This document shows positions 1 through 64,000 of a stretch of 64,000 nt of DNA, piece after piece. The position numbers and the translations under genes are program-made. Each line of letters starts with the position of its first letter. Within the stretch, counting starts at the first letter, position 1. The notes beneath the pieces were generated by a model. That model worked only from the letters and a program-made list of their open reading frames with translations. It was not told where the DNA came from and ran no database searches. Origin of the DNA: Deltaproteobacteria bacterium (lineage in GTDB: Bacteria; Myxococcota; Kuafuiibacteriia; Kuafuiibacteriales; Kuafuiibacteriaceae); contig JAVJQW010000033.1 in NCBI GenBank assembly GCA_040218735.1, positions 128,001 through 192,000 on the forward strand, in the 5' to 3' direction.

Positions 1-300
1 CGTCGGGCCCTCGAACGGGGTGACGGCGTAGCCCTTCGCTTCGAGCTGCTTCACCACGGCCGACGCGAGCGCCGCGGTCATGGCCGGGTCGGTCGCGTCG
101 AGCGCGAGTGTCGTTTCACGCTCCACCGGTCCGGGGCTCTCGACACGAAAGTGCTCGCCGCTCTCGGTGGCCGGCGCCGCGGCGACGAACAGGGCGACGC
201 TCTGCTTGGGGAGCTTGGCGAGGCCCTTCCGCTGGTACGCACGCCCCTGCGTCGATGCGCAGCCGAAACAGAGCAATCCAAGGGTTAGGGCCGCCCGCAT
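1..300 (-). CDS. Hypothetical lipoprotein, 3'-truncated by the window edge
   Basis: Not in the ORF track. Manual translation from ATG at 300 gives MRAALTLGLLCFGCASTQG...KQLEAKGYAVTPFEGPT, open to position 1, with a lipobox-like Cys. Confidence 0.7.
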   Translation of the reverse strand, partial: MRAALTLGLLCFGCASTQGRAYQRKGLAKLPKQSVALFVAAAPATESGEHFRVESPGPVERETTLALDATDPAMTAALASAVVKQLEAKGYAVTPFEGPT

Positions 301-530
301 AGAAAGACCACGCCCTCCACCTGCACTTCCTTCGGCCGGTACTCGATGCACGCGCCCCCGTCCGAGCACGTCATGTCTTCGTCGCAGCGCTCCAAGCACG
401 CGCGTCGACCGGTGATCACGTTGACCGCGCAGGCCTCGCCCGCGCCGCAGTCCGTGCCCTCGCTGCATACGTCTTCGCCTCCGCCGCAGCCGAGTGCGAA
501 CACAAACACGATCGTGATCGCTCGCTGCAC
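285..530 (-). CDS. Small Cys-rich lipoprotein
   Basis: Signal peptide ending ALGC, followed by several Cys (C..DC..C..C..C). GTG at 530 is the likely start. Confidence 0.65.
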   Translation of the reverse strand: MQRAITIVFVFALGCGGGEDVCSEGTDCGAGEACAVNVITGRRACLERCDEDMTCSDGGACIEYRPKEVQVEGVVFLCGRP

Positions 531-578
531 GTCGGATCGATAGCGCACTCCGTCGCAGCGCGCATCCTGGACGGTGGC

Positions 579-1337
579 TCAGGTCGCGCCGCGCCAGGCG
601 TCGCGATCCGCGAGGACGACGATCGCGAAGACACACCACATCAACGTGTGGGCGAGCGCGGGTGTCACATCATCGGGGAGGGCGCGGTGTGAGTTGAACA
701 GGTGCATGCCAGCATGCACGAGCACCATCGGGAGGAGGTGTTGGTCGGTGCGGTTGTAGAGCCAACTCATCCCCACGCTCCCCGCCAGGATCATCAGGAA
801 GCCGAGGCCCATCGCGCCCACCGACAACCCGGCGAGGTAGAACATGAGTACGTGCCACACGGCCCAGACCGCGCCGAGGATCAGCGCGGCGGTGAGGCGC
901 GAGTAGCGGCGCTGCAGGCGAGGGAGCGCGAAGCCGCGCCACCCGATCTCCTCGACGATCGGCACGAGCGCCAACGCGACGAAGTGCTGCGGCAGCGTGG
1001 GGAGGTGAAGATACGAACGGTCGCCCCAGGCGCCGAACGCTGCGAACGCGGCGCCCCCGATCACGAGCAGCGCGCCCGGCAAGACCAACGCTCCGGCGTA
1101 CCACGCGAGCCAGCGCGACCGAGGTCGCAGTCCGCCGAACAGCGCGCGCAGCGACGCATCGCGGTCGCGGACCGTGAAGACGATCGCGGCGACGAGCGGG
1201 CCGAAGCCCCCGAGCCCCGCCAGTGGCACGAGCGACTCGAACGGCGTCGCGATGATCCCGGCCTTCGCGAGCGCGGCCGGGAGCTGGAGCCCGAGCGTGA
1301 ATACGAGCGTGAGGGCGAAGAACGGGGCGACATTCAT
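579..1337 (-). CDS. CPBP/Abi (CAAX-like) intramembrane metalloprotease
   Basis: Multi-TM protein with EExxxR (VEEIGWRG), WAVWH and a C-terminal H motif (VHAGMH). Confidence 0.9.
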   Translation of the reverse strand: MNVAPFFALTLVFTLGLQLPAALAKAGIIATPFESLVPLAGLGGFGPLVAAIVFTVRDRDASLRALFGGLRPRSRWLAWYAGALVLPGALLVIGGAAFAAFGAWGDRSYLHLPTLPQHFVALALVPIVEEIGWRGFALPRLQRRYSRLTAALILGAVWAVWHVLMFYLAGLSVGAMGLGFLMILAGSVGMSWLYNRTDQHLLPMVLVHAGMHLFNSHRALPDDVTPALAHTLMWCVFAIVVLADRDAWRGAT

Positions 1338-1438
1338 CCGCGGGCTTCGACACTCCAGCCACGCGTCGGGTTCCCACATCGGACGGACGACGTACACCTT
1401 CCACCGAACCAAAAGTTCCTGAACCCGATAACCGTCGA

Positions 1439-3253
1439 GTGCCCACGCGTGTGAATCGGCCGCGGGTCCCGACGGGGCTCGTCGGCCTGGACGCCGTGGA
1501 GCGCGACGCGAAGCTGCGCGCGAAGAACCCGTCCGCGCCGACGCTGAACATCCCCCTTCAGTTCGGTGAGAACGTCCTCAACTTCGGCCGTGCGCTGGTC
1601 GTCTCCGACCCGGAGCCGGTGGACGGGCGCCCGGGCTTCTTTGCCCGCACCACCGAGTTCGCGATGTCCGGCTCCGCGGGGACCTTCGTGCCGGTGCCGG
1701 TCGCCGGCTACCTCTACGGCGGCGGCCGGCGGGACACGTCGGCGAAGGTCGAGACGATCCTGGCCTCGTCCGCGCCGCTCGCGAAGGTGCCCGCGTCGGC
1801 GGAGGCCGTGTTGGCGATGAAACCTCACGAGTCGGTGGCGATCGAGCGCACCGGGCTCACGAAGCTCTTCGGCGGCAACATGAAGTGCACGCTCGACGAG
1901 TCGACACCCGACGGATCGTGGATCGCGGGCGGCCCGATCGCCGCGGACCTCACCGTGACGATCGAAGGGGAGACGCGCACGGAGATCGAACGCGGCGAAG
2001 GCCGCGAAGTCACGGTGCGCGTGCTCGCCGACACCGAGAAGTCCGTGGACGGCACCGTCGGTGCGCACGTCGGTTTCTACCTGTCGTGGCCGGGGCGCGT
2101 GGCGTGGGAGGTCGTGCGCCGCTTCCGCGACGCGGAGAAGACGGCGACGGAGATGGCCGCGATGCCGACCTGGCGTGAGCACACGTCGGGTGCGTTCGTC
2201 GGGGTGTCGCGCGGTCGCGGTCGCTCGGTGATGGCGGAGCTGAAGCTCGATCTGTCGAAGGCGTCCGCGCGCGAGGCGTACGTCGCGGCGGTGCGCGGGG
2301 ATCTCGAAGCGGGCCGACGCCTCGCGGAGGTGCCGGGCTCAGGAGTGGTCGTCGACGACGCGTACACCACGGATATCCAGCGTCGCGCGGTGCCCGTGAG
2401 CTTCGGTCTGTTCGGTCTCGGCGTGAGCTGGGATCACGTGAAGGAGCGCCACGAGACCGTCGGGTGGATGGAGGGCCAGCCGTACGATCAGACGCGGGAC
2501 GTCGACACCAAGGAGAAGTCGACGACCGGGCTCGACCTGTCGACGCACCACCGCACCGCGACGCTCGACGCGATCACCACGCGCATCGCGGGCGCCGCGC
2601 CGCGGCTCGACGCGCGCGTGGGGTTCACTTCGACGACGTCGGATCCGCTGACGAGCAAGGAGGAGCTCCTCGAAGAGATCGACTTCGTGCGTGCGATGCT
2701 CGACGACGACCGCGAGCCGCCCGAGCTCGCCGAATACCGCGCGCAGATCGACGCGCTGGATCCGTCGCGGTTCATGTGGCTCGGTCCGCGCGACGAAGGC
2801 GGCAAGACGTCCGCGACGATCGACGTGAAGCTCCCGCGCGGCGCCGCGCAGACCCTCGCCGCGATGCCGGAGCAGACGCTCTACGCGACGTGGGCGGAGG
2901 TGTTGGGTGGTCGTCCTGACTGGATCGATCCGGACGTCCGCGCGCGCTACGACCGAGAGTCGACGGACGGGCGCCTCGATGCGCACGAGCTTTCGCCGCA
3001 GTACCTCGATCGTCGCGCGGACTACTTCGCGGCGCGGCAGGTCGTGCGTTCGCTCAAGGCGCTCGGCAAGGGCACGGCGCACCAGCGCAACCGTGCGTTA
3101 CGCGACTTCGTCGGGACGGGATCGAACCGACGACCGCGCCTCGCGCTCGTGGGGCGGCTGTTGGACCCGGACGTTTCGCTCTCGGTCGACAGCAACCGCG
3201 GACCCGCGGGGCGGCTGCTCGACTTTACGTTCACGGCGAAGGCTCGCGCCTGA
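1439..3253 (+). CDS. Hypothetical protein, about 600 aa, no clear signal peptide
   Basis: Long ORF with GC3-biased codons and normal amino-acid composition; no motif recognised. Confidence 0.75.
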   Translation: MPTRVNRPRVPTGLVGLDAVERDAKLRAKNPSAPTLNIPLQFGENVLNFGRALVVSDPEPVDGRPGFFARTTEFAMSGSAGTFVPVPVAGYLYGGGRRDTSAKVETILASSAPLAKVPASAEAVLAMKPHESVAIERTGLTKLFGGNMKCTLDESTPDGSWIAGGPIAADLTVTIEGETRTEIERGEGREVTVRVLADTEKSVDGTVGAHVGFYLSWPGRVAWEVVRRFRDAEKTATEMAAMPTWREHTSGAFVGVSRGRGRSVMAELKLDLSKASAREAYVAAVRGDLEAGRRLAEVPGSGVVVDDAYTTDIQRRAVPVSFGLFGLGVSWDHVKERHETVGWMEGQPYDQTRDVDTKEKSTTGLDLSTHHRTATLDAITTRIAGAAPRLDARVGFTSTTSDPLTSKEELLEEIDFVRAMLDDDREPPELAEYRAQIDALDPSRFMWLGPRDEGGKTSATIDVKLPRGAAQTLAAMPEQTLYATWAEVLGGRPDWIDPDVRARYDRESTDGRLDAHELSPQYLDRRADYFAARQVVRSLKALGKGTAHQRNRALRDFVGTGSNRRPRLALVGRLLDPDVSLSVDSNRGPAGRLLDFTFTAKARA

Positions 3254-3264
3254 CCTCGCTCGTC

Positions 3265-3446
3265 GAGAGCTGACCCGGTGACGAGACGGCCGCTCGCCGG
3301 CCCTCGACGCGCCTGCTCGAACCGCGGCCTTCGGCCGCCCTTTCGGGCCGCTCGGTCCCTGGGACCCACCCAACTCCCTCCGCGGCGGCTCGACCGTGCG
3401 CGCCGATGACTCGACGAGCGCCTCCCTCGTCACCGGATCAGCTCTC
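3265..3446. repeat. 182-bp intergenic element with 21-bp terminal inverted repeats (MITE-like or structured RNA)
   Basis: GAGAGCTGACCCGGTGACGAG (3265-3285) and CTCGTCACCGGATCAGCTCTC (3426-3446) are 20/21 complementary. An internal hairpin GCGGCC-TTC-GGCCGC is present. Confidence 0.7.
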
Positions 3447-5044
3447 TAGCGCCGCTCCTGCGCGGCGACCTCGCGTTCGAGGCGGTCGAGCTCCCGCGCC
3501 CACACGTCCTGCTGACCTTGGTACGTGAACAGGTTGTTGATCTCCGCGACGAGCGCGTCCGCGCCGGCCGTCTGCAGACCTCGCGCGCGCGTGAGCAGGC
3601 GCTTCGTCGCGGTGGGGAGGGCGACGCGCTGAGCCTTCGGAGGAGCCGGCGGCGGCTCCGCCGGGGCCGGTGCAGGGCGCGGACGCGCGCGGGTGCGCTT
3701 CGGCTCCGGCCTGGGTTCGCGCGCCGGCTCCGCTCTGGATTCCGGAGGGGGCTCGGGCTCGGGCGCGACGGCGGCGACCGGGGTCGGCCGCGGGGTGATG
3801 CCGGGCGCCGCGGTCGGCTGCGGGCTCACGGCGACGGGCGGGGCTTCGACCGGTGCGGGCTGTGTCAACTCGTCTTGCAAGACCATCCCGCCACCGACGG
3901 CGCCGGCGAGCAGCGCGATCTGCAGCGCGATGCGCCCCGCGCGAGACTTCTCACGGCGCTCCGGGAGCGGGGTCTGCAGGAGCGCAGGGGTGTTCTCGAA
4001 CGTCGGGTCCGCGGGGACTTCGACCGGAACCTTGGGCTGCGAGAGCTTGGTGTGCCCGAGATCGAGCCGGCCCAGATCGGTGACTTCACTCTTGGAGGCG
4101 GCGAGCTCCTCCCACAGAAGCTGCCCGGCGAGGAACCACGCGGCGCCGGGTGCTTTGCGTTCCCCCGCGATGCGCTCGAGCGCGCGCTCGAACTCGGCCG
4201 CGTTGGCGAAGCGCTGTGCGGCGTCGTGCGCGAGCGCCTTCGCGAGGACGGTGTCGAGCGCGGAGGGGAGCTCGGAACGAACGCTCGACGGCGCGCGCCA
4301 CGGCGGCGCCGCGCACGCGAGGACACGATTGCCGCTCGCCTCCGTCTTCACGAACGGCTCCTGCGTCGCGAGCTCCCACAGGATCAACCCCGCGAGGTAC
4401 ACGTCCGTGCGCTGGTCGGTCGCCTCGCCGAACACCTGCTCCGGCGCCATGTACCCCGGCGACCCCATCACGACGCCGGGCGCGGTGCGCCACTGCTGCA
4501 TCACCGAGCGACCGAGGCCGAGGTCGATGATGCGCGCGTGGGCGTCCTCGCCGAGCACGATGTTGCGCGGGGAGAGATCGCGGTGGACCGCGAGGAGCGG
4601 CGTGCCGTCGTCGAGCGCCGCGGTGTGGATCGCCGCGAGGCCCGCGAGGACGTCGAGCCCGATCTCCGCGGCGGCCTGGAAGGTCATCCGGATGTCGGCC
4701 TTCGCGAGCTCCTCGAAGAGCCGCGCGAGGGTCCACCCCGCGACGTACTCCATCGCGATGTACGGCGTGCCGTCGACGAGGCCGGCGTCGTAGACCCGCG
4801 CGACGTGGGCGCAGTCGATCTTCAGCGCGAGCCGCGCCTCGTGCGCGAAGCGTTGGCGGACCCGCTCCTGGTCCACGAGGTCGGCGTGCATCCGCTTTAC
4901 GACGACGACGCTCGGCCAGCCTGGCTCCGGCTCCAGCACGCGCGCGATGTGGACGTCCCCGGTGGCACCGAGCCCGATGCGCTTCAGGAGGGCGTAGCGC
5001 CCGAAGTACTCGACGTCGTGCACGCGAAGGACCGCCCCCTCCAA
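3446..5044 (-). CDS. Membrane Hanks-type Ser/Thr protein kinase
   Basis: GLGATG, VVVK, HRDLSPRN, DLG, GSPGYMAPEQ; then one TM helix, a Pro-rich linker and a helical tail. Start is TTG 5044 or GTG 5023. Confidence 0.93.
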   Translation of the reverse strand: MEGAVLRVHDVEYFGRYALLKRIGLGATGDVHIARVLEPEPGWPSVVVVKRMHADLVDQERVRQRFAHEARLALKIDCAHVARVYDAGLVDGTPYIAMEYVAGWTLARLFEELAKADIRMTFQAAAEIGLDVLAGLAAIHTAALDDGTPLLAVHRDLSPRNIVLGEDAHARIIDLGLGRSVMQQWRTAPGVVMGSPGYMAPEQVFGEATDQRTDVYLAGLILWELATQEPFVKTEASGNRVLACAAPPWRAPSSVRSELPSALDTVLAKALAHDAAQRFANAAEFERALERIAGERKAPGAAWFLAGQLLWEELAASKSEVTDLGRLDLGHTKLSQPKVPVEVPADPTFENTPALLQTPLPERREKSRAGRIALQIALLAGAVGGGMVLQDELTQPAPVEAPPVAVSPQPTAAPGITPRPTPVAAVAPEPEPPPESRAEPAREPRPEPKRTRARPRPAPAPAEPPPAPPKAQRVALPTATKRLLTRARGLQTAGADALVAEINNLFTYQGQQDVWARELDRLEREVAAQERR

Positions 5045-5073
5045 GGTACAACAAAACCCATTAGACTACGGGG

Positions 5074-7434
5074 GTGCGGTCCCTGGCCCCCGTGTTCGTC
5101 GCCTTGTGCGCGTGTTCGTCGAATCCGCGACTCTCGGTGCCCCCGGAGCTGTCGGACGGCGACGCGGTGGTCTTCTACATCGCGGTCGAGGACGAGGATC
5201 CGGTGCTCTACGCGGCCGACGTCGCGGGGGAGGACATCGTCGTCCCGATCGACCTCGAGCCCGGCCAACGCGTCGAGACGGAGCTCGCGATCTACGACGA
5301 CCGCGCGCTCACCGAGCTGCAGCTCCCCCCGGGGCTCGTCACGTTCGAGACCGAGGGCGCGCCGCTCCCGGAGCCGAGCGCGCACTATGCGCTCACCACC
5401 GACGGCCCGCCCGCGGGGGCGCCGTTTTCACCCCTGGCGTGGTCGAGCTCGCGTCTCGCCGAGGCGCGTCTGTCGCGGTCGTTGCTCGCGTGCCTCGAGG
5501 CGCGCCGCTGCCTCACGGCGGAGGGGCTGTGTGTGGCGTGCGCGGGGCCCGAGCAGATCGATCCGCCGATGTCGCCGAGCCCGGTCGAGGTGACGTGCCC
5601 CACCGGGTGGACGGTGAACACGATCGCCAATCAGGACCCGCCGATTCAGATCTGTGACCCACGCATCGCGCAGGACCGGTTCGACTGCCCGCTCGGCGAG
5701 GCACGCAAGCTCGGCGACGACGCATGTACGCGCGTGGGCCGAGCCTGTCCTGCGGCGGGCCGATTTGCGGAGGGGGTCACGGGTTTGTTCGTCGATCCCA
5801 CCGCGGCCGCGGGCGGTGACGGCACGTTGGCGGCCCCCTACCGGACCCTCGACGAGGCACTCGACGTCGCGGACGGGAGCGCGCCGATCCTCCTCTCCGT
5901 CGGCCGCCACACCTCCGCGACGCGCAACGCGCTCTTGGACGCGGGCACCGCCGAAGCGCCGATCACGATCCGCGGCGCGTGCGCGACCGAGACGACGCTC
6001 GCGGGTGGCTTCGACGGGATGCGTTCGCACCTCCGCCTCGAGGATCTCGCGGTCGACGCGAGCGGCGCGTTCTACGTCGGTGCGGGCGGGAGCGTCGCGC
6101 TGGAGGGCGTGGCGCTCGAGTCCACCGTCGCGCCGATCCCGATCTACCAATCCAACGGGGCGCTGCTGCTGCGTGACGTCGTCGCGGACTCGAGCGGTGG
6201 CTTTGTGCATGCGGTCGAGTCGTCCGTAGTCGTCGACGGCGTCGTCGCGCGCGCGGTCGACGGGCACATCGTCGAGGTGACCGGCGGTCCGTCGGCGACG
6301 GTGCGCGACGCGGTGTTCGTCTCGGGGCGCCGCGAGCGACCGCTGTTGCGGATCGACGAGGCGACGCTCGTTCAGCTCCAGCGCGTCGCGTTCGAGGAGG
6401 CGGTCTGGACCGCCGTGCACATCGACGGCGGCGAGAGCGCATCGATCGAGGACCTGTTCTTCCGCACCGAGTCCGGTGTGCGCTTCCCGACGGTGTTCGC
6501 GGTCGTCGCGCACCGCATCAGCGCGAGCCTGCGACGCGTCTGGGTGCAGGGGGCGCTGGGGTTGTTCCACCTCGAAGCGCAGCTCGACGTCAGCGACGTC
6601 GTCGTGAACCCGGACAGCCCCGGCACGACGCAGGGGAGGCCGGCGGCGATCTGGATGGCCAATGCGTCGAGCGGCGCGCTGCGGCGCGCGGTGGTCTACG
6701 ACGCGCGCCGCCGCGGCATTCAGCTCGAGGCGTCGAACGTGGTGCTCACCGATATTCGCGTGCAGGGCGTGACGCCGGAGGAGGGCGCCGACCCGCCGGA
6801 CTTCCGCGAGGGGACCATCGGCATCTACATCACCGGTGAGCCGGCGACGGAGCTGTCGCGCGTCGTCATCCAGGACGTGGAGGGCGTCGCGCTCGCGCAG
6901 GCCACGGGCATCGCGTCGATCGGGCGCGAGCTGCGGATCAACGACCTCAACGTCAGCGCGTCGGGACCGACCAGCTGCTACGCGCGCGTCGGAGGATTCA
7001 TCGCGGGCGCGACCAACTACGTGATGACGCGCGCGCGGCTCGCGGACCTGCGTGGTCCCGCGATCGGCATGGACCTCGTCTCGGTCGGCGGTGTGCCCGC
7101 GCTCGCGGCGATGGTCGCGGACCACATCACGGTGTCGGGCGTGACGCGCATCCCGGAGTGCCCCGATCTGCCCGGCGCGATCGTCATCGCGGAGGGCGCG
7201 CAACTCGACTTGCGGAACTTCGAGGTCGGGTCGGCCGCCGCGCCGGGGATCGTGGTGCGCCCGAACACGGTGAACGCGGTGGACTACACGCTACTGGACG
7301 GGCGGTCGGGGCGGATCCACGACGTGTCCGTGGGGATTCGGTACGAGGTCGCAGACCCGCGCCTGGACGCGCTGGTGGACGTGAAGATCGAGCCGAGCGA
7401 CGGCGGCGCGGTGATCGAACACATCGCGCCCTAG
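5074..7434 (+). CDS. Lipoprotein with a Cys-rich segment and right-handed beta-helix (DUF1565-like cap)
   Basis: Lipobox LCAC, the motif FVDPTAAAGGDGTLAAPYRTLDEAL, then repetitive beta-strand segments. Confidence 0.8.
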   Translation: MRSLAPVFVALCACSSNPRLSVPPELSDGDAVVFYIAVEDEDPVLYAADVAGEDIVVPIDLEPGQRVETELAIYDDRALTELQLPPGLVTFETEGAPLPEPSAHYALTTDGPPAGAPFSPLAWSSSRLAEARLSRSLLACLEARRCLTAEGLCVACAGPEQIDPPMSPSPVEVTCPTGWTVNTIANQDPPIQICDPRIAQDRFDCPLGEARKLGDDACTRVGRACPAAGRFAEGVTGLFVDPTAAAGGDGTLAAPYRTLDEALDVADGSAPILLSVGRHTSATRNALLDAGTAEAPITIRGACATETTLAGGFDGMRSHLRLEDLAVDASGAFYVGAGGSVALEGVALESTVAPIPIYQSNGALLLRDVVADSSGGFVHAVESSVVVDGVVARAVDGHIVEVTGGPSATVRDAVFVSGRRERPLLRIDEATLVQLQRVAFEEAVWTAVHIDGGESASIEDLFFRTESGVRFPTVFAVVAHRISASLRRVWVQGALGLFHLEAQLDVSDVVVNPDSPGTTQGRPAAIWMANASSGALRRAVVYDARRRGIQLEASNVVLTDIRVQGVTPEEGADPPDFREGTIGIYITGEPATELSRVVIQDVEGVALAQATGIASIGRELRINDLNVSASGPTSCYARVGGFIAGATNYVMTRARLADLRGPAIGMDLVSVGGVPALAAMVADHITVSGVTRIPECPDLPGAIVIAEGAQLDLRNFEVGSAAAPGIVVRPNTVNAVDYTLLDGRSGRIHDVSVGIRYEVADPRLDALVDVKIEPSDGGAVIEHIAP

Positions 7435-7441
7435 AGCCTCG

Positions 7442-8236
7442 TCAGCGCTCACACGCGCCGGTGCCGACGGGGAGGCAGAACCGGTAGCTGTCGTCCCGGT
7501 TCGCCACCAGCACCCCCGCGGCGACGCCCACGACCGCGACGCCCACGCCGATCCCCACCCACGGCCAGGGGGACGACCACACCGATGTCGTCTCCAGCGC
7601 GACGTCGACGATCAGCGTCTGTCGCGCTTCGACGATCACCTCGCGTTCGAGCGGCGCGTAGCTCTCGGCCGTCGCGGTGATGACGTAGCGCCCGGCGGGG
7701 ACGACGACGCCGTCCGGGGGCACGACCTGTGCGCCGAGGGTCACGACGGCGGTCGGGGGTTGGACCTGTGCGCGAAGCACGCCGCCGCGCGGGTGGCCGG
7801 CGCCGTCGAAGATCTCCGCGAAGCGATCGGCGAGGCCTTCGACCGTGGGGCCGCGCGCTTCGAACGCGGTTTGCACCGTGGGTTTCGCGACGCCGGCACG
7901 CACCATCGTAATCGAGACGAGCGGTGGGGCGACTTCGAGGTTGGCGACGACGAGCACCGCGTGGGCGACGCCCGCGGTGCGCAGGCGCGATGCGATGCAT
8001 CGCGTGTCGGCGCGGCACGCGCGCAGCTCACGTCCGAGGGGGCGACCGATGCCGCCCGCGAGATCCTCCGGGCTGAGCGCGCGCAGCGACGGGACGAGTT
8101 GGATGGCGTCGCGCATCGCGCGGTCGAGCGAGGGCTCGTCGAGCGCGCGCGCCTGCGAGCTCACGACGCGGACCACCGTCGCCACCGGCTCGGGGGTCGG
8201 GAGCGCCGCGGCGAGGAGGAGAGCCGGCAGCACCAT
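7442..8236 (-). CDS. PEGA-like domain protein with a C-terminal TM helix
   Basis: Signal peptide; VPAGRYVITATAESY; WSSPWPWVGIG TM tail. ATG at 8236 overlaps the upstream TGA (TGATG). Confidence 0.75.
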   Translation of the reverse strand: MVLPALLLAAALPTPEPVATVVRVVSSQARALDEPSLDRAMRDAIQLVPSLRALSPEDLAGGIGRPLGRELRACRADTRCIASRLRTAGVAHAVLVVANLEVAPPLVSITMVRAGVAKPTVQTAFEARGPTVEGLADRFAEIFDGAGHPRGGVLRAQVQPPTAVVTLGAQVVPPDGVVVPAGRYVITATAESYAPLEREVIVEARQTLIVDVALETTSVWSSPWPWVGIGVGVAVVGVAAGVLVANRDDSYRFCLPVGTGACER

Positions 8237-9135
8237 CACGCGTCGTACTGGTCCGGTCGTTGGTCCTCGACGAGCTTCCAGCCCGAGGGGTCGGGGCGAC
8301 GGAGCAGCTCGAGATCGACGTCCGCCAACACGAGCCCCTCGTGGCTGCGGTCGTTCTCGATCGGGCCGTTCGGGCCGGCGACGTAGCTCTCCCCGAAGTA
8401 GTGCACGGCGAACGGCGGCTCGACGCCGTAGCGGTTCGAGCCGGCGATGAAGAGCCGGTGGCGCGCGGCGTCGACGAGGAACTCCATCATCCACATCCGC
8501 TCGGACTTCTCGCCGAACGTGACGGCCGGCGAGAACACGAGCTCGGCGCCGCGCCGTTTGAGCGTCCGCATCACGCCTTCGAAGTGACGGTCGTAGCAGA
8601 TGGCTACGCCGATCGTCGCGTAGCGCGTCGCGAAGACCGGGAAGAGGTCGCCGTCGGCCTCGTCGGCGCGGCCGTAGTAGAAGCCTTCGAAGAAGGTGCC
8701 CTTCTCGTTCGAGCCGTGCGGGATGTGCGTCTTGCGGTAGCGGCCGAGGTTCTTGCCGTCGGCGTCGAGCACGACCGCGGCGTTGAAGCGCCGGCCGTCC
8801 GGCGCGAGCTCGTAGATCGGCGCGACGATGACGATCTGAAGCTCCTCGGCGAGCGCCGACATGCGTCGCACCGTCGGCCCGTCTTCGGCGGATTCGGCGA
8901 GCGCCTTCCACATCTCGATCTTCGTCGCGGCGAAGTACGGCGCGGCGAACAGCTCGCCGAGGCCGATCATCTGCACGCCGGCCGCGACCGCTTCGCGAAT
9001 CAGGCGTTCGTGGTGGTCGAGGTTGGCCTCACGGAGCACCTCGAGGTGGGGAGCGAGTGACTCCAGGTCCTCGATACGCGCGGGCATCGGCGCGTACGCG
9101 TTCCGGGTCTCGGTCATGGCGATGCGTAGGTTCAT
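8236..9135 (-). CDS. Carbon-nitrogen hydrolase (beta-ureidopropionase / N-carbamoylputrescine amidase-like)
   Basis: Nitrilase E-K-C triad motifs GELF, YRKTHIP and ICYDRHF. Confidence 0.9.
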   Translation of the reverse strand: MNLRIAMTETRNAYAPMPARIEDLESLAPHLEVLREANLDHHERLIREAVAAGVQMIGLGELFAAPYFAATKIEMWKALAESAEDGPTVRRMSALAEELQIVIVAPIYELAPDGRRFNAAVVLDADGKNLGRYRKTHIPHGSNEKGTFFEGFYYGRADEADGDLFPVFATRYATIGVAICYDRHFEGVMRTLKRRGAELVFSPAVTFGEKSERMWMMEFLVDAARHRLFIAGSNRYGVEPPFAVHYFGESYVAGPNGPIENDRSHEGLVLADVDLELLRRPDPSGWKLVEDQRPDQYDA

Positions 9136-9211
9136 CTCGGGTGCGGTCCGCGGACGCTACCTCGGGATCGTCCCTGGATCTACGCGGTCGGCGTCCGCTA
9201 TGAGCGAGGTG

Positions 9212-10909
9212 ATGAAGGCTCTACGCCGCGCCGCGTTGGCGTCGATGGTCGCGCTCGGATGCGCCTCGAACGGGAAGGGGAAGGACGTCGTGGCGACCTC
9301 CGCGGCCGGGCTCGACCCGGCGCAGGTCGTCGCGATGTACATCGAGCGGTCCTTCGAGGAGCACCCGGACGTCGCGCGCGGCGCCGGTCTGCACGACTAC
9401 GACGGGCGCGTCGAGGAGGTCTCGAAGGCGGCCGTCGAGCGGCGGCTGGCGCGGGCGAAGGTCTACGTGGAGACCGTGAACGCGATCGATCCGGCGTCCG
9501 TCGAGGATCCGGTCCGCCTCGATCTCGAGCTGACACGGCTCGACGCGCTGCAGACGATCTTCGGAATCGAGCAGACGGAGGAGCACAGGAAGGTGCTGAG
9601 CTACGCCGGGCTCTTCGATACCAGCGGGTACCTCTCGCGCGACTACGCGCCGCTCGAGGTCCGCGTCGGCAAGTTGCTCGACCACGCGGCAGCCGCGACC
9701 GTGCGCGTCGACGACGTGCTCGCGATCCTGGATCCGAAGCAGCCGCGGACGCACCTCGCGACCGCCAAGGGGATGCTCGGGGGCTATCGATCGTTCTACG
9801 AAGGTGACGTCGCGACGCAGTCGAAGCCGGCGCTCGACGCGGAACCCGCGTTGGCGAAGCGCTTCGCGGAGGTGGTGCCGGCGCTCCTCGCGGCCGTGGA
9901 CCGGCTCATCGCGTGGATCGATGCGCACGAGGCCGAGGCGACCGATGACTTCGCGCTCGGCGAGGCGAAGTTCCTCGAGATGCTGCGCGTGAACGAGGAC
10001 CTCGAGATCACGCTGCCCGAGCTCCAACGAATGGCCGATGCGAACTACCGAGCGAACTACGACGCCTACGTAGCGACGGCGAAGCGGATCGATCCGAACA
10101 AGTCGGTGCAGGAGGTCGCCGCGATGGTCGCGGCGGAGCGGCTCCCCGCCGACCAGGTGATCACCACCGCGGCCCAGCAGCTCGACACGCTGCGAGAATA
10201 TATCGAAGCGAATGACATCATCACCATCGGGAGCGACGAGCGCGCGACGGTGAAGGTCACGCCGCCGTTCCTCCGCTTCAACTCCGCGTTCCTCGACATG
10301 GCGGGCCCGTTCGAGAAGGCGAAGGGCAGCTTCTATTACATCTCGCCGCCGGACCCGTCGTGGCCGAAGGCCACGCAGGAGGCGTACATCCCGTGGGCCG
10401 GTGATCTGCTCGGCACTTCGATTCACGAGGTCTACCCGGGTCACTTCGTGCACGGGCTGCAGTTCAGGCGCGCACCGACGAAGGCGCAGAAGATCTACGG
10501 CTCGTACGCGTTCATCGAGGGTTGGGCGCACTACACGGAGCAGATGATGCTCGACGCCGGGTACGGCGACGACGACCCGCGTCTGCGCCTCGGCCAGCTC
10601 TCGAACGCGCTGCTCCGCAACTGTCGTTTCCTCGCGGCGCTCGGGTTGCATACCCAAGGCATGACGGTCGAAGCGGCGGAGACGATGTTCCAGGAGAAGT
10701 GCTTCGTCGATCCCGGCAACGCGCGGCAGCAGGCGTTCCGTGGGACCTTCGATCCGGGGTACCTCAGCTACACCCTCGGCAAGCTCGCGATCCTCGACCT
10801 GCGCGAGAAGTTCTTCGCCGCGAAGAAGACGAAGAGCCTGCGCGCGTTCCACGACTGGCTGCTTTCGTACGGCGGCGCGCCGGTCGCGCTGATCGCGAAG
10901 CGGATGTGA
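9212..10909 (+). CDS. DUF885 family lipoprotein (putative metallopeptidase)
   Basis: Lipobox ALGC; HEVYPGH, EGWAHYTE, SYTLGK..I..LR and FHD motifs; GAGG precedes ATG 9212. Confidence 0.9.
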   Translation: MKALRRAALASMVALGCASNGKGKDVVATSAAGLDPAQVVAMYIERSFEEHPDVARGAGLHDYDGRVEEVSKAAVERRLARAKVYVETVNAIDPASVEDPVRLDLELTRLDALQTIFGIEQTEEHRKVLSYAGLFDTSGYLSRDYAPLEVRVGKLLDHAAAATVRVDDVLAILDPKQPRTHLATAKGMLGGYRSFYEGDVATQSKPALDAEPALAKRFAEVVPALLAAVDRLIAWIDAHEAEATDDFALGEAKFLEMLRVNEDLEITLPELQRMADANYRANYDAYVATAKRIDPNKSVQEVAAMVAAERLPADQVITTAAQQLDTLREYIEANDIITIGSDERATVKVTPPFLRFNSAFLDMAGPFEKAKGSFYYISPPDPSWPKATQEAYIPWAGDLLGTSIHEVYPGHFVHGLQFRRAPTKAQKIYGSYAFIEGWAHYTEQMMLDAGYGDDDPRLRLGQLSNALLRNCRFLAALGLHTQGMTVEAAETMFQEKCFVDPGNARQQAFRGTFDPGYLSYTLGKLAILDLREKFFAAKKTKSLRAFHDWLLSYGGAPVALIAKRM

Positions 10910-12019
10910 TCAGCGCTGGCGTAGGAAGGTGATCAGCGCGTCGCGATCCGCCGGCGAAAGCTCCAACCCGAACCGGTGACCCGGCACCGAACGCTCCGGA
11001 TCCAAGAGATCCTCGAGCCCCTCGACGCGCCCCATCGACAGGAGCCGCTCGCGCTGACCGACGCCGAGCAAGGAAGGCACACGCCACGTCCCGGTCGTGC
11101 GCGCCGGGGACCGCGCGACGGCGTCCGGCGTTCCGATCTCCTCGATGGCGCGGGGCGCGTTCGGCCGACCGTCCGCGCCGTGGCAAGTCGCGCACTCCGC
11201 ATCGAACGTCGCGTTCGAGGTCCACGCGGGGAGGGTGTCGGCCATGCGCCACAGGTACAGCGCGAGTGCAAACGCGACGACGCGCGGCGGGCGGCGCGCC
11301 TCCGACACCGAGGTGAGGAGGAGCGTCTCGAGGCGCACGGCGAGCGCGATGGGATCGTTCTTCAGCGTCGCCGCGCGGTGCAGGTGCGTCTGGTGTTGGA
11401 TCGGTCGGAGGTCGGGGATCGCGGTCGGGTTGTCGACGCCGTCCGCGGTGACGTCGAGCGCGCCGAGGCCCCACGCGCTCTGTTCGGTCTGCGTGCCGTA
11501 GAAGTCGTCGTAGAGGCGCCCGAGATCGAGCCGGTGGTTCGGGACGCCCACGGCGTCGGGGCGCGCGTGACACGTCGCGCAGGTGAAGGCGGGGAACACG
11601 CCGTCGCCGAGGTCGACTTCGACGTACGAACCCGGCCACACGCCGTAGTCCTCGACGTCCGCTTTACCGAGCGCGTCCGCGAGCTGCACCGGGTACGCGA
11701 AGAACGCGCGCTCCCCGAGCGCGAGCAGCGAGGCTTCGTCGAGCGCGGCGTCCCAGGTGTCTTCGTCCCAGGTCGCGGCGCCCGGCGTACGCACGCGCGG
11801 CCGCCACTCGTCGAGCGCACCCCACACATCCTCGCGGTATCGCTCCAACCGGCGCGCGCTGTAGCCGTTCGTCGGGTCGACGATCGACGCCTCCAGCGCT
11901 TGCCGACCCGCGCTCATCGACGCGACGTAGGCGCTCCCGCGCTCCATCAACGACGGCGTCGCGTCGCTGCGCTCGCCGCCGCAACCGGCGACGAGCACGA
12001 GGCAGATCAGCCGGCGCAT
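10910..12019 (-). CDS. Di-heme c-type cytochrome lipoprotein
   Basis: Lipobox VAGC, two CATCH heme motifs, and a VPSLLGV...GHRFG...DRDALITFL C-terminus like di-heme peroxidase/RoxA-type proteins. Confidence 0.75.
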   Translation of the reverse strand: MRRLICLVLVAGCGGERSDATPSLMERGSAYVASMSAGRQALEASIVDPTNGYSARRLERYREDVWGALDEWRPRVRTPGAATWDEDTWDAALDEASLLALGERAFFAYPVQLADALGKADVEDYGVWPGSYVEVDLGDGVFPAFTCATCHARPDAVGVPNHRLDLGRLYDDFYGTQTEQSAWGLGALDVTADGVDNPTAIPDLRPIQHQTHLHRAATLKNDPIALAVRLETLLLTSVSEARRPPRVVAFALALYLWRMADTLPAWTSNATFDAECATCHGADGRPNAPRAIEEIGTPDAVARSPARTTGTWRVPSLLGVGQRERLLSMGRVEGLEDLLDPERSVPGHRFGLELSPADRDALITFLRQR

Positions 12020-12642
12020 TGCGCGTCCGAGCACGACCAGCGCTCGCCCACGCGATCGTAGCGGCAGTACCAGCCCGCCCCCGGGCAGTCGCTGTCGTTC
12101 ACGCACTCGTCCTGCTCCGTATGGCAATAGTACCCGACGGTGCCGAGGTAGCTGCCGCAGTCGCCGAACGTCGGCGAGCAGAAGTTGCCGGTGCCGCAGT
12201 CTGCGTCGACGAGGCAGTTGCCCTGGCGCATGCAAATGTTCGCGTCGGAGCCGAACCCGCCGTTGCACTGGCAGACGTTGGACTCGCAGTCGCTGTCGAC
12301 GAAGCACTCGTCGTACGTGCAGACGTAGCCGAAGCGCATCTGCAGGCAGCGCCCGTTGTCACCGTCGGTGCAGTCGTCGTGCGCGGCGCACTGGTCTTCC
12401 GGGTTGCCGCTCGGGACGACCTGTGGGCTCGGCCGCGTCATGTCGCAGTCGATGCGTTCGGGGCGGTGTTTCTCGGGGGCTTCGACGCCCGCGTCGGGGA
12501 GCGTCCCGCCGTCGCGTACGAACCCGGCGTCGCGCGGCGGCGTCGTGGATCCGCCGTCGCGGTCGAGGCCGACCGTGGTGCGCGCACCGCAGCCTGCGGC
12601 GGCAAGTATCAGAAATCCGAGGGTGATTTTGCCCGTCCACAT
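12007..12642 (-). CDS. Cys-rich lipoprotein
   Basis: Lipobox AAGC, an RDAG/RDGG linker, and four CxxDxDC-like repeats. Confidence 0.8.
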   Translation of the reverse strand: MWTGKITLGFLILAAAGCGARTTVGLDRDGGSTTPPRDAGFVRDGGTLPDAGVEAPEKHRPERIDCDMTRPSPQVVPSGNPEDQCAAHDDCTDGDNGRCLQMRFGYVCTYDECFVDSDCESNVCQCNGGFGSDANICMRQGNCLVDADCGTGNFCSPTFGDCGSYLGTVGYYCHTEQDECVNDSDCPGAGWYCRYDRVGERWSCSDAQCAG

Positions 12643-12672
12643 GTCCAACGGGCTATAGCGGATGAGGCGGGA

Positions 12673-12701
12673 CCTCGGCGCGTGAAATCCACGCGCCGAG
12701 G
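12673..12701 (-). terminator. 12-bp perfect stem-loop downstream of the subtilase gene
   Basis: CCTCGGCGCGTG-aaatc-CACGCGCCGAGG; no U-tract follows. Confidence 0.55.
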
Positions 12702-12712
12702 GACATCTGTCG

Positions 12713-14458
12713 TTATCGGCAGGTCTTCGAGCCGTTGCGGCCGCGGCACTTGTTCGAGCAGCAGTCGCTGTTGCTCGTGCAGGCGTCGCCGGGCTGACCG
12801 AGGTTGCAGCCGCCGCCGGTGTTGCAGTCGGAGTCGGCGGCGTCGATCGCGCCGTCGCAGTCGTTGTCGAGGCCGTCGTTGCAGCTCGACTCCGTCGTCT
12901 CGGTCGGCGTGCAGCCGCTGCCGCCGGCGAGGATGGCTTCCGCGGCCGAGGCCTGCACGAGGCCGAAGCCGTACGCGTTGTCGCGGCCGGCCGGGCCGAG
13001 GTCGAGCGCGGACTGCGTCAGCGCGTTGCGCACGTCCGTGTTGGTGCGCGACGGGTAGTGGCTCCAGATCAGCGCCGCGACGCCCGCGACGTGCGGGGTG
13101 GCCATCGAGGTGCCGTCATAGAAGTCGTAGCCGCTTCCGGTCGTCGAGAGGTTCACGACGTTGCCGCTCTGCCCGAGGTTGTTGTTCACGATCGCCTGGC
13201 CGTCCGCCTGCGAGAGGCTGATGGCCGGGATCGAGCTGGTGTTCCCCGCGCCGAGCGTGCCGGAGAAGGGACCCGCGACGTTGTTGTAGATGATCGCCGC
13301 GGCGGCGCCGCCGGCCTGGGCGTTCTGCACCTTGTCGTTGAACGCGATGCTGCCGCGCTCGCACATCACGACCGCGCCGGACCACGAACCCACGCTGTCA
13401 CAGAGGCCGCCGTCGACGACGGGGCCGCTCGCGCCGGAGCTCTGCGCCGCGAACTCGATCGCGCCACCGGAGTACGTGTTCCCGCCGACCGTGATCGTGT
13501 GATTGCCGATGTACGGGACCGTGCTCTCGACGCCGACGCCCGGGGCGGCCAGCTCGACCTGGTTCGTCTGCTGCGAGAAGCTCGCGACCTGCATGTTGGA
13601 GTCGATCGCGGCGACCGACACGACCGAGTCGTAGGACGCGGGGTACGAGTGGCGCGTGTTGCCGTCGTTACCGGCGGCGGCGATCGAGAGGATGCCGGCG
13701 TTGTTCGCGTCGCGGAAGGCGCGGTTCTCGAAGTTGCTCTTCTGCGCGCCGCCGAGGCTCATGTTGACGACGATGTTGCCGCCCTGCTGCGCGCACTGGT
13801 CGAGCGCCGCGACGAGCGAGGACGAGTACGCCCACGCGCAGTCGTTACCGAACACCTTCACGATGTGGAGGTTCACGTTGCCGTTGCGGTTCACGCCGAC
13901 GACACCCGTGGAGTTGTTGAGCGCCGCGACGGTCCCCGCGACGTGTGTGCCGTGTCCGCAGCCGTCGACGTACGGGTTGCCGCTGCCCGAGTCGGGCGAC
14001 GCCGTGACGTTTGCGCTCTGAAGATCTTCGTGCGCGCTGTAGTAGCCCGAGTCGATGATGCAGACCGTCGTGTTGCCCGCGGCGGTGTCGGCGACCTGAA
14101 GCGCCTGCACCATCGTGATGCCGTAGGGCGTCGTTTGGGCCATCGGCCATCGCGGTGCGTCGGCTTCGATCGACGCGACCCACTTGTTGTGCCGGAGGCC
14201 TTCGATCGCGCGCTCCGGGATGTACGCCGCGACGGTGTCGTACTTGGGGAAGGCGTGCACGACGTGGGCGCCGATCTCTTGGAGCGCGGCCGAGCCTTGT
14301 TTCATGTCCTTGAAGGTGACGATGAAACGCGCGCCGCGTTTGTCGGTGAGGTTGGCCGGGCTGTTGAAGCGCTTGCCGGGCGCGGCGATGGCGACGGTGG
14401 ACGTCAGCAAGGTCGCCGCTGTCGCGACACCGAGCCAGGTTCGAATCTTCGGCTGCAT
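12713..14458 (-). CDS. Secreted S8 subtilisin-like serine protease with propeptide, PA domain and Cys-rich tail
   Basis: IIDSG, HGTHVAG, AAAGN, GTSMATPHVAG; PA insert (ERGSIAFNDKVQNAQAGGA); CNDGLDNDCDG motif; AAGGAG upstream of the start. Confidence 0.95.
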   Translation of the reverse strand: MQPKIRTWLGVATAATLLTSTVAIAAPGKRFNSPANLTDKRGARFIVTFKDMKQGSAALQEIGAHVVHAFPKYDTVAAYIPERAIEGLRHNKWVASIEADAPRWPMAQTTPYGITMVQALQVADTAAGNTTVCIIDSGYYSAHEDLQSANVTASPDSGSGNPYVDGCGHGTHVAGTVAALNNSTGVVGVNRNGNVNLHIVKVFGNDCAWAYSSSLVAALDQCAQQGGNIVVNMSLGGAQKSNFENRAFRDANNAGILSIAAAGNDGNTRHSYPASYDSVVSVAAIDSNMQVASFSQQTNQVELAAPGVGVESTVPYIGNHTITVGGNTYSGGAIEFAAQSSGASGPVVDGGLCDSVGSWSGAVVMCERGSIAFNDKVQNAQAGGAAAAIIYNNVAGPFSGTLGAGNTSSIPAISLSQADGQAIVNNNLGQSGNVVNLSTTGSGYDFYDGTSMATPHVAGVAALIWSHYPSRTNTDVRNALTQSALDLGPAGRDNAYGFGLVQASAAEAILAGGSGCTPTETTESSCNDGLDNDCDGAIDAADSDCNTGGGCNLGQPGDACTSNSDCCSNKCRGRNGSKTCR

Positions 14459-14609
14459 GGGTTCTTCGAGCTCCTTGTTGCACCGCGCGGCAGAAGTGCC
14501 GAACGGTTGGGGCAACACTGTGCGGATACGTGCAGCTTCTTGAAGACTCGAACGCACCGACGGACGCATGTCGCCGTATGCGTCGAGATTGCGTCAGACC
14601 GGTTGGTAC

Positions 14610-17015
14610 TCAGTCGAGCGCGACGCGGTAGACGTCGGCCTGGCTGTTGTCGCGGAACACGACGTCCTCGCGGACGATCGGCTCACCGAAGCGGAGGTAG
14701 TTCAGGCCGCGGAGGTTGTTCGTGATTGCGCCGTCCGTCGCGGTGAACATCCCGTCGACGCCCATCGAGATTCCGGCACACCCGTTGTTCGTGAACGTGA
14801 AGCGTTCGATGAACGCCTCCGTCTCCGAGAGCGCGAGCTGAGAGCTCCACGCCTCCGCGAAGAACGCGGAGCCCGGGCCGCGGAGGTTGCCGCCGCCGCG
14901 GTTCTCCGAGCAGTAGATGTCGCGCTCGAGCGCGTCGTCCGGGACGTTGGCGCCCGTGCCGTCGACCGTCAGGTCTTCGACGTTCGCCAGGGCGCCCCAC
15001 ACGTACAGACCGTACAGCTCGACGTCCGCGATCGCGGCGCGTCTCAACGTCAACGTGCCGCTGCGGATGATGACGCCGATGCGGCCGGACGACTCGCCTT
15101 CGACCGTGAGCCCGTCGATGTCCACCGCTGGCACGAGCGCGTCCTCGGCGCAGTTGCCGCGGCAGTCCGCGCCGATCGCCGTCATGGCGTCGCGCACGAC
15201 GACGTTGCGGATCGTCGCCGTGGTTCCTGCGCACGGTGCGATGCCGGTCGTGAGCGGGCCGAGCAGGGTCAGGTCGTCGATCGTCATCGTCACGCGGCTC
15301 GGCGTCTCGGGGGCGAAGCCTTCCAGGCACACGTTCGAGACGCCGGGGAGCGGCGCGACCTCGGTGGAGCGCGCGGCCCCGGCGCGGACGCGGCCCGAGC
15401 TCGCGACCCGGTCGAGATCCAACGTCGAGGTTCCGAAGAGATCCACCAGCGACTCGACGCCGGCCGCGTCGACGTCCCGGAGGACGACCTGGGCGGCGCC
15501 TTCGGCTTCGACGACATCCCCCGCTGCGCCCTCGACGCTCACGCGATCCAACGTCAGCGAAGCGCTCCCCTCCGCAGAGAACAGCGTGCCGCGCGACGTG
15601 TGACGGATGCGGGCGCGCACGAACGTGAGGGTCCCCGCGACGGACGACGCGACGGGCCCGTTCACGACGTCGACGTCGGTGGCGCTCAGCTCGGCGCCGG
15701 CGTTCACCGCAGCGAACGAGTGCGTCACGAACGCGGAGTCGCTCACTTCGACACGGCCTCCTTCGACGACGAAAGCGGGCGGCGTGTTGGCGGCGTCGAG
15801 CCACACGCGGGACACGTCGGCCTCGCCGCCCGTGACGCGCAGCGCGGGTGCGTCGAAGAACACGGCGCGCGAAACGTTCGACGTCCCGCCCGTCACGGTG
15901 ATCGCCGCCGCGATGGTGGCTTCGAAGACGACGTCGTCGACCGTGGCCGCGCCAGCGCTTTGCAACGCGCCGGCGACGAAGTGCGTGCGCTCGACGACGA
16001 GCGCACCCGTCGACGTGATCTGTGGGCCATCCACGACGGTGTCCACGACGCGAACGTCCCCGGAGGTCGTGAGGTTGTTCGTGGAGAGCAGGACACCATC
16101 GAACGTGACGTCCGCGCCCGCGCCGATCGTCGGCGCGCCGACCAGCGTCGTCTCCGCTGGGCACGTCCCGCGGAGCACGATGGTGCCGTCGATCGCGGGG
16201 ACGGAGTGCTGGCCCGCGGAGAGGAACAGCGTCGCGGGGCCGGTCGTCGCGGCGAGCGCGGCGGCGATCGAGTCGTAGGGCGAGCCGGTCGTGCCGTTCC
16301 CATTCGGCGCCGCGGCGAGGTCGACGTAGACCTCCGCCCCCACCGGGTTCGCGGTGCCGCGCCACGGCGTGCCGGGGCAGGCGACGAGCGGTGCGCACTG
16401 CGCGTCTTCGAGGCGCTGGACTTGGCCGGCGGGGCACGTGCGGCGGGACGCGGGCCGGCAGCGGCCGGAGCCGTCGAGCGCGAAGCCTTCGGCGCAGGCG
16501 TAATTCCACGCGGTCGGGCCCGCGACGGCGGGGGGCGGTGCGACGTCGGTTGGCGTTGGGCAGGGCTGCCCGCAGACGAGCCGGTCGTCGAAGAAGTGCC
16601 AGCACGCGTTGGCGGCGTCGCAGGTCGACGGTTCCTCGAGCCGCAGGTCGTCGATGAAATCGGGCCGCGGAACGATCTCGTTCCACTGTCGCTCCACGCT
16701 CTGCCAAACGTAGGTGAGCGCACCCGCCGGAACGGGGCGCCCCGCCTCGGGGTCGACCTCCGCCGTCACCCGCCCGGGTTCGAGTCCGTAGTCTGCGAGC
16801 GCGCCCGGGTAGGCGATCAGCACGACGTCCGCGCCGGAGCCGATCCCGAGAGGCGGCGGTCGTTGTCCGGGTTCGAGTGCGAAGAGGATCGGGAAACCCG
16901 TGCCCTCACGCACGATGAGGAGCGACGCGTGGTCGGGTTCCACCGGGAGCTGCACGGGGATCGACTCCGTGCAGGCCATCGCGAGCGCGACGGTGATGTA
17001 GGCGAAGCGCCGCAT
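14610..17015 (-). CDS. Lipoprotein with a Cys-rich segment and beta-helix, paralog of 5074..7434
   Basis: Lipobox AMAC; YVDLAAAPNGNGTTGSPYDSIAAAL; LRGTCPAETTL. Confidence 0.8.
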   Translation of the reverse strand: MRRFAYITVALAMACTESIPVQLPVEPDHASLLIVREGTGFPILFALEPGQRPPPLGIGSGADVVLIAYPGALADYGLEPGRVTAEVDPEAGRPVPAGALTYVWQSVERQWNEIVPRPDFIDDLRLEEPSTCDAANACWHFFDDRLVCGQPCPTPTDVAPPPAVAGPTAWNYACAEGFALDGSGRCRPASRRTCPAGQVQRLEDAQCAPLVACPGTPWRGTANPVGAEVYVDLAAAPNGNGTTGSPYDSIAAALAATTGPATLFLSAGQHSVPAIDGTIVLRGTCPAETTLVGAPTIGAGADVTFDGVLLSTNNLTTSGDVRVVDTVVDGPQITSTGALVVERTHFVAGALQSAGAATVDDVVFEATIAAAITVTGGTSNVSRAVFFDAPALRVTGGEADVSRVWLDAANTPPAFVVEGGRVEVSDSAFVTHSFAAVNAGAELSATDVDVVNGPVASSVAGTLTFVRARIRHTSRGTLFSAEGSASLTLDRVSVEGAAGDVVEAEGAAQVVLRDVDAAGVESLVDLFGTSTLDLDRVASSGRVRAGAARSTEVAPLPGVSNVCLEGFAPETPSRVTMTIDDLTLLGPLTTGIAPCAGTTATIRNVVVRDAMTAIGADCRGNCAEDALVPAVDIDGLTVEGESSGRIGVIIRSGTLTLRRAAIADVELYGLYVWGALANVEDLTVDGTGANVPDDALERDIYCSENRGGGNLRGPGSAFFAEAWSSQLALSETEAFIERFTFTNNGCAGISMGVDGMFTATDGAITNNLRGLNYLRFGEPIVREDVVFRDNSQADVYRVALD

Positions 17016-17083
17016 GCGTCGAAACGATCCGACAGTACTCGAACCTCGATTTTCTCGCGATCCGGGGTGCGCCTGCGCACGTA

Positions 17084-18880
17084 TTGGATTCGGAGGACTA
17101 CACGATCACCGCCCCCACTCCACCCGTCATCGCCGGTCGCTACCGGTGTGGCCGCGTCCTCGGTACCGGCGCGACGAGCACCGTGTACGAGGGCCGAGAC
17201 GCGTCGACGGGCGCGGCCGTCGCGATCAAACGCATCTTCGCCGAAGTCTCCGCGTACCGAGACGGCGGGGACCTCCTTCGACGCGAGGTCGGCGTGGCGG
17301 ACCGTGTGCGCCACGAAGGCCTCGTGCAGGTGTACGACGCAGGTCAGGATTCGGACGGCACGTTTTTCATCGTGATGGAGCTTTTGTCCGGTCGCACCTT
17401 CGAGGAGCAGCTGGAGAGCGGGAGCGCTTCGGTCGCGACCTCGCTGGACGTGGTCGAGGCGGTCCTCGAGCCGCTCGCCGCGCTGCACGCCCACGGGGTG
17501 GTCCACCGGGATCTGAAACCCTCGAACATCTTCCTGACCGACGACGGGCGCGTGAAGCTCCTCGACCTCGGCATCGCCAAACACGCGCAGGACGCGTCCG
17601 TCACCAAGACCGGCGCGGGCGTGGGGACCCCGAACTACATGGCGCCCGAGCAGGCGGTGAGCGCGCGCGACGTGACCCCCGCCGCCGACGTGTGGAGCGT
17701 CGGCGCGTTGCTCTACCGCGTCCTGACCGGGCGCCTCCCGTTCGAAGGTGAAAACGCGTACGAGGTGGTCCTCAAGGCGTGCACCGAGGTGCACGCGCCG
17801 GCGACGCGGTGGACGCCCGACGCCGACCCGTCGTTGGTTGCGCTGATCGATCGGTGCCTCGTGAAGGCGCCGGAGCACCGCATCTCTCAGGCCTCGGAAG
17901 TCGCGGTCGCGCTGCGCGAGGTGCGGGCCGGGACGTACGTGCCGATAGAGGCCGCCGCGTTCGTGGATCCCGCGCTGGCCGCCCTCGCGCGCGCCGCGAC
18001 CGAACCCGGCGACGGCGCAACCGCGGACGCTCCGACGCAGCGCGCGTATCGCGACGTCTCGATCGAGCTGCCGCGCTCGAGGCGCACGAAGTACGCCGCG
18101 ATGTTGTTCGTCGTCTTCGGCCTCGGGGCCGCTGCGGGGGTGGGGTGGTGGTGGTCGGCGCCGATGCGGCGAGCGCCGGTGCGATCTGTTGCCCCGGAGC
18201 GTGGCGGTTACGGCGAAACAGCGGGGGGTACGCGAGCGCTGATCGGTTCGGACGCGGACACGGGTTCGGACTCGGTGACGGGTTCGGATTCGGTTGCGGG
18301 TTCGGATTCGGTTGCGGGTTCGGACTCGGTGACGGGTTCGGACTCGGACACGGGTTCGGACTCGGACACGGGCCCGGATCCGGTCACGGGCTCGGACTCG
18401 GTGACGGGTTCGGGTTCGGTTGCGGGTTCGGACTCGGTGACGGGTTCGGATTCGGATACGCGTTCGGGTGCTGCGTCGGGTTCGCGTACCGCGCGGCGTC
18501 CTCGTCGGGCGCCGAAGCGCGCCTCCGCGCTGGGCGCTGCGTCTGATTCCGTCACCGAGCCCGACTCTGCATTCGCGTCCGACTCCGAATCCGCATCCGA
18601 TCCCGATTCCGATTCCGATCCCGGGTCCGACTCCGAATCCGCATCCGATCCCGATTCTGATCCCGTGACCGAGTCCGAGTCCGAGTCGGACTCCGAGACC
18701 GAGTCGGACTCCGACACCGCGTCCGACTCCGCCGCGGCCGACGCCCCGGACACCACGCCGCCCATCCGCACCAACGACGCCGGCGTCCGCGCCGCGCCGC
18801 CGACCACAGTGGCGCCGCCGCCGCCCCCGCCGCCCAAGAAGAAGAAGGAGAAGAAGTCGGCCCCGTTCCTCACGTTCTGA
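17084..18880 (+). CDS. Membrane Ser/Thr protein kinase with a Ser/Asp-repeat C-terminal region
   Basis: GTGATS, VAIK, HRDLKPSN, DLG, GTPNYMAPEQ; TM helix; GSDSVT repeats. Confidence 0.93.
   Translation: MDSEDYTITAPTPPVIAGRYRCGRVLGTGATSTVYEGRDASTGAAVAIKRIFAEVSAYRDGGDLLRREVGVADRVRHEGLVQVYDAGQDSDGTFFIVMELLSGRTFEEQLESGSASVATSLDVVEAVLEPLAALHAHGVVHRDLKPSNIFLTDDGRVKLLDLGIAKHAQDASVTKTGAGVGTPNYMAPEQAVSARDVTPAADVWSVGALLYRVLTGRLPFEGENAYEVVLKACTEVHAPATRWTPDADPSLVALIDRCLVKAPEHRISQASEVAVALREVRAGTYVPIEAAAFVDPALAALARAATEPGDGATADAPTQRAYRDVSIELPRSRRTKYAAMLFVVFGLGAAAGVGWWWSAPMRRAPVRSVAPERGGYGETAGGTRALIGSDADTGSDSVTGSDSVAGSDSVAGSDSVTGSDSDTGSDSDTGPDPVTGSDSVTGSGSVAGSDSVTGSDSDTRSGAASGSRTARRPRRAPKRASALGAASDSVTEPDSAFASDSESASDPDSDSDPGSDSESASDPDSDPVTESESESDSETESDSDTASDSAAADAPDTTPPIRTNDAGVRAAPPTTVAPPPPPPPKKKKEKKSAPFLTF
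18245..18460 (+). repeat. 12 x 18-bp coding tandem repeat (GSDS[V/D][T/A])
   Basis: Consensus GGTTCGGACTCGGTGACG; units counted directly. Confidence 0.9.
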
Positions 18881-18908
18881 CCTCGGCCTCAGGAGAGCCC
18901 CCGCCCCC

Positions 18909-19961
18909 ATGACCCGCACCGTCGCCCCCCTCGCCCTGTTCATCCTCCTCGCCCCCAACCTCGCCGTCGCGTCCCCGTGGACTCTGCCCGCGGATCGCAT
19001 CGCGGTGATCGGCGGCTTCGACTACGGCTTCGCGAACCAAGAGTGGCTCGACGAAGGCGGCGTGCGCGGGTTCCCGCTGCGCGGCAACTTCACGTCGTCG
19101 ACCTTCTCGATCGGGACGCGCTTCGGCTTCACCGATCGCCTCGAGTTCTCGGCGCAGCTCCCGATCACGCTCGTGTCCTACGACGCCGACGCCGTGATCC
19201 TCTTGCCGGCCCCCGGCGCCGACCCCGGCGCCGACTTCGACTACTACCAACAGAACATCATCGAGCTGACGCAGACCGCGCGCGGCGTCGGCGACCTCCG
19301 CGTCGCCGGCCGCTACCGGTGGTTCCTGCAGCCGTTCGCGCTCGCGACGGAAGTCGAAGTGAAGGCACCGACGGGTTACCGCGGCCCCTCCGGGACGTTC
19401 GGCGACCGGCCCCAGACCGCGGAGGAGTTCCTCGCCGATCCCGGTCGGTTCGTTCGGCCCGAGAACATCCAGGACGACGTGACCCTCGGCGACGGCCAGC
19501 TCGACGTCGCGGTCTCGATGTTGTTCGGCTACGTGTTCCCGACGAACACGTTCGTGCGCCTCGACGCGGGTTACAACTTGCGCCTCAGCGGCGCCGCGGA
19601 CCAGGTCGTGGGTTCGGTGCGCCTCGGTCAGGTCATCGCGCCGGGGCTCCTCGCGTTCGTCGGCGCGCGCGGCGCCTACTCGATCGAGGACGGTCGTGTC
19701 ATCGGTATCAGCGTCACCGCCGAGGATCCGGAGCTCCCCGCCGCCGAGTACGCGGGCCTGAACAACCTCGGCTTGCGCGAGGTTCGCCTCTACCGCGACC
19801 GCCTCGCGGTCGACGGCGGTGTCATCATTCGCCTCGCCCCGGGCGTGGAGCTGAACCTCGGCTACGGACAGACGGTGTGGGGCCGTAATACGGCCCTGGT
19901 GCGGCGGTTCTCGGCGAGCATCGCGATGTCGACCTCGATCGCCGAAGAAGACGACGAGTAA
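18909..19961 (+). CDS. Putative outer-membrane beta-barrel protein (MetA-pathway/transporter-like)
   Basis: Signal peptide; GVGDLRVAGRYR, EVKAPTGY and LGDGQLD motifs; alternating amphipathic strands. Confidence 0.7.
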   Translation: MTRTVAPLALFILLAPNLAVASPWTLPADRIAVIGGFDYGFANQEWLDEGGVRGFPLRGNFTSSTFSIGTRFGFTDRLEFSAQLPITLVSYDADAVILLPAPGADPGADFDYYQQNIIELTQTARGVGDLRVAGRYRWFLQPFALATEVEVKAPTGYRGPSGTFGDRPQTAEEFLADPGRFVRPENIQDDVTLGDGQLDVAVSMLFGYVFPTNTFVRLDAGYNLRLSGAADQVVGSVRLGQVIAPGLLAFVGARGAYSIEDGRVIGISVTAEDPELPAAEYAGLNNLGLREVRLYRDRLAVDGGVIIRLAPGVELNLGYGQTVWGRNTALVRRFSASIAMSTSIAEEDDE

Positions 19962-19962
19962 C

Positions 19963-20649
19963 TCACCAGCGAAGCTGCACGCCGAAGCCCGCGGGCTCGA
20001 TCGCGATCCGGCTCGTCTCTTCGCTCCGCTTCACGGGCTCCCCGCACCCCTCGAGGAACTCACTTCGGTACTCATCCCAAGCGCCGACGACGCCGGTGGG
20101 TTGGATGAGTATCCGCCCCTGCCCGATGAGTTGGCCACCGATGAGTTGGGTGATCGCCGCGCGCTTGCGGTCGAACGCGAGCCACAGCACGAGTGAGGCG
20201 CCGACGCTGTACAGGAACGATGCGGTGTGCGCGATCCACGACTGCGCGAATCTCACCTTCTTCGAGCTCTTCTCCAGGAGGTACTCCAGCACCGCGAGCC
20301 GCTCCCCCTTCGTGCTCGCGCCCGCGAGGTGATGCGCGCTGTCGATGATCGGCGGTCGCCCCGTCTGAAGTGTGATGATCCCGAGCGCCGATCCGATCGC
20401 CGCGACGTACATCTCTTTCCGCACGCCGTCGTCGTCCGACACGTTGGCGATCGTCACGGCTCCGGCCATGACCGCGGAGTGCACGCCCCAGATGCTCGAG
20501 AACCACAGATCGAGCGCGCCCTCGTGCCGATCGATCATCGCCTCGGCCGCCTCGATGCGCCGGTCCATCGCCTCCGGCGATAGCTCGCCCGAGCGACAGG
20601 GGTTCGGGTTCATCACGACACTGAGCGCAGCGAGGACGGCGACGTTCAC
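19963..20649 (-). CDS. Hypothetical membrane or secreted protein
   Basis: Hydrophobic helices; C-terminus GFGVQLRW. Confidence 0.65.
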   Translation of the reverse strand: MNVAVLAALSVVMNPNPCRSGELSPEAMDRRIEAAEAMIDRHEGALDLWFSSIWGVHSAVMAGAVTIANVSDDDGVRKEMYVAAIGSALGIITLQTGRPPIIDSAHHLAGASTKGERLAVLEYLLEKSSKKVRFAQSWIAHTASFLYSVGASLVLWLAFDRKRAAITQLIGGQLIGQGRILIQPTGVVGAWDEYRSEFLEGCGEPVKRSEETSRIAIEPAGFGVQLRW

Positions 20650-20691
20650 GTGGCGCGCACGCTACCAGCCCCCGCGCCGACGCGCGACGCG

Positions 20692-21477
20692 TTACACCGG
20701 ATCGACGAAGAAGGTCGCGACGAGGATCAACCTCAGCGAGACGTCGCCGCGCGGTTTCTGCTTCTGGTCCGCCGTGTCCAACGACAGGCGCGTGCGGACG
20801 CGCAGCGCCATCTCCTTGCACTTGAGCGGATCCGCGACGCCGCCGTCGATCATCTGGTTCTCGAGGCACCGCTCGTCCGCGAGCTGCGCGTTGAGGAAGC
20901 TCTCGCCGCCGCGCGCCCACTCGAACTCGAGGTCCGCGACCTCGCCGGGTTCGACGGCCGGTGCCCCCGCGGCGCCGCCGTTCCGTTGGGCGCAGGTCGG
21001 TGACAGCTCCGTGCCGCCGACGGTGCCGACGGTCCGCCACGCGCGGCGGTCCTCGGTCTGCGCGTCGATCTGGTCCGCGGCCTGGACCTCGATCGGCGGC
21101 AGCCCGACATTGAGTGTATTCGTCTCGACGCGCACGACGAGGCGGTCGATCTCGATGCGGCTGATCAGCCCGTCGTTGATCGGTTGGAACAGCTCCGCTT
21201 GCTCCGGATCCTCGGCGGGGTCGGGCGTCAGATCGATCTGGCCGCCGTCCTCGGGGTCGGTCGCGATGAGCGCGTCGTAGCAGACGTCCGGGAACCCGTC
21301 CGGCCACACCTCCGGTAGCCCCGGAGAGCCGGGCGGGAGGAGCTGCGTGGAGACGCCGTCGATCGCGTCGTCGAGCGTGAGGTCGATGACGAACTCGTCG
21401 AGCCGGAGCTGAATCGGCACACCCGCGCCGCACGCGGTGGTCAGGCAGAGCAGAGGAAGGTACGCGAGCTTCTTCAC
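20692..21477 (-). CDS. Hypothetical lipoprotein
   Basis: MKK...LTTAC lipobox; GTGA overlap with the upstream gene. Confidence 0.8.
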   Translation of the reverse strand: MKKLAYLPLLCLTTACGAGVPIQLRLDEFVIDLTLDDAIDGVSTQLLPPGSPGLPEVWPDGFPDVCYDALIATDPEDGGQIDLTPDPAEDPEQAELFQPINDGLISRIEIDRLVVRVETNTLNVGLPPIEVQAADQIDAQTEDRRAWRTVGTVGGTELSPTCAQRNGGAAGAPAVEPGEVADLEFEWARGGESFLNAQLADERCLENQMIDGGVADPLKCKEMALRVRTRLSLDTADQKQKPRGDVSLRLILVATFFVDPV

Positions 21478-23885
21478 GGTTCGATCCTCCCGGGGCCGCC
21501 CATCGCCGCGGTCGACAGGAACCGCAGGATGGCGTTCACCGCCTGCGGGTTGCGGGTGCCGACGAAGTGGCCGTCGTAGTCGAGCTGGCCCATCGTCATC
21601 GATGGCGTATATTGAAGCGAACCAACGGAGGCGCCGCCGATGTTGCCCACGGCGGAGGGCACCGTCGGCACCCCCTCGACCGGCGCGAGCGCCGTGCCGA
21701 CGATCGGATACATGCCCGCGCGGATGAGCGCGGCCTGGGTGACCTCGGGCGTGAATCCGTCTTCGAGGCCGTAGACGTGCAGGAAGTCGACCGCGCCGCG
21801 CGCCGAGGGCGGGTCGATCGCGATATTCGCCGCGTACGGGGTCGCGTCGGAGGGCCCGAAGAACATCGACATCAACCCGATCATCGGGTGCATCCGCGAC
21901 ACCGTCTGGTCGCCGAACAGCGAGCGCGTCAGCGCGGCGATGTCGTTCGGGCGGCGTTTGTTCACGAGCGTCAGCCCGATCTCCGCGCCGGCGCCCGTGA
22001 ACACCGCGGCGTGGAGGTTCGGTTCGGCGGCGACGAACGAAGCGCCGACCACCGTGCCCTGCGAGTGGCCGTAGTACATGACGCGCTCGGGGTCGAAGCG
22101 CCCGGTCAGTCCGACGACGCCGATCGAAGCGAGGTCGACGTTGCGCGCGAGCTTCACGAGGTTGTGCACGTCGCCGCCGCCCTGCAGCACGTTGTCGCGC
22201 GCGGCGCGAGGGTTGGCGGCGTTGAAGAACGCGCGCCCGGCGTCGAGGCGCGCCGCGGGCGGGAGGCCCTGGCGCGGGCCGTGTTGTGAGCCGTCGAAGG
22301 TGATGACCGCGATGCCGCGCCCCGCGAGGGACTCGGCGACCTGGAGCAGGCCGCTCGTGAAGTCACCGCCGGTGCCGTGCCCGTAGATGACGACCGGGTA
22401 GCCGTTCGCGGGCATCGGCGAGGTCGGGACCGCGATGCCCACGCACACGTCCTCGCTCCCCTGCACGACGATGTTGCCCTGCACGTCGATCTCGAAGGCG
22501 CCGTCGAAGGGATCGTTCTGCGGGTTCAGGTACGGACGCGTCCCGCGCTGGAGGACGGGGTTCGAGACCCGCGCGTGGATCTCCTCGAACGCCGGGTTCG
22601 GCGCGCCGGGGCAGTTGCGGAGGCCGTCCTCGGCGCACGGCGACATCGTCGCCGCGAGGCAACGCACCGCGTTCGAGACGACCGGCGCCGGTGCGGTCTC
22701 GATCGCAGCTTGCACCGCGAAGCCCACCGACGACGGGTCGCCGGTCGTGAACACCGCGGCGACCGCGATGTCCTCCGCCGCCATCGCGCCGGATCCGATG
22801 TACGCGCGCAGCGGTTCGTACGCCTCGTGCGCCGCCGCAACGTCCGGGTCGCTCGGCGTGGCGTCCTCGAGCATCGCCCTGAAGTCCGCGTCGTGGATCG
22901 GCGCCTCGCCGCGGATGTTCCGCACCGAGGACTTCACGATCACCGCGTAGGTCCGGAGCGGATCCAGCGCGACGCCGTCGATCGGCGCGACCGCCAACGC
23001 GCTGTGGCAGATGAACTGCCCGGCGTCGCGGTTGTAGAGCGTCTGGATCGGGACGCGGCTGCCGTCGTCGAGCGCGACCAGCTCCACGCCCGGGGGCGTC
23101 GCGGTCGCGGTGACGGTGGATGCGTCGAGCGGGTCCGAGAAACGAATGAACACCGGCTGCGTGAGGCCCCACCCGTTGCGATCCTCTTCGAGCGCGCGGA
23201 GGTAGAGCTGGTCGAAGTCGATGCCCGAGATGTCGCCGGGTGACGGGTGACCGGCGAGCACCGGGCGGCCGTCCACGAGGCGGACGTCGCTCGGGAAGGG
23301 CTGTCGATAGAACTCGTCGAGCGGTGCGCCGCCGCGGGGGACTTCGAAGTAGGCGCGGAACGCGGCGAGGTCTTCTTCGGAGCGAACGCAGGACACGCCG
23401 GCGAAGAACGGCGGCGACTCACACGTGTTCTGCGCGCTGCAGATCAGCGGTCGCACGCAGTCTTTGATCTCCCCGCACTCCTGTCCGAGGCCGGCTTGGC
23501 CCTCGGCGTTCGGATCCGGAACTGCGCAGACGCCGGAGCCGTCGCAGACCAGGCCGACGTCGCAGTCGGGGCTCAGCCCGCACTGTTCGCCGGCCGCGGC
23601 GCCGCACGCGCCGCCGCCGAAGGGCGCGCGGCACACACTCTGGTTCCCGCAGCACAGGTCGGCCATACAGTCGCCGGATCCGGTGCACGGATCACCCGCG
23701 CGTCCCGCGGTGTCCGGAACCGGGAGAGCCACGCAGACGCCGTCTTCGCAGCCGAGGCCGGCCATGCAGTCGGCGATTTGGCGGCAGACGTCACCCTCGG
23801 CCTGGGTGCCGATCGAGATCGGATCCGCTTCGGTGCATCCGGCGAGCAGGGCGACGCCGGCGATGATTCGCGTCAGGTGTCGCAT
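21474..23885 (-). CDS. Lipoprotein: Cys-rich repeats, Ig-like domain and alpha/beta hydrolase (bacterial lipase-like)
   Basis: LAGC lipobox; four Cys repeats; PFPSD; VVIYGHGTGG; RDNVLQ; GHSQG nucleophile; C-terminal D and H candidates. Confidence 0.85.
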   Translation of the reverse strand: MRHLTRIIAGVALLAGCTEADPISIGTQAEGDVCRQIADCMAGLGCEDGVCVALPVPDTAGRAGDPCTGSGDCMADLCCGNQSVCRAPFGGGACGAAAGEQCGLSPDCDVGLVCDGSGVCAVPDPNAEGQAGLGQECGEIKDCVRPLICSAQNTCESPPFFAGVSCVRSEEDLAAFRAYFEVPRGGAPLDEFYRQPFPSDVRLVDGRPVLAGHPSPGDISGIDFDQLYLRALEEDRNGWGLTQPVFIRFSDPLDASTVTATATPPGVELVALDDGSRVPIQTLYNRDAGQFICHSALAVAPIDGVALDPLRTYAVIVKSSVRNIRGEAPIHDADFRAMLEDATPSDPDVAAAHEAYEPLRAYIGSGAMAAEDIAVAAVFTTGDPSSVGFAVQAAIETAPAPVVSNAVRCLAATMSPCAEDGLRNCPGAPNPAFEEIHARVSNPVLQRGTRPYLNPQNDPFDGAFEIDVQGNIVVQGSEDVCVGIAVPTSPMPANGYPVVIYGHGTGGDFTSGLLQVAESLAGRGIAVITFDGSQHGPRQGLPPAARLDAGRAFFNAANPRAARDNVLQGGGDVHNLVKLARNVDLASIGVVGLTGRFDPERVMYYGHSQGTVVGASFVAAEPNLHAAVFTGAGAEIGLTLVNKRRPNDIAALTRSLFGDQTVSRMHPMIGLMSMFFGPSDATPYAANIAIDPPSARGAVDFLHVYGLEDGFTPEVTQAALIRAGMYPIVGTALAPVEGVPTVPSAVGNIGGASVGSLQYTPSMTMGQLDYDGHFVGTRNPQAVNAILRFLSTAAMGGPGRIEP

Positions 23886-25570
23886 CAGTCCTTGAACTCC
23901 CATCCGAGCTCCACGTCGACGAACAGCGTGTCGACCGACTCGAAGATGCGGTCGTTGGTGAAGAAGGGCGAGACGTTCTCCGCGTCGTCGACGATGTTCT
24001 CGTTACCGAGGTGGAACTCACGACCACCGCCGCGAACGATCCTGTAGATGCGTGAGTACGTCGCGTTGATGAAGAGGATGGGGAGGAGCTGCACTCGCGC
24101 GCCGCCCAGCAGGACGAGGTTGTCGACATTCGACGACCACACCGTCGAGATGTCCGCGCCGTTCGTGCGCATGTACGTCGCGAAGAGCTGCACGTATTTG
24201 ATGAACGGGACCTCGGCGTGAACGTAGAAGTTCGTGTCGTCGGCCTTCGTCGAGTCCTGAAGGCCGAGCGCGACGGCGACCTGTTTGCCGCTCCGTGAGT
24301 CCACGAACCAGGCGTACTGGAACTCGAGGTTGTAGCCATACTGCTGGCCGTCGTCCGGCGGCGCGAAGCCATTCTCCGGGTCGCCGAACACGGACTGATA
24401 TTTCGTCGGGCCGATCTGGTACCGCGGGTTCGTGCTGCGAATGGTCTGGTACTTCGTGATCTCGTAGAGCGTGTCGAAGTACGCCGGCTGGTAACGCGAG
24501 GAGAACGTGCGCCCCTCGGCGCGGATGCGGAACGCTTGCGTGGAGAGATCACCGCGCAGGTTGAAGCGCCCGAGCGCGCCGCCGGCGATGCCGGAGCCCG
24601 CGTCGATGAAGTTGTGGAACGTGCCGTAGACCTTGATGTCCGACGCGTCCGACTTCATCACTTTCAGCTCCGCGGACGCACCGAGCGCGTGCACGGTCGT
24701 CTCTTCCACGTAAGGCCGGCGGAGATCCGCGTCGGTGCGAATGAAGGTGTCGTCGCGGCTCTGACCGGTGAGCGGATCGAACCCAGCCGCGTGCCCCGAA
24801 CCCTGCACGCAGCGCTGCTCGGCCTCGGAGATCTGCACGCAGCGCGGCGCTGCGAAGTCCGCGGCGTACTCCACGCCGAACGACAGCGACGACAAGATCG
24901 GGTTGTCGAGGAAACCGAGCGGCTTCACGAACGCGAGCGCGCCGACCAGGCGATTCGAGAACGTCACGTCGTTGAGTTGCAGCTGGAACCCACCCCATCG
25001 GTTGTACGCCTCGAAGACCGCGCCGGTGATCGTGCGGTCGAGGTCGATCGAGGGTTGGTAGTTCTGAATGAGCTCGCCGTGCCCGAGTGAGTACGGACGC
25101 AGCGAAGTGATCGTGAAGTAGAGCGGCGACTCCTTGCGCCCGTAGGTGATGAAGCGAATGACCTTCGCGAAGTCCGAGACCTCGTCCCAGTCCTCGCGGC
25201 GGATCTTCAGACCACCGAACTCATTCGTACCGGCCTCCAGCGCGAGGAGGTTCAGCGGCACGTGGAAGGAGAACGCCCAGGGCTTCGGATAGAACGCGAC
25301 GCCCGGCGCCACGCCGAGGAAGATCTCCTCGGCGATGATCCTCGGGCCCGCGCGCACGCCCACGTGGTCGAACCGCGAGACGAGCTCGCGCGTACCGACG
25401 TGGGCGAGGTCGCCCTTGATGAACGGGATGTACTCGTCCTCGTCGTACTCTCCGTCCAGATCTCCTGCGACGACCGTGGACGTGGCGACGGTGCTCGAAT
25501 CCACCTGCCCCCACGCCGTCGTGGGCCCCACAGCGAAGACCACCGCGACCCACCCCACCCAACAACGCAC
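23885..25570 (-). CDS. Putative outer-membrane beta-barrel protein
   Basis: Signal peptide (…TTAWG) from GTG 25570 (start uncertain); aromatic amphipathic strands; ends VELGWEFKD; TGATG coupling to the next gene. Confidence 0.7.
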   Translation of the reverse strand: MRCWVGWVAVVFAVGPTTAWGQVDSSTVATSTVVAGDLDGEYDEDEYIPFIKGDLAHVGTRELVSRFDHVGVRAGPRIIAEEIFLGVAPGVAFYPKPWAFSFHVPLNLLALEAGTNEFGGLKIRREDWDEVSDFAKVIRFITYGRKESPLYFTITSLRPYSLGHGELIQNYQPSIDLDRTITGAVFEAYNRWGGFQLQLNDVTFSNRLVGALAFVKPLGFLDNPILSSLSFGVEYAADFAAPRCVQISEAEQRCVQGSGHAAGFDPLTGQSRDDTFIRTDADLRRPYVEETTVHALGASAELKVMKSDASDIKVYGTFHNFIDAGSGIAGGALGRFNLRGDLSTQAFRIRAEGRTFSSRYQPAYFDTLYEITKYQTIRSTNPRYQIGPTKYQSVFGDPENGFAPPDDGQQYGYNLEFQYAWFVDSRSGKQVAVALGLQDSTKADDTNFYVHAEVPFIKYVQLFATYMRTNGADISTVWSSNVDNLVLLGGARVQLLPILFINATYSRIYRIVRGGGREFHLGNENIVDDAENVSPFFTNDRIFESVDTLFVDVELGWEFKD

Positions 25571-25699
25571 CCTTCGTTGGTCTGCGAAACCCGACTTCAC
25601 GTCAATGTCGCCTCCGAGAGCCTGTTCGGCCCAACCGGCGGAAGTTGAAGTCGCACCCGACTCGCGTTCCAGGGGGTTGATGACGAACAAGTGCCCGGA

Positions 25700-25728
25700 T
25701 TGACAGGCGTTCGGGAGATCTCGAACCT
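25700..25728 (+). promoter_or_regulatory. Putative sigma70-type promoter
   Basis: TTGACA, 17 bp, GAACCT, then 9 nt to ATG 25738. Confidence 0.45.
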
Positions 25729-25737
25729 CACGAGAGG

Positions 25738-26856
25738 ATGCGCAAATTCTCGTTCGTCGTGCTGTGGACCCTCGTTGCGTGCACGCCCGACCCGCTGACG
25801 ATGGTCGACGCGCCTCCGCGCGACGCGGGATCGGAGGTCGTCGAACCCGAGCGCGACGCCGGTTCCTCCGCGCGCGACGCGGGCGAGAGCGAGATGAATC
25901 CCCCCGACGCCGGCTTCGTCGACGCGGGGATGACGGAGCCGCCGCGCGACGCCGGCCCGCGCGACGGCGGACCCGACGTCCCGCCGATGCCGGGGGACCC
26001 GCCACCGTTCCCGACCTACTCGGGCGGCGCGTGCCCCACGCTGACCGGCGGTCCGACGTCCGCCTCCGCGGTGAACTCGGGCTTCCCCACCGGCACCGAC
26101 GAACGTTCGTTCCGGCTGATCGTCCCGATGAACTACGACCCGTCGACGCCGACCCCGGTGGTGTTCGCGTGGCACTGGTTGAACGCGTCGAGCAACTCGT
26201 TCGTCCGGGAGGGTGAGCTCGAGACCGCGACGGAGCAGATGGGTTTCATCGCGGTGCTCCCCGACAAGAAGCTGAAGCCCGACGGCGACAAGGCGTATCT
26301 CTTCGACTGGCCCTTCGTCGAAGTCAGCAACGCGCCGAGTGAGCTGCTCTTCGTCGACGACCTCCTCGCGTGTGTCTCCGAGCAGTTCAACGTCGACCGC
26401 CACGGCGTCTACGGCATCGGCGTCAGCGCGGGCGCGCTGTGGCTCACGTACATGTCCTCGCAGCCGCAGATCGATCACTTCGCGGCGGTCGAGAGCCTCT
26501 CCGGCGGCATGGGCGAGGTCGCGGGCGTGTGGGGCATCGGCTTCACGCCGCGCCCGCACAAGTTCCCGGCGCTCGTCCTGTGGGGCGGCTCGCGCGACTG
26601 GCTCGGCCTCAACTTCCACGAGGCGTCGCTGCGCTACCGCGACGCGCTCGTCGACGACGGCCACTTCGTCGTCGCCTGCACCCACGACTCGGGCCACTCG
26701 ATGCCGCCCATCGAACCTCCGAACCCCGGCCAGACCCGCTTCGTCTCGCTATGGCGCTTCATGCTCGACCACCCCTACGGGATGGCGCCGGGTGACTCGC
26801 CGTACCTGACGAGCGGCCTGCCGCCGGAGTTCCCGACGTGGTGTGAGATCCCGTAG
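25738..26856 (+). CDS. Lipoprotein esterase, alpha/beta hydrolase (PHB depolymerase/LpqP-like)
   Basis: LVAC lipobox; RDAG linker; PVVFAWH; VDRHGVYGIGVSAG; WGGSRD; HDSGH. Confidence 0.82.
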   Translation: MRKFSFVVLWTLVACTPDPLTMVDAPPRDAGSEVVEPERDAGSSARDAGESEMNPPDAGFVDAGMTEPPRDAGPRDGGPDVPPMPGDPPPFPTYSGGACPTLTGGPTSASAVNSGFPTGTDERSFRLIVPMNYDPSTPTPVVFAWHWLNASSNSFVREGELETATEQMGFIAVLPDKKLKPDGDKAYLFDWPFVEVSNAPSELLFVDDLLACVSEQFNVDRHGVYGIGVSAGALWLTYMSSQPQIDHFAAVESLSGGMGEVAGVWGIGFTPRPHKFPALVLWGGSRDWLGLNFHEASLRYRDALVDDGHFVVACTHDSGHSMPPIEPPNPGQTRFVSLWRFMLDHPYGMAPGDSPYLTSGLPPEFPTWCEIP

Positions 26857-26897
26857 CGGTTGCGACGGTCGGATCGAACCGCTACGAACGCACCGCC

Positions 26898-28763
26898 TTG
26901 CGCCGATCGGTCCTCGCCCTCGTCTTCGCGCTCCCGACCTCCGCCGTGGCGGCGCCCGAGGTGCACGTCTATCCCGACACGATTCGCTTCGACCTCGCGA
27001 GCGGCGCGCTGTTGATGGATCCGGACACCGCGCGGCGGGACGATCCCTCGGCGTGGCGGTTCGGGCAGGCGCCCCTGCGGATCGCGGGGGCGCGTGACGA
27101 GGTCGTGGCCGTGCAACTCGTCTGTCGGGGCGCAGGGACGTTCGACGTTCGTGTCGAGGGGTTGGAGCAGGTCCGGACCGAGGTGTTCGCGGAGCTCGGC
27201 ATTCGGATCGACTCACCGTCCGAGAGCGGCGCCGTCACTTCGCTCGGGCCGGGGCTCTACCCGGATCCGCTCGTGCCCACGTCGACGATCACCGTCCCCG
27301 CGGCGCCGGGCGTCGGCGTGGTGTGGATCGACATGCACATCGACCGCGACGCGAAGGCCGGTGGTCACACGGGGACGTTCATCGTTGGCGAGACCCAGGT
27401 CGACATCGAGCTCACCGTCCTCGACGTGACGCTGCCGGTCGCGGACCGCGCGAAGCTCGGGACCGTGAACTTCGGCTCGCTCCTCGAGAAGGAGCGCGCG
27501 GGTGCGCTGTTGCCGTGGATGCAGATGGCGCACGCGCACCGCGTCGACGTCGAGGTGATGCGGATGACGCCGAAGATCGAGGACGGCGAAGTCGATTGGC
27601 AGGGGTGGATCGATCGCGTCGCGCCGTACATCGAAGGCACGGCGTTCACCGCGGAGGCCGGCTACCGAGGCCCGCGCGCCGGGACGCCGGTCGCGCGGTG
27701 GATCATCCCGCACACGGACTGGTGGCCGACGAAGCCGACGAAGGACAACCGCCCCGCGGATCCCGACGCCTGGTCGAAGTCGCTCGCCGAGTGGGAGCGG
27801 CGCGTGGAGGCGATGGGGTGGTTCGGGCGCCCGAACGGCACGGAGTGGATCCTGTTCGTGAACGGGCTCGACGAGCCGAAGACCGTGGAGGAGCTCGACG
27901 CGCTCGCCTCCTACGAAGCGCTGCTCGACGCTGCGAACCTGAAGGACCGCGCGCGGGTGTGGTTCCGCGCCGACGGTAACTTCGGTCCGGACTTCGGCGG
28001 GCTCTCGGACGAGCAGATCGCCGAGCGCATCGGCGGCGCCGTGGATCTCTGGAACATGCACGGCGCGTCGAACACCGCGCCCATCGCGCTGCTGGATCGG
28101 CGCCGCGCGCAACACGGCGAGCGCGCGATGTTCTACGCGTCGAACTCCGGCGGTGAGCCGTCGATCCCGCCGCTCGTCGTCGACGCCGACATCGTCGGCG
28201 CGCGCGCCTGGGCGTGGTTGGTGTACCGCTACGATCTGTTCGGCGCGCTCAACTGGGAGATCGACTACCACCAGCCCGGCTGCGTGAAGAACCCGAAGTG
28301 CTCCGACGGCAACGCGATGAATCTGGACGCGACGCTGATCTACCGCGGCGAAGAGCTCGGTCGTCGGGAGCACGAGCCGATCGCGTCGATGCGCTTGAAG
28401 GTGCTTCGACGCGGCGCGCAGGACGTGGCGATCGCGTCGCTCATCGCGCGCAAGAAGCCGTCGGTCGCCAAGGGGATCGCGCGCATCCTCGTGCCCCACG
28501 CGCTCGGGGACGAGGTCCCCGACCACGGCCGCGGGATCTGGTCGCTCGACGCGAAGGCCTACGACCGCGCGCGGGCGTCGATGCTGACCCGACTTGGCGG
28601 GGGCACGGACATCCCGACGAGCACCATCCGTACCGACGGCAAGGCGACGCTGCGGCCCGAGTGGTGGTCCTATCTAGGCGGAATCGGGGTGGTGATCGTG
28701 GTCGCGCTCCTGTGGTGGCGGTTCTCCCCGGGCGCTCGCCCATCCCCCCGAGATCGGGAATAA
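26898..28763 (+). CDS. DUF4091 / GH123-like glycoside-hydrolase-like protein with a C-terminal TM anchor
   Basis: Signal peptide; ARDEVVAVQL, LDEP, LIYRG and SMRLKVLRRGAQD motifs. Confidence 0.75.
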   Translation: MRRSVLALVFALPTSAVAAPEVHVYPDTIRFDLASGALLMDPDTARRDDPSAWRFGQAPLRIAGARDEVVAVQLVCRGAGTFDVRVEGLEQVRTEVFAELGIRIDSPSESGAVTSLGPGLYPDPLVPTSTITVPAAPGVGVVWIDMHIDRDAKAGGHTGTFIVGETQVDIELTVLDVTLPVADRAKLGTVNFGSLLEKERAGALLPWMQMAHAHRVDVEVMRMTPKIEDGEVDWQGWIDRVAPYIEGTAFTAEAGYRGPRAGTPVARWIIPHTDWWPTKPTKDNRPADPDAWSKSLAEWERRVEAMGWFGRPNGTEWILFVNGLDEPKTVEELDALASYEALLDAANLKDRARVWFRADGNFGPDFGGLSDEQIAERIGGAVDLWNMHGASNTAPIALLDRRRAQHGERAMFYASNSGGEPSIPPLVVDADIVGARAWAWLVYRYDLFGALNWEIDYHQPGCVKNPKCSDGNAMNLDATLIYRGEELGRREHEPIASMRLKVLRRGAQDVAIASLIARKKPSVAKGIARILVPHALGDEVPDHGRGIWSLDAKAYDRARASMLTRLGGGTDIPTSTIRTDGKATLRPEWWSYLGGIGVVIVVALLWWRFSPGARPSPRDRE

Positions 28764-28775
28764 TGTTCGGCAGCC

Positions 28776-30677
28776 GTGTGGCTGGGCATCTTCTTCATCG
28801 GCCTCATCGCCGTCGTCATCTTTGCGCTGCGCGACTCCATCTGGTGGACGATGGCGGCCTGCTACGTCTACTTTGCGATCCCGATCGTGGAGTTCAAGGC
28901 GCCCGGCGCGCCGTACCAGGCCGGCTTCTTCGGGCTGGGGATGCTGTTTGCGTTCCTCTACTACTGGAAGTTTCCGAAGTGGTCCGAGGAGGAGATCTAC
29001 GACGTCGGCTTGAAGGTCGCGCGTGAGGCGATCGAGAAGACCCGCGAACCCGCGGGCGAGGCGATGGTCACCGCCGTCCTCCAGGACCGGATGCCCGGCG
29101 AGATCCGCGGCGCGATGTCGGAGGCGAGCGAGCCGAAGGCGGTCGAGCACGTCGATGCGCATTGCCCGCAGCCGATCGCCGTCGTCGTCCGGCGCGCGGT
29201 GCAGAGCACGCTGAACCAGGCGATCTTCGACGCGGAGGCGGAGGTCGTGAAGATCCTCGACCGCGTCGACGTCCGCACGAAGGGCAACCTGCGCGTCATC
29301 CTCGAGCAGCGCGCGCTGCCGGTGCTGAACGAGGGGCTCGACAAGAAGCTCGACGATCAGGTGCGCGAGAACATTCGCGAGCTGTTGGAGATCGACAAGA
29401 AGGAGAATCCGGACCGGCCGACGAGCCTCGGTCCGCTCGACTTCCCGATCCCCCGCGGCGCGATTGGCGGCGTGCTCGTCAACATCGGCATCTGGGCGCA
29501 CGTCGCGTTCACGCTGATGACGTACGTGTTCGGCAAGAACGCGCTCTACGACAAGCAGCTCGCGCTCTCGAAGGTCGCGACGTGCATCCTGCTGTTCATC
29601 CCGCTGATCGGCATCGTCACCGCGGTGCGGACGGTGCGGCACTTCTGGATGGTGGCGCTCGCGTGGATGTTCGGCACTTGGCACATCTGCATGAACGGCG
29701 TGTCGTGGTGGTTGCAGTACGGCGGCCGCGCGGACAACGCGGGCGGGCAGGGCGGTGAGTCGAACTTCCTGGCCGGGATCATCTGCATGGTGGCGCCGAT
29801 CGCGTTCGGGCTGGCGTTGAACGCGAAGGAGAAGTGGCACCGCATCCTGGCGCTCGGTGTAGCCGGGATGTACGCGCTCGGCGTGCTGGCGTCCGGCTCG
29901 CGCGCCGGGCTCCTCGCGCTGGTCGGGGGCATGGGTTACTGGATGATGGAGACCAACCGTCGGTTCCTCGCGGTGGGGCTCATCATGTTCGCGGCGATGG
30001 GTTTCGGTATCGCGGCGCCCAAGTCGTTCTGGAAGAAGATGGCGACGATCGTCGAGCCGTCGGGCGCCAACCCATGGGTTCGGCACATGGTCGAGCCCTC
30101 CAAACACGAGCGCCAGGTGCTGTGGGCGCTCGGGCTGAAGATCTGGAAGGAGCATCCGATCACGGGCATCGGCCCGCTCAACTACGTCCGAGTCTCCGCG
30201 GAGGAGACGGACTTCACCGACGCGTACAAGGGGCAGCGCGGTCTGCAGGCGCACAATACCTGGGTTCAGCTGCTCTCCGAGTATGGGTTGGCGGGGGCGT
30301 TCGTCTGGGGCGGAATGTATTTCTTCTCCATCTTTTGTTACCGGCGGGCGAGAAAGAAGATGGCCCCCTACCAAGGGTATGAATGGTTCGGGGCGTTATG
30401 CCTCGGCTTCGAGGCCGGGGCGCTCGCGCACGCCGTCACGCTCGTCTTCAATTCGTTCCAGTGGTACGACTACATCTACTGGCACTTCGTTTTCGGGCCG
30501 GTCGCTCTCGAGGTGGCCACCCACACCGTCGCGAAGCTCGAGTGGCTCAAGCCGGGTGACTTCGTCGAGGCGCGTCCGCCGCCACGCTACGGCCCTCCGA
30601 AGTCCGACGGCCTGGACCTCGACCGCATCGACCTCATCGAGGTCTCCCCGCTCGAAGCCGGCTCCCGTACGGGTTGA
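28776..30677 (+). CDS. O-antigen ligase / Wzy_C family protein with a large hydrophilic insertion
   Basis: SGSRAGLLAL; R..LW....IWKEHPITGIG; AHNTWVQLLSEYGLAG. Confidence 0.88.
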   Translation: MWLGIFFIGLIAVVIFALRDSIWWTMAACYVYFAIPIVEFKAPGAPYQAGFFGLGMLFAFLYYWKFPKWSEEEIYDVGLKVAREAIEKTREPAGEAMVTAVLQDRMPGEIRGAMSEASEPKAVEHVDAHCPQPIAVVVRRAVQSTLNQAIFDAEAEVVKILDRVDVRTKGNLRVILEQRALPVLNEGLDKKLDDQVRENIRELLEIDKKENPDRPTSLGPLDFPIPRGAIGGVLVNIGIWAHVAFTLMTYVFGKNALYDKQLALSKVATCILLFIPLIGIVTAVRTVRHFWMVALAWMFGTWHICMNGVSWWLQYGGRADNAGGQGGESNFLAGIICMVAPIAFGLALNAKEKWHRILALGVAGMYALGVLASGSRAGLLALVGGMGYWMMETNRRFLAVGLIMFAAMGFGIAAPKSFWKKMATIVEPSGANPWVRHMVEPSKHERQVLWALGLKIWKEHPITGIGPLNYVRVSAEETDFTDAYKGQRGLQAHNTWVQLLSEYGLAGAFVWGGMYFFSIFCYRRARKKMAPYQGYEWFGALCLGFEAGALAHAVTLVFNSFQWYDYIYWHFVFGPVALEVATHTVAKLEWLKPGDFVEARPPPRYGPPKSDGLDLDRIDLIEVSPLEAGSRTG

Positions 30678-30695
30678 GACCGAGAAGTTCGGCTG

Positions 30696-32126
30696 ATGCT
30701 CAAGAAACTCGCAGGCTACACGGCCTACATGTTCGTCGCGACGAGCGCGATCCGTTTGATCACGTTCGCGGTGAGTATGTTGGGCGCGAAGATTCGCACG
30801 AAGGAAGACTTCGGTGACTACGGGACGTACGTCCTCCTCTATGGGTTGATCCTCAGCGCGACGACGATGGGTCTGAATCAGACGATTCAGAAATATTCGG
30901 CCGACGACGAGGAGAACCGCCGCAAGTTCACGGTGCTCCTCTACCGTGGGTTTGTGATTTTGCTCGTGCTGGGGAGCGCGGCGGCGATCCCGGTGGGGAT
31001 GTTCTGGAAGTGGTCGATGTCGCTCGCCCTGGTCGGGGCGCCGTGGGTCGTGATGTCGACGCTGGGGCGATTCATCGTGCGCACGAAGCTCGACGCGAAG
31101 ATCGAGTCCAAGCTCGTGATCGTGGGGAGCCTGACCAACTCCGGGTTCATCTTCGCGTTCCTGGTCTTCTCCGACTACAAGGACGCGCTGATCTACGGTG
31201 ACTTCGCGGCGCTGGTGGTCACGGGGCTCGTGACGATGTTCGTGCTACCGAGGATCACCGAGCTGAAAGCGGCGGCGATCTTCACGATGAAGATCCCGGG
31301 CAAGTTCCTGCGCGAGTGTGCTCGCTTCACGGCGCCGGTGTGGGGGGCGGGTGCCGTCGGAACGGGCGGTCACTACGCGACGGGCGGTTACACCCGCGCG
31401 GCGCTCGGCACCGGGCCGATGGGCGTGTTCAACCTCGCGGAGCAGCTCTGGCAGTTTGCGTTCGTGCCGATGGACCTCGTGGGTCAGGCGGCGCTGCCCG
31501 GGCTCGTGAAGGAGAAGGAGGACCGCCCGCGTCTGTTCCGCGAGCTGGTTCGCCTGTGCCTGATCGCGTTCCCGTTCATCGCGATCTGCGTGGCGGGCGG
31601 GATGCCTTTGCTCCTGCAGGTGCTCGACCTCGACGAGAAGTGGTTCGAGGTCCCGAACGTGTTGCTCATGCTGGTGATGAGTGTGCCGCTGCGCTCGTTC
31701 CAGATCGTCGCGAACCACTACACGATTGCGGAGGGCCACTCGCGGCTCGCGTTCTACACGGCGGTGGTCTACCTCGTCGCGGTCGCGATCTTCTTGTACC
31801 CACTCACCGAGATGTACGGCCTTTACGGCGTCGTCGCGGCGGACATCTTGGCGTCGGGCTACAACTCCGTCTCCTTCGCTGTGTTCATGTGGCGGGGCTA
31901 CAAGAACGACATGAAGACCGGGATGATCTGGTCCTTCGCCTCGCTCGCGGTGTGCTTCGTGTCGGTGCTCCCGCTGTACATCTACAAGGACTGGACCTGG
32001 CGCTGGACCCTCGCGCTCCCCTGCGGCCTCGTGTACCTCGCGCTCTTGTTCGTGGTGCGCGTGGCGCAGCCGTCGGACTTCGCGCGGCTGGTGAACGCGT
32101 TGAAGGAACGCTTCGGTAAGCGCTGA
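30696..32126 (+). CDS. Wzx-like oligosaccharide flippase (MOP superfamily)
   Basis: About 12-14 TM segments; DFGDY in the N-terminal half and MGVFNLA in the C-terminal half; adjacent to the ligase. Confidence 0.85.
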   Translation: MLKKLAGYTAYMFVATSAIRLITFAVSMLGAKIRTKEDFGDYGTYVLLYGLILSATTMGLNQTIQKYSADDEENRRKFTVLLYRGFVILLVLGSAAAIPVGMFWKWSMSLALVGAPWVVMSTLGRFIVRTKLDAKIESKLVIVGSLTNSGFIFAFLVFSDYKDALIYGDFAALVVTGLVTMFVLPRITELKAAAIFTMKIPGKFLRECARFTAPVWGAGAVGTGGHYATGGYTRAALGTGPMGVFNLAEQLWQFAFVPMDLVGQAALPGLVKEKEDRPRLFRELVRLCLIAFPFIAICVAGGMPLLLQVLDLDEKWFEVPNVLLMLVMSVPLRSFQIVANHYTIAEGHSRLAFYTAVVYLVAVAIFLYPLTEMYGLYGVVAADILASGYNSVSFAVFMWRGYKNDMKTGMIWSFASLAVCFVSVLPLYIYKDWTWRWTLALPCGLVYLALLFVVRVAQPSDFARLVNALKERFGKR

Positions 32127-32131
32127 GCGTT

Positions 32132-32161
32132 TTGACTCGACGGTGCGGGGACGCGTAGCTT
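32132..32161 (+). promoter_or_regulatory. Putative sigma70-type promoter
   Basis: TTGACT, 18 bp, TAGCTT, then 9 nt to GTG 32171. Confidence 0.55.
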
Positions 32162-32170
32162 CGATCCGTC

Positions 32171-32692
32171 GTGTTGCCCGTTCTCCTCTGCGTCGCGCTC
32201 GCGGTGCCCGCGGACTCGCCCCAAGAGGCGCCGCCGGCGGCGCCGCACCGGCCCGACCCGGGCGTCGCGATGCTCGTCTCCATCCTCGGGACGGCGGTGC
32301 CGATCGCCGCGGGTTTCGGGCTGGTGGTGTCGGACGGGTCTGCCGACGTTGGTGTGGCTTTGCTCGCTGGCGGGCTCGTGGTGGGGCCGTCGGTTGGGCA
32401 CTTCTATCGGGGCGAGCGTCTGCCGGCGCTGGGGTTCATCCTCGGGCGAACCGCCGCGTACGGGCTCGGCGCGTATCTGTTCTTGGACGGGGTACGACGG
32501 TCGATTCACGAGGAGCGTGGTCGGGAGGCCAGCACCCTCTCGGGGAGCCTGCTGCTGCTGAGCGGCGTGGTCCTCAGCCTCGTGGAGATCGGCTTCGTCG
32601 CGGAGCGCATCGAGGCCACGGTCGCCCCGGTCGCGGTCCAGGACGCCGCCGGTGATGTCGCGCCGGGCTTGGCTTGGGCGACGCGCTTCTAA
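32171..32692 (+). CDS. Hypothetical membrane protein
   Basis: Signal peptide; hydrophobic hairpins; GPSVGHFYRG motif. Confidence 0.7.
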   Translation: MLPVLLCVALAVPADSPQEAPPAAPHRPDPGVAMLVSILGTAVPIAAGFGLVVSDGSADVGVALLAGGLVVGPSVGHFYRGERLPALGFILGRTAAYGLGAYLFLDGVRRSIHEERGREASTLSGSLLLLSGVVLSLVEIGFVAERIEATVAPVAVQDAAGDVAPGLAWATRF

Positions 32693-33246
32693 CGAACGAA
32701 CTTGGCGACCGCGACTTCGACGTCCGGGAAGCGTACGAGCGCGATCGTTTCATCGCGTCCGTACGTCGCCATGGAGCGGTAGCGCCCGTCGCGGGGATCA
32801 CGGCGCACCTCCACCTCGCCTGCAGCCACGTCGACGATCCAGTACTCGGGGATGTCGGCGCTCGCGTAGAGGTCGGCTTTGGTTCCGCGATCGAAGTCGC
32901 CGGACGTGACCGCGACCTCCACCACGAGGTGGGCGGTCGAGGCGAGCTGGTCGGGGCTGCTGGGGAGCGGGAGGAGCGCGACGTCGGGCTCGGGGCGCGA
33001 GTCCGCAAGGGCGAGCGGCCCTTGGCTTTGAACCTTGGCTCTACCGCTCAGCGCGAGGACCAGCAGTTCGGTCAGTTCGTTGATCGTCCAGATGTGGGGC
33101 GCGCCTTGGGGACTCATCGTCACGAGGTGGCGGTGGATCAGCTCCACATGCTCGCCGGCGAAGAAGCCGTCTGCGACGAGACGGTCGTACTCCTCCGGCT
33201 CGATCGGGCGAAGGATCGCCGGGTCGACATGCGGGCGGGACACCAC
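32689..33246 (-). CDS. Uma2 family (PD-(D/E)xK) endonuclease
   Basis: VELI..., MSP...H, PEPDVA, LVVEVA, K..LYA..IPEYWIVD. Confidence 0.92.
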   Translation of the reverse strand: MVSRPHVDPAILRPIEPEEYDRLVADGFFAGEHVELIHRHLVTMSPQGAPHIWTINELTELLVLALSGRAKVQSQGPLALADSRPEPDVALLPLPSSPDQLASTAHLVVEVAVTSGDFDRGTKADLYASADIPEYWIVDVAAGEVEVRRDPRDGRYRSMATYGRDETIALVRFPDVEVAVAKFVR

Positions 33247-33253
33247 GATCGTG

Positions 33254-33259
33254 ATTATA
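33254..33259 (-). promoter_or_regulatory. Consensus -10 box of a probable leaderless promoter
   Basis: TATAAT lies 7 nt before GTG 33246; no SD sequence. Confidence 0.6.
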
Positions 33260-33289
33260 GGACGAGCGATGGCGGATGGGCGACAGGGA

Positions 33290-34408
33290 TCAGTCGGCCG
33301 GGAAGCCGCACTTCGTGAAGTCGAGCGTGAGGTTCAGCTTCGCGAGGACCTCCTGGATGTGGTTCAGATAGCCGAACGTGCCGTCCGAGCCCCAGTGCAG
33401 GCCGACGAGGCGCATGTCGCGCGCGCCGCCCGATTGGGTGCGGAGCACGGCGGCCTGGCCCGAGTCGCCGAAGTTGCTCGAGTACGAGTCCCACTGCCAC
33501 ATGTACTGCTTGCGCATCGTGAGCGCGCCGCAGCAGTAGGCGTTGGCCGGGACGTTGACCGTCGCGTTGACCGCGCGGATTCGGCCGGAGTTGAAGCCGG
33601 TGGTGCGCCCCGAGAGCTCGATGCGCCAGCCGGGGACGTGCACCTTGCCCGTCACGTCCTTGGGGGTGCCGATGTCGCGGATGGTCTTCGAGGACTGGAA
33701 GAAGGCGCTCGTCACCTTCGTCGCGTCGACGCGGTTGTCGGGCGCGCCGCAGACCGGCATCGCGTGCCCGGCGATATCGCCGATGACGACGCCCGAGCCC
33801 GGGATCACCTCGTCGGCCGGGCTGGTGTGCTGAAAGTCCTCGCCGATCGGCGCCATGAAACACGTCGTGTTCAGGTCCGCGCAGTGTGCGTTCGTCACGA
33901 GCACCGACGTCCCCGAGTCGAGGTCACACGCCTTGAAACCCATGGTGCACGCGGTGGCCTGAACCCACGCACCGGAGTTCCCCATCTGGACGGGGAGAGG
34001 GAGCTGGTCGCGGTGACACGGCGGACCGGCGCCTCCGTTGCACGCAGGGCCACCGTCCTCGAGGCGGGGGAGGTGCGTCACGTGGACGTCGAGCGGGATG
34101 CCCTCGAACTTCGTCGGGAGCTGATCGACGAGCCGGCGGTCCGCGACGGCGACGACGAGGGTGGGTTCGAAGGCAGAGTCGAGCCCGATGCCGACGGCGA
34201 CCGCGCCCGGGTGTGCGAAGAGAATCGGCTCGAAGCGAGCCTGGATCGGTTCGACGCGCCGGAGGATCTCCGTGAACCGTTGCTCCTGGTCGTCCAGCTC
34301 GGCGTCCGTCTGCGCGAACGCCGACGAAGTCGCGAGGGTCAGAACCGCGGCAACGTAGGTTGCGAAATGTCGTGAGGGGGTGCGCGACATGCGCGTCGTG
34401 TTGGTCAT
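33290..34408 (-). CDS. Secreted trypsin-like (S1/PA clan) serine protease with a prodomain
   Basis: Signal peptide; LVTNAHC, VDAT, GRTTG, GDSG, LVGLHWG. Confidence 0.82.
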   Translation of the reverse strand: MTNTTRMSRTPSRHFATYVAAVLTLATSSAFAQTDAELDDQEQRFTEILRRVEPIQARFEPILFAHPGAVAVGIGLDSAFEPTLVVAVADRRLVDQLPTKFEGIPLDVHVTHLPRLEDGGPACNGGAGPPCHRDQLPLPVQMGNSGAWVQATACTMGFKACDLDSGTSVLVTNAHCADLNTTCFMAPIGEDFQHTSPADEVIPGSGVVIGDIAGHAMPVCGAPDNRVDATKVTSAFFQSSKTIRDIGTPKDVTGKVHVPGWRIELSGRTTGFNSGRIRAVNATVNVPANAYCCGALTMRKQYMWQWDSYSSNFGDSGQAAVLRTQSGGARDMRLVGLHWGSDGTFGYLNHIQEVLAKLNLTLDFTKCGFPAD

Positions 34409-34707
34409 CTGCCCGGTGCGTGCCGCCGGGCTGAAGTCTTTATCCGACTTTTTCGGCGAGTTTCTTCACTCGATGGAGGGCGACAGGGGGCGCTCGAGTC
34501 GACGACGCTGGGACTTGCTCTACGGCCGTCCTTACCGGCAAAGCGCCGGCAGTGGACCCGCGACCGGGTGCTACGAGAGCGCCCGAGCTGCTTCGCGCAG
34601 ACGGTCGCCCGCCTGTCGACTACCTTAGGACCGTTAATATTGCTTGTGAGCGTGGTCAGTGGGGAGCGCGTCCCCGTCCCCTCACCTTCGTCCCGCAATT
34701 CTCAGCG

Positions 34708-35691
34708 TCAACCGCGAAAGCGCTTCTTCACCGTCGCCGTCAGCGCCTTGCCCGCGAAGGGGGCCCACCTCAGCGACGGCATCGCCAGGGCGGCCTGCGC
34801 GATGATCTTCAGCGCCGCGTCCGGTCGCCCGTCCTCCATCACCCACCGGGCGATGCGCCACTGGTACATCGCTTCCCACTCCCCGGCGATCTTCCTGAGG
34901 TATGGGTTCGAACAGTGGATGCGGAGGTGCTGCGCCGCGAGCACCGTGATCTGATACCGCTCCAGGTCAGACACCGCGCGCGACGCCGACCCCTTCTGGG
35001 TGGGGACATTGTGTAGCGCGACGTTCTCCGGCCGGTACAGACAGAGCTGCGCCCGGTCGAAGATCCGAAACGTCAGATCCCAGTCCTCGAGGTACCGCAA
35101 CCGCTCCCAGAACCCACCGAGCTCGACCACGAACGCACGCCGCATCACGCAGATGTTCAAGTGCGGGAACCGGAGCTCGGACAACGTGGCCTCCAGCCGC
35201 ACCCGATGCACCGGCGGATCGTCCATGACCTGCGGCTCACGGATCATCGCGTCGTTGGTGTTGAACCACATCGGCTCGACGACCTCGCCGGCCTTCTCAC
35301 TCCGCTGACTCGCGAAGAAGAACTCCGCGCCCGTCTTCTCCAGCGCCGCCACGGCGACGGCGAGGTGGTCGTCGCGGATCCACACGTCGTCGTCGTCGCA
35401 GAACGCGAGGTACCGCCCGCGCGCCGCGTGGATGCCGCGGTTGCGCGCCACGCCCGGTCCGGAGCCCCACGGCGTCGGCGCCGGCGGTCGCTCCACCCGG
35501 AAGCGGTCGTCGAGCTCGGAGAAGATCGCCTCGTACTGCGCGAGCGTCTTCTCGCTCGAGCCGTCGTCCACGACGATCACCTCGAAGTTCTCGAACGTCT
35601 GCGACGCGATCGACCGGAGTGTGTCCGGGAGGGTCGCCGGGCGGTCGCGCGTCGCGACGATCACCGAAACGATGGGCGCGGTCGACTCCAA
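34708..35691 (-). CDS. Glycosyltransferase family 2
   Basis: VSVIVAT, EVIVVDDGS, ARNRG, AFCDDDD, EDWD. Confidence 0.93.
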   Translation of the reverse strand: MESTAPIVSVIVATRDRPATLPDTLRSIASQTFENFEVIVVDDGSSEKTLAQYEAIFSELDDRFRVERPPAPTPWGSGPGVARNRGIHAARGRYLAFCDDDDVWIRDDHLAVAVAALEKTGAEFFFASQRSEKAGEVVEPMWFNTNDAMIREPQVMDDPPVHRVRLEATLSELRFPHLNICVMRRAFVVELGGFWERLRYLEDWDLTFRIFDRAQLCLYRPENVALHNVPTQKGSASRAVSDLERYQITVLAAQHLRIHCSNPYLRKIAGEWEAMYQWRIARWVMEDGRPDAALKIIAQAALAMPSLRWAPFAGKALTATVKKRFRG

Positions 35692-35768
35692 CGGGCGCCG
35701 ACCCTACCACGCACCCAGACAATCGGCGCTCCCTTGACGGTGGTGACGGGCTGCGGTTGGGTGCCCTC

Positions 35769-37232
35769 GTGCAGAAGGCACGGGTGGTCGTCGGCGCCGT
35801 ACTGGTGCTCCTGGTCTTGGTCCTCAACCCGTGGGTCATGGCGCCGCTCCTCCTCGACGACACCGAGCTGTGGCCCGTCACGCGCCAGCTCCTCCTCGTC
35901 TTCGACGCCATCTTCCTCGCGCTCGGTGGCTACATCCTCGTGATGCGGAACCGCCCCGCGAAGACCGTGCGCGGCATGTACGCCGACGTCGCGCTCATGA
36001 CGCTCAACGGGTTGCTCGCGTTCTTCGTCGTCAACGTGCTCGCCGCGCTCTGGCTCCAGTCCAAGGCCGACGACGCACCCAACGCCGAACGCCACTTCCA
36101 CCAGCCGCGCCACAAACTCCGCGACGATCCGGAGTTCATGAAGAAGCTCTACCCCGGTCTTTCGCTGGAGCAGATCGCCGAGGTCACACACACCCCGAAC
36201 GTCATCGCGCACCCGACGATCGAGTTCACCGAGCGCCCCGTGAAGTCGGAGTTCTACAACGTCGGATTCGAGAACATGCGCTACACCGGCTTCGTCAACG
36301 AGGCGAACGCCAAGGAGAAGATCAGCGGGAGCGTCTGGGTGCTCAGCGGCTCGACCGGCTTCGGTCACGGCGTCGCCGACGACCAGTCGCTCGTGCACTA
36401 CCTCGACGAGCTCGACGCCGACGCCACGTACATCAACTTCGCGTTCCAGGGCGCGATGCAACACAACGAGATCGACAAGGTCCTCCTCCTCCTCAAGAAG
36501 GGGTACCGCCCCAAACACATCATCTTCCTCGACGGCCTCAACGACACGATCTCCTGCCTCGGCACCAACTTCGCGCCGGAGGAGATCACACGCTTCCCGT
36601 GGACCGCGTACGGCTACACGTACAACATCAAGGCTTACTACCAGCAGAAGAGCATGTTCGGGATCGTCGGCGAGCTGCCGATCGGGCACGTCCTCGAACA
36701 GTGGCGCTCCGGCCTCGGTCCGGAGGTCGTGCACATCTCGAACGGGTACTCACGCACCGACGACCCCGACGATCTCTTCGTCACGAACCCGCGCGCGCAC
36801 TTCGCGAAGACCGATTACATGTACGTGAACAAGGTCGAGCACCTCGACCTCTACAAGAAGAAGATCCTCGACTACTACCGCGCGAACCTCGAGCTCATCC
36901 AACGCCTCGCCTTCGCCTACCGGTTCCGCGCGACGGTCGTGTTCCAGCCGAACGGGATGATCCTCGACACCAACGCCTTCATCAAAGACGTCGAGGCCTA
37001 CAAGAAGGAGGAGATCCATCAGCTCCTCGCGGGCATGTACGCGGCCGTCCGCGAGGCCCTCCGTGACCGCAAGATCCCACCGATGGTCGACCTCTCCGAC
37101 CTGCACGACGGGTGCACGGACTGCTACGTCGACCTCGCGCACTACCACCCCTCGTTCAACAAGAGGCTGGCCGCCGCGATCCTCGAAGCGACCACGATTC
37201 GGCCGATTGTCCCGCCTCCCACCGAACCGTGA
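35769..37232 (+). CDS. Membrane-anchored SGNH/GDSL-like hydrolase
   Basis: Three N-terminal TM helices; SGSTGFG, DGLND, FQP and DLAH (DxxH). Confidence 0.78.
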   Translation: MQKARVVVGAVLVLLVLVLNPWVMAPLLLDDTELWPVTRQLLLVFDAIFLALGGYILVMRNRPAKTVRGMYADVALMTLNGLLAFFVVNVLAALWLQSKADDAPNAERHFHQPRHKLRDDPEFMKKLYPGLSLEQIAEVTHTPNVIAHPTIEFTERPVKSEFYNVGFENMRYTGFVNEANAKEKISGSVWVLSGSTGFGHGVADDQSLVHYLDELDADATYINFAFQGAMQHNEIDKVLLLLKKGYRPKHIIFLDGLNDTISCLGTNFAPEEITRFPWTAYGYTYNIKAYYQQKSMFGIVGELPIGHVLEQWRSGLGPEVVHISNGYSRTDDPDDLFVTNPRAHFAKTDYMYVNKVEHLDLYKKKILDYYRANLELIQRLAFAYRFRATVVFQPNGMILDTNAFIKDVEAYKKEEIHQLLAGMYAAVREALRDRKIPPMVDLSDLHDGCTDCYVDLAHYHPSFNKRLAAAILEATTIRPIVPPPTEP

Positions 37233-37233
37233 T

Positions 37234-37262
37234 CTGACAGATCCGATTCGAGTCGTTATCCT
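37234..37262 (+). promoter_or_regulatory. Putative sigma70-type leaderless promoter
   Basis: CTGACA, 17 bp, TATCCT, then 7 nt to an in-frame CTG at 37270. Confidence 0.55.
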
Positions 37263-37269
37263 ACGAACG

Positions 37270-38940
37270 CTGAGCGGCGCCGCACACTTCCCCGAGCGAT
37301 TCGGGCCCTTCATCCTGCTCCGCGAGCTCGGCGCCGGCGGGATGGGCTCCGCCTACCTCGCGATCCACCCCGACTCCGAGGCGCTCCTCGTCGTCAAGCG
37401 GATGCACCCGGAGCTGATGCGCGACGACACGATCTTCAAACGCTTCATCCACGAAGCGGAGGTCGCAGCGCACGTCCGCCACCCCAACGTCGCGGGCCTG
37501 GTCGCGATGGGCACCATCGACCGCGAGCCGTTCCTCGCCACGGAGTTCGTGTTCGGGATCCAGGTCAGCCAGATCGTCGAGCGCGTCGAACAGGCGATCA
37601 TCGATCCCATTCCGCTGCACGTCGTGCTGTTCATGGCGCTGGAGCTCCTCGCCGGGCTCGACGGCATCCACGAGGCCTGCCACCACGAAACCGGCGCGCC
37701 GCTCGGGCTCATCCACCGCGACGTCGGCTCGCGCAATGTGCTCGTCGGGTTCGACGGTCGCGTGCGCCTGATCGACCTCGGCCTCGGCAAGTCGATCCTC
37801 TCCGACTGGCAGACCGCCCACCAGGTGCTCGCCGGGTCACCGGACTACATGCCGCCCGAGCAGGCGATGGGCGCAAAGGTCGACAAACGCGCCGACGTGT
37901 ACGCGTCGGCCGTGACGATCTGGGAGATGCTCGCGGGGAAGAAGCGCATCCGCGAAGACGGTGTCGCCGCGCGCCTCAGCCGCGCGGTGGGCGCACAGCC
38001 GGAGCCGCTGCTGCCGTTCCGCCCGGAGGCGACGCAGCGGTTGGAGGCGATCCTCAAGCAGGGGATGGCGACGGACCCGGACGTCCGCACGCCGACCGCC
38101 GGCATCCTCGCCAAGACGTTGGAGGAGGAGCTGCGTGCCTTGAAGCGTCGCGCGGAGCGCCAGGAGGTGATCGACTGGCTCGACGCCGCCTGCGCGACGG
38201 TCATCGCCAAGGAGCGACGGTTGTTGGACGACGCGGTCGCCGCGTCGCGCAACCTCGGCGCGCCGCGCAAGAACCCGCACACGCAGATGTTCGTGCAGGC
38301 GCGACACGGGCCGTTCAGCGAGGCGAACGCGTATCGCTTCTACGACGCACCGAACGCCGCGCCGGATCCGAGCGACGCGATCGGCGAGCCTTCGAAGATG
38401 TCGCTGACGTTGGACAAGATCGGCGCGAGTCAGACGCTCGGTGCGCTCGCCGCGTTGGTGGATCCGACGAACCTGAGGAACGCGCCGCTGTGGGTGAAGA
38501 TCGCGGGCGGGATGCTCGCGTTCCTCTTCGTCGTGCTCGTGAGCTCGGTGACGTACGTGCTCCTCGTCCCGTCGGCGCCGACCGCGAAGCCGTTGCCGAA
38601 GGCGCCGAAACCTCCGCCGGTCGTCGTCGCGCCTCCGCCGCCGTCCGACGTCGAGCTCGTGGCGCCGCCGCCGGTGGAGCCGCCGCCGCCGGTGGAGCCG
38701 CCGCCGCCCCCGGTCGAGCCCCCGCCTCCGCCGCCGTCGACGACCACCACGCGTGTCAGCTCCGACGTGAAGCGTCGGAAATCGCAGCTCGTCTCGCGGA
38801 TCCGCGACCTGCGTCGCGTGAAGTACGACGTGCGTTGGCAGAAGCGGCTCACCAAGCTCTCTGCTCGTCTGAGCTCGGCGCGGTCGAACCGATCACTCGA
38901 CAGCATCGAACGTTCGATTCGTCAGATGGAGCGCGAGTAG
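37270..38940 (+). CDS. Membrane Ser/Thr protein kinase (paralog of 3446..5044), probable CTG start
   Basis: GAGGMG, LVVK, HRDVGSRN, DLG, GSPDYMPPEQ; TM helix, VEPPPP repeats and a basic helical tail. Confidence 0.9.
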   Translation: MSGAAHFPERFGPFILLRELGAGGMGSAYLAIHPDSEALLVVKRMHPELMRDDTIFKRFIHEAEVAAHVRHPNVAGLVAMGTIDREPFLATEFVFGIQVSQIVERVEQAIIDPIPLHVVLFMALELLAGLDGIHEACHHETGAPLGLIHRDVGSRNVLVGFDGRVRLIDLGLGKSILSDWQTAHQVLAGSPDYMPPEQAMGAKVDKRADVYASAVTIWEMLAGKKRIREDGVAARLSRAVGAQPEPLLPFRPEATQRLEAILKQGMATDPDVRTPTAGILAKTLEEELRALKRRAERQEVIDWLDAACATVIAKERRLLDDAVAASRNLGAPRKNPHTQMFVQARHGPFSEANAYRFYDAPNAAPDPSDAIGEPSKMSLTLDKIGASQTLGALAALVDPTNLRNAPLWVKIAGGMLAFLFVVLVSSVTYVLLVPSAPTAKPLPKAPKPPPVVVAPPPPSDVELVAPPPVEPPPPVEPPPPPVEPPPPPPSTTTTRVSSDVKRRKSQLVSRIRDLRRVKYDVRWQKRLTKLSARLSSARSNRSLDSIERSIRQMERE

Positions 38941-39636
38941 CTACTCGCCGGGCGCCTCGGGGCTCTTCAGCGCGCGCCGCGCGACCCTCGAGAGCCACGC
39001 GACGATCGCGCCGACCGCGACCAGGCCGACGATCAGCAGGATGCGCCGCTCGTCGGACGCGGCTTCGTCGAGGCGCGTGAAGTCCTCGACGATCGTGCCG
39101 AGCTGGAGCGCGAGGACCTGCGCGGGGAGGATGCCGATCAGCGTGCCGATCGCCATCGCCCTGGGGCGGACGCCGGACGCGCCGAGCACGTAGTTCTGGA
39201 CGGAGAACGGCGCCCACGGAGCGAGGCGGCTGAGGATGACCGCGCGGAGCTCCTTGTTCGCGACCTCTTCACGGATCGCGCGCAGCACCGGGCGGCGCTC
39301 GATCATCCGGACGACGCGGCCGGCGAGGATCGTGCGCGCGAGGAGCACCGCGATCACGCCGCCGAGCATGGCGGCGGGGAGGGTGAGCGCGAGGCCGACG
39401 GCCGTGCCGTAGACCATGCCCGCCGTGACCGTGAGGAAGAACATCGGCACGACGACAATCGTCGCGAGGACGTAGACGAAGAAGAAGACCACCATGCCGA
39501 CGGTGCCGGCTTCGCGCAGGTAGAGGACGCCCTCCGCCGCGAGCGCGCGAACGTCGATGAAGACGGACGCGACCAGCACCGCGAGGAGCGGGATCGCGAG
39601 GAGCCACTTCGAACGATTGGGTGCCGGCGTCGACAG
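38941..39636 (-). CDS. TVP38/TMEM64 (DedA/VTT domain) membrane protein
   Basis: AGMVYG...G; RLAPWAPFSVQNYVLG; GTLIGILP. The frame extends beyond GTG 39579 to CTG 39636. Confidence 0.88.
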   Translation of the reverse strand: MSTPAPNRSKWLLAIPLLAVLVASVFIDVRALAAEGVLYLREAGTVGMVVFFFVYVLATIVVVPMFFLTVTAGMVYGTAVGLALTLPAAMLGGVIAVLLARTILAGRVVRMIERRPVLRAIREEVANKELRAVILSRLAPWAPFSVQNYVLGASGVRPRAMAIGTLIGILPAQVLALQLGTIVEDFTRLDEAASDERRILLIVGLVAVGAIVAWLSRVARRALKSPEAPGE

Positions 39637-39675
39637 GGTGGGGGGAGTCTAACGCAGCCGCGAGGCGATTCGGTG

Positions 39676-40614
39676 TCAGAGACCGCCGCCGACGGAGCCG
39701 CCGCCACCGCCGCCGGAGCCGGAGCCGCCGCCGCCGGAGCCGCCGCCGCCCGAACCCGAGCCGCCGTCGCCGCACTCCGCGGGGGCGTCGATGCGGTAGG
39801 CCTCGCCGTCGTCGACCGCGACGCGGCCCGATCGGTCGTGCTGGACGCGAACGGTGCACACGCCTTCGATGGTGTTGTCGTCGTCGTCCCACGCCCGCCA
39901 GCCGAGGTGGTAGACGCGGCCGTTCTCGTTGCCGCTGCGCTCGGCGCGCAGCTCGACGCTGCCGCAAGTCAGGTTGCGGATGTCGGGTTCGTGGTTGCCG
40001 TCGCCGAGGCCGTTCACGACCTCGTCGCTGCTCGCCCACAGGAACTCGACCTCGACGTCTCCGTCACAGTCGTCCGTCACCGTGACGCAGTCGTCGACGT
40101 CGATGGTGTGGAACTTGTGGTTCGGCGGCCAGAGGCTCACCTCGTGCTCCGCGACCGTCGGCGTGCTCGTGTCTTCGACGATCAGCGTCGCCGTGCAGAT
40201 CTCGGCGTCGTTGTCGGCTGCGTCCGTGACGACGATGGTGTGCTCACCGACGTCGTAGGGGCCGGGGTCGTTCACTTCGAGCGTCGCGCCCGCGCAGATC
40301 GACGCGTCGAGCGGCACCTGGATCTCGTCGAAGGTCGTGCCGTTCTCGGAGGTGCATTCGATCGTGTGCGTCTCGCCGCACTCGAAGTCCTCCGCGGGCA
40401 ACATCACCGTGGGGTCCGCGCAGACGGCCACCAGGTTGGCGGTCTCGGAGCCGGTGGGTCCGTTGCTGCAGGCGACGAGCGCGAGGGCTGTGAGGGCCCA
40501 TGCACCTTTTGTATACGTCCGGTCTGCGAAGGGGGTTCGGAGCGCCTTCGACCCCGCAAAAGCCGGGTTCGAGGTGCTCGGTGTGGATGAAATCTCGAAT
40601 GATTTCGCGGTCAC
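39676..40614 (-). CDS. Lipoprotein with an Ig/HYR-like domain, an LWPPNHK domain and a Gly/Ser tail
   Basis: LVAC lipobox; LWPPNHK; LRAERSG..NGRVY; poly-GS tail. Confidence 0.78.
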   Translation of the reverse strand: MTAKSFEISSTPSTSNPAFAGSKALRTPFADRTYTKGAWALTALALVACSNGPTGSETANLVAVCADPTVMLPAEDFECGETHTIECTSENGTTFDEIQVPLDASICAGATLEVNDPGPYDVGEHTIVVTDAADNDAEICTATLIVEDTSTPTVAEHEVSLWPPNHKFHTIDVDDCVTVTDDCDGDVEVEFLWASSDEVVNGLGDGNHEPDIRNLTCGSVELRAERSGNENGRVYHLGWRAWDDDDNTIEGVCTVRVQHDRSGRVAVDDGEAYRIDAPAECGDGGSGSGGGGSGGGGSGSGGGGGGSVGGGL

Positions 40615-40656
40615 GACAGATCATAGCACCTCCGCTTCGCGGTGCATCCGACGATC

Positions 40657-42927
40657 TTACAGGGCGTCGACGAGCACCCGCACCGGAGACGACGCGAGGC
40701 CCTCGGCGCGGGCTTCGAAGATGTGGTCGCCGGGCGCCAACGGCCACCGCGCGGTGAACGGTCTCGACACGGTCTTGAACGGCACGCCGTCGACGTACCA
40801 GACGAGCTCCTGCACGCGCGGGTCGGCCTCCGCGACCAGCGCCATCGTGGACGCGTGGGCGGGGGACTCCGGGTCGCGCATCACGCGCGTGCCGGGCGCG
40901 GGCCGCAGCACCTTGGGACGCTGCCGACGATGCACGTCGATCGAGGGCGCGGGTGGCGGCGTCTCGAACGATTGCGTCGCCGCCCACGACGCGTACCGCG
41001 CGGGGAGTTTCACGAACGTGCGCGGTCGTCCGTCGACGTGACCGCGGACGTGCACGCTGCACGGCTCGCTGGGCGCCTCGCCAGGGGCGAAGTGTTCGAC
41101 GAACGCCTTCTCACAGTGGTGCGTCGCGCGCTGGCCCGACATCGCGCAGACCTCCGCCGGCGTGTGTCCGTCCGGAGGCGGGAAGGCACGGTCCGCGAAT
41201 CCGTCGAGGTCGTCGGTGTGGAGGTGCTCGACGACGCGGCGCACGACGTACGACGCGGTGGTGCCGCCGACGTGCCGCATGGGTCGGGCGTCGGGGCGCC
41301 CGAGCCAGACGCCGACGACGTAGCGCGGGGTGTACGCGATCGTCCACGCGTCGCGGTAGCCCTGCGATGTGCCCGTCTTCAGCGCCACCGGGAACGCGTA
41401 CTCCGAGGCGCCCATGCGGCGGAACGTCGGGAGGCGCGCGAGTGGGTCGGCGAGGTACGCCGTGATTCGACGCGCCGACGCAGCCGACAACACCCGGCGC
41501 GAAGGTGCTCGCGAGGGCGTGAAGTGCGCGGCGGTGAACCGCCCGTCGTTGGCGAGCGCGGCGTACGCGGAGACGACGTCGAACAGCGAGACCGGGAGGA
41601 GCCCGAGCGCGAGGCCCACGCCGTAGTGATCGGCGGAGCGTTCGTGGTCGTGCAAGTCCAGCGTCGCGAACAGATCGTACGTGGTTCCGAGCCCGAGCTG
41701 ATCGACGAGGTTGGCGGCCGGGACGTTGCGCGAGTTGGCGAGCGCCACCCGCGGGAGCAACGGACCCAAGAAGCGGTGGTCGGCGTTGTGCACGCCGCCG
41801 CGCGCGCGGAACAGATCGTCGACGATCGTCGCGGGGGTGATCACGCCGCGGTCCAGCGCGAGCCCGTAGACGAACGGCTTGAGCGTGCTCCCCGGGGGTC
41901 GCGGCGTGGCGGCGAAGTCGATCGCACCCGCCGCGTCCTCCTCGAAGTAACCGGCGGACCCGACGTACGCGACGACCTCCATCGTGGTGTGGTCGACGAC
42001 GACCAGCGCGCCGTTGTCGACGTTGCGCTCGGTGAGGTCGAGGACGGCGCCCGAGAGCTCTTGTTCGAGCGTCTCTTGCAGCTCGAGATCGAGGGAGGTA
42101 CGGACGATCGTCTTGGGCACCGCGTTCCGCATCCGCAGCAGCGCGTGGAGCGTGGAAGTGGGCCGCACCGGGCGCGCGGGGATCGCGATGCGTTCGATCT
42201 GTTCGTGCGCGAGTGAGAGGTCGGCGCCGGAGAGCACGGCCGCCTCCGCGAGCCCGTCGAGGATCTCGTGCCCGCGCGCGATTGCCCGCTCGCGGCCGCG
42301 CCAGTCGTACGGATTCATGCGCGAGGGGGACTGCGGGATGGCGCTCAGAAACGCGATCTCCGCGAACGACAGATCCGTGGCCGGTTTGTCGAAGTAACGC
42401 CGCGCCGCGAAGTCGATGCCACGCACGCGATTGCTGTACGGCGCGATGCGCAGGTAGTGCTCCAGCACCGCGTCGCGTCCGAAGCGGCCGACCAACATCA
42501 TCGCGGTGAGCGCTTCGATGGCCTTCTTCGGATACGTGCGCGCGCCCGGGTCCTGCATCCGGGCGACCTGCATCGGGATCGTCGATGCACCGGAGACGTG
42601 GCGACCCGAACGTACGTTGGAGACGAACGCCCGAACCGCCGCCACCAGGTCGACGCCGGGGTGCGACCAGAAACGTTTGTCCTCGATCGCGATCATCGCG
42701 GCCGCCACGCGCGGCGGCATCGGGTTCACCGGCCAGTAACCCATCGGGGCGTCCGGGTTCGCGAGCTCCCCCAGGAACCGCCCGTGCCGGTCGACCACCA
42801 GTCGCGTCGGCTCGGGCGCGACGAGCTCGGCCTTCGACCACGCGACCGCCGCCGCGAAACACACCGCCGCACCGAGGGCTCCCCCGATACTCAGTAGAAT
42901 CGCTTCGCGGCGCGTGGTTCGACGCAA
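40657..42927 (-). CDS. pbpC: Penicillin-binding protein 1C
   Basis: Transglycosylase motifs EDKRF..H.GVD and GASTI.MQ; transpeptidase motifs STLK, SRN and KTGT; C-terminal WYVDG domain; directly follows the macroglobulin gene. Confidence 0.93.
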   Translation of the reverse strand: MRRTTRREAILLSIGGALGAAVCFAAAVAWSKAELVAPEPTRLVVDRHGRFLGELANPDAPMGYWPVNPMPPRVAAAMIAIEDKRFWSHPGVDLVAAVRAFVSNVRSGRHVSGASTIPMQVARMQDPGARTYPKKAIEALTAMMLVGRFGRDAVLEHYLRIAPYSNRVRGIDFAARRYFDKPATDLSFAEIAFLSAIPQSPSRMNPYDWRGRERAIARGHEILDGLAEAAVLSGADLSLAHEQIERIAIPARPVRPTSTLHALLRMRNAVPKTIVRTSLDLELQETLEQELSGAVLDLTERNVDNGALVVVDHTTMEVVAYVGSAGYFEEDAAGAIDFAATPRPPGSTLKPFVYGLALDRGVITPATIVDDLFRARGGVHNADHRFLGPLLPRVALANSRNVPAANLVDQLGLGTTYDLFATLDLHDHERSADHYGVGLALGLLPVSLFDVVSAYAALANDGRFTAAHFTPSRAPSRRVLSAASARRITAYLADPLARLPTFRRMGASEYAFPVALKTGTSQGYRDAWTIAYTPRYVVGVWLGRPDARPMRHVGGTTASYVVRRVVEHLHTDDLDGFADRAFPPPDGHTPAEVCAMSGQRATHHCEKAFVEHFAPGEAPSEPCSVHVRGHVDGRPRTFVKLPARYASWAATQSFETPPPAPSIDVHRRQRPKVLRPAPGTRVMRDPESPAHASTMALVAEADPRVQELVWYVDGVPFKTVSRPFTARWPLAPGDHIFEARAEGLASSPVRVLVDAL

Positions 42928-42930
42928 CGC

Positions 42931-45900
42931 CTACTCCTTCGCCTTCACCACGACGCGCGCGCCGGGCGAGCGCCCGAACACAGTGCCGTCGTACATCATC
43001 GACGTCTCCGCGGGCGGCTGTGTGAACGTGCCGGTCGTGGAAGCGCGCGTGCGGAAGTAGAAGTCGTAGGTCCCCTTGGCGAGGGTGTCGAAGTAGTACG
43101 TCACGTGGTCGTCCATGAACGCGAGGTACGTCGGCGCCACCGTATTGGCGGTCGACGGCTTCGCCTCGGCGGGGGCCGTCGCGAGGTTCGGGTTCATCGG
43201 CTCCAGACCCGCCGCGAGCGGTACGCGCACCGCGACGTAGGCGCGGTCCTGCGGGTTCACGACCTGCACGTGCTCCTCGACGACGTCCCCGACGCGCAGC
43301 TCCAGCGTCTGGTTCGCCTCGGCGATCGGACGTTTCTCCGCGGGGCCCCCCTCGCGCACCAGCAGGTGCCGCCGCGTGGTGACGAAGCCCTTCGACTTGG
43401 CGTCCACCGACGACCCCGACTTCGCCGGCACGTGCCGCGTCTCGACGCGGACGAGGATCGGCGTGCTCCCGCGGTTCACGATCGTCATCGCCTCCACGCG
43501 GTCGGTGGCGAAGTGCTCCACCGGTTGCGCCCCGCCGATGCGGACCGTCTTCTTGGTGCGGCCCGACTGGATGTCCACGCGGTGGGACGGCGCGCCGTCG
43601 TTGGCCTTCAGCACCTCGCTCAGCGCGAGCAGCGCCGCGGCGTCGGCGTTCGTCGAGCCCCACCCGTCACCGCGTCCCAACGTGGTGAGCGCAGCGACGA
43701 GCACCGGGAGCTTGGCGCCGTCGCGGTCGATCATCGCTTGCGCACGTGTGATCTCCGCGAGCGTACGGGTCTCGCTGGGGAGGATCAGCGACGGCCCCGC
43801 GCCGTGTCGGTCCTGCAGTCCGCCGTAGATCTCCTTGCCCTGGTGACGCCGGACGATCACGCCGTCCCACATCGTCTTGTTCAGGCTCTCGATCGTCGGC
43901 TGGTGTTGCTGGCCGGACAGCATGAACGCCTGCGCGACCCCGGCGACGCTCTCCAGGCCCAGGAACTGCGACTTGTTGGACAGCTCCGCCGCGTAGGCCG
44001 CGTCGAAGCGCTTCGCCCGCGCGAGCGCCGCCAGCGACATCACCCGCTCCGACCACGCCGCGCCGTTCACGAAGCTCGCGTAGTCGGAGCGCAAGGCGCG
44101 TTGCAGCGACGAAACGTAGCGCGACATCAGCTGTTGGTTCACGACGAAGCCCGCCGCGCGCGCCTCCACCATCAGCTCCAGCGCGTCGGCGGTCAGCCAC
44201 ACGTAACCCGTCGATCCCGGCCACTGCCCGACGAGCCCGCCGCCGGTCGTGCATCGTTCGACGAAAGCGAGCGTCTCGAGCACGCCGCGTCGGGTGACCG
44301 AGATGTCGCGTTCGATGTGCAGCAGCTCGACGAACTTCTGCGTGGCGACCAAGGCCCGCGCGCGGCTGATCTGCGCCTCCGCGTTGCCGTGCGGGTACCG
44401 CTCCAGCGCGTTGAGCGAGGACGCCATGTGCACCAACGCCGGCTCCGTCGACACCAACACCGTGCGCTGCGCCGTGCCCGGCCGCGCGGGCGCCGCGAGG
44501 CCTGGGATGTCGCGCTTCTTACCGGGCTCGATGATCTCCAGGATGCGCCCGCGCTCCTCGGAGCGGTCCGGCCGAAGGGGGATCTGCACGGCGAACGCGT
44601 CCCGCGCGTTGTCCGCGTTGCGGTTCACGGCGAGCGTCAGCTTCACGCTCGGATCCCCCTTCGCGGCGAAGTCCGGGGAGGCGGCCTCCATCGAGAACAA
44701 CACCGGCGTCGGCCGATTCTTCACGAGGGTGACGGAGCGTTTCTTGGCGCCATCGACCTTCACGTTCTCCGCCGCGAGCTCGACGCGCCCCGCGCCGCCT
44801 TCACCCTCGACCACACGCGCGATCCCGCCGCCGTCGAAGCGGTCGGCCGCCCGGACGAAGCGCGGCAAGCTGGGTTGCACCAACACGGGGAGGCGCACGG
44901 AGATGGTGCTCTTCGCGACGCCGAACCGGTCCGACCCGCTCACGGCTTTCGCGCGGATCTTGAAGTTCGTCAGGTTGTCGGGGAGAGGGATGTCGATCGT
45001 GACGACCCCGCTCTTCGGGACCTGCACCGCCGGCAGGTACACCGGGACTGTCTTGAAGTTCTTCCGCACCGTGACCTTGTCGAGGAGGCTGTCCGCGGCG
45101 CGCATCTCGTCGTCCGCCTCCGCGCCGTCGCCGCCCGGGTTCTCGGCGTAGGTCCGCCGCCCGAAGACCGCGTTGCGCGTGTCGGCGATCGAGAGGTACG
45201 TCTCGGCCCGCGTGATGAACGCGCCGAGCGGGTCGAGCTTCTGCTCCTTGCCCAGCGCGAGCACGGCCTGGTCGACGAGCCACAGCGTCACCTCCGCCGG
45301 CTGCCCGCGACCCTTTCGGTCGGTGACGCGGATCTTCATCTTCACCTTCTCACCGGGCTGCGCGCGCGCCGGGTGGTCGAGCTCGACGTTCACCTGGTGC
45401 TCGACGGGCCGCACCTCGATCCACTTCGTCGACGCCAACGTCCACGGCTTGAGTTTGTCCTCCAGCGAAGACTGCTTCGGCGGCGCCCCCGCGCGCCCTC
45501 GCATCAACACGAAGTGCACCGGCAACCGCGGGACCTCGTTCTTCTTCACGACGTGGCGGTAAGTCGCCGCGCCGGCCTTCACGTCGATCCACTCGTAGCG
45601 GTTGCGGTCCGGGCCCTCGACGACGACCAGCGCTCGGCCGTTCGCAAACGGGCTCTTCAGGAGGAACGTCGCCTTGTCGCCGGGCTCGTACGTCGCCTTG
45701 TCCGTCGCGACCTCGAACGTATCGTCCTCCGGCTTCTGCCACGTCACGGTCTGGTCGCCGCCGACGTACAGGTCGACGGACACCACCTGCGCGCGCCCCA
45801 GTCGATCCCGCCCCGCGACCTCGACCACATAGACGCCGCCCGTCTCGATCGGTAGGTCGATCGCCTGCGGCGCGGCGCCGGACTTCAGCTTCTTCTCCAT

Positions 45901-48690
45901 CACCGGCGTGTCGACGACGTCGGTGATGTACTTCGCGACGCCGTCCGAGAAGTCCGACGCCATCAAGTGCGAGTGCCACGTGCGGTGAATCAGCTTCACC
46001 GTCAGCGGCTGTCCCGCGACGAGCTTGCCGTTCGGATCCACGGCGACGACCTGCGGCCGAATCGACTTCGCGCGCTCGATGAAGCGCGGGACGTTCACCC
46101 CCACGACGAACGGCGGCACGGCGCGCACCTGCTTCGTCGCGCTCACGGTCTGATCGTCGGCGCCGGTCACCGTCGCCTCGACGACGTACGTGCGCGGCTG
46201 CGCGGTGGGCTCCAACGCGGGGTTGAGCTCGAGCTTCGCGGCGCCGGTCTCGTCGGTGCTGTCGTTGCGCCCGAGGTTGGGCGTCGACTCGAACCGGCGG
46301 TGGATCGAGTAACGGCTGTCCGTGGAGTACACGAAGCCCTTCAGCTTGGACGGTGGGTTCCACGCGTACGGGAACTGCGTGACGCGCCAGCGGATGGGGC
46401 GCCCCGCCACGGGCCCGCCCGCGTAGTAACTCGCCGTGCCCTTCAGCGTGAACGAGCCGTCGAGCGGCGCGACGTCTTCGCCGTGCAGCCGAACCTCGAA
46501 CTTCGGGATGCGGTACGCCTCCATCGAGAAGCTGACCTGGCACATGCGCGGTTGGGTTGGCGTGCCGAACGACGCCGTGAGCATCCCGGTCGGCAAGTTC
46601 TCTTGCGCGAACTTCACGTAGAAGCTCCCGCTCTTCGACAGCTCGATCGGGTACGTGTACTTCAGGTCACCCGCACCGCGGACCACGAGGCTGTAGTCGC
46701 GGTTCTTCGGGAGGCTCAGCTCCCCCTCGTGCCGTGTGCGCACGAAACCCTTGAGGTGCACGGCCTCGTCGGGACGGTACACCGGGCGCTCCGAGAAGAC
46801 GTGGCAGAGCGTCTTCGCCTGGTCGCCGCGACGCTCCGGGTGACTCGCGATCATCCACGACAACAGCGCGCCGCTGCGGTTGTTGGTCCACCGGTTGTGC
46901 GCGAAGCGCTGCGGCGGGTCGTTCGGATCGATCACCAGTCGGTCCTCGCCGAGCTGGACGACGACGCGTCGAATCTCCGCGTTGCGGATGTAACCGGGCG
47001 CGCTCCAGCGCGCCGAGCCGGCGCCGTCCGTCTTCCCCGCGAAGAAGGTGTGCCAGGACTTGTTCTTGCGCCCCTCCACGAGCACCCGTGCGCCCGCGAC
47101 CGGTTTGCCGGACGCGAGGCTCGTGACGAAGAAGCGCGCCTCGTGCGGCTCCTCGGCGATCGACACGGCGAGGTCCGTGACCTGCAATCGCATCCACGCG
47201 CGCTGCGGCGCACCCGTGATGTGCCGGACCCCGACGAGGTAGGTGCCGGGCTGCTTCGCGCCGGCGATGGACGCGAGGTGCTCGGACAGATCCAGCCCGT
47301 AGGTCGCGGCGTTGTCGTCGCGCCCGATCGGGAGGCGCACGATCCGAGACAGATCACCCGTGCCCATGGTGCGGAGCAGCTCGCGAACGCTGGAGGTCGT
47401 CGGCGTGAAGCGCGCGTTCACGTCGAGCTCGATCTCTTCGCCGGGGCCCGGCGGGCGCTTCGACTCGTCGACCGCGACCACCTGGCGCGGGAACGGCCAG
47501 AACCGACGGTCGAGCGGGTCGACGCGGTGAATGCGGAGGTCCACGCGGTCGTGTCCGCGCGAGCCGATTGGGATGGTCTGAGGGCCGAGCCGCTCCACGG
47601 TGCCGTTCGCGTCCTGCAGAGAGAGGTACGGGTTGTAGCGCGGGTAGTAGAACGACATCCGGCTGGTGCCGTGAAGGTCCAGCTTGCGCCCGGCCGTGTC
47701 GGTGAGCGGCGTGGGGTGCACCGCGAGCTCGTAGCGCTTCTCGACCTCGAAGCGCCCCTCGATCATCAGCGTGCGCCCGCTGCGGACGACCTTCACACCC
47801 TCGACCGGCGGCGTGAAGCGCACGAAGTTGTTGAGCAACACCTCGTCGATCGCGGACGGCTCGCTCGACAGCTCGAGCTGCACGCGGCGCCCGCCGCCCT
47901 GGCAGCGAAGCGCCTCCTCGGCTTCGTACTGCGACCCGGCCGGGGTCACGGGGAGCCGCACGCCGGAGCAGCCGAACGACAGCAGACGGAACGCGTCGAG
48001 CGTGGAGAACGAGAAGCTGTGCGCCGAGTCTTCGTGGTCGTCGTCGAGCGACAGCGCGAAGTGCACCGTCGCGCGGGTGCTCTCCGGGATCGGCTCACGG
48101 AGCTGAAGGACGTACGTCGCGGCGTCGCTCGGAGAGCGCCGCTCCATCATCTTCACGACGAAGTCTTGTTCGTCGAGCCAGTGCGCCCGCGAGGCGTCGA
48201 GGCCGGGGCGCGGTCGCAGCTCGATCGTGGTCATCTTCGCGAGCGCTTCGAGGGGGATCGGCTCGCCGAAGGTGAGCGTGATCGCGTCGAGCGGTTGCAG
48301 GTTGTCGGCGCCGGGGCGGGGCAGCGTGCGGCTCGGTGGGTTGATCAACGTGACCAACCCAACGGAGCGCCCCGCCTCGGGGCGGACACGGACGCGCTCC
48401 AGCGCGGGCCAAGGCTCCGCCGGGACGAACTGCAGCGTCTTCGCGTCGACCCAGGTGTACGCGCCCGGGTGCGACGGCTCGATCCGCACGAAGCGCTCCG
48501 GCTGGTCCTCCGGTCCGGGGCGCCCGACCGCGCCGGGGAAGAAGACCGTGACCGGGTCCCAACGGCGCAGGAACTTCTCGGGCACGACGACCGGTCCGTT
48601 GTCCGTGGTGGGGCGCGCGATCGAGAATTGCGCGCCGACGGCAGCGAGGAGCGCGAGCGCGCCCAGTCCGAGTGCGAGGCGCGTTCTCAT
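42931..48690 (-). CDS. Bacterial alpha-2-macroglobulin family protein with a degenerate thioester motif
   Basis: SERPVYRP, YRIPKFEV, VDQAVL, LPDNLT.F, PLAAGLE and PPA...MY motifs; YPHGNAEA occupies the CxEQ position. Confidence 0.92.
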   Translation of the reverse strand: MRTRLALGLGALALLAAVGAQFSIARPTTDNGPVVVPEKFLRRWDPVTVFFPGAVGRPGPEDQPERFVRIEPSHPGAYTWVDAKTLQFVPAEPWPALERVRVRPEAGRSVGLVTLINPPSRTLPRPGADNLQPLDAITLTFGEPIPLEALAKMTTIELRPRPGLDASRAHWLDEQDFVVKMMERRSPSDAATYVLQLREPIPESTRATVHFALSLDDDHEDSAHSFSFSTLDAFRLLSFGCSGVRLPVTPAGSQYEAEEALRCQGGGRRVQLELSSEPSAIDEVLLNNFVRFTPPVEGVKVVRSGRTLMIEGRFEVEKRYELAVHPTPLTDTAGRKLDLHGTSRMSFYYPRYNPYLSLQDANGTVERLGPQTIPIGSRGHDRVDLRIHRVDPLDRRFWPFPRQVVAVDESKRPPGPGEEIELDVNARFTPTTSSVRELLRTMGTGDLSRIVRLPIGRDDNAATYGLDLSEHLASIAGAKQPGTYLVGVRHITGAPQRAWMRLQVTDLAVSIAEEPHEARFFVTSLASGKPVAGARVLVEGRKNKSWHTFFAGKTDGAGSARWSAPGYIRNAEIRRVVVQLGEDRLVIDPNDPPQRFAHNRWTNNRSGALLSWMIASHPERRGDQAKTLCHVFSERPVYRPDEAVHLKGFVRTRHEGELSLPKNRDYSLVVRGAGDLKYTYPIELSKSGSFYVKFAQENLPTGMLTASFGTPTQPRMCQVSFSMEAYRIPKFEVRLHGEDVAPLDGSFTLKGTASYYAGGPVAGRPIRWRVTQFPYAWNPPSKLKGFVYSTDSRYSIHRRFESTPNLGRNDSTDETGAAKLELNPALEPTAQPRTYVVEATVTGADDQTVSATKQVRAVPPFVVGVNVPRFIERAKSIRPQVVAVDPNGKLVAGQPLTVKLIHRTWHSHLMASDFSDGVAKYITDVVDTPVMEKKLKSGAAPQAIDLPIETGGVYVVEVAGRDRLGRAQVVSVDLYVGGDQTVTWQKPEDDTFEVATDKATYEPGDKATFLLKSPFANGRALVVVEGPDRNRYEWIDVKAGAATYRHVVKKNEVPRLPVHFVLMRGRAGAPPKQSSLEDKLKPWTLASTKWIEVRPVEHQVNVELDHPARAQPGEKVKMKIRVTDRKGRGQPAEVTLWLVDQAVLALGKEQKLDPLGAFITRAETYLSIADTRNAVFGRRTYAENPGGDGAEADDEMRAADSLLDKVTVRKNFKTVPVYLPAVQVPKSGVVTIDIPLPDNLTNFKIRAKAVSGSDRFGVAKSTISVRLPVLVQPSLPRFVRAADRFDGGGIARVVEGEGGAGRVELAAENVKVDGAKKRSVTLVKNRPTPVLFSMEAASPDFAAKGDPSVKLTLAVNRNADNARDAFAVQIPLRPDRSEERGRILEIIEPGKKRDIPGLAAPARPGTAQRTVLVSTEPALVHMASSLNALERYPHGNAEAQISRARALVATQKFVELLHIERDISVTRRGVLETLAFVERCTTGGGLVGQWPGSTGYVWLTADALELMVEARAAGFVVNQQLMSRYVSSLQRALRSDYASFVNGAAWSERVMSLAALARAKRFDAAYAAELSNKSQFLGLESVAGVAQAFMLSGQQHQPTIESLNKTMWDGVIVRRHQGKEIYGGLQDRHGAGPSLILPSETRTLAEITRAQAMIDRDGAKLPVLVAALTTLGRGDGWGSTNADAAALLALSEVLKANDGAPSHRVDIQSGRTKKTVRIGGAQPVEHFATDRVEAMTIVNRGSTPILVRVETRHVPAKSGSSVDAKSKGFVTTRRHLLVREGGPAEKRPIAEANQTLELRVGDVVEEHVQVVNPQDRAYVAVRVPLAAGLEPMNPNLATAPAEAKPSTANTVAPTYLAFMDDHVTYYFDTLAKGTYDFYFRTRASTTGTFTQPPAETSMMYDGTVFGRSPGARVVVKAKE

Positions 48691-51600
48691 GAGTCCTCTC
48701 CTTCGAGTTGGATGTAGCGGTCCACGACTTCACCCGGTGGTCCCGTCGGTGGTGGTTTGGTCCCGACGATCGCCGGACGAACGCGCGCGACCTTCTCGCC
48801 GGTGTAGACGAGGAGCACGTAGGTGCCGGCTTCGAGTTTGGGCATCTGCGCGACGCCGTCGCCGATGACGCCGCGTTTCGGATCGAGGAGCGCCATGCGC
48901 ACCTCGGCGTCGCTCGCGCGTAGGCCGACGCCGATCTTCGTGGCGTCCTTCACGTCGAACGTGAAGGCGCGCGCGTGTCCGGGGCCGATGACGACCTGCG
49001 GCCCGATCCCCTCTTCGAGGTGCGGCACTTCGGTGCGGACGAACGCGGCGCGACCGAACAGCGGACCGCCGCCCACCGCGCGGAGCGAGAGGCGCCCGCG
49101 ACCGGACGAGAGGAACAGCGGCATGGCGAGGCCGCGTCGACCGACGACGACCTGCGGCGCGGCGCCCGGCGTCTCCCAGCGCGCGACGACGGGGACGTCG
49201 GCGCGTACTTCGAACAGCGTCGCGGCCTCGGCGGAGAGGTCGAACGCCATCGCGCGCCCGGACAACGCGACGCTGCCGGGGGCCTCGACGGCCTTCGCCG
49301 ACGGGTTGCGGTCGAAGAGCGCCGCGTAGGGGTGCTCGGGGACGTCGGTCCACGCGAGCACTGTCTCGGCGCCGTGGACGATGCGCACCACGCCGCCGAC
49401 GCCGGGGACGTCGAACGTGTCCCCCGTCGCCGTCTTCCCGTCCGCGCCGAACCATGTGACCGACTCCGCGCCGACCACACGGAGCACGCGCGCGTTCTTC
49501 ACCGCCGGCAACGTGAGCTCGAAGCGGCCGTTGGCGACCTCCATCTGTTCGTAGGGCACGCGTTTGTCGCCGGCTTCGACGACGTCGATCGCGTACTCGA
49601 CCGGAGACGACGACGGGTTGAAGACGACCACCCGGTCGCTGTCGCCGTCGAAGCGCTCGGGCACCTCGTTCGCGAGGACGACGCGTTGCACTTCGTCGCC
49701 CTGGGCGATCGCGGCGACGCCGCCGCGCGTGAGGAGGACGTGGTGACGGGAGGCGCCGGCCTTCTTCTCCAGGATGACCGCCGCGCCGGGGGCGACGCTG
49801 CCGCGCGTCGCGGTGGTCTTCGTGACCTCGTCGAAGCGCGCGACGCGCAACGTGGCGTCGAACGCATCGACGCCCGAGGTCGCGGACCAGACCTGAACGC
49901 CGCGCGCGCGACCGCCGAGGGAGACCGCGGCGGCGCGACCGTTCGCGGAGACGTCGTAGTGACGCGGCGCCGCGATCTGGTTCGGCCCCAACACCGTGAG
50001 GCCGAGCGGCGAGCGGGACGTGTCGATCGTCGCGACGACCATCGCGTCGTCGACGACGTCGACGCGCACGCCCTGATCATCGATCACGATCGGCAACGCG
50101 CCGCCGTCGAGCGCCACGCGTTTGCCGCGCACCGTCCCGCGTTTGGCCTTGTCGAGCGCCTGGACGATCCAGAGCTGACGTCCCGCGGGGTGGGCGAGGC
50201 CGCGGTCCGGCGCGGCGGCGGCGACGCGGTCGGCCCAGCGGACGTTCTCCGGCTCATCGAACGTGAACGAACCCGGCGTCTCGAGCGCGACCGCGGCGAG
50301 GCCGATCGGCAGCTTCCCGATGCGCGACACCACGTGGCCGCGCGCGAGCTTCGCCTCCGAGATCGGCTCGGGCGCGACCGCGTGGACTTCGAGCTCCACC
50401 GGCGCACCGCGCTCCTCGGTCGACCACACGTTCACGCGGTAACGATCGCGTTTCGCACCGAGCGCCAACGGCACCTCGATTCGCGCCGGGCGCCCGACGT
50501 GCTGCGCCACCGCGCGCCAGCCGCCGACGTTCTCCTCCACCGCGATCGCGGTGGTCTCCGGCGAGCGGGCCCACACGACGAGGAACCGCGCGCCCTCGGG
50601 GAGCGTGAGCGGGATGACCTCGCGCCGGTCCTCGACGTTCACCGTCTTCGTGCCGGGGACCGCGAAGGGCTTCGACGCGTGCGCCGCGCGCGTGAGGACG
50701 CGGACACGGGTGTGCGCGCGTCGACCGGCGACCGGATCGATGCGCAACGTGTAGCGCCCCGCCGCGAGGCGGCGGGCGAGCAGAAAGTTCCAGTCGTCGG
50801 GGCGGTCGTCGGAGCGCGCCACAACGCGGCCGTCGGCGTCGATCAAACGCGCGGCGACATCCGCCCCGCCGAACGAGTTGATCTCCACGACTTCGTCCGT
50901 GCCGATCGCGAGCGGGAGCACCTGCGGCGCGCGCACGTTCCAGGTCTGGCCGACCACGAGCTGCACCGTGCGCACGGCGAGCGCGTAGGGGACGTCGGTG
51001 GTCTTCTGGAGGTTCTCGATCTCGAGCCGGTACCGCCCCTTCGTCAGCGCGCCCGACCACCCGCGCAGCGGCGGCACGTAGGCGACCTTCTCGCGCTGAC
51101 CTTCGCGGAAGAGATCCCCGTGCATCTTCCCGCCGAGCTCGAGCTTCACGTCCACGTCGGCCGGCACCTCGAACGACCACACGTCCTTCTTGGTGTCGTC
51201 GCCCTTGCGAACCCAGGTGTGCTCGATCTGCTGGTTGAGCGGGATCGAGTGCGGCCCGTGCCCTTCGAACGTCAGCGGCGGCTGGTGTTTCTCGAGGAGC
51301 GTCACCACGCGGACGTCGACCGACTCCGGCAGCACGATCAGGCGGTAGCGCCCCTTCTCGAAGCGCCGGTCGAAGTCCGCGTCGACGTTCGGCGTGACGA
51401 GCGGCCACCCCTCCGCGTCTTCGAGGCGGGCCTTCAGCGTGCGCCCTTGTCCGAACGCACGCAGGCGGTACGAACCCTCCTCTTCGATCTCGAACGGGTA
51501 GACCAACGTCTCCCCCACGTGGATCGTCGCGCGTGCGGGCACGCCGTCGATCAGCGGCGCGCGGCGGCTCTCCTTCGTTCGTTTCAAGCGAACGCCGAGG

Positions 51601-53744
51601 TGCCCCTTGCTTCGCCCCTGCGTCCCGACGGTGAGCTGGTAGCTCCCGACGCCGAGATATTGCTGCACGAGGAAGTTCCGGCCCACGCCGTTCTGCGCGA
51701 CCGTCACCAACGACGGCACGACACGCGTGCGCAGGCGCCCCTCGGTCGCGAGGAGCCCGGTCGACTCCAGCTGGTAGAGCCCGGTCGCGGTCGCCTCGAC
51801 GAGGTAGCTCCGCTGGCTGCTGCGATCGAGGTCGAAGAAGACCGGCTCGCGATCCGAAAGGCGCGGCAGCTTCGGGATGTTCGCGAGCCGCGCGTCGGGC
51901 ATCGCGGGCAACGGCGTGTCGGGTTCGAGGCGGCGAGTCTTCAGACCGACCGTCGACACCGAGATCCCCGGCGCCCCCTTCACGCGGATCTCGTGACGCC
52001 CCACCGACGGACGCAGCGACGTCCCCCAGCTCCCCCCGTCCACGGACAAGAGCAGCCGCGCGCCGTCCTCGGCCTCGGCGTAGAGCACACCTTCCTCCGC
52101 GATGTTCGTCGAGAGCGTCGCGACCTCGTTCGGCCGCAGCGCGATCGACAACGGGTCGCGCAGATCGAGGGGGAGCTTCCGCGCGAGGATTCCCGTGCGC
52201 ACACCGGGTTGCTCGTTCACGTACAGCGTCAGCCCGTCGGACGGCGCCGCGAATCGCTCGAAACGAACCGCCGGTCGCGGCGGCTCGATCTCGATCTTCG
52301 CGTTCGAGCCGAACACCCGCCCGAGCCGATCGCCGAGGCCGTCTCGGCTCAGCGCGACCTCGATGACCCCCTTCTTGTCCGGGTACATCGTCAGCACGTA
52401 GAGCCCGCGATCCACGCTCCACGTGGCGGGGGCCTTCTGGGTCTTCGGCGTCCGGTAGTCCTTCGGCGGCGTCACGAAGAACGGCTCGAGCCGGAAGTCC
52501 GCGCGCGCGTCGCCGCCCGCGACGAGGCGGTAGGTCCCGCTCTCGTGGATGTCGAGGAGGATGGTCGCTTTGTCGAGGAGGTTGAAGCGGCGCGCCCACC
52601 CGTCGCCGTCGGCGGGGCGCGGCGCCTGCCACACCGTGGCGTCCCAGGGCTCCTTGTTGCGCACGACGATGCCCGAGGCATCGAGCTCGTCGGCGGGGTG
52701 ACCGGAGTGCACCGTCGCGACGTAGTACTCGCCGCGCGGGAGGGTGACGCTGCGACGCTGGTCGAAGTGCTGCAGAAGGTACGGCCGCCCCGCGGGGCCG
52801 CGCACCGTGACGACGCGTGCGCTGTTGTCGCTGCCCAGGAAGAGCTCCGCGATCGGCGGCACGGACTTCTTGGTGATCGCCGTCCGCCGGTCGCCGCTCC
52901 AAGGTGAGTGCGCCTGGTAGCGCCCGACCTCGAGCCCGAGATCCAGCGCCTCCGCGAGCTCGATGCGGTAGTAACTCGCGCCGGTCACGACGAAGCGGTC
53001 GTACCCCAGCGGCCCGATCACCATGCGCTTGCGGAGCACGGAGGGAAGCGTCGGGATGCCGAAGCGGAGGTGGAACGGGTGGCTCTTGTCGTCGTCGGCC
53101 CACGCGCGCGGCACGCCGCCGTACGCGGTGAGGAGGTAGAGCCCCGGCTCGAGGTCCGCCGTCAGGCGCCGCACCGCGAGCGGGCGCCCGGTCTTGGGCT
53201 CCGTGGTGTCCGACTCCGGTGTGCGGTCGACGAGCCAGGTGCCGTCCTTCCACAGGCGCAGGTCCGACAGGTTGCGCCCCGCGGCTTCGAAGGCGACCCA
53301 GCGGCGCTTGGTGATCTCCACCCAGTAGGAACGCTGCTCGAAGTCGCCGAGCGTGGTGTCGATCGGTTTGTGCTCGACGATCTTCGGCGGCGCCGGCGCG
53401 TTCTTCTCCGCGAACGCGTGCACGCGCAGCGACGCCTTGCCCTTCGAGGCGCGCGGGTCGCCGAACGTCTTGATGCGGTAGGTGCCGCGGTCGAAGAACG
53501 CGTCGAGGCGTCCGTCCTCTTCGCCGGCGCGGCCGTGCACGGGGCCGGGGCCCGCGACGCGATCCACGATCTGCAGCGCGACGCCCGTCTTGCTCTGCGT
53601 GGTGATCGCGTAGCGCCCGAAGGCGTCGATGTTCACGTGCGCGGTGTCCGGCGCGTCGGCCGGGACGGAGCTCTTGTAGACGGTGGGGGCGGCGAGGGCC
53701 GTGGAGCCGAAGAGGAGGATCGTGAACCCGAGAGCGCGCGCCAT
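48687..53744 (-). CDS. Giant secreted multi-beta-sandwich protein (about 1685 aa)
   Basis: Signal peptide MARALG...ALA; recurring L..G.Y.L strands; ATGA overlap with the macroglobulin gene. Confidence 0.82.
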   Translation of the reverse strand: MARALGFTILLFGSTALAAPTVYKSSVPADAPDTAHVNIDAFGRYAITTQSKTGVALQIVDRVAGPGPVHGRAGEEDGRLDAFFDRGTYRIKTFGDPRASKGKASLRVHAFAEKNAPAPPKIVEHKPIDTTLGDFEQRSYWVEITKRRWVAFEAAGRNLSDLRLWKDGTWLVDRTPESDTTEPKTGRPLAVRRLTADLEPGLYLLTAYGGVPRAWADDDKSHPFHLRFGIPTLPSVLRKRMVIGPLGYDRFVVTGASYYRIELAEALDLGLEVGRYQAHSPWSGDRRTAITKKSVPPIAELFLGSDNSARVVTVRGPAGRPYLLQHFDQRRSVTLPRGEYYVATVHSGHPADELDASGIVVRNKEPWDATVWQAPRPADGDGWARRFNLLDKATILLDIHESGTYRLVAGGDARADFRLEPFFVTPPKDYRTPKTQKAPATWSVDRGLYVLTMYPDKKGVIEVALSRDGLGDRLGRVFGSNAKIEIEPPRPAVRFERFAAPSDGLTLYVNEQPGVRTGILARKLPLDLRDPLSIALRPNEVATLSTNIAEEGVLYAEAEDGARLLLSVDGGSWGTSLRPSVGRHEIRVKGAPGISVSTVGLKTRRLEPDTPLPAMPDARLANIPKLPRLSDREPVFFDLDRSSQRSYLVEATATGLYQLESTGLLATEGRLRTRVVPSLVTVAQNGVGRNFLVQQYLGVGSYQLTVGTQGRSKGHLGVRLKRTKESRRAPLIDGVPARATIHVGETLVYPFEIEEEGSYRLRAFGQGRTLKARLEDAEGWPLVTPNVDADFDRRFEKGRYRLIVLPESVDVRVVTLLEKHQPPLTFEGHGPHSIPLNQQIEHTWVRKGDDTKKDVWSFEVPADVDVKLELGGKMHGDLFREGQREKVAYVPPLRGWSGALTKGRYRLEIENLQKTTDVPYALAVRTVQLVVGQTWNVRAPQVLPLAIGTDEVVEINSFGGADVAARLIDADGRVVARSDDRPDDWNFLLARRLAAGRYTLRIDPVAGRRAHTRVRVLTRAAHASKPFAVPGTKTVNVEDRREVIPLTLPEGARFLVVWARSPETTAIAVEENVGGWRAVAQHVGRPARIEVPLALGAKRDRYRVNVWSTEERGAPVELEVHAVAPEPISEAKLARGHVVSRIGKLPIGLAAVALETPGSFTFDEPENVRWADRVAAAAPDRGLAHPAGRQLWIVQALDKAKRGTVRGKRVALDGGALPIVIDDQGVRVDVVDDAMVVATIDTSRSPLGLTVLGPNQIAAPRHYDVSANGRAAAVSLGGRARGVQVWSATSGVDAFDATLRVARFDEVTKTTATRGSVAPGAAVILEKKAGASRHHVLLTRGGVAAIAQGDEVQRVVLANEVPERFDGDSDRVVVFNPSSSPVEYAIDVVEAGDKRVPYEQMEVANGRFELTLPAVKNARVLRVVGAESVTWFGADGKTATGDTFDVPGVGGVVRIVHGAETVLAWTDVPEHPYAALFDRNPSAKAVEAPGSVALSGRAMAFDLSAEAATLFEVRADVPVVARWETPGAAPQVVVGRRGLAMPLFLSSGRGRLSLRAVGGGPLFGRAAFVRTEVPHLEEGIGPQVVIGPGHARAFTFDVKDATKIGVGLRASDAEVRMALLDPKRGVIGDGVAQMPKLEAGTYVLLVYTGEKVARVRPAIVGTKPPPTGPPGEVVDRYIQLEGEDS

Positions 53745-53836
53745 TACTGGGCGACAACGACGGGGCGCGCGCGGATCTTCACTTGAGTGGGGCACGCGGC
53801 GGACGGTACCGCGGTTGGGCACCCGGTGAAGGGGCG

Positions 53837-54406
53837 TCACTCCTCGATGTCGACGATCATCTCGCCCAACTCGTAGACCGGCTCCGGCGGCTCCGGGACG
53901 GGTTCGGGGTCGACGGCGATGTCACCCATGATCATCGGGTCGACCCGGATGCCGCCCGCCACCGGCTGGGGGACGGGGTCCGGCGGGGTGATCTTCTCGA
54001 TCTTCTCGATGGTCTTCGTCACGACGCTCTCCGGCCCAAAGACCCGATCGTCGCGGAGCTGCCGGTAGGCGAGCAGCGACAGCATCGACGCCGACAGCGT
54101 GATCGCCGCGGCGGCCATCCGGAACGTGCGACGCTTGGCCTGCTGAAGGACGCGGGCGAGGCCGACCGGGCAGTCGTCGGTGAGGACGCGCCCGTCGCGG
54201 CGCTGGAAGAGGCGCCCGCAGAACTTCCCTTCGGTCTTCTCGATGAGGTCGACGATCTCGACCGGCGTCATCACCGTGAGGTCGTACACGTTCTTCTCGC
54301 ACGACTCGCAGAAGCGGCGGCGCTGGTCGCCGACCATGTCGGCCCACGCGGCGCTGCAGGGGCTGGCGATCTGGAGGTTGTCGAGGACGGGGAGGCTGCG
54401 GTTCAT
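53837..54406 (-). CDS. Membrane-anchored protein with an N-terminal Cys-rich (probable metal-binding) domain
   Basis: IASPC...W..M.G....RFCESC.KNVYDL...FCGR; one hydrophobic helix; Pro-rich tail. Confidence 0.78.
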   Translation of the reverse strand: MNRSLPVLDNLQIASPCSAAWADMVGDQRRRFCESCEKNVYDLTVMTPVEIVDLIEKTEGKFCGRLFQRRDGRVLTDDCPVGLARVLQQAKRRTFRMAAAAITLSASMLSLLAYRQLRDDRVFGPESVVTKTIEKIEKITPPDPVPQPVAGGIRVDPMIMGDIAVDPEPVPEPPEPVYELGEMIVDIEE

Positions 54407-54478
54407 GGGGGATGAAAACGCGCCCCCCGCGCCGAGGATCTGAATTTTCTCGTGCGTTTGCCTACGCGTTACAAACGA

Positions 54479-55147
54479 CTACAGGCCGACGGCGGCCCAG
54501 TCGTAGGCCGCCTCCACGTAGGCGAGCTCCTCGGTGTAGTCCTTGTGCACCTGCTTCCTCAGGTTCGAGATCGTCTTGTGCGGGATCGACTTCGACGCGA
54601 GGTTCACGAGCCACTTCGGCAGTGAGCCGCCTGGATCCGCCATGACCTCGTAGGTGACCTCGGTCTTCTCCGGCGAGACGGCGATCAGGCGCCACTTGAG
54701 GTCCAGGTTGGGCATCCGGACCACGCCGTCGACCTCGGGGGCGAGTTTGTCCGCCGTGTTCTTGGCGTACAGCTCCACGCCGCGCTCCTTTTGGAGGATC
54801 TTGAGGCTGGTCTGGACGACGACGTCACGGTCGGAGATCAGCGGCACCCCCGTACCGGTGCGGTTGTAGACGACGCGCCGACCCATCCCCTGGAACCGCA
54901 CCGGGCGGTTCTCGACGCAGCTGTCCATCCACTCCGTCTTCCGCTTCCAGTCCTGGAGGACCGCGAGGATCTTCTTGATGCTGGCGTCCACCTTGCCCTT
55001 CCCACGGAAGCGCACCAGCGAGGTCCCCTCGACGGGCTGCTGCCAGACCTGGATGCCTTCGTCGTGGGAGATCTCCTCCCAGTCGGCGCCGAACGCCGAA
55101 GCGGGCGCGAGGAGGGCGAAGCAGAGCGGGAGCGACCACACACGCAT
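54479..55147 (-). CDS. Secreted START-domain lipid-binding protein
   Basis: Signal peptide; WE....EGIQVW, SDRDVV, VVRM and DPGGSLPKWLVN. Confidence 0.88.
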   Translation of the reverse strand: MRVWSLPLCFALLAPASAFGADWEEISHDEGIQVWQQPVEGTSLVRFRGKGKVDASIKKILAVLQDWKRKTEWMDSCVENRPVRFQGMGRRVVYNRTGTGVPLISDRDVVVQTSLKILQKERGVELYAKNTADKLAPEVDGVVRMPNLDLKWRLIAVSPEKTEVTYEVMADPGGSLPKWLVNLASKSIPHKTISNLRKQVHKDYTEELAYVEAAYDWAAVGL

Positions 55148-55268
55148 GCGTCGGTGATTGTACGAGACGGGGCGCGGCCTCGCATCCGCAGATCGGGGGG
55201 TTGGGATCTTCCATGACGCGTTGCGTTTTCGTTGACCTGGGGTGGCCCGAGGCGCCACTCCCCACCCC

Positions 55269-55661
55269 GTGAAGAAGCTGCGATGGGCCACGGGTCTGTT
55301 CCTCGTCACCGCCGCGTGCGGCGGGAGCGAGCCGGCGACGTTCACCGAGGTCCAGGACCAGGTGCTGACGCCGGCCTGCGCGTTTTCGTCCTGTCACTCC
55401 ACCGCGAACGCCAACAACGCGGGGATGCTCGATCTGACCGCCGGCGTCGCCTTCGCGGAGCTGGTCGGGGTCAACGCCGTCGAGGCGCCGGACCGCGTGC
55501 TCGTCGTGGCGGGCGACGTCGCGGGCTCCTACCTCGTCGACAAGATCGAGGACACGAACCTGCCGGCCGGCGCGCGCGAGATGCCGCCGGGCCAGCCGCT
55601 GTCCGCGGAGCGTATCGAGCTGGTGCGGTCGTGGATCGAGGCCGGGGCGGCGAACGACTGA
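55269..55661 (+). CDS. Small cytochrome c-like lipoprotein (planctomycete cytochrome C-like)
   Basis: TAAC lipobox; CAFSSCH; SYLVDKI; MPP..PLS; WIEAGA. Confidence 0.75.
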   Translation: MKKLRWATGLFLVTAACGGSEPATFTEVQDQVLTPACAFSSCHSTANANNAGMLDLTAGVAFAELVGVNAVEAPDRVLVVAGDVAGSYLVDKIEDTNLPAGAREMPPGQPLSAERIELVRSWIEAGAAND

Positions 55662-55692
55662 GGGGCGTGTTAACGTCCGGCCGAATCAGCTC

Positions 55693-56226
55693 GTGATCAT
55701 CGAGGCGTCCATCGTGGTGGAAGCGCCACCGACCGTGGTGTTCCGCTTCTACGAACAGCTCGACCATCTGCGGTATGTGAGCGCCGAGCGCCGCCGGGAG
55801 TGGTGCAAGGCCCACGACCAGCGGATCGACGTGGGGCGCGAGTACGAAGTCCACATCAATCAGGGTCGTCACTCGATCATGCTGCGGGTGCGAACGGTGC
55901 GCATCGACCGCGACCGCTGCATCGAGGACGAGTTCCTGAACTGGCCGCTCAAGGGCGCGCGGCACGTGCAGAGCTTCGACGCGCACGAAGATGGCCGGTT
56001 CACGACCGTGCACGAGCTCAACCACTGGGAGCCGCCCTGGTACGCCAAGCCCACGGTGAAGAAACACGAGTGGGAGCAGACCCGGTTCTTCGAGGAGAAA
56101 CTCGCCAACGGGAAGCGGGTCATCGAGGCGGTTTACGCCGTGCGCGGGGATGACGCGTTCACGCGGTCGGTCGTCGAAGAAGCCCGCGCCGTCGGGGTGG
56201 ATCCCGTGATCGACGACGACGGCTAG
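55693..56226 (+). CDS. SRPBCC family protein
   Basis: IEASIVVEAPP..VFRF N-terminus and a C-terminal helix. Confidence 0.65.
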   Translation: MIIEASIVVEAPPTVVFRFYEQLDHLRYVSAERRREWCKAHDQRIDVGREYEVHINQGRHSIMLRVRTVRIDRDRCIEDEFLNWPLKGARHVQSFDAHEDGRFTTVHELNHWEPPWYAKPTVKKHEWEQTRFFEEKLANGKRVIEAVYAVRGDDAFTRSVVEEARAVGVDPVIDDDG

Positions 56227-56274
56227 CTTTCACAAAACGTTGACCCTCTCTCACGGACGCGCCAAACCGCGCGC

Positions 56275-57402
56275 ATGGCTCGCGCCTCGTACTCCGTAGT
56301 CCTCCTTCCCGGCGACGGTGGCGGCGCCGAGGTCGCGGCGCAGGGGCGCCGGGTGCTCGACCGCGTCGCTTCGATGACCGACACCACGTTCGACGTCGAC
56401 GAGATCCCGTGCGGCGGGAAGTACTTCCTCGAGCACGGTCGCGACTGGCCCGAGGGGTCCGAGGCGAAGTGCAAGGCCGCCGACGTCATCCTGCTCGGCG
56501 CGGTCGGGTGGCCGTCGCCGAACGGCAAGGGCCCGGTGACGATGCCGGACGGGAACATGGCGGGGTGGTCGCCGGTGATCGGCAACCGCTTGAAGCTCGA
56601 CCTGTACGCGAACGTCCGCCCGGTGAAGCTGTTCGAGGGTGTGCAGCACCGCATCAGCGGGCAGCACCGGCAGGTGTGGGCGCCGGAGAACGTCGACATG
56701 GTGTTCCTGCGCGAGAACACCGAAGACCTCTACTGCGGGATGGGCGGGACGCTGCGCCCCGGGGGTGTGGCGCAGGTCGCGACGGACACCCGTGTGATCA
56801 CGCGGCGCGCGTCCGAGCGCATCATCGAGCTGGCGTACCGGACGGCGATGGAGCGCGGCGGCAAGAAGAAGGTCACCTGCGTGGTGAAGAACAACGTGCT
56901 CGAGGGGTGCCGCTTCTTCCACGAGGTGTTCCAGGAGATCGGCGAGCGCTACCCCGAGGTGGAGCAGGACGTCGCGATCATCGACGCCTTCACCCAGTGG
57001 CTCGTCTGCGAGCCGGAGCGCTACGACGTCGTGGTCACCACGAACATGTTCGGCGACATCATCACGGACCTCGCCTCCGTCCTTCAGGGCGGTATGGGTA
57101 TGGCGGTCGGCTGCAACGTCGGCGACGACCACGCGATGTTCGAGCCCATCCACGGCTCGGCGCCGCAGTTCGCCGGGAAGGACCAGCTCAACCCGAACGC
57201 GATGATCCTCTCCGTGGCCGAGGCCCTCCGGTGGCTGGGGCGGAAGAAGGACGACGCCCGGCTCGTCGAGGCCGGCGACGCCGTCGAAGAGGCCGTGAAG
57301 GCGGTCCTCGCCTCCGGGGAGGCCCTGACGTTCGACCTGACCTCCGACTCCCCCGCAACGATGTCCGCCGCGACCGACGCCGTACTGGGCCGCCTCTCCT
57401 GA
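56275..57402 (+). CDS. Isocitrate/isopropylmalate (beta-decarboxylating) dehydrogenase family
   Basis: LPGDGGGAEV, LYANVRP, RENTED.Y, NMFGDIITD, FEPIHGSAP. Confidence 0.93.
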   Translation: MARASYSVVLLPGDGGGAEVAAQGRRVLDRVASMTDTTFDVDEIPCGGKYFLEHGRDWPEGSEAKCKAADVILLGAVGWPSPNGKGPVTMPDGNMAGWSPVIGNRLKLDLYANVRPVKLFEGVQHRISGQHRQVWAPENVDMVFLRENTEDLYCGMGGTLRPGGVAQVATDTRVITRRASERIIELAYRTAMERGGKKKVTCVVKNNVLEGCRFFHEVFQEIGERYPEVEQDVAIIDAFTQWLVCEPERYDVVVTTNMFGDIITDLASVLQGGMGMAVGCNVGDDHAMFEPIHGSAPQFAGKDQLNPNAMILSVAEALRWLGRKKDDARLVEAGDAVEEAVKAVLASGEALTFDLTSDSPATMSAATDAVLGRLS

Positions 57403-57502
57403 CCAACGGTCAGCTTTGAGGCTTCCGCGCCACAGGGGTCCGTAGTTTGACGGAGGGCACTTGTGGAGGCGATGCCACACCATCGTGAACGTGCGGCGCG
57501 TA

Positions 57503-58759
57503 ATGGGTCGAATTGGTCCCTGGGCGGTGGCCTGTCTGATCCTGACGGGTTGTGAGAAGGACGAGCTGTCCCCCGTCTCGGACTTCATGGGGACGGACTG
57601 CGAGGACGTCACCAACTGCGGCGAGGGCTCGTACAAGCTCGACTCGGGTGTCGTTCAAGGTGACGTTGACGGCGGCGTGATCGACGCCGGCGCGGATCGC
57701 GACGGCGGTGGAACGCTGGACGGCGGAGTCGGTCGCGACGGTGGTCCGCGCGACGGCGGTCCCCGGGACGGCGGCGTGGTGCCGTCGACCTTCATCAACG
57801 TCGTCGGCACCTACCAGGCGGAGTACCTGTTCGACCTCTCGGACTACGCGTTTGGGCTGGGCGGCATCGCGAGTGATCTCGACCGCATCAACGAGCTGCT
57901 GCAGGGCCGGTCGCACCTCGGGCAGCCCTGGGAGTTCATCGTCGATCCGATTCTGCGGCAGATCGTCGACGACTACATCCCCGACTGGTTCGTGCAGTTC
58001 TTCAACACGATCAACAACATCGCGAACCTGTTCACGGACATCGAGGCCGACGCGATCCTGAACGTCCAGCAGGACCTCCCGCTGAACCCGACCGACACGA
58101 CGACGGCCATCCACGGCAACGAGACCTGGTCGGCGTTCTACCTGCGGTGGATCGATCAGTGCCCGCAGGGGCGTCAGACGACCTCGCCGATCCCGTACCC
58201 GCAGTGCGCGCAGGTGCCGATCCCGATCCTCAACCGCCCGACGCCCATCCCGGTCGGCGGCACCGGCGGCGTCGAGGTCGCGGTGTACATCCCGCCGTTC
58301 GACGGCACGCTGAACGCGGGCGTCCCGGAGGCGGACCTCGTCTTCGAGGACCGCGAGGTCGAGATCGAGATGCGCAAGTTCGTGCTCCTCGTCCTCGACA
58401 CCGTCACGAACATCGTGACGGGCGGCGCGCAGCCCACGTTCCGCGGCGCGCTGCTCAACGCCGTGCAGTGCCAGCAGCTCGCGAACCAGATCGCGCAGAG
58501 CAACGCCGCGGCGGCGGCGGCGCTCAACGCGCTGTGCGTCGGCCTGATCAACGGCGCGGTCGACGCCATCGCGGACATCGCCACGGACGTCGATGCGCTC
58601 GAGTTCGACCAGTACGGCCACGCGGTCGACACAAACCCGCAGGACGGCCAGAACCGCGCGGAGATCCTCCAGGTGCAGTCTGCGCCCGACACGATCGACG
58701 GCCGCTTCCGCCTCGTCGGCTCCAGCGACCTCGGCGGCGTCTGGGAGGCGTCGAAGTAA
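57503..58759 (+). CDS. Hypothetical lipoprotein
   Basis: LTGC lipobox, DGG/RDGG linker and a folded C-terminal region. Confidence 0.8.
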   Translation: MGRIGPWAVACLILTGCEKDELSPVSDFMGTDCEDVTNCGEGSYKLDSGVVQGDVDGGVIDAGADRDGGGTLDGGVGRDGGPRDGGPRDGGVVPSTFINVVGTYQAEYLFDLSDYAFGLGGIASDLDRINELLQGRSHLGQPWEFIVDPILRQIVDDYIPDWFVQFFNTINNIANLFTDIEADAILNVQQDLPLNPTDTTTAIHGNETWSAFYLRWIDQCPQGRQTTSPIPYPQCAQVPIPILNRPTPIPVGGTGGVEVAVYIPPFDGTLNAGVPEADLVFEDREVEIEMRKFVLLVLDTVTNIVTGGAQPTFRGALLNAVQCQQLANQIAQSNAAAAAALNALCVGLINGAVDAIADIATDVDALEFDQYGHAVDTNPQDGQNRAEILQVQSAPDTIDGRFRLVGSSDLGGVWEASK

Positions 58760-59323
58760 CTACCGCTCCACGCGGCCCTTGCCGTCGTCTTCGATTCTCC
58801 GCATCGGCTCTTCCTTCGGCTTCCTGCGTCTGTCGGATGCGCGCGTGAGCGCCTGGACGATCCGACGCTGCACGGCCCACATCGGTTCGCGCGAGGTTTC
58901 GTACGCTTCGAGCTCCCGGATCGCGAAGACCTCCCCGCCGCGCGCGCGGGGTTCGAAGCCGAAGGCGGCCTCGTTCGTGGGCGGCTCGACGGCGCACAAC
59001 AGATCGACCGCGCAGGTGCGCTGCATGACGAAGCGGTGATCGCGCGTGCCGCGGCGGATGGTCGACTTCGGGCGGCGCTCGACCGTCTCGCCGACGACGC
59101 GGACGAGGTGGGTGGTGAGGCCATGCTGAACGAGCACGAGGCGGTCGTCGACCTCGGGCTCGGCGAGGGTGTCGGCGTCCTCTTCGGTGCAGTGCAGGTC
59201 GAACACATCGCCGCGACGGATCGGCTCGCGGTGGCGCACCGTCGGATCTTCGCCGACGTACGCGAGCTCGTCCTCGTCGAGCGCGACGCTCTTCACCCAA
59301 CGAATGCGGCCGAAGGGGATCAC
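58760..59323 (-). CDS. Hypothetical protein
   Basis: Coding-like frame from GTG 59323; TACAAT lies 8 nt upstream. Confidence 0.6.
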   Translation of the reverse strand: MIPFGRIRWVKSVALDEDELAYVGEDPTVRHREPIRRGDVFDLHCTEEDADTLAEPEVDDRLVLVQHGLTTHLVRVVGETVERRPKSTIRRGTRDHRFVMQRTCAVDLLCAVEPPTNEAAFGFEPRARGGEVFAIRELEAYETSREPMWAVQRRIVQALTRASDRRRKPKEEPMRRIEDDGKGRVER

Positions 59324-59355
59324 GAAGTGAGATTGTAGCCGCTGAGCTCTGAACG

Positions 59356-60993
59356 CTACAGCGGCGTCACACCCGCGTAGGGCACGCCGGTCAGGTAGGC
59401 GACGTCGCGATCCCACGACGTGAGATCCCCCGCGCTCAGGTCCGCGAGCCGCGTGTGCCCGCACGCGCGCGCGAGGATCTTCATCAGCTCCACCGACGCT
59501 TCGAAGTACCGCGCGAGGCGCTTCGCCGACTCCTCGACGATCAGTCGCCCGCGCAGGTGCTCCTTCTGTGTGGCGATGCCGACCGGGCAGTTGTTCGTGT
59601 GGCACGCGCGCATCCCCAAGCAGCCGATCGCCTGCAGCGCCGCGTTCGACACCGCGATGGCGTCCGCGCCCAGCGCGAGCGCCTTCACGAAGTCCCCCTC
59701 CGTGCGCAGCCCGCCGGTGATCACCAGCGTGACGTCGTCCGCGCCTCGCGCGATCAGGTGCCGCTTCGCGCGCGGGAGCGCGGCCATCGTCGGCACGGAG
59801 ATGTTGTCCTTGAAGAGGTTCGGTGCGGCGCCGGTCCCGCCGCCGCGTCCGTCGAGGATGATGTAGTCCGCGCCCGCTTCGAGCGCGAAGTCGATGTCGG
59901 CCTCGATGTGCTGCGCGCTCAGCTTGAACCCGATCGGAATGCCGCCGGTCGCCTCGCGCACCTCCTCGGCCACGGCCGCGAAGTCCGCGACGGTGTGCAG
60001 GTCCGGGAACGTCGCGGGGCTGATCGCCGGCGTGCCGGGGGTGAGCCCGCGGACCTCAGCGATCTTGCCGACGACCTTGTTGCCCGGCAGGTGCCCCCCC
60101 GTGCCGGTCTTCGCGCCTTGACCGCCCTTGAAGTGGAACGCCTGGCACTTCTTGACCTTGTCGATGCTCCACCCGAAGCGGGCGCTCGCGAGCTCGTAGA
60201 AGTAGCGCGAATTCGCCGCCTGTTCCTCGGGGAGCATCCCGCCTTCGCCGGAGCAGATGCCGGTCCCGGCGAGCTCGGCGCCCTTCGACAACGCGACCTT
60301 TGCCTCTTCGCTCAGCGCGCCGAACGACATGTCACTGACGAACAGCGGAATCTCGAGGGTCAGCGGTTTCTTCGCACGCAAACCGATCGTCACGGCAGTC
60401 TCGACCGCGGCGTCGTCCAGCAGCGGCTTCTTCGCGAGCTGCGCGGTGACGATCTGCAGGTCGTCCCACGAGGGGAGCTGCTGCCGCGGGACCCCCATCG
60501 CCGAGACCTCCCCGTGGTGACCGAGCTTGGAGAGGCCCTCGCGCGCGAGGCGCTGGATGTGTTGGTTGTGCGGCTCCTCCGGCGCGCCGTGGGTGTCGGC
60601 GTACAGGCCGAGGTACGACGAACGGTCGTAGGGCTGCGGGTGCACGCGCGCGAACGCGGCGATCTCGTCCTCGTCGACGTAGACCTCGTCGTCTTCGACC
60701 CACGCCGTGAACTTCTCGAGCGCCTCCTCGTTGTTGTACTCGCTCACGCCGGTGTCGGCGCGGTAGTCCCAGCCGTGAACGCCGCAGATGAGGTTGTCCC
60801 CGTCGAGGTGCCCGTCGGCCATCAGCGCGCCGCGGTGCAGGCAGCGCCCGTAGAGCACCGACACGGCGTCGCCGAGGCGAATGACGACGAGGTCGACGTC
60901 CTTCACGAGCGCGTAGGCGGGCTTGCGATCTTCGAGCCGGGAGAAGCGCGCCACGCGCGCGGGGTTCTTCGTGTTGGCGAGGCTGGCGGTCAT
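59356..60993 (-). CDS. Rieske [2Fe-2S] domain fused to a glutamate synthase-like FMN-binding domain
   Basis: CLH...CGVH Rieske motif; MSFGALS, SGEGG, GQGAK, DGRGGGTGA; CLGMRACHTNNCP 3Fe-4S motif. Confidence 0.92.
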   Translation of the reverse strand: MTASLANTKNPARVARFSRLEDRKPAYALVKDVDLVVIRLGDAVSVLYGRCLHRGALMADGHLDGDNLICGVHGWDYRADTGVSEYNNEEALEKFTAWVEDDEVYVDEDEIAAFARVHPQPYDRSSYLGLYADTHGAPEEPHNQHIQRLAREGLSKLGHHGEVSAMGVPRQQLPSWDDLQIVTAQLAKKPLLDDAAVETAVTIGLRAKKPLTLEIPLFVSDMSFGALSEEAKVALSKGAELAGTGICSGEGGMLPEEQAANSRYFYELASARFGWSIDKVKKCQAFHFKGGQGAKTGTGGHLPGNKVVGKIAEVRGLTPGTPAISPATFPDLHTVADFAAVAEEVREATGGIPIGFKLSAQHIEADIDFALEAGADYIILDGRGGGTGAAPNLFKDNISVPTMAALPRAKRHLIARGADDVTLVITGGLRTEGDFVKALALGADAIAVSNAALQAIGCLGMRACHTNNCPVGIATQKEHLRGRLIVEESAKRLARYFEASVELMKILARACGHTRLADLSAGDLTSWDRDVAYLTGVPYAGVTPL

Positions 60994-61047
60994 GACGAAG
61001 GAACTGTAACCAAGACGCGACGTCCCGTAACGAGGAAGGCCGCCACG

Positions 61048-61854
61048 ATGTATCGCTTGCTACCGAACCCGCCCCCCGAATTCATCGAAGCGCGACTGAA
61101 CGCGCACTACGCATCGCAGCTCGTCGCAGCGCCGGGCGTCGCTCGGGTGCCTCCCGCCGAAGACTTCAGCCACACCGCGCTCGTCTGGAACGCCACCCAC
61201 GCCGTGCTCGAAGGCGCCGCGCTGCCCGGCACGTCGCTGCGCGCGGGGCTGCGGGTGTCGTCGCTCGAGCTGGTCGTTTTGGACGAAGAGGTCCGCGCCA
61301 CGATTCCGCTCGCCGGTCGAACGCTCGCCGAAGGGCTCGCGGCGCTCGAAGCCGCGCTCCCCGAGGGCGCGGCGTTGGTGATGCCCGAACACGAGCTCCC
61401 TGCTCATCCGCTCGCCGAGGGCGCGAGGTTCGAAACCGACGCGACGCTGGCGCAGCTGGAAGGGTGGTTCGAGAACGCGGCCGCGATCCTCGAAGCCGCG
61501 CGCGCGGATCAGCCCGCTTCGCCGGTGCGCCTGTGGCCGCACCACTTCGACATCGCCACGCTCATCACCTTCGACGAAGGTGTCGACGCCGAGGCCGCGC
61601 GCTCGATCGGCGTCGGCCTGAGCCCGGGCGACGGCAGCTACGCCCAGCCGTACTGGTACGTCACGCCGTGGCCGTACCCGAAGGACCCGTCGCTCGCGTC
61701 GCTGCCGCTCGGTGCGTGGCACACCGACGGGTTCTTCGCGGCGATCCTCACGGCGCGTACGCTCGTCGCTGCGGGTGATGACCAGGCGGCGAACGTCGCC
61801 GCGTTCCTCGACGCGGCGGTGGTCGCGTGTCGCCGATACCTCGGCCTGGACTAA
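61048..61854 (+). CDS. Conserved hypothetical protein (DUF5996-like)
   Basis: DFSHT, PVRLWPHHFDIA, GLSPGD..Y.QPYWYV.PWP; GAGGAAGG upstream. Confidence 0.7.
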   Translation: MYRLLPNPPPEFIEARLNAHYASQLVAAPGVARVPPAEDFSHTALVWNATHAVLEGAALPGTSLRAGLRVSSLELVVLDEEVRATIPLAGRTLAEGLAALEAALPEGAALVMPEHELPAHPLAEGARFETDATLAQLEGWFENAAAILEAARADQPASPVRLWPHHFDIATLITFDEGVDAEAARSIGVGLSPGDGSYAQPYWYVTPWPYPKDPSLASLPLGAWHTDGFFAAILTARTLVAAGDDQAANVAAFLDAAVVACRRYLGLD

Positions 61855-64000
61855 TACGTCGCGTAGCAGAGGTCGGCGGTGCCGCGGTGGTGGAACGCCG
61901 CGTGGGTCACGCTGCTCGTGTCGACGGCGATCGCCGGGTACCAACCGCTGTCACCGTCCGTGACGAGGTCTTCGACGAGCCACCCGGCGCCGTCCGGCCG
62001 CGCGATGCGTGCGGTCTGGGCCGTGTGGGACTGGAAGACCACGCGGGGCTCGGTGCCCACCATCGCGAGGTCGAGCCCGCCGGAGGAGCCGTACACCGAC
62101 GATGACGTGGTCTCCTCGATCGTCGAGAACGTCCACGCGCCGGCTTCCTTCTTCGCGTAGCGGACGCGGTCGGGTTCGTTTTGAACCGTGTGGCTGTACG
62201 CGAGGTGGTAGATGCCGTCGCGATCGATCGCGAGCGCCGTCTGCATTCGGTCGTTGAAGCTGATCGCTTCGATGCGCTCGATGGTCCACGCGCCGGCGGC
62301 ATCGCGCGTCGCGACGGCGACGTCACGCGTCTCCATCGTGACGAGGACGGCGCGGCCGAGCCCGTCGTACGCCACCGACGATCGCGCGCTGCGATCGCCC
62401 AGGGTGCCGACGATGTCGATCACCCACTGCGTGCCGTCGTACTCGGCGAGCTGGTTGCCGAACACGATCGCCGGGCGGCCCTCGGGGTCGAGCGCGATGC
62501 GCAGCTTCGTGTCCGCCGAGCCGGCGGTGATGACATCCTGTGTCCAACCGAACGGCGCGAGGCGCGACAGCACGATCTCCCGACCGCGGGTCTGACAGTG
62601 GCGGGTGTACGCGACGAGGATGTCGCCGGTCCCGTGGAGCGCGACGTCCACCGACCCGGGCAGCGCTGCTTCGATCTCACACACGTCCTCTGCGGGGCCC
62701 AGGGGCACCGGCTCCGTCACGAACTGCGTTCCGTCGAAGCGCGAAAGCTCCAGCGTTCGACTCGCCAGCTCGATGCCCGCGACGACGGGGCGCTCGTCCG
62801 CGTCCAGGGTGAGCGCCGCGGCGAACCCGCGGAGGCCATTCGGCGTGAGTGTCTCGCGTGTCCAGGTGCCGTTGGCGTCGCGTATCGACGCGACGACCTC
62901 CTTCGAGGCGAGGTCCAGATAGACGAGCAGCTGTCGGTCGTCGTCCGCGGCGAACGCGATTCCGGCGCGCGACAACGGGCGCTGTTCGAGCACGTAGTCC
63001 GCGTCGTTGCGGGACGGGTCACCGACGTCGGCGACATCCGATTCACACGTCGCGGCGACCGTCATCACGGCGGGCGCCCAGCCGTCCGGGTTGCCGAGGT
63101 AGTCGAAGAATCCGAACGCGACGGTGCCGTCCGCGAGCAACCCCGGTGAGTACCCGAGGCGTCCATCGTTGAAGCCCGCGCAGGTTTGAACGTCCCACCC
63201 GGCGCCGGTCTCGCGCAGCACGTGGAGCCGCTCACCGGCGCCGTTCATCGCGTAGACGACGAACGAAGGCCGCCCCGCTGCGTCGGCGAAGAACGCGGAG
63301 AGCCCGACGTTGCCCGCCGGCGTGCTGACGACCTGCGGCTCGCGCCACGCGTCGTCGACGTTGCGAATCAGGTAGTGGTTGTTGAAGTCCGTGAACGCGA
63401 GCATCGGCGCGCCGAGCGCGTCGACCGCGATCTCCAGCGACCGGACGTACGTCGCCGGTGCGATCGCAACGGTCTCCGTTGTCCACGCTCCGTTGTCGAA
63501 GCGTGCGGTGTGGATCTCGGTGTCCTGGGGGGCCACGACGACGACCGCCCCCGACGGGAGCACCGCGAGCTGAGGCCACGTGAGCTCGTCTTCGGTGCGC
63601 GGCAGCTCCGGGTCGATCGTCTCGACGGTCCACCGCCCATCCGCGCTCCGACGCGCGACCTTCAGCGCTTGGACCTCCGGCGCGAGGGGCGCGTGGCGCC
63701 GGTAGCGATCGAAGTATGCGATGACCGGCTGCCCGTCCGCGTCGAGCGCGAGGGAGCCGACGTCGCCGTGTGCGTCGACCACTTCGACGCTCCAGATGCC
63801 GCCCTCGTTTCGCGCGTACCGCAACGCATCGCCGCCGAGGGCGACGTGCGCAACGCCGTCGTCGTCGAAGGCCGCGGCGTGGCGGGACACGGTGCGCACG
63901 GTGGGGCCACCCGAGAAACAACCGTCGGGCGCGGGGGCTCCGCCGCCGTCGGCTCCGCCTCCTCCGCCGTCGCTCACGCCTCCATCGCGGTCGGCGCCGC
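61851..64000 (-). CDS. Large exported beta-propeller-like repeat protein, 5'-truncated by the window edge
   Basis: Frame open to the window end; DGG linker; many repeats of type LALD.DG.P.I.Y ... W..E.ID. Confidence 0.8.
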   Translation of the reverse strand, partial: GADRDGGVSDGGGGGADGGGAPAPDGCFSGGPTVRTVSRHAAAFDDDGVAHVALGGDALRYARNEGGIWSVEVVDAHGDVGSLALDADGQPVIAYFDRYRRHAPLAPEVQALKVARRSADGRWTVETIDPELPRTEDELTWPQLAVLPSGAVVVVAPQDTEIHTARFDNGAWTTETVAIAPATYVRSLEIAVDALGAPMLAFTDFNNHYLIRNVDDAWREPQVVSTPAGNVGLSAFFADAAGRPSFVVYAMNGAGERLHVLRETGAGWDVQTCAGFNDGRLGYSPGLLADGTVAFGFFDYLGNPDGWAPAVMTVAATCESDVADVGDPSRNDADYVLEQRPLSRAGIAFAADDDRQLLVYLDLASKEVVASIRDANGTWTRETLTPNGLRGFAAALTLDADERPVVAGIELASRTLELSRFDGTQFVTEPVPLGPAEDVCEIEAALPGSVDVALHGTGDILVAYTRHCQTRGREIVLSRLAPFGWTQDVITAGSADTKLRIALDPEGRPAIVFGNQLAEYDGTQWVIDIVGTLGDRSARSSVAYDGLGRAVLVTMETRDVAVATRDAAGAWTIERIEAISFNDRMQTALAIDRDGIYHLAYSHTVQNEPDRVRYAKKEAGAWTFSTIEETTSSSVYGSSGGLDLAMVGTEPRVVFQSHTAQTARIARPDGAGWLVEDLVTDGDSGWYPAIAVDTSSVTHAAFHHRGTADLCYATY

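Follow-up and report, generated by a model that had tools for sequence, protein, structure and literature searches.

Genes for lipoproteins with a shared N-terminal beta-sandwich adjoin one clade of single-pass Hanks-type kinases above expectation in a Myxococcota genome

Compared with other genes, those encoding lipoproteins with a shared N-terminal domain (N-domain) are several times as likely to adjoin a gene for a single-pass Hanks-type kinase, and this excess is concentrated in one kinase clade. The feature that tracks the kinases is a ~120-residue N-terminal beta-sandwich rather than the beta-helix present in the longer lipoproteins. The association is partial, as about a quarter of the N-domain members are paired and the gene orientation is not fixed. 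This looser, lineage-limited pattern of clade kinases beside N-domain lipoproteins hints at a trans-envelope sensor partnership. The reading as a whole, which combines the anatomy of the lipoprotein superfamily, the association of N-domain and kinase clade and a proposed sensing mechanism, is in our judgement evenly balanced between right and wrong.

Two kinase/lipoprotein gene pairs are located in the window, i.e. the whole stretch of 64,000 nucleotides analysed. In pair 1, the kinase gene (P0001, 3446..5044, minus strand, 532 aa) diverges from the lipoprotein gene (P0002, 5074..7434, plus strand, 786 aa); in pair 2, the lipoprotein gene (P0003, 14610..17015, minus strand, 801 aa) diverges from the kinase gene (P0004, 17084..18880, plus strand, 598 aa). 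The open reading frames lie exactly where the initial annotation had placed them, and their ends therefore leave intergenic gaps of 29 bp (5045..5073) and 68 bp (17016..17083). The 29-bp gap is AT-richer than its flanks, contains a terminator-like hairpin on the minus strand (5072..5057) and gave no sigma-70-like promoter match; neither a promoter-like nor a terminator-like match was obtained for the 68-bp gap. A subtilase gene with Peptidase_S8 (E = 1.7e-40) and PA (E = 1.4e-16) domains (12713..14569, minus strand) follows the gene of lipoprotein 2 at a distance of 40 bp and in the same orientation. The two are possibly co-transcribed, and their order is kept in a genome of the same genus. 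Besides this subtilase, a Pfam scan of the window neighbours of both pairs yielded a PEGA-like protein, DUF885, cytochrome c and unknowns.

Both kinases scored above the curated cut-off (31.7) of the Pfam Pkinase profile PF00069 (P0001, E = 3.6e-27, 95.9 bits; P0004, E = 8.4e-51, 173.3 bits), and the catalytic motifs are present in the translations (IGLGATG, VVVVK, HRDLSPRN, DLG and MAPE in P0001; LGTGATS, VAIK, HRDLKPSN, DLG and MAPE in P0004). According to Pfam, the kinase domain covers residues 17-280 of kinase 1 (about 4205-4996, minus strand) and residues 21-269 of kinase 2 (about 17144-17890, plus strand). C-terminal to this domain, each protein carries one strongly hydrophobic 19-residue window as putative transmembrane segment (TM; kinase 1, residues 372-390, about 3875-3931; kinase 2, residues 338-356, about 18095-18151). 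In kinase 1, a Pro-rich spacer follows the TM, succeeded by a basic patch and, at the C-terminus, by a stretch of ~65 residues (about 3449-3646) taken as helical by eye; this tail plan is common to eight other members of its clade (alignment A2). Kinase 2 continues with ~190 residues of Ser-Asp-rich repeats and a Pro/Lys-rich end, and reading its tail revealed no C-terminal stretch resembling that of kinase 1. No Pfam domain beyond kinase-type profiles was detected in either window kinase, and a recognisable sensor domain was absent from every kinase tail read.

The 11.6-Mb genome encodes ~280 kinases. In the kinase tree, kinase 1 is placed in an 8-tip clade (support 0.985) within a 20-member clade (support 0.956), and kinase 2 in a separate 18-tip clade (support 0.969). 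Members of the clade of kinase 1 have the catalytic loop HRD-x-S/A-P-K/R-N; their TM is followed by a long spacer, either Pro-rich or acidic, then by a basic patch and a final stretch of ~60 residues. These placements, together with an identity of 30%, bear out the original proposal that the two kinases differ in type (HRDLSPRN versus HRDLKPSN). The accompanying claim that the repeated module is no recent block duplication is likewise supported, and the lipoproteins are old paralogs.

The two lipoproteins align in BLASTP with 26% identity over 333 columns (E = 1e-12), and both are among 20 beta-helix lipoprotein paralogs in this genome; the blocks quoted for them at the outset (LEPGQR, AL...L.PG.VT.E, VD..AA..G.GT...PY.....AL, LS.G.H and RG.C..ETTL) can all be read in both translations, and their description as diverged paralogs thus holds. 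A short hydrophobic signal ends in the lipobox cysteine, C14 in lipoprotein 1 and C15 in lipoprotein 2. This cysteine, preceded by a hydrophobic stretch, is invariant in 20/20 paralogs, only 11 of which were recognised by a crude lipobox regex, and the same cysteine is invariant in 19/19 N-domain segments, from which lipidation is predicted. In lipoprotein 1, an N-terminal beta-sandwich defined by HMM and model (residues ~15-137; 5110-5475, plus strand, in alignment A4) is followed by a Cys-rich linker (residues ~138-235) and a right-handed beta-helix (residues ~236-786). Lipoprotein 2, on the minus strand, is built correspondingly of N-terminal domain (residues ~15-128; 16635-16976), Cys-rich linker (residues ~129-226) and beta-helix (residues ~227-801). 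Members of the 20-paralog family contain 8-10 conserved cysteines.

In the AlphaFold2 model of P0003 (mean pLDDT 77), short regular strands extend over residues ~260-790, and Foldseek returned six PDB matches with E<=0.001, all of them beta-helix polysaccharide lyases. PL6 alginate lyases, a rhamnogalacturonan lyase, Pel9A and mannuronan epimerases are the top matches (E from 2e-4), with low TM-scores (0.13-0.30 overall, 0.15-0.22 for the PL6 rows) that indicate similarity at the level of the fold. P0002 and P0003 matched no Pfam family at E<=0.1, PF13229 Beta_helix included, and reached no NCBIfam model; among full-length homologs scanned in a wide search, 13/16 exceeded the Pfam Beta_helix cut-off. 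Model and homologs together support the beta-helix fold that had been assigned from the translations. The N-domain of lipoprotein 1 was modelled with a pLDDT of 90. Its best VIA-align Z of 5.7, at which CueP, gp130 FN3 domains and a secretin pilot protein are tied, lies in the range below 8 that may mean a common arrangement only, and the best Foldseek E value was 0.28.

The data place both proteins in a superfamily of envelope lipoproteins that is restricted to this lineage and has a ~120-residue beta-sandwich, possibly FN3/Ig-like, right after the lipid-anchored cysteine. Its long form, represented by both window genes, consists of the N-domain, a disulphide-type Cys-rich linker and a right-handed beta-helix of ~550 residues. 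An HMM of the N-domain recovered 30 frames in this genome, comprising 17/20 beta-helix paralogs and 13 shorter proteins; all three of the latter that were read start with a lipobox. Across the 301 genomes of the phylum searched, every hit frame but one outside the window's bacterial family first aligns to the profile at positions 137-176, and the N-terminal beta-sandwich and the Cys-rich linker are specific to the window's lipoprotein family.

A kinase frame lies within 500 bp of 6/20 beta-helix paralogs, compared to 424/6695 other genes (6.3%; p = 0.0012), genes being crude GC3-based frames in these counts; a cruder count of neighbouring genes gave 4/18 versus 7.1% (p = 0.034). Within 0-500 bp of the paralog ends, 6 kinase edges were found where about 1.1 are expected (Poisson p about 1e-3). 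The bins from 0.5 to 50 kb contain 0, 2, 7, 9 and 17 edges, corresponding to 0-1.5x the genome density; the excess is restricted to the first 500 bp and therefore does not reflect a kinase-rich island. Other predicted lipoproteins are kinase-adjacent in 33/796 cases (Fisher p = 1.9e-4 against 6/20). A family of sigma-54/FHA activators, one member of which was confirmed by Pfam, served as calibrator and showed a similar effect size (16/74).

The strongest signal was obtained with the HMM of the lipoprotein N-terminus, a check proposed in the initial annotation: 8/30 N-domain proteins are kinase-adjacent (binomial p = 4e-4), and five of the eight adjacent kinases fall into the 20-member clade, compared to three among the other 250 (Fisher p = 6.5e-5). 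With trimmed gene coordinates these values decrease to 7/30 and 4/7, and the p-values for clade and N-domain are post hoc, as both were chosen after the data had been seen, and paralogs and related genomes are non-independent. Since this kinase clade also pairs with shorter N-domain lipoproteins that lack a beta-helix, the beta-helix cannot be maintained as the kinase-linked part. Nor is the head-to-head arrangement characteristic of the association: divergent (3), convergent (2) and co-directional (3-4) pairs occur with similar frequency in this genome. Adjacency is scattered across the lipoprotein tree and not retained in the nearest relatives outside the genus, and other members of the clade of kinase 1 adjoin unrelated genes (FHA/sigma-54 activators, a sugar transferase, a different lipoprotein).

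How such pairs might function can be outlined from their topology, which allows contact between kinase and lipoprotein because the kinase C-termini lie beyond the single TM. The kinase tail would cross the periplasm as a TonB-type spacer, and its C-terminal stretch, taken as a helical hairpin, would dock on the membrane-proximal N-domain of the lipoprotein. The variable C-terminal module, a beta-helix or another, could then bind an extracytoplasmic ligand, plausibly a glycan; binding would alter clustering and autophosphorylation of the kinase, which might pass the signal on to cytoplasmic targets, e.g. FHA/sigma-54 activators. Pair 1 (3446-7434) fits the scheme of N-domain and clade kinase. 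The kinase of pair 2 (14610-18880) comes from another clade and has no such C-terminal stretch, so this pair may represent either a less strict form of the scheme or a chance adjacency. A more far-reaching version, in which the N-domain is a dedicated docking module that joins interchangeable ligand-binding modules to a sensor-less Hanks kinase clade via Pro-rich tail and C-terminal stretch, forming a modular 'receptor in trans' with dozens of copies per genome, we consider rather unlikely.

The adjacency might also be explained by the absence of any functional link, with two large expanding families (~280 kinases and at least 30 N-domain lipoproteins) landing side by side by chance and being inherited with synteny, and with low counts, paralogs that are not independent and the post hoc choice of clade and domain producing the apparent enrichment. 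Conservation within the genus agrees with this explanation, as it reflects general synteny: both window pairs are conserved as part of the whole region. The C38-type pair, common to G000 and G011, likewise retains the flanking FHIPEP gene. The mixed orientation and the otherwise heterogeneous neighbours of the 20 paralogs (94 proteins scanned) point in the same direction. The beta-helix family adjoins kinases above background in this genome and shows no significant excess in other genera, where 6 kinase edges were found within 500 bp against 3.76 expected (p = 0.18); kinase-adjacent homologs number 1/29 in G011, 0/5 in G012 and 1/22 in other families of the phylum. In five other genomes, with kinases taken as the starting point, 5 of the 26 kinases most similar to kinase 1 have an N-domain match within 3.5 kb, versus 4/124 less similar ones (p = 0.008), and a sixth such neighbour was found apart from this count. 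The clade bias recurs in two other genera and is absent in two (0/3 each in G011 and G004). Against mere chance stand the p-value across the five genomes and the Fisher value within this genome, the confinement of the excess to the first 500 bp with none over 0.5-50 kb, the lack of enrichment of other lipoproteins, and the recurrence of the kinase clade with N-domain partners in three genera, where the lipoproteins are non-orthologous and their C-terminal modules differ. In two of the three examples examined (L189 and L193; the third is L180), the tails were read and follow the plan of kinase 1. On balance, we hold the absence of a link to be unlikely.

A link could instead be regulatory, the kinase controlling the neighbouring lipoprotein gene via a substrate of the FHA/sigma-54 type and the lipoprotein being an output, e.g. 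a surface glycan-binding or glycan-degrading protein. Divergent pairs with gaps of 29-68 bp would then share a control region and co-directional ones could form operons (14-bp gap in L180, about 3 bp in the C4 pair); sigma-54/FHA activators are the commonest kinase neighbours, a putative one, read from its translation, lies just upstream of the L189 kinase, and the resemblance of the beta-helix to polysaccharide lyases and tailspikes would suit an effector. Shared promoters do not fit the convergent pairs (C54, C9_247582 and L189), however, and it is the N-domain that tracks the kinase clade, whatever the C-terminal module, which is more easily explained by protein contact than by a shared regulon; we regard this explanation as improbable. 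Still less credit is given to the idea that the beta-helix lipoprotein acts on polysaccharides as a lyase or epimerase, in the periplasm or at the surface, and that the neighbouring kinase senses its products indirectly. It draws on the lyase and epimerase matches in Foldseek, but the TM-scores are low, the kinases lack a folded sensor domain by which a product could be bound, and the same kinases are also paired with short N-domain lipoproteins that have no beta-helix.

Divergence within the genus is uneven. The window lipoproteins are 52-55% identical to their same-genus orthologs, and the flanking genes 61-95%. In lipoprotein 1 the N-domain is 71% and the beta-helix 47% identical; in lipoprotein 2, conservation of the N-domain (49%) does not exceed that of the remaining sequence (57%).

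Lipoprotein co-sensors of envelope histidine kinases are represented by NlpE-CpxA, RcsF-Rcs and LpqB-MtrB, LpqB being encoded beside its kinase. They share with the proposed partnership a lipid-anchored periplasmic protein that modulates a membrane kinase; their kinases are two-component histidine kinases and their lipoproteins unrelated families, however, and each is a single conserved system, whereas the window lipoproteins are multi-copy and rapidly diverging. Among known concepts, TagQ/TagR-PpkA of Pseudomonas aeruginosa comes closest, the resemblance being one of mechanism only. In this H1-T6SS threonine-phosphorylation pathway, as outlined in the available text of PMC13713981 with reference to Casabona 2013 and Hsu 2009, a lipoprotein of the outer membrane functions upstream of a Hanks kinase that spans the inner membrane once, so the original statement that no such system has been described goes too far. 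The same text mentions clustered genes, a disordered linker to the periplasmic part of the kinase and readout by an FHA protein, features similar to those considered here. PpkA differs in having a folded periplasmic domain and needing the FGE-like TagR as well as TagS/T, whereas the tail of the window kinase is a spacer with a short C-terminal stretch. There is no relation in sequence or fold to the window pairs, beside which we found neither TagR/S/T-like genes nor a T6SS context. TagQ/TagR-PpkA is also one dedicated module; here, many paralogous pairs per genome are known from sequence alone. With PF13229 Beta_helix, PL6/PL9 lyases and phage tailspikes, the lipoproteins share, according to the model, the long right-handed beta-helix of their C-terminal ~550 residues, and their cap motif G-D-G-T...P-Y...A-L resembles the start of PF07602 DUF1565, to which homologs gave weak matches. 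Unlike these families, they carry N-domain and Cys-rich linker, and neither window protein attains a match to a Pfam or NCBIfam model.

Myxobacteria carry hundreds of eukaryote-like kinases, and the genome studied here, with its ~280 kinases, some beside FHA/sigma-54 activators, conforms to this picture. Why they have such a kinome is unknown according to the available text of a review (PMC4880591), and no description of lipoprotein partners of myxobacterial kinases was found in the literature searched, including the available text of this and other reviews. Should the link prove false, what remains is the definition of a large superfamily of envelope lipoproteins that has no name so far and whose members in the window diverge faster than the genes around them, together with a demonstration that kinase-rich genomes readily yield convincing-looking 'modules'. 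If it is true, a lipoprotein family would supply sensing in trans via one docking domain, the missing input for a whole kinase clade, and N-domain plus kinase C-terminal tail would provide a simple, testable pairing rule. A 'receptor in trans' of this kind would help to explain signal perception by some of the many myxobacterial kinases in which no sensor domain can be recognised.

The initial annotation had placed two kinase/lipoprotein gene pairs in this stretch, and all four open reading frames were recovered exactly where they had been drawn. In pair 1, kinase 1 (P0001, 3446..5044(-)) and lipoprotein 1 (P0002, 5074..7434(+)) are separated by 29 bp; in pair 2, lipoprotein 2 (P0003, 14610..17015(-)) and kinase 2 (P0004, 17084..18880(+)) are separated by 68 bp. 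Both outer genes encode Hanks kinases (Pfam Pkinase, E = 3.6e-27 and 8.4e-51); C-terminal to the kinase domain, each carries a single stretch of strong hydrophobicity (residues 372-390 in kinase 1, 338-356 in kinase 2). The inner proteins of 786 and 801 residues both contain all of the motifs that had been quoted for them and are 26% identical across a 333-column alignment (E = 1e-12). Since the kinases are only 30% identical and are placed in separate clades in the kinase tree of this genome, the pairs do not represent a recent block duplication, as had already been proposed. The tail of kinase 2 consists of approximately 190 residues of Ser-Asp repeats and does not contain a C-terminal stretch of the kinase 1 type. 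These dipeptide-rich repeats of the extracytoplasmic tail (18230-18800) match SD-repeat regions of staphylococcal MSCRAMM models (NCBIfam).

A promoter scan, which is uninformative for this organism, detected no sigma-70-like promoter in either gap. Within the 29-bp gap, a terminator-like hairpin followed by a T-run (5057-5072 (-)) immediately precedes the start of kinase 1, one being found against 0.1 expected from shuffles; it may represent a 5' leader element or no more than the AT-rich promoter patch. A subtilase gene (S8 and PA domain, 12713-14569 (-)) follows lipoprotein 2 co-directionally at a distance of 40 bp, an order kept in a genome of the same genus. Proteases are also encoded near other members of the lipoprotein family, namely C64 (trypsin-like), C6 (calpain-like), C5 (imelysin) and C27 (S9 peptidase).

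Searching the window's genome (11.6 Mb, ~70% GC, 70 contigs) by tblastn and then with an HMM built from the first matches yielded 20 clear lipoprotein paralogs (scores >150) plus 7 weak matches. With a mutual identity of ~22% in the alignment, the 20 paralogs have in common the lipobox Cys and four further Cys, all invariant, five more Cys present in 90% or more of the sequences, together with a G-D-G-T...P-Y...A-L motif. The AlphaFold2 model of lipoprotein 2 (pLDDT 77) comprises an all-beta N-terminal domain, a Cys-rich linker and a long right-handed beta-helix. Foldseek returned six matches at E ≤ 0.001, namely five PL6 alginate-lyase chains and a rhamnogalacturonan lyase, with Pel9A and phage tailspikes at weaker E, all with low TM-scores. 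Neither window lipoprotein has a Pfam or NCBIfam match; of 16 full-length homologs, 13 score above the cut-off of the Pfam family Beta_helix. In the Protein Atlas, residues 20-225 of lipoprotein 2 gave no usable feature match, the structural rows all having TM ≤ 0.30. Word-based homolog searches retrieved close orthologs only, none of them named, and a search of 1.84 billion representatives with the family profile yielded 4928 proteins at E ≤ 1e-30. In the searched genomes, the complete architecture occurs almost exclusively within the bacterial family to which the window belongs; in the rest of the phylum, every homologous frame except one begins to align with the profile only at positions 137-176.

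The kinase HMM identified 280 kinase frames in this genome, compared with 290 candidates from a Pfam-based search. Adjacency to kinases, the check named in the initial annotation, proved to be above the genome background: a kinase frame lies no more than 500 bp from six of the 20 paralogs, versus 424 of 6695 other genes (6.3%, p = 0.0012) or 93 of 1554 genes encoding 600 aa or more (p = 0.00086), on a gene list of crude, GC3-based frames and with paralogs and related genomes that are not statistically independent. In a cruder count of immediate neighbours from the GC3-based list, the figure was 4 of 18 compared with 7.1% (p = 0.034). The excess might reflect a kinase-rich island; this was ruled out by the distance profile, in which six kinase edges lie 0-500 bp from the paralogs, compared with ~1.1 expected from control genes, and successive bins beyond 500 bp out to 50 kb hold 0, 2, 7, 9 and 17 edges. 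As these bins stay at 0 to 1.5 times the genome density, the excess is limited to the position next to the paralogs. A general habit of lipoproteins adjoining kinases was likewise ruled out, only 33 of 796 other predicted lipoproteins being kinase-adjacent. As a calibrator, a sigma-54/FHA activator family, one member of which was checked by Pfam, was kinase-adjacent in 16 of 74 cases. A tighter kinase link than that of the beta-helix lipoproteins was observed for a small family with five of six members encoded beside kinases (C39:444454-445254, C51:2942-4219, C61:431557-432546 and C62:3388-4620 among its loci); the one kinase-adjacent member that was read appears by eye to be TPR-like and to contain a Pro-rich stretch as well as a TM helix at its C-terminus.

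Nevertheless, the head-to-head layout, which had been put forward as the module itself, did not hold as a fixed arrangement: two of the six pairs are divergent, two co-directional and two convergent, and a scan of 94 proteins encoded around the 20 paralogs showed an otherwise heterogeneous set. A further nine genomes from this bacterial family contain 73 members with six kinase edges within 500 bp versus 3.76 expected (p = 0.18; kinase-adjacent members by genome 4/14 in G006, 1/29 in G011, 0/5 in G012), and in other families of the phylum one of 22 homologous frames is kinase-adjacent. Kinase adjacency is scattered on the lipoprotein family tree, where, for both window lipoproteins, the closest relatives outside the genus are without it. 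Block co-duplication of a kinase together with its lipoprotein may be considered for the sister kinases C54_77729 and C9_245475, which are each convergent to a lipoprotein of their own, but these lipoproteins are not sisters on the tree. In G004, three family lipoprotein genes stand in tandem on one strand (L071-L073, G004:C88:198857-206199), and a kinase gene follows the third at a distance of 489 bp. Two genera share the order FHIPEP export gene, kinase, beta-helix lipoprotein (L004, G000:C38; L054, G011:C1:4271188-4290987), the two lipoproteins giving no tblastx match of at least 60 bits.

Both pairs are kept in the same-genus genome (L096, L098). As the entire run from kinase 1 through the gene after kinase 2 is kept there, this conservation is general synteny. 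Within this run the two lipoproteins have diverged furthest, with 52% and 55% identity to their orthologs versus 61-95% for their neighbours (kinase 1 95%, kinase 2 73%, subtilase 84%, DUF885 76%), which looks like rapid or diversifying evolution, as is typical of exposed proteins of the envelope. The N-domain, a ~120-residue beta-sandwich directly after the lipid-anchored Cys, is the best-conserved part of lipoprotein 1 (71% versus 47% for the beta-helix) and not of lipoprotein 2 (49% versus 57% for the rest of the protein).

Kinase 1 belongs to a clade of eight kinases (clade A, support 0.985) with a common plan of kinase domain, TM, Pro-rich or acidic spacer, basic patch and a C-terminal stretch of ~60 residues, taken by eye to be helical. 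Three of the eight are encoded beside family lipoproteins. A spacer of the Ser-Asp kind seen in kinase 2 occurs in a clade A kinase on contig C21 (G000:C21:33342-35411). Another clade A kinase is divergent from a lipoprotein of ~830 residues that belongs to another, unnamed family (L116:10514-13219 (+), G000:C67); that this protein (C67_60313) is a hidden N-domain protein was rejected by an hhalign probability of 0.5%. In five other genomes, the flanks of the most kinase 1-like kinases contained matches that covered only the first ~130 profile positions. An N-domain HMM detected 30 frames in the window's genome, 17 of the 20 beta-helix paralogs and 13 shorter frames; three of the latter were read and are lipoproteins with other C-terminal parts, and none of four short forms scanned contained a Pfam family. 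The confident N-domain model (pLDDT 90) resembles a generic FN3/Ig-like sandwich, with a best Z of 5.7 in structural comparison and nothing below E 0.28 in Foldseek.

Eight of the 30 N-domain frames are kinase-adjacent (p = 4e-4; seven with trimmed coordinates), and five of the eight kinases concerned fall within a broader clade A+ of 20 members (support 0.956), that is 5/20 in clade A+ versus 3/250 others (Fisher p = 6.5e-5), all p-values for kinase clade and N-domain being post hoc. In the five other genomes, among the matches listed (185 kinase and 59 N-domain matches exist besides), 5 of the 26 most kinase 1-like kinases have an N-domain match within 3.5 kb compared with 4 of 124 less similar ones (p = 0.008); by genome, again among the matches listed, the counts are 2/6 in G006, 3/14 in G010, 0/3 in G011 and 0/3 in G004. 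A sixth kinase/N-domain case is found in G006. The arrangements vary: at L189 a putative FHA/sigma-54 activator, read from its translation, is followed by a kinase convergent with an N-domain lipoprotein, and at L193 and L180 a kinase is followed co-directionally by the lipoprotein. In 16 of the 20 clade A+ kinases the catalytic loop HRD-x-S/A-P-K/R-N replaces HRDLKPxN, the basic residue being shifted two places (4500-4530 in kinase 1); four depart from it. A similar loop, HRDLAARN, is found in eukaryotic tyrosine kinases. Contig C52 carries four clade A+ members, among them a third window kinase without an N-domain neighbour (36961-38937 (+), C52_164961_166937, loop HRDVGSRN).

Pair 1 thus fits a recurrent but partial association of one kinase clade with N-domain lipoproteins. 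The adjacency in pair 2 may be coincidental, because kinase 2 belongs to another clade and its tail has no such C-terminal stretch. No description of this lipoprotein/kinase pairing in myxobacteria was found in the literature searched. The window pairs are not members of the TagQ/TagR-PpkA system of Pseudomonas aeruginosa, although the mechanism we propose would work in a similar way (PMC13713981). We infer that co-sensing in trans is the most economical mechanism for the link: the lipoprotein would act as co-sensor for the kinase, whose periplasm-spanning tail would contact the membrane-proximal sandwich of the lipoprotein.
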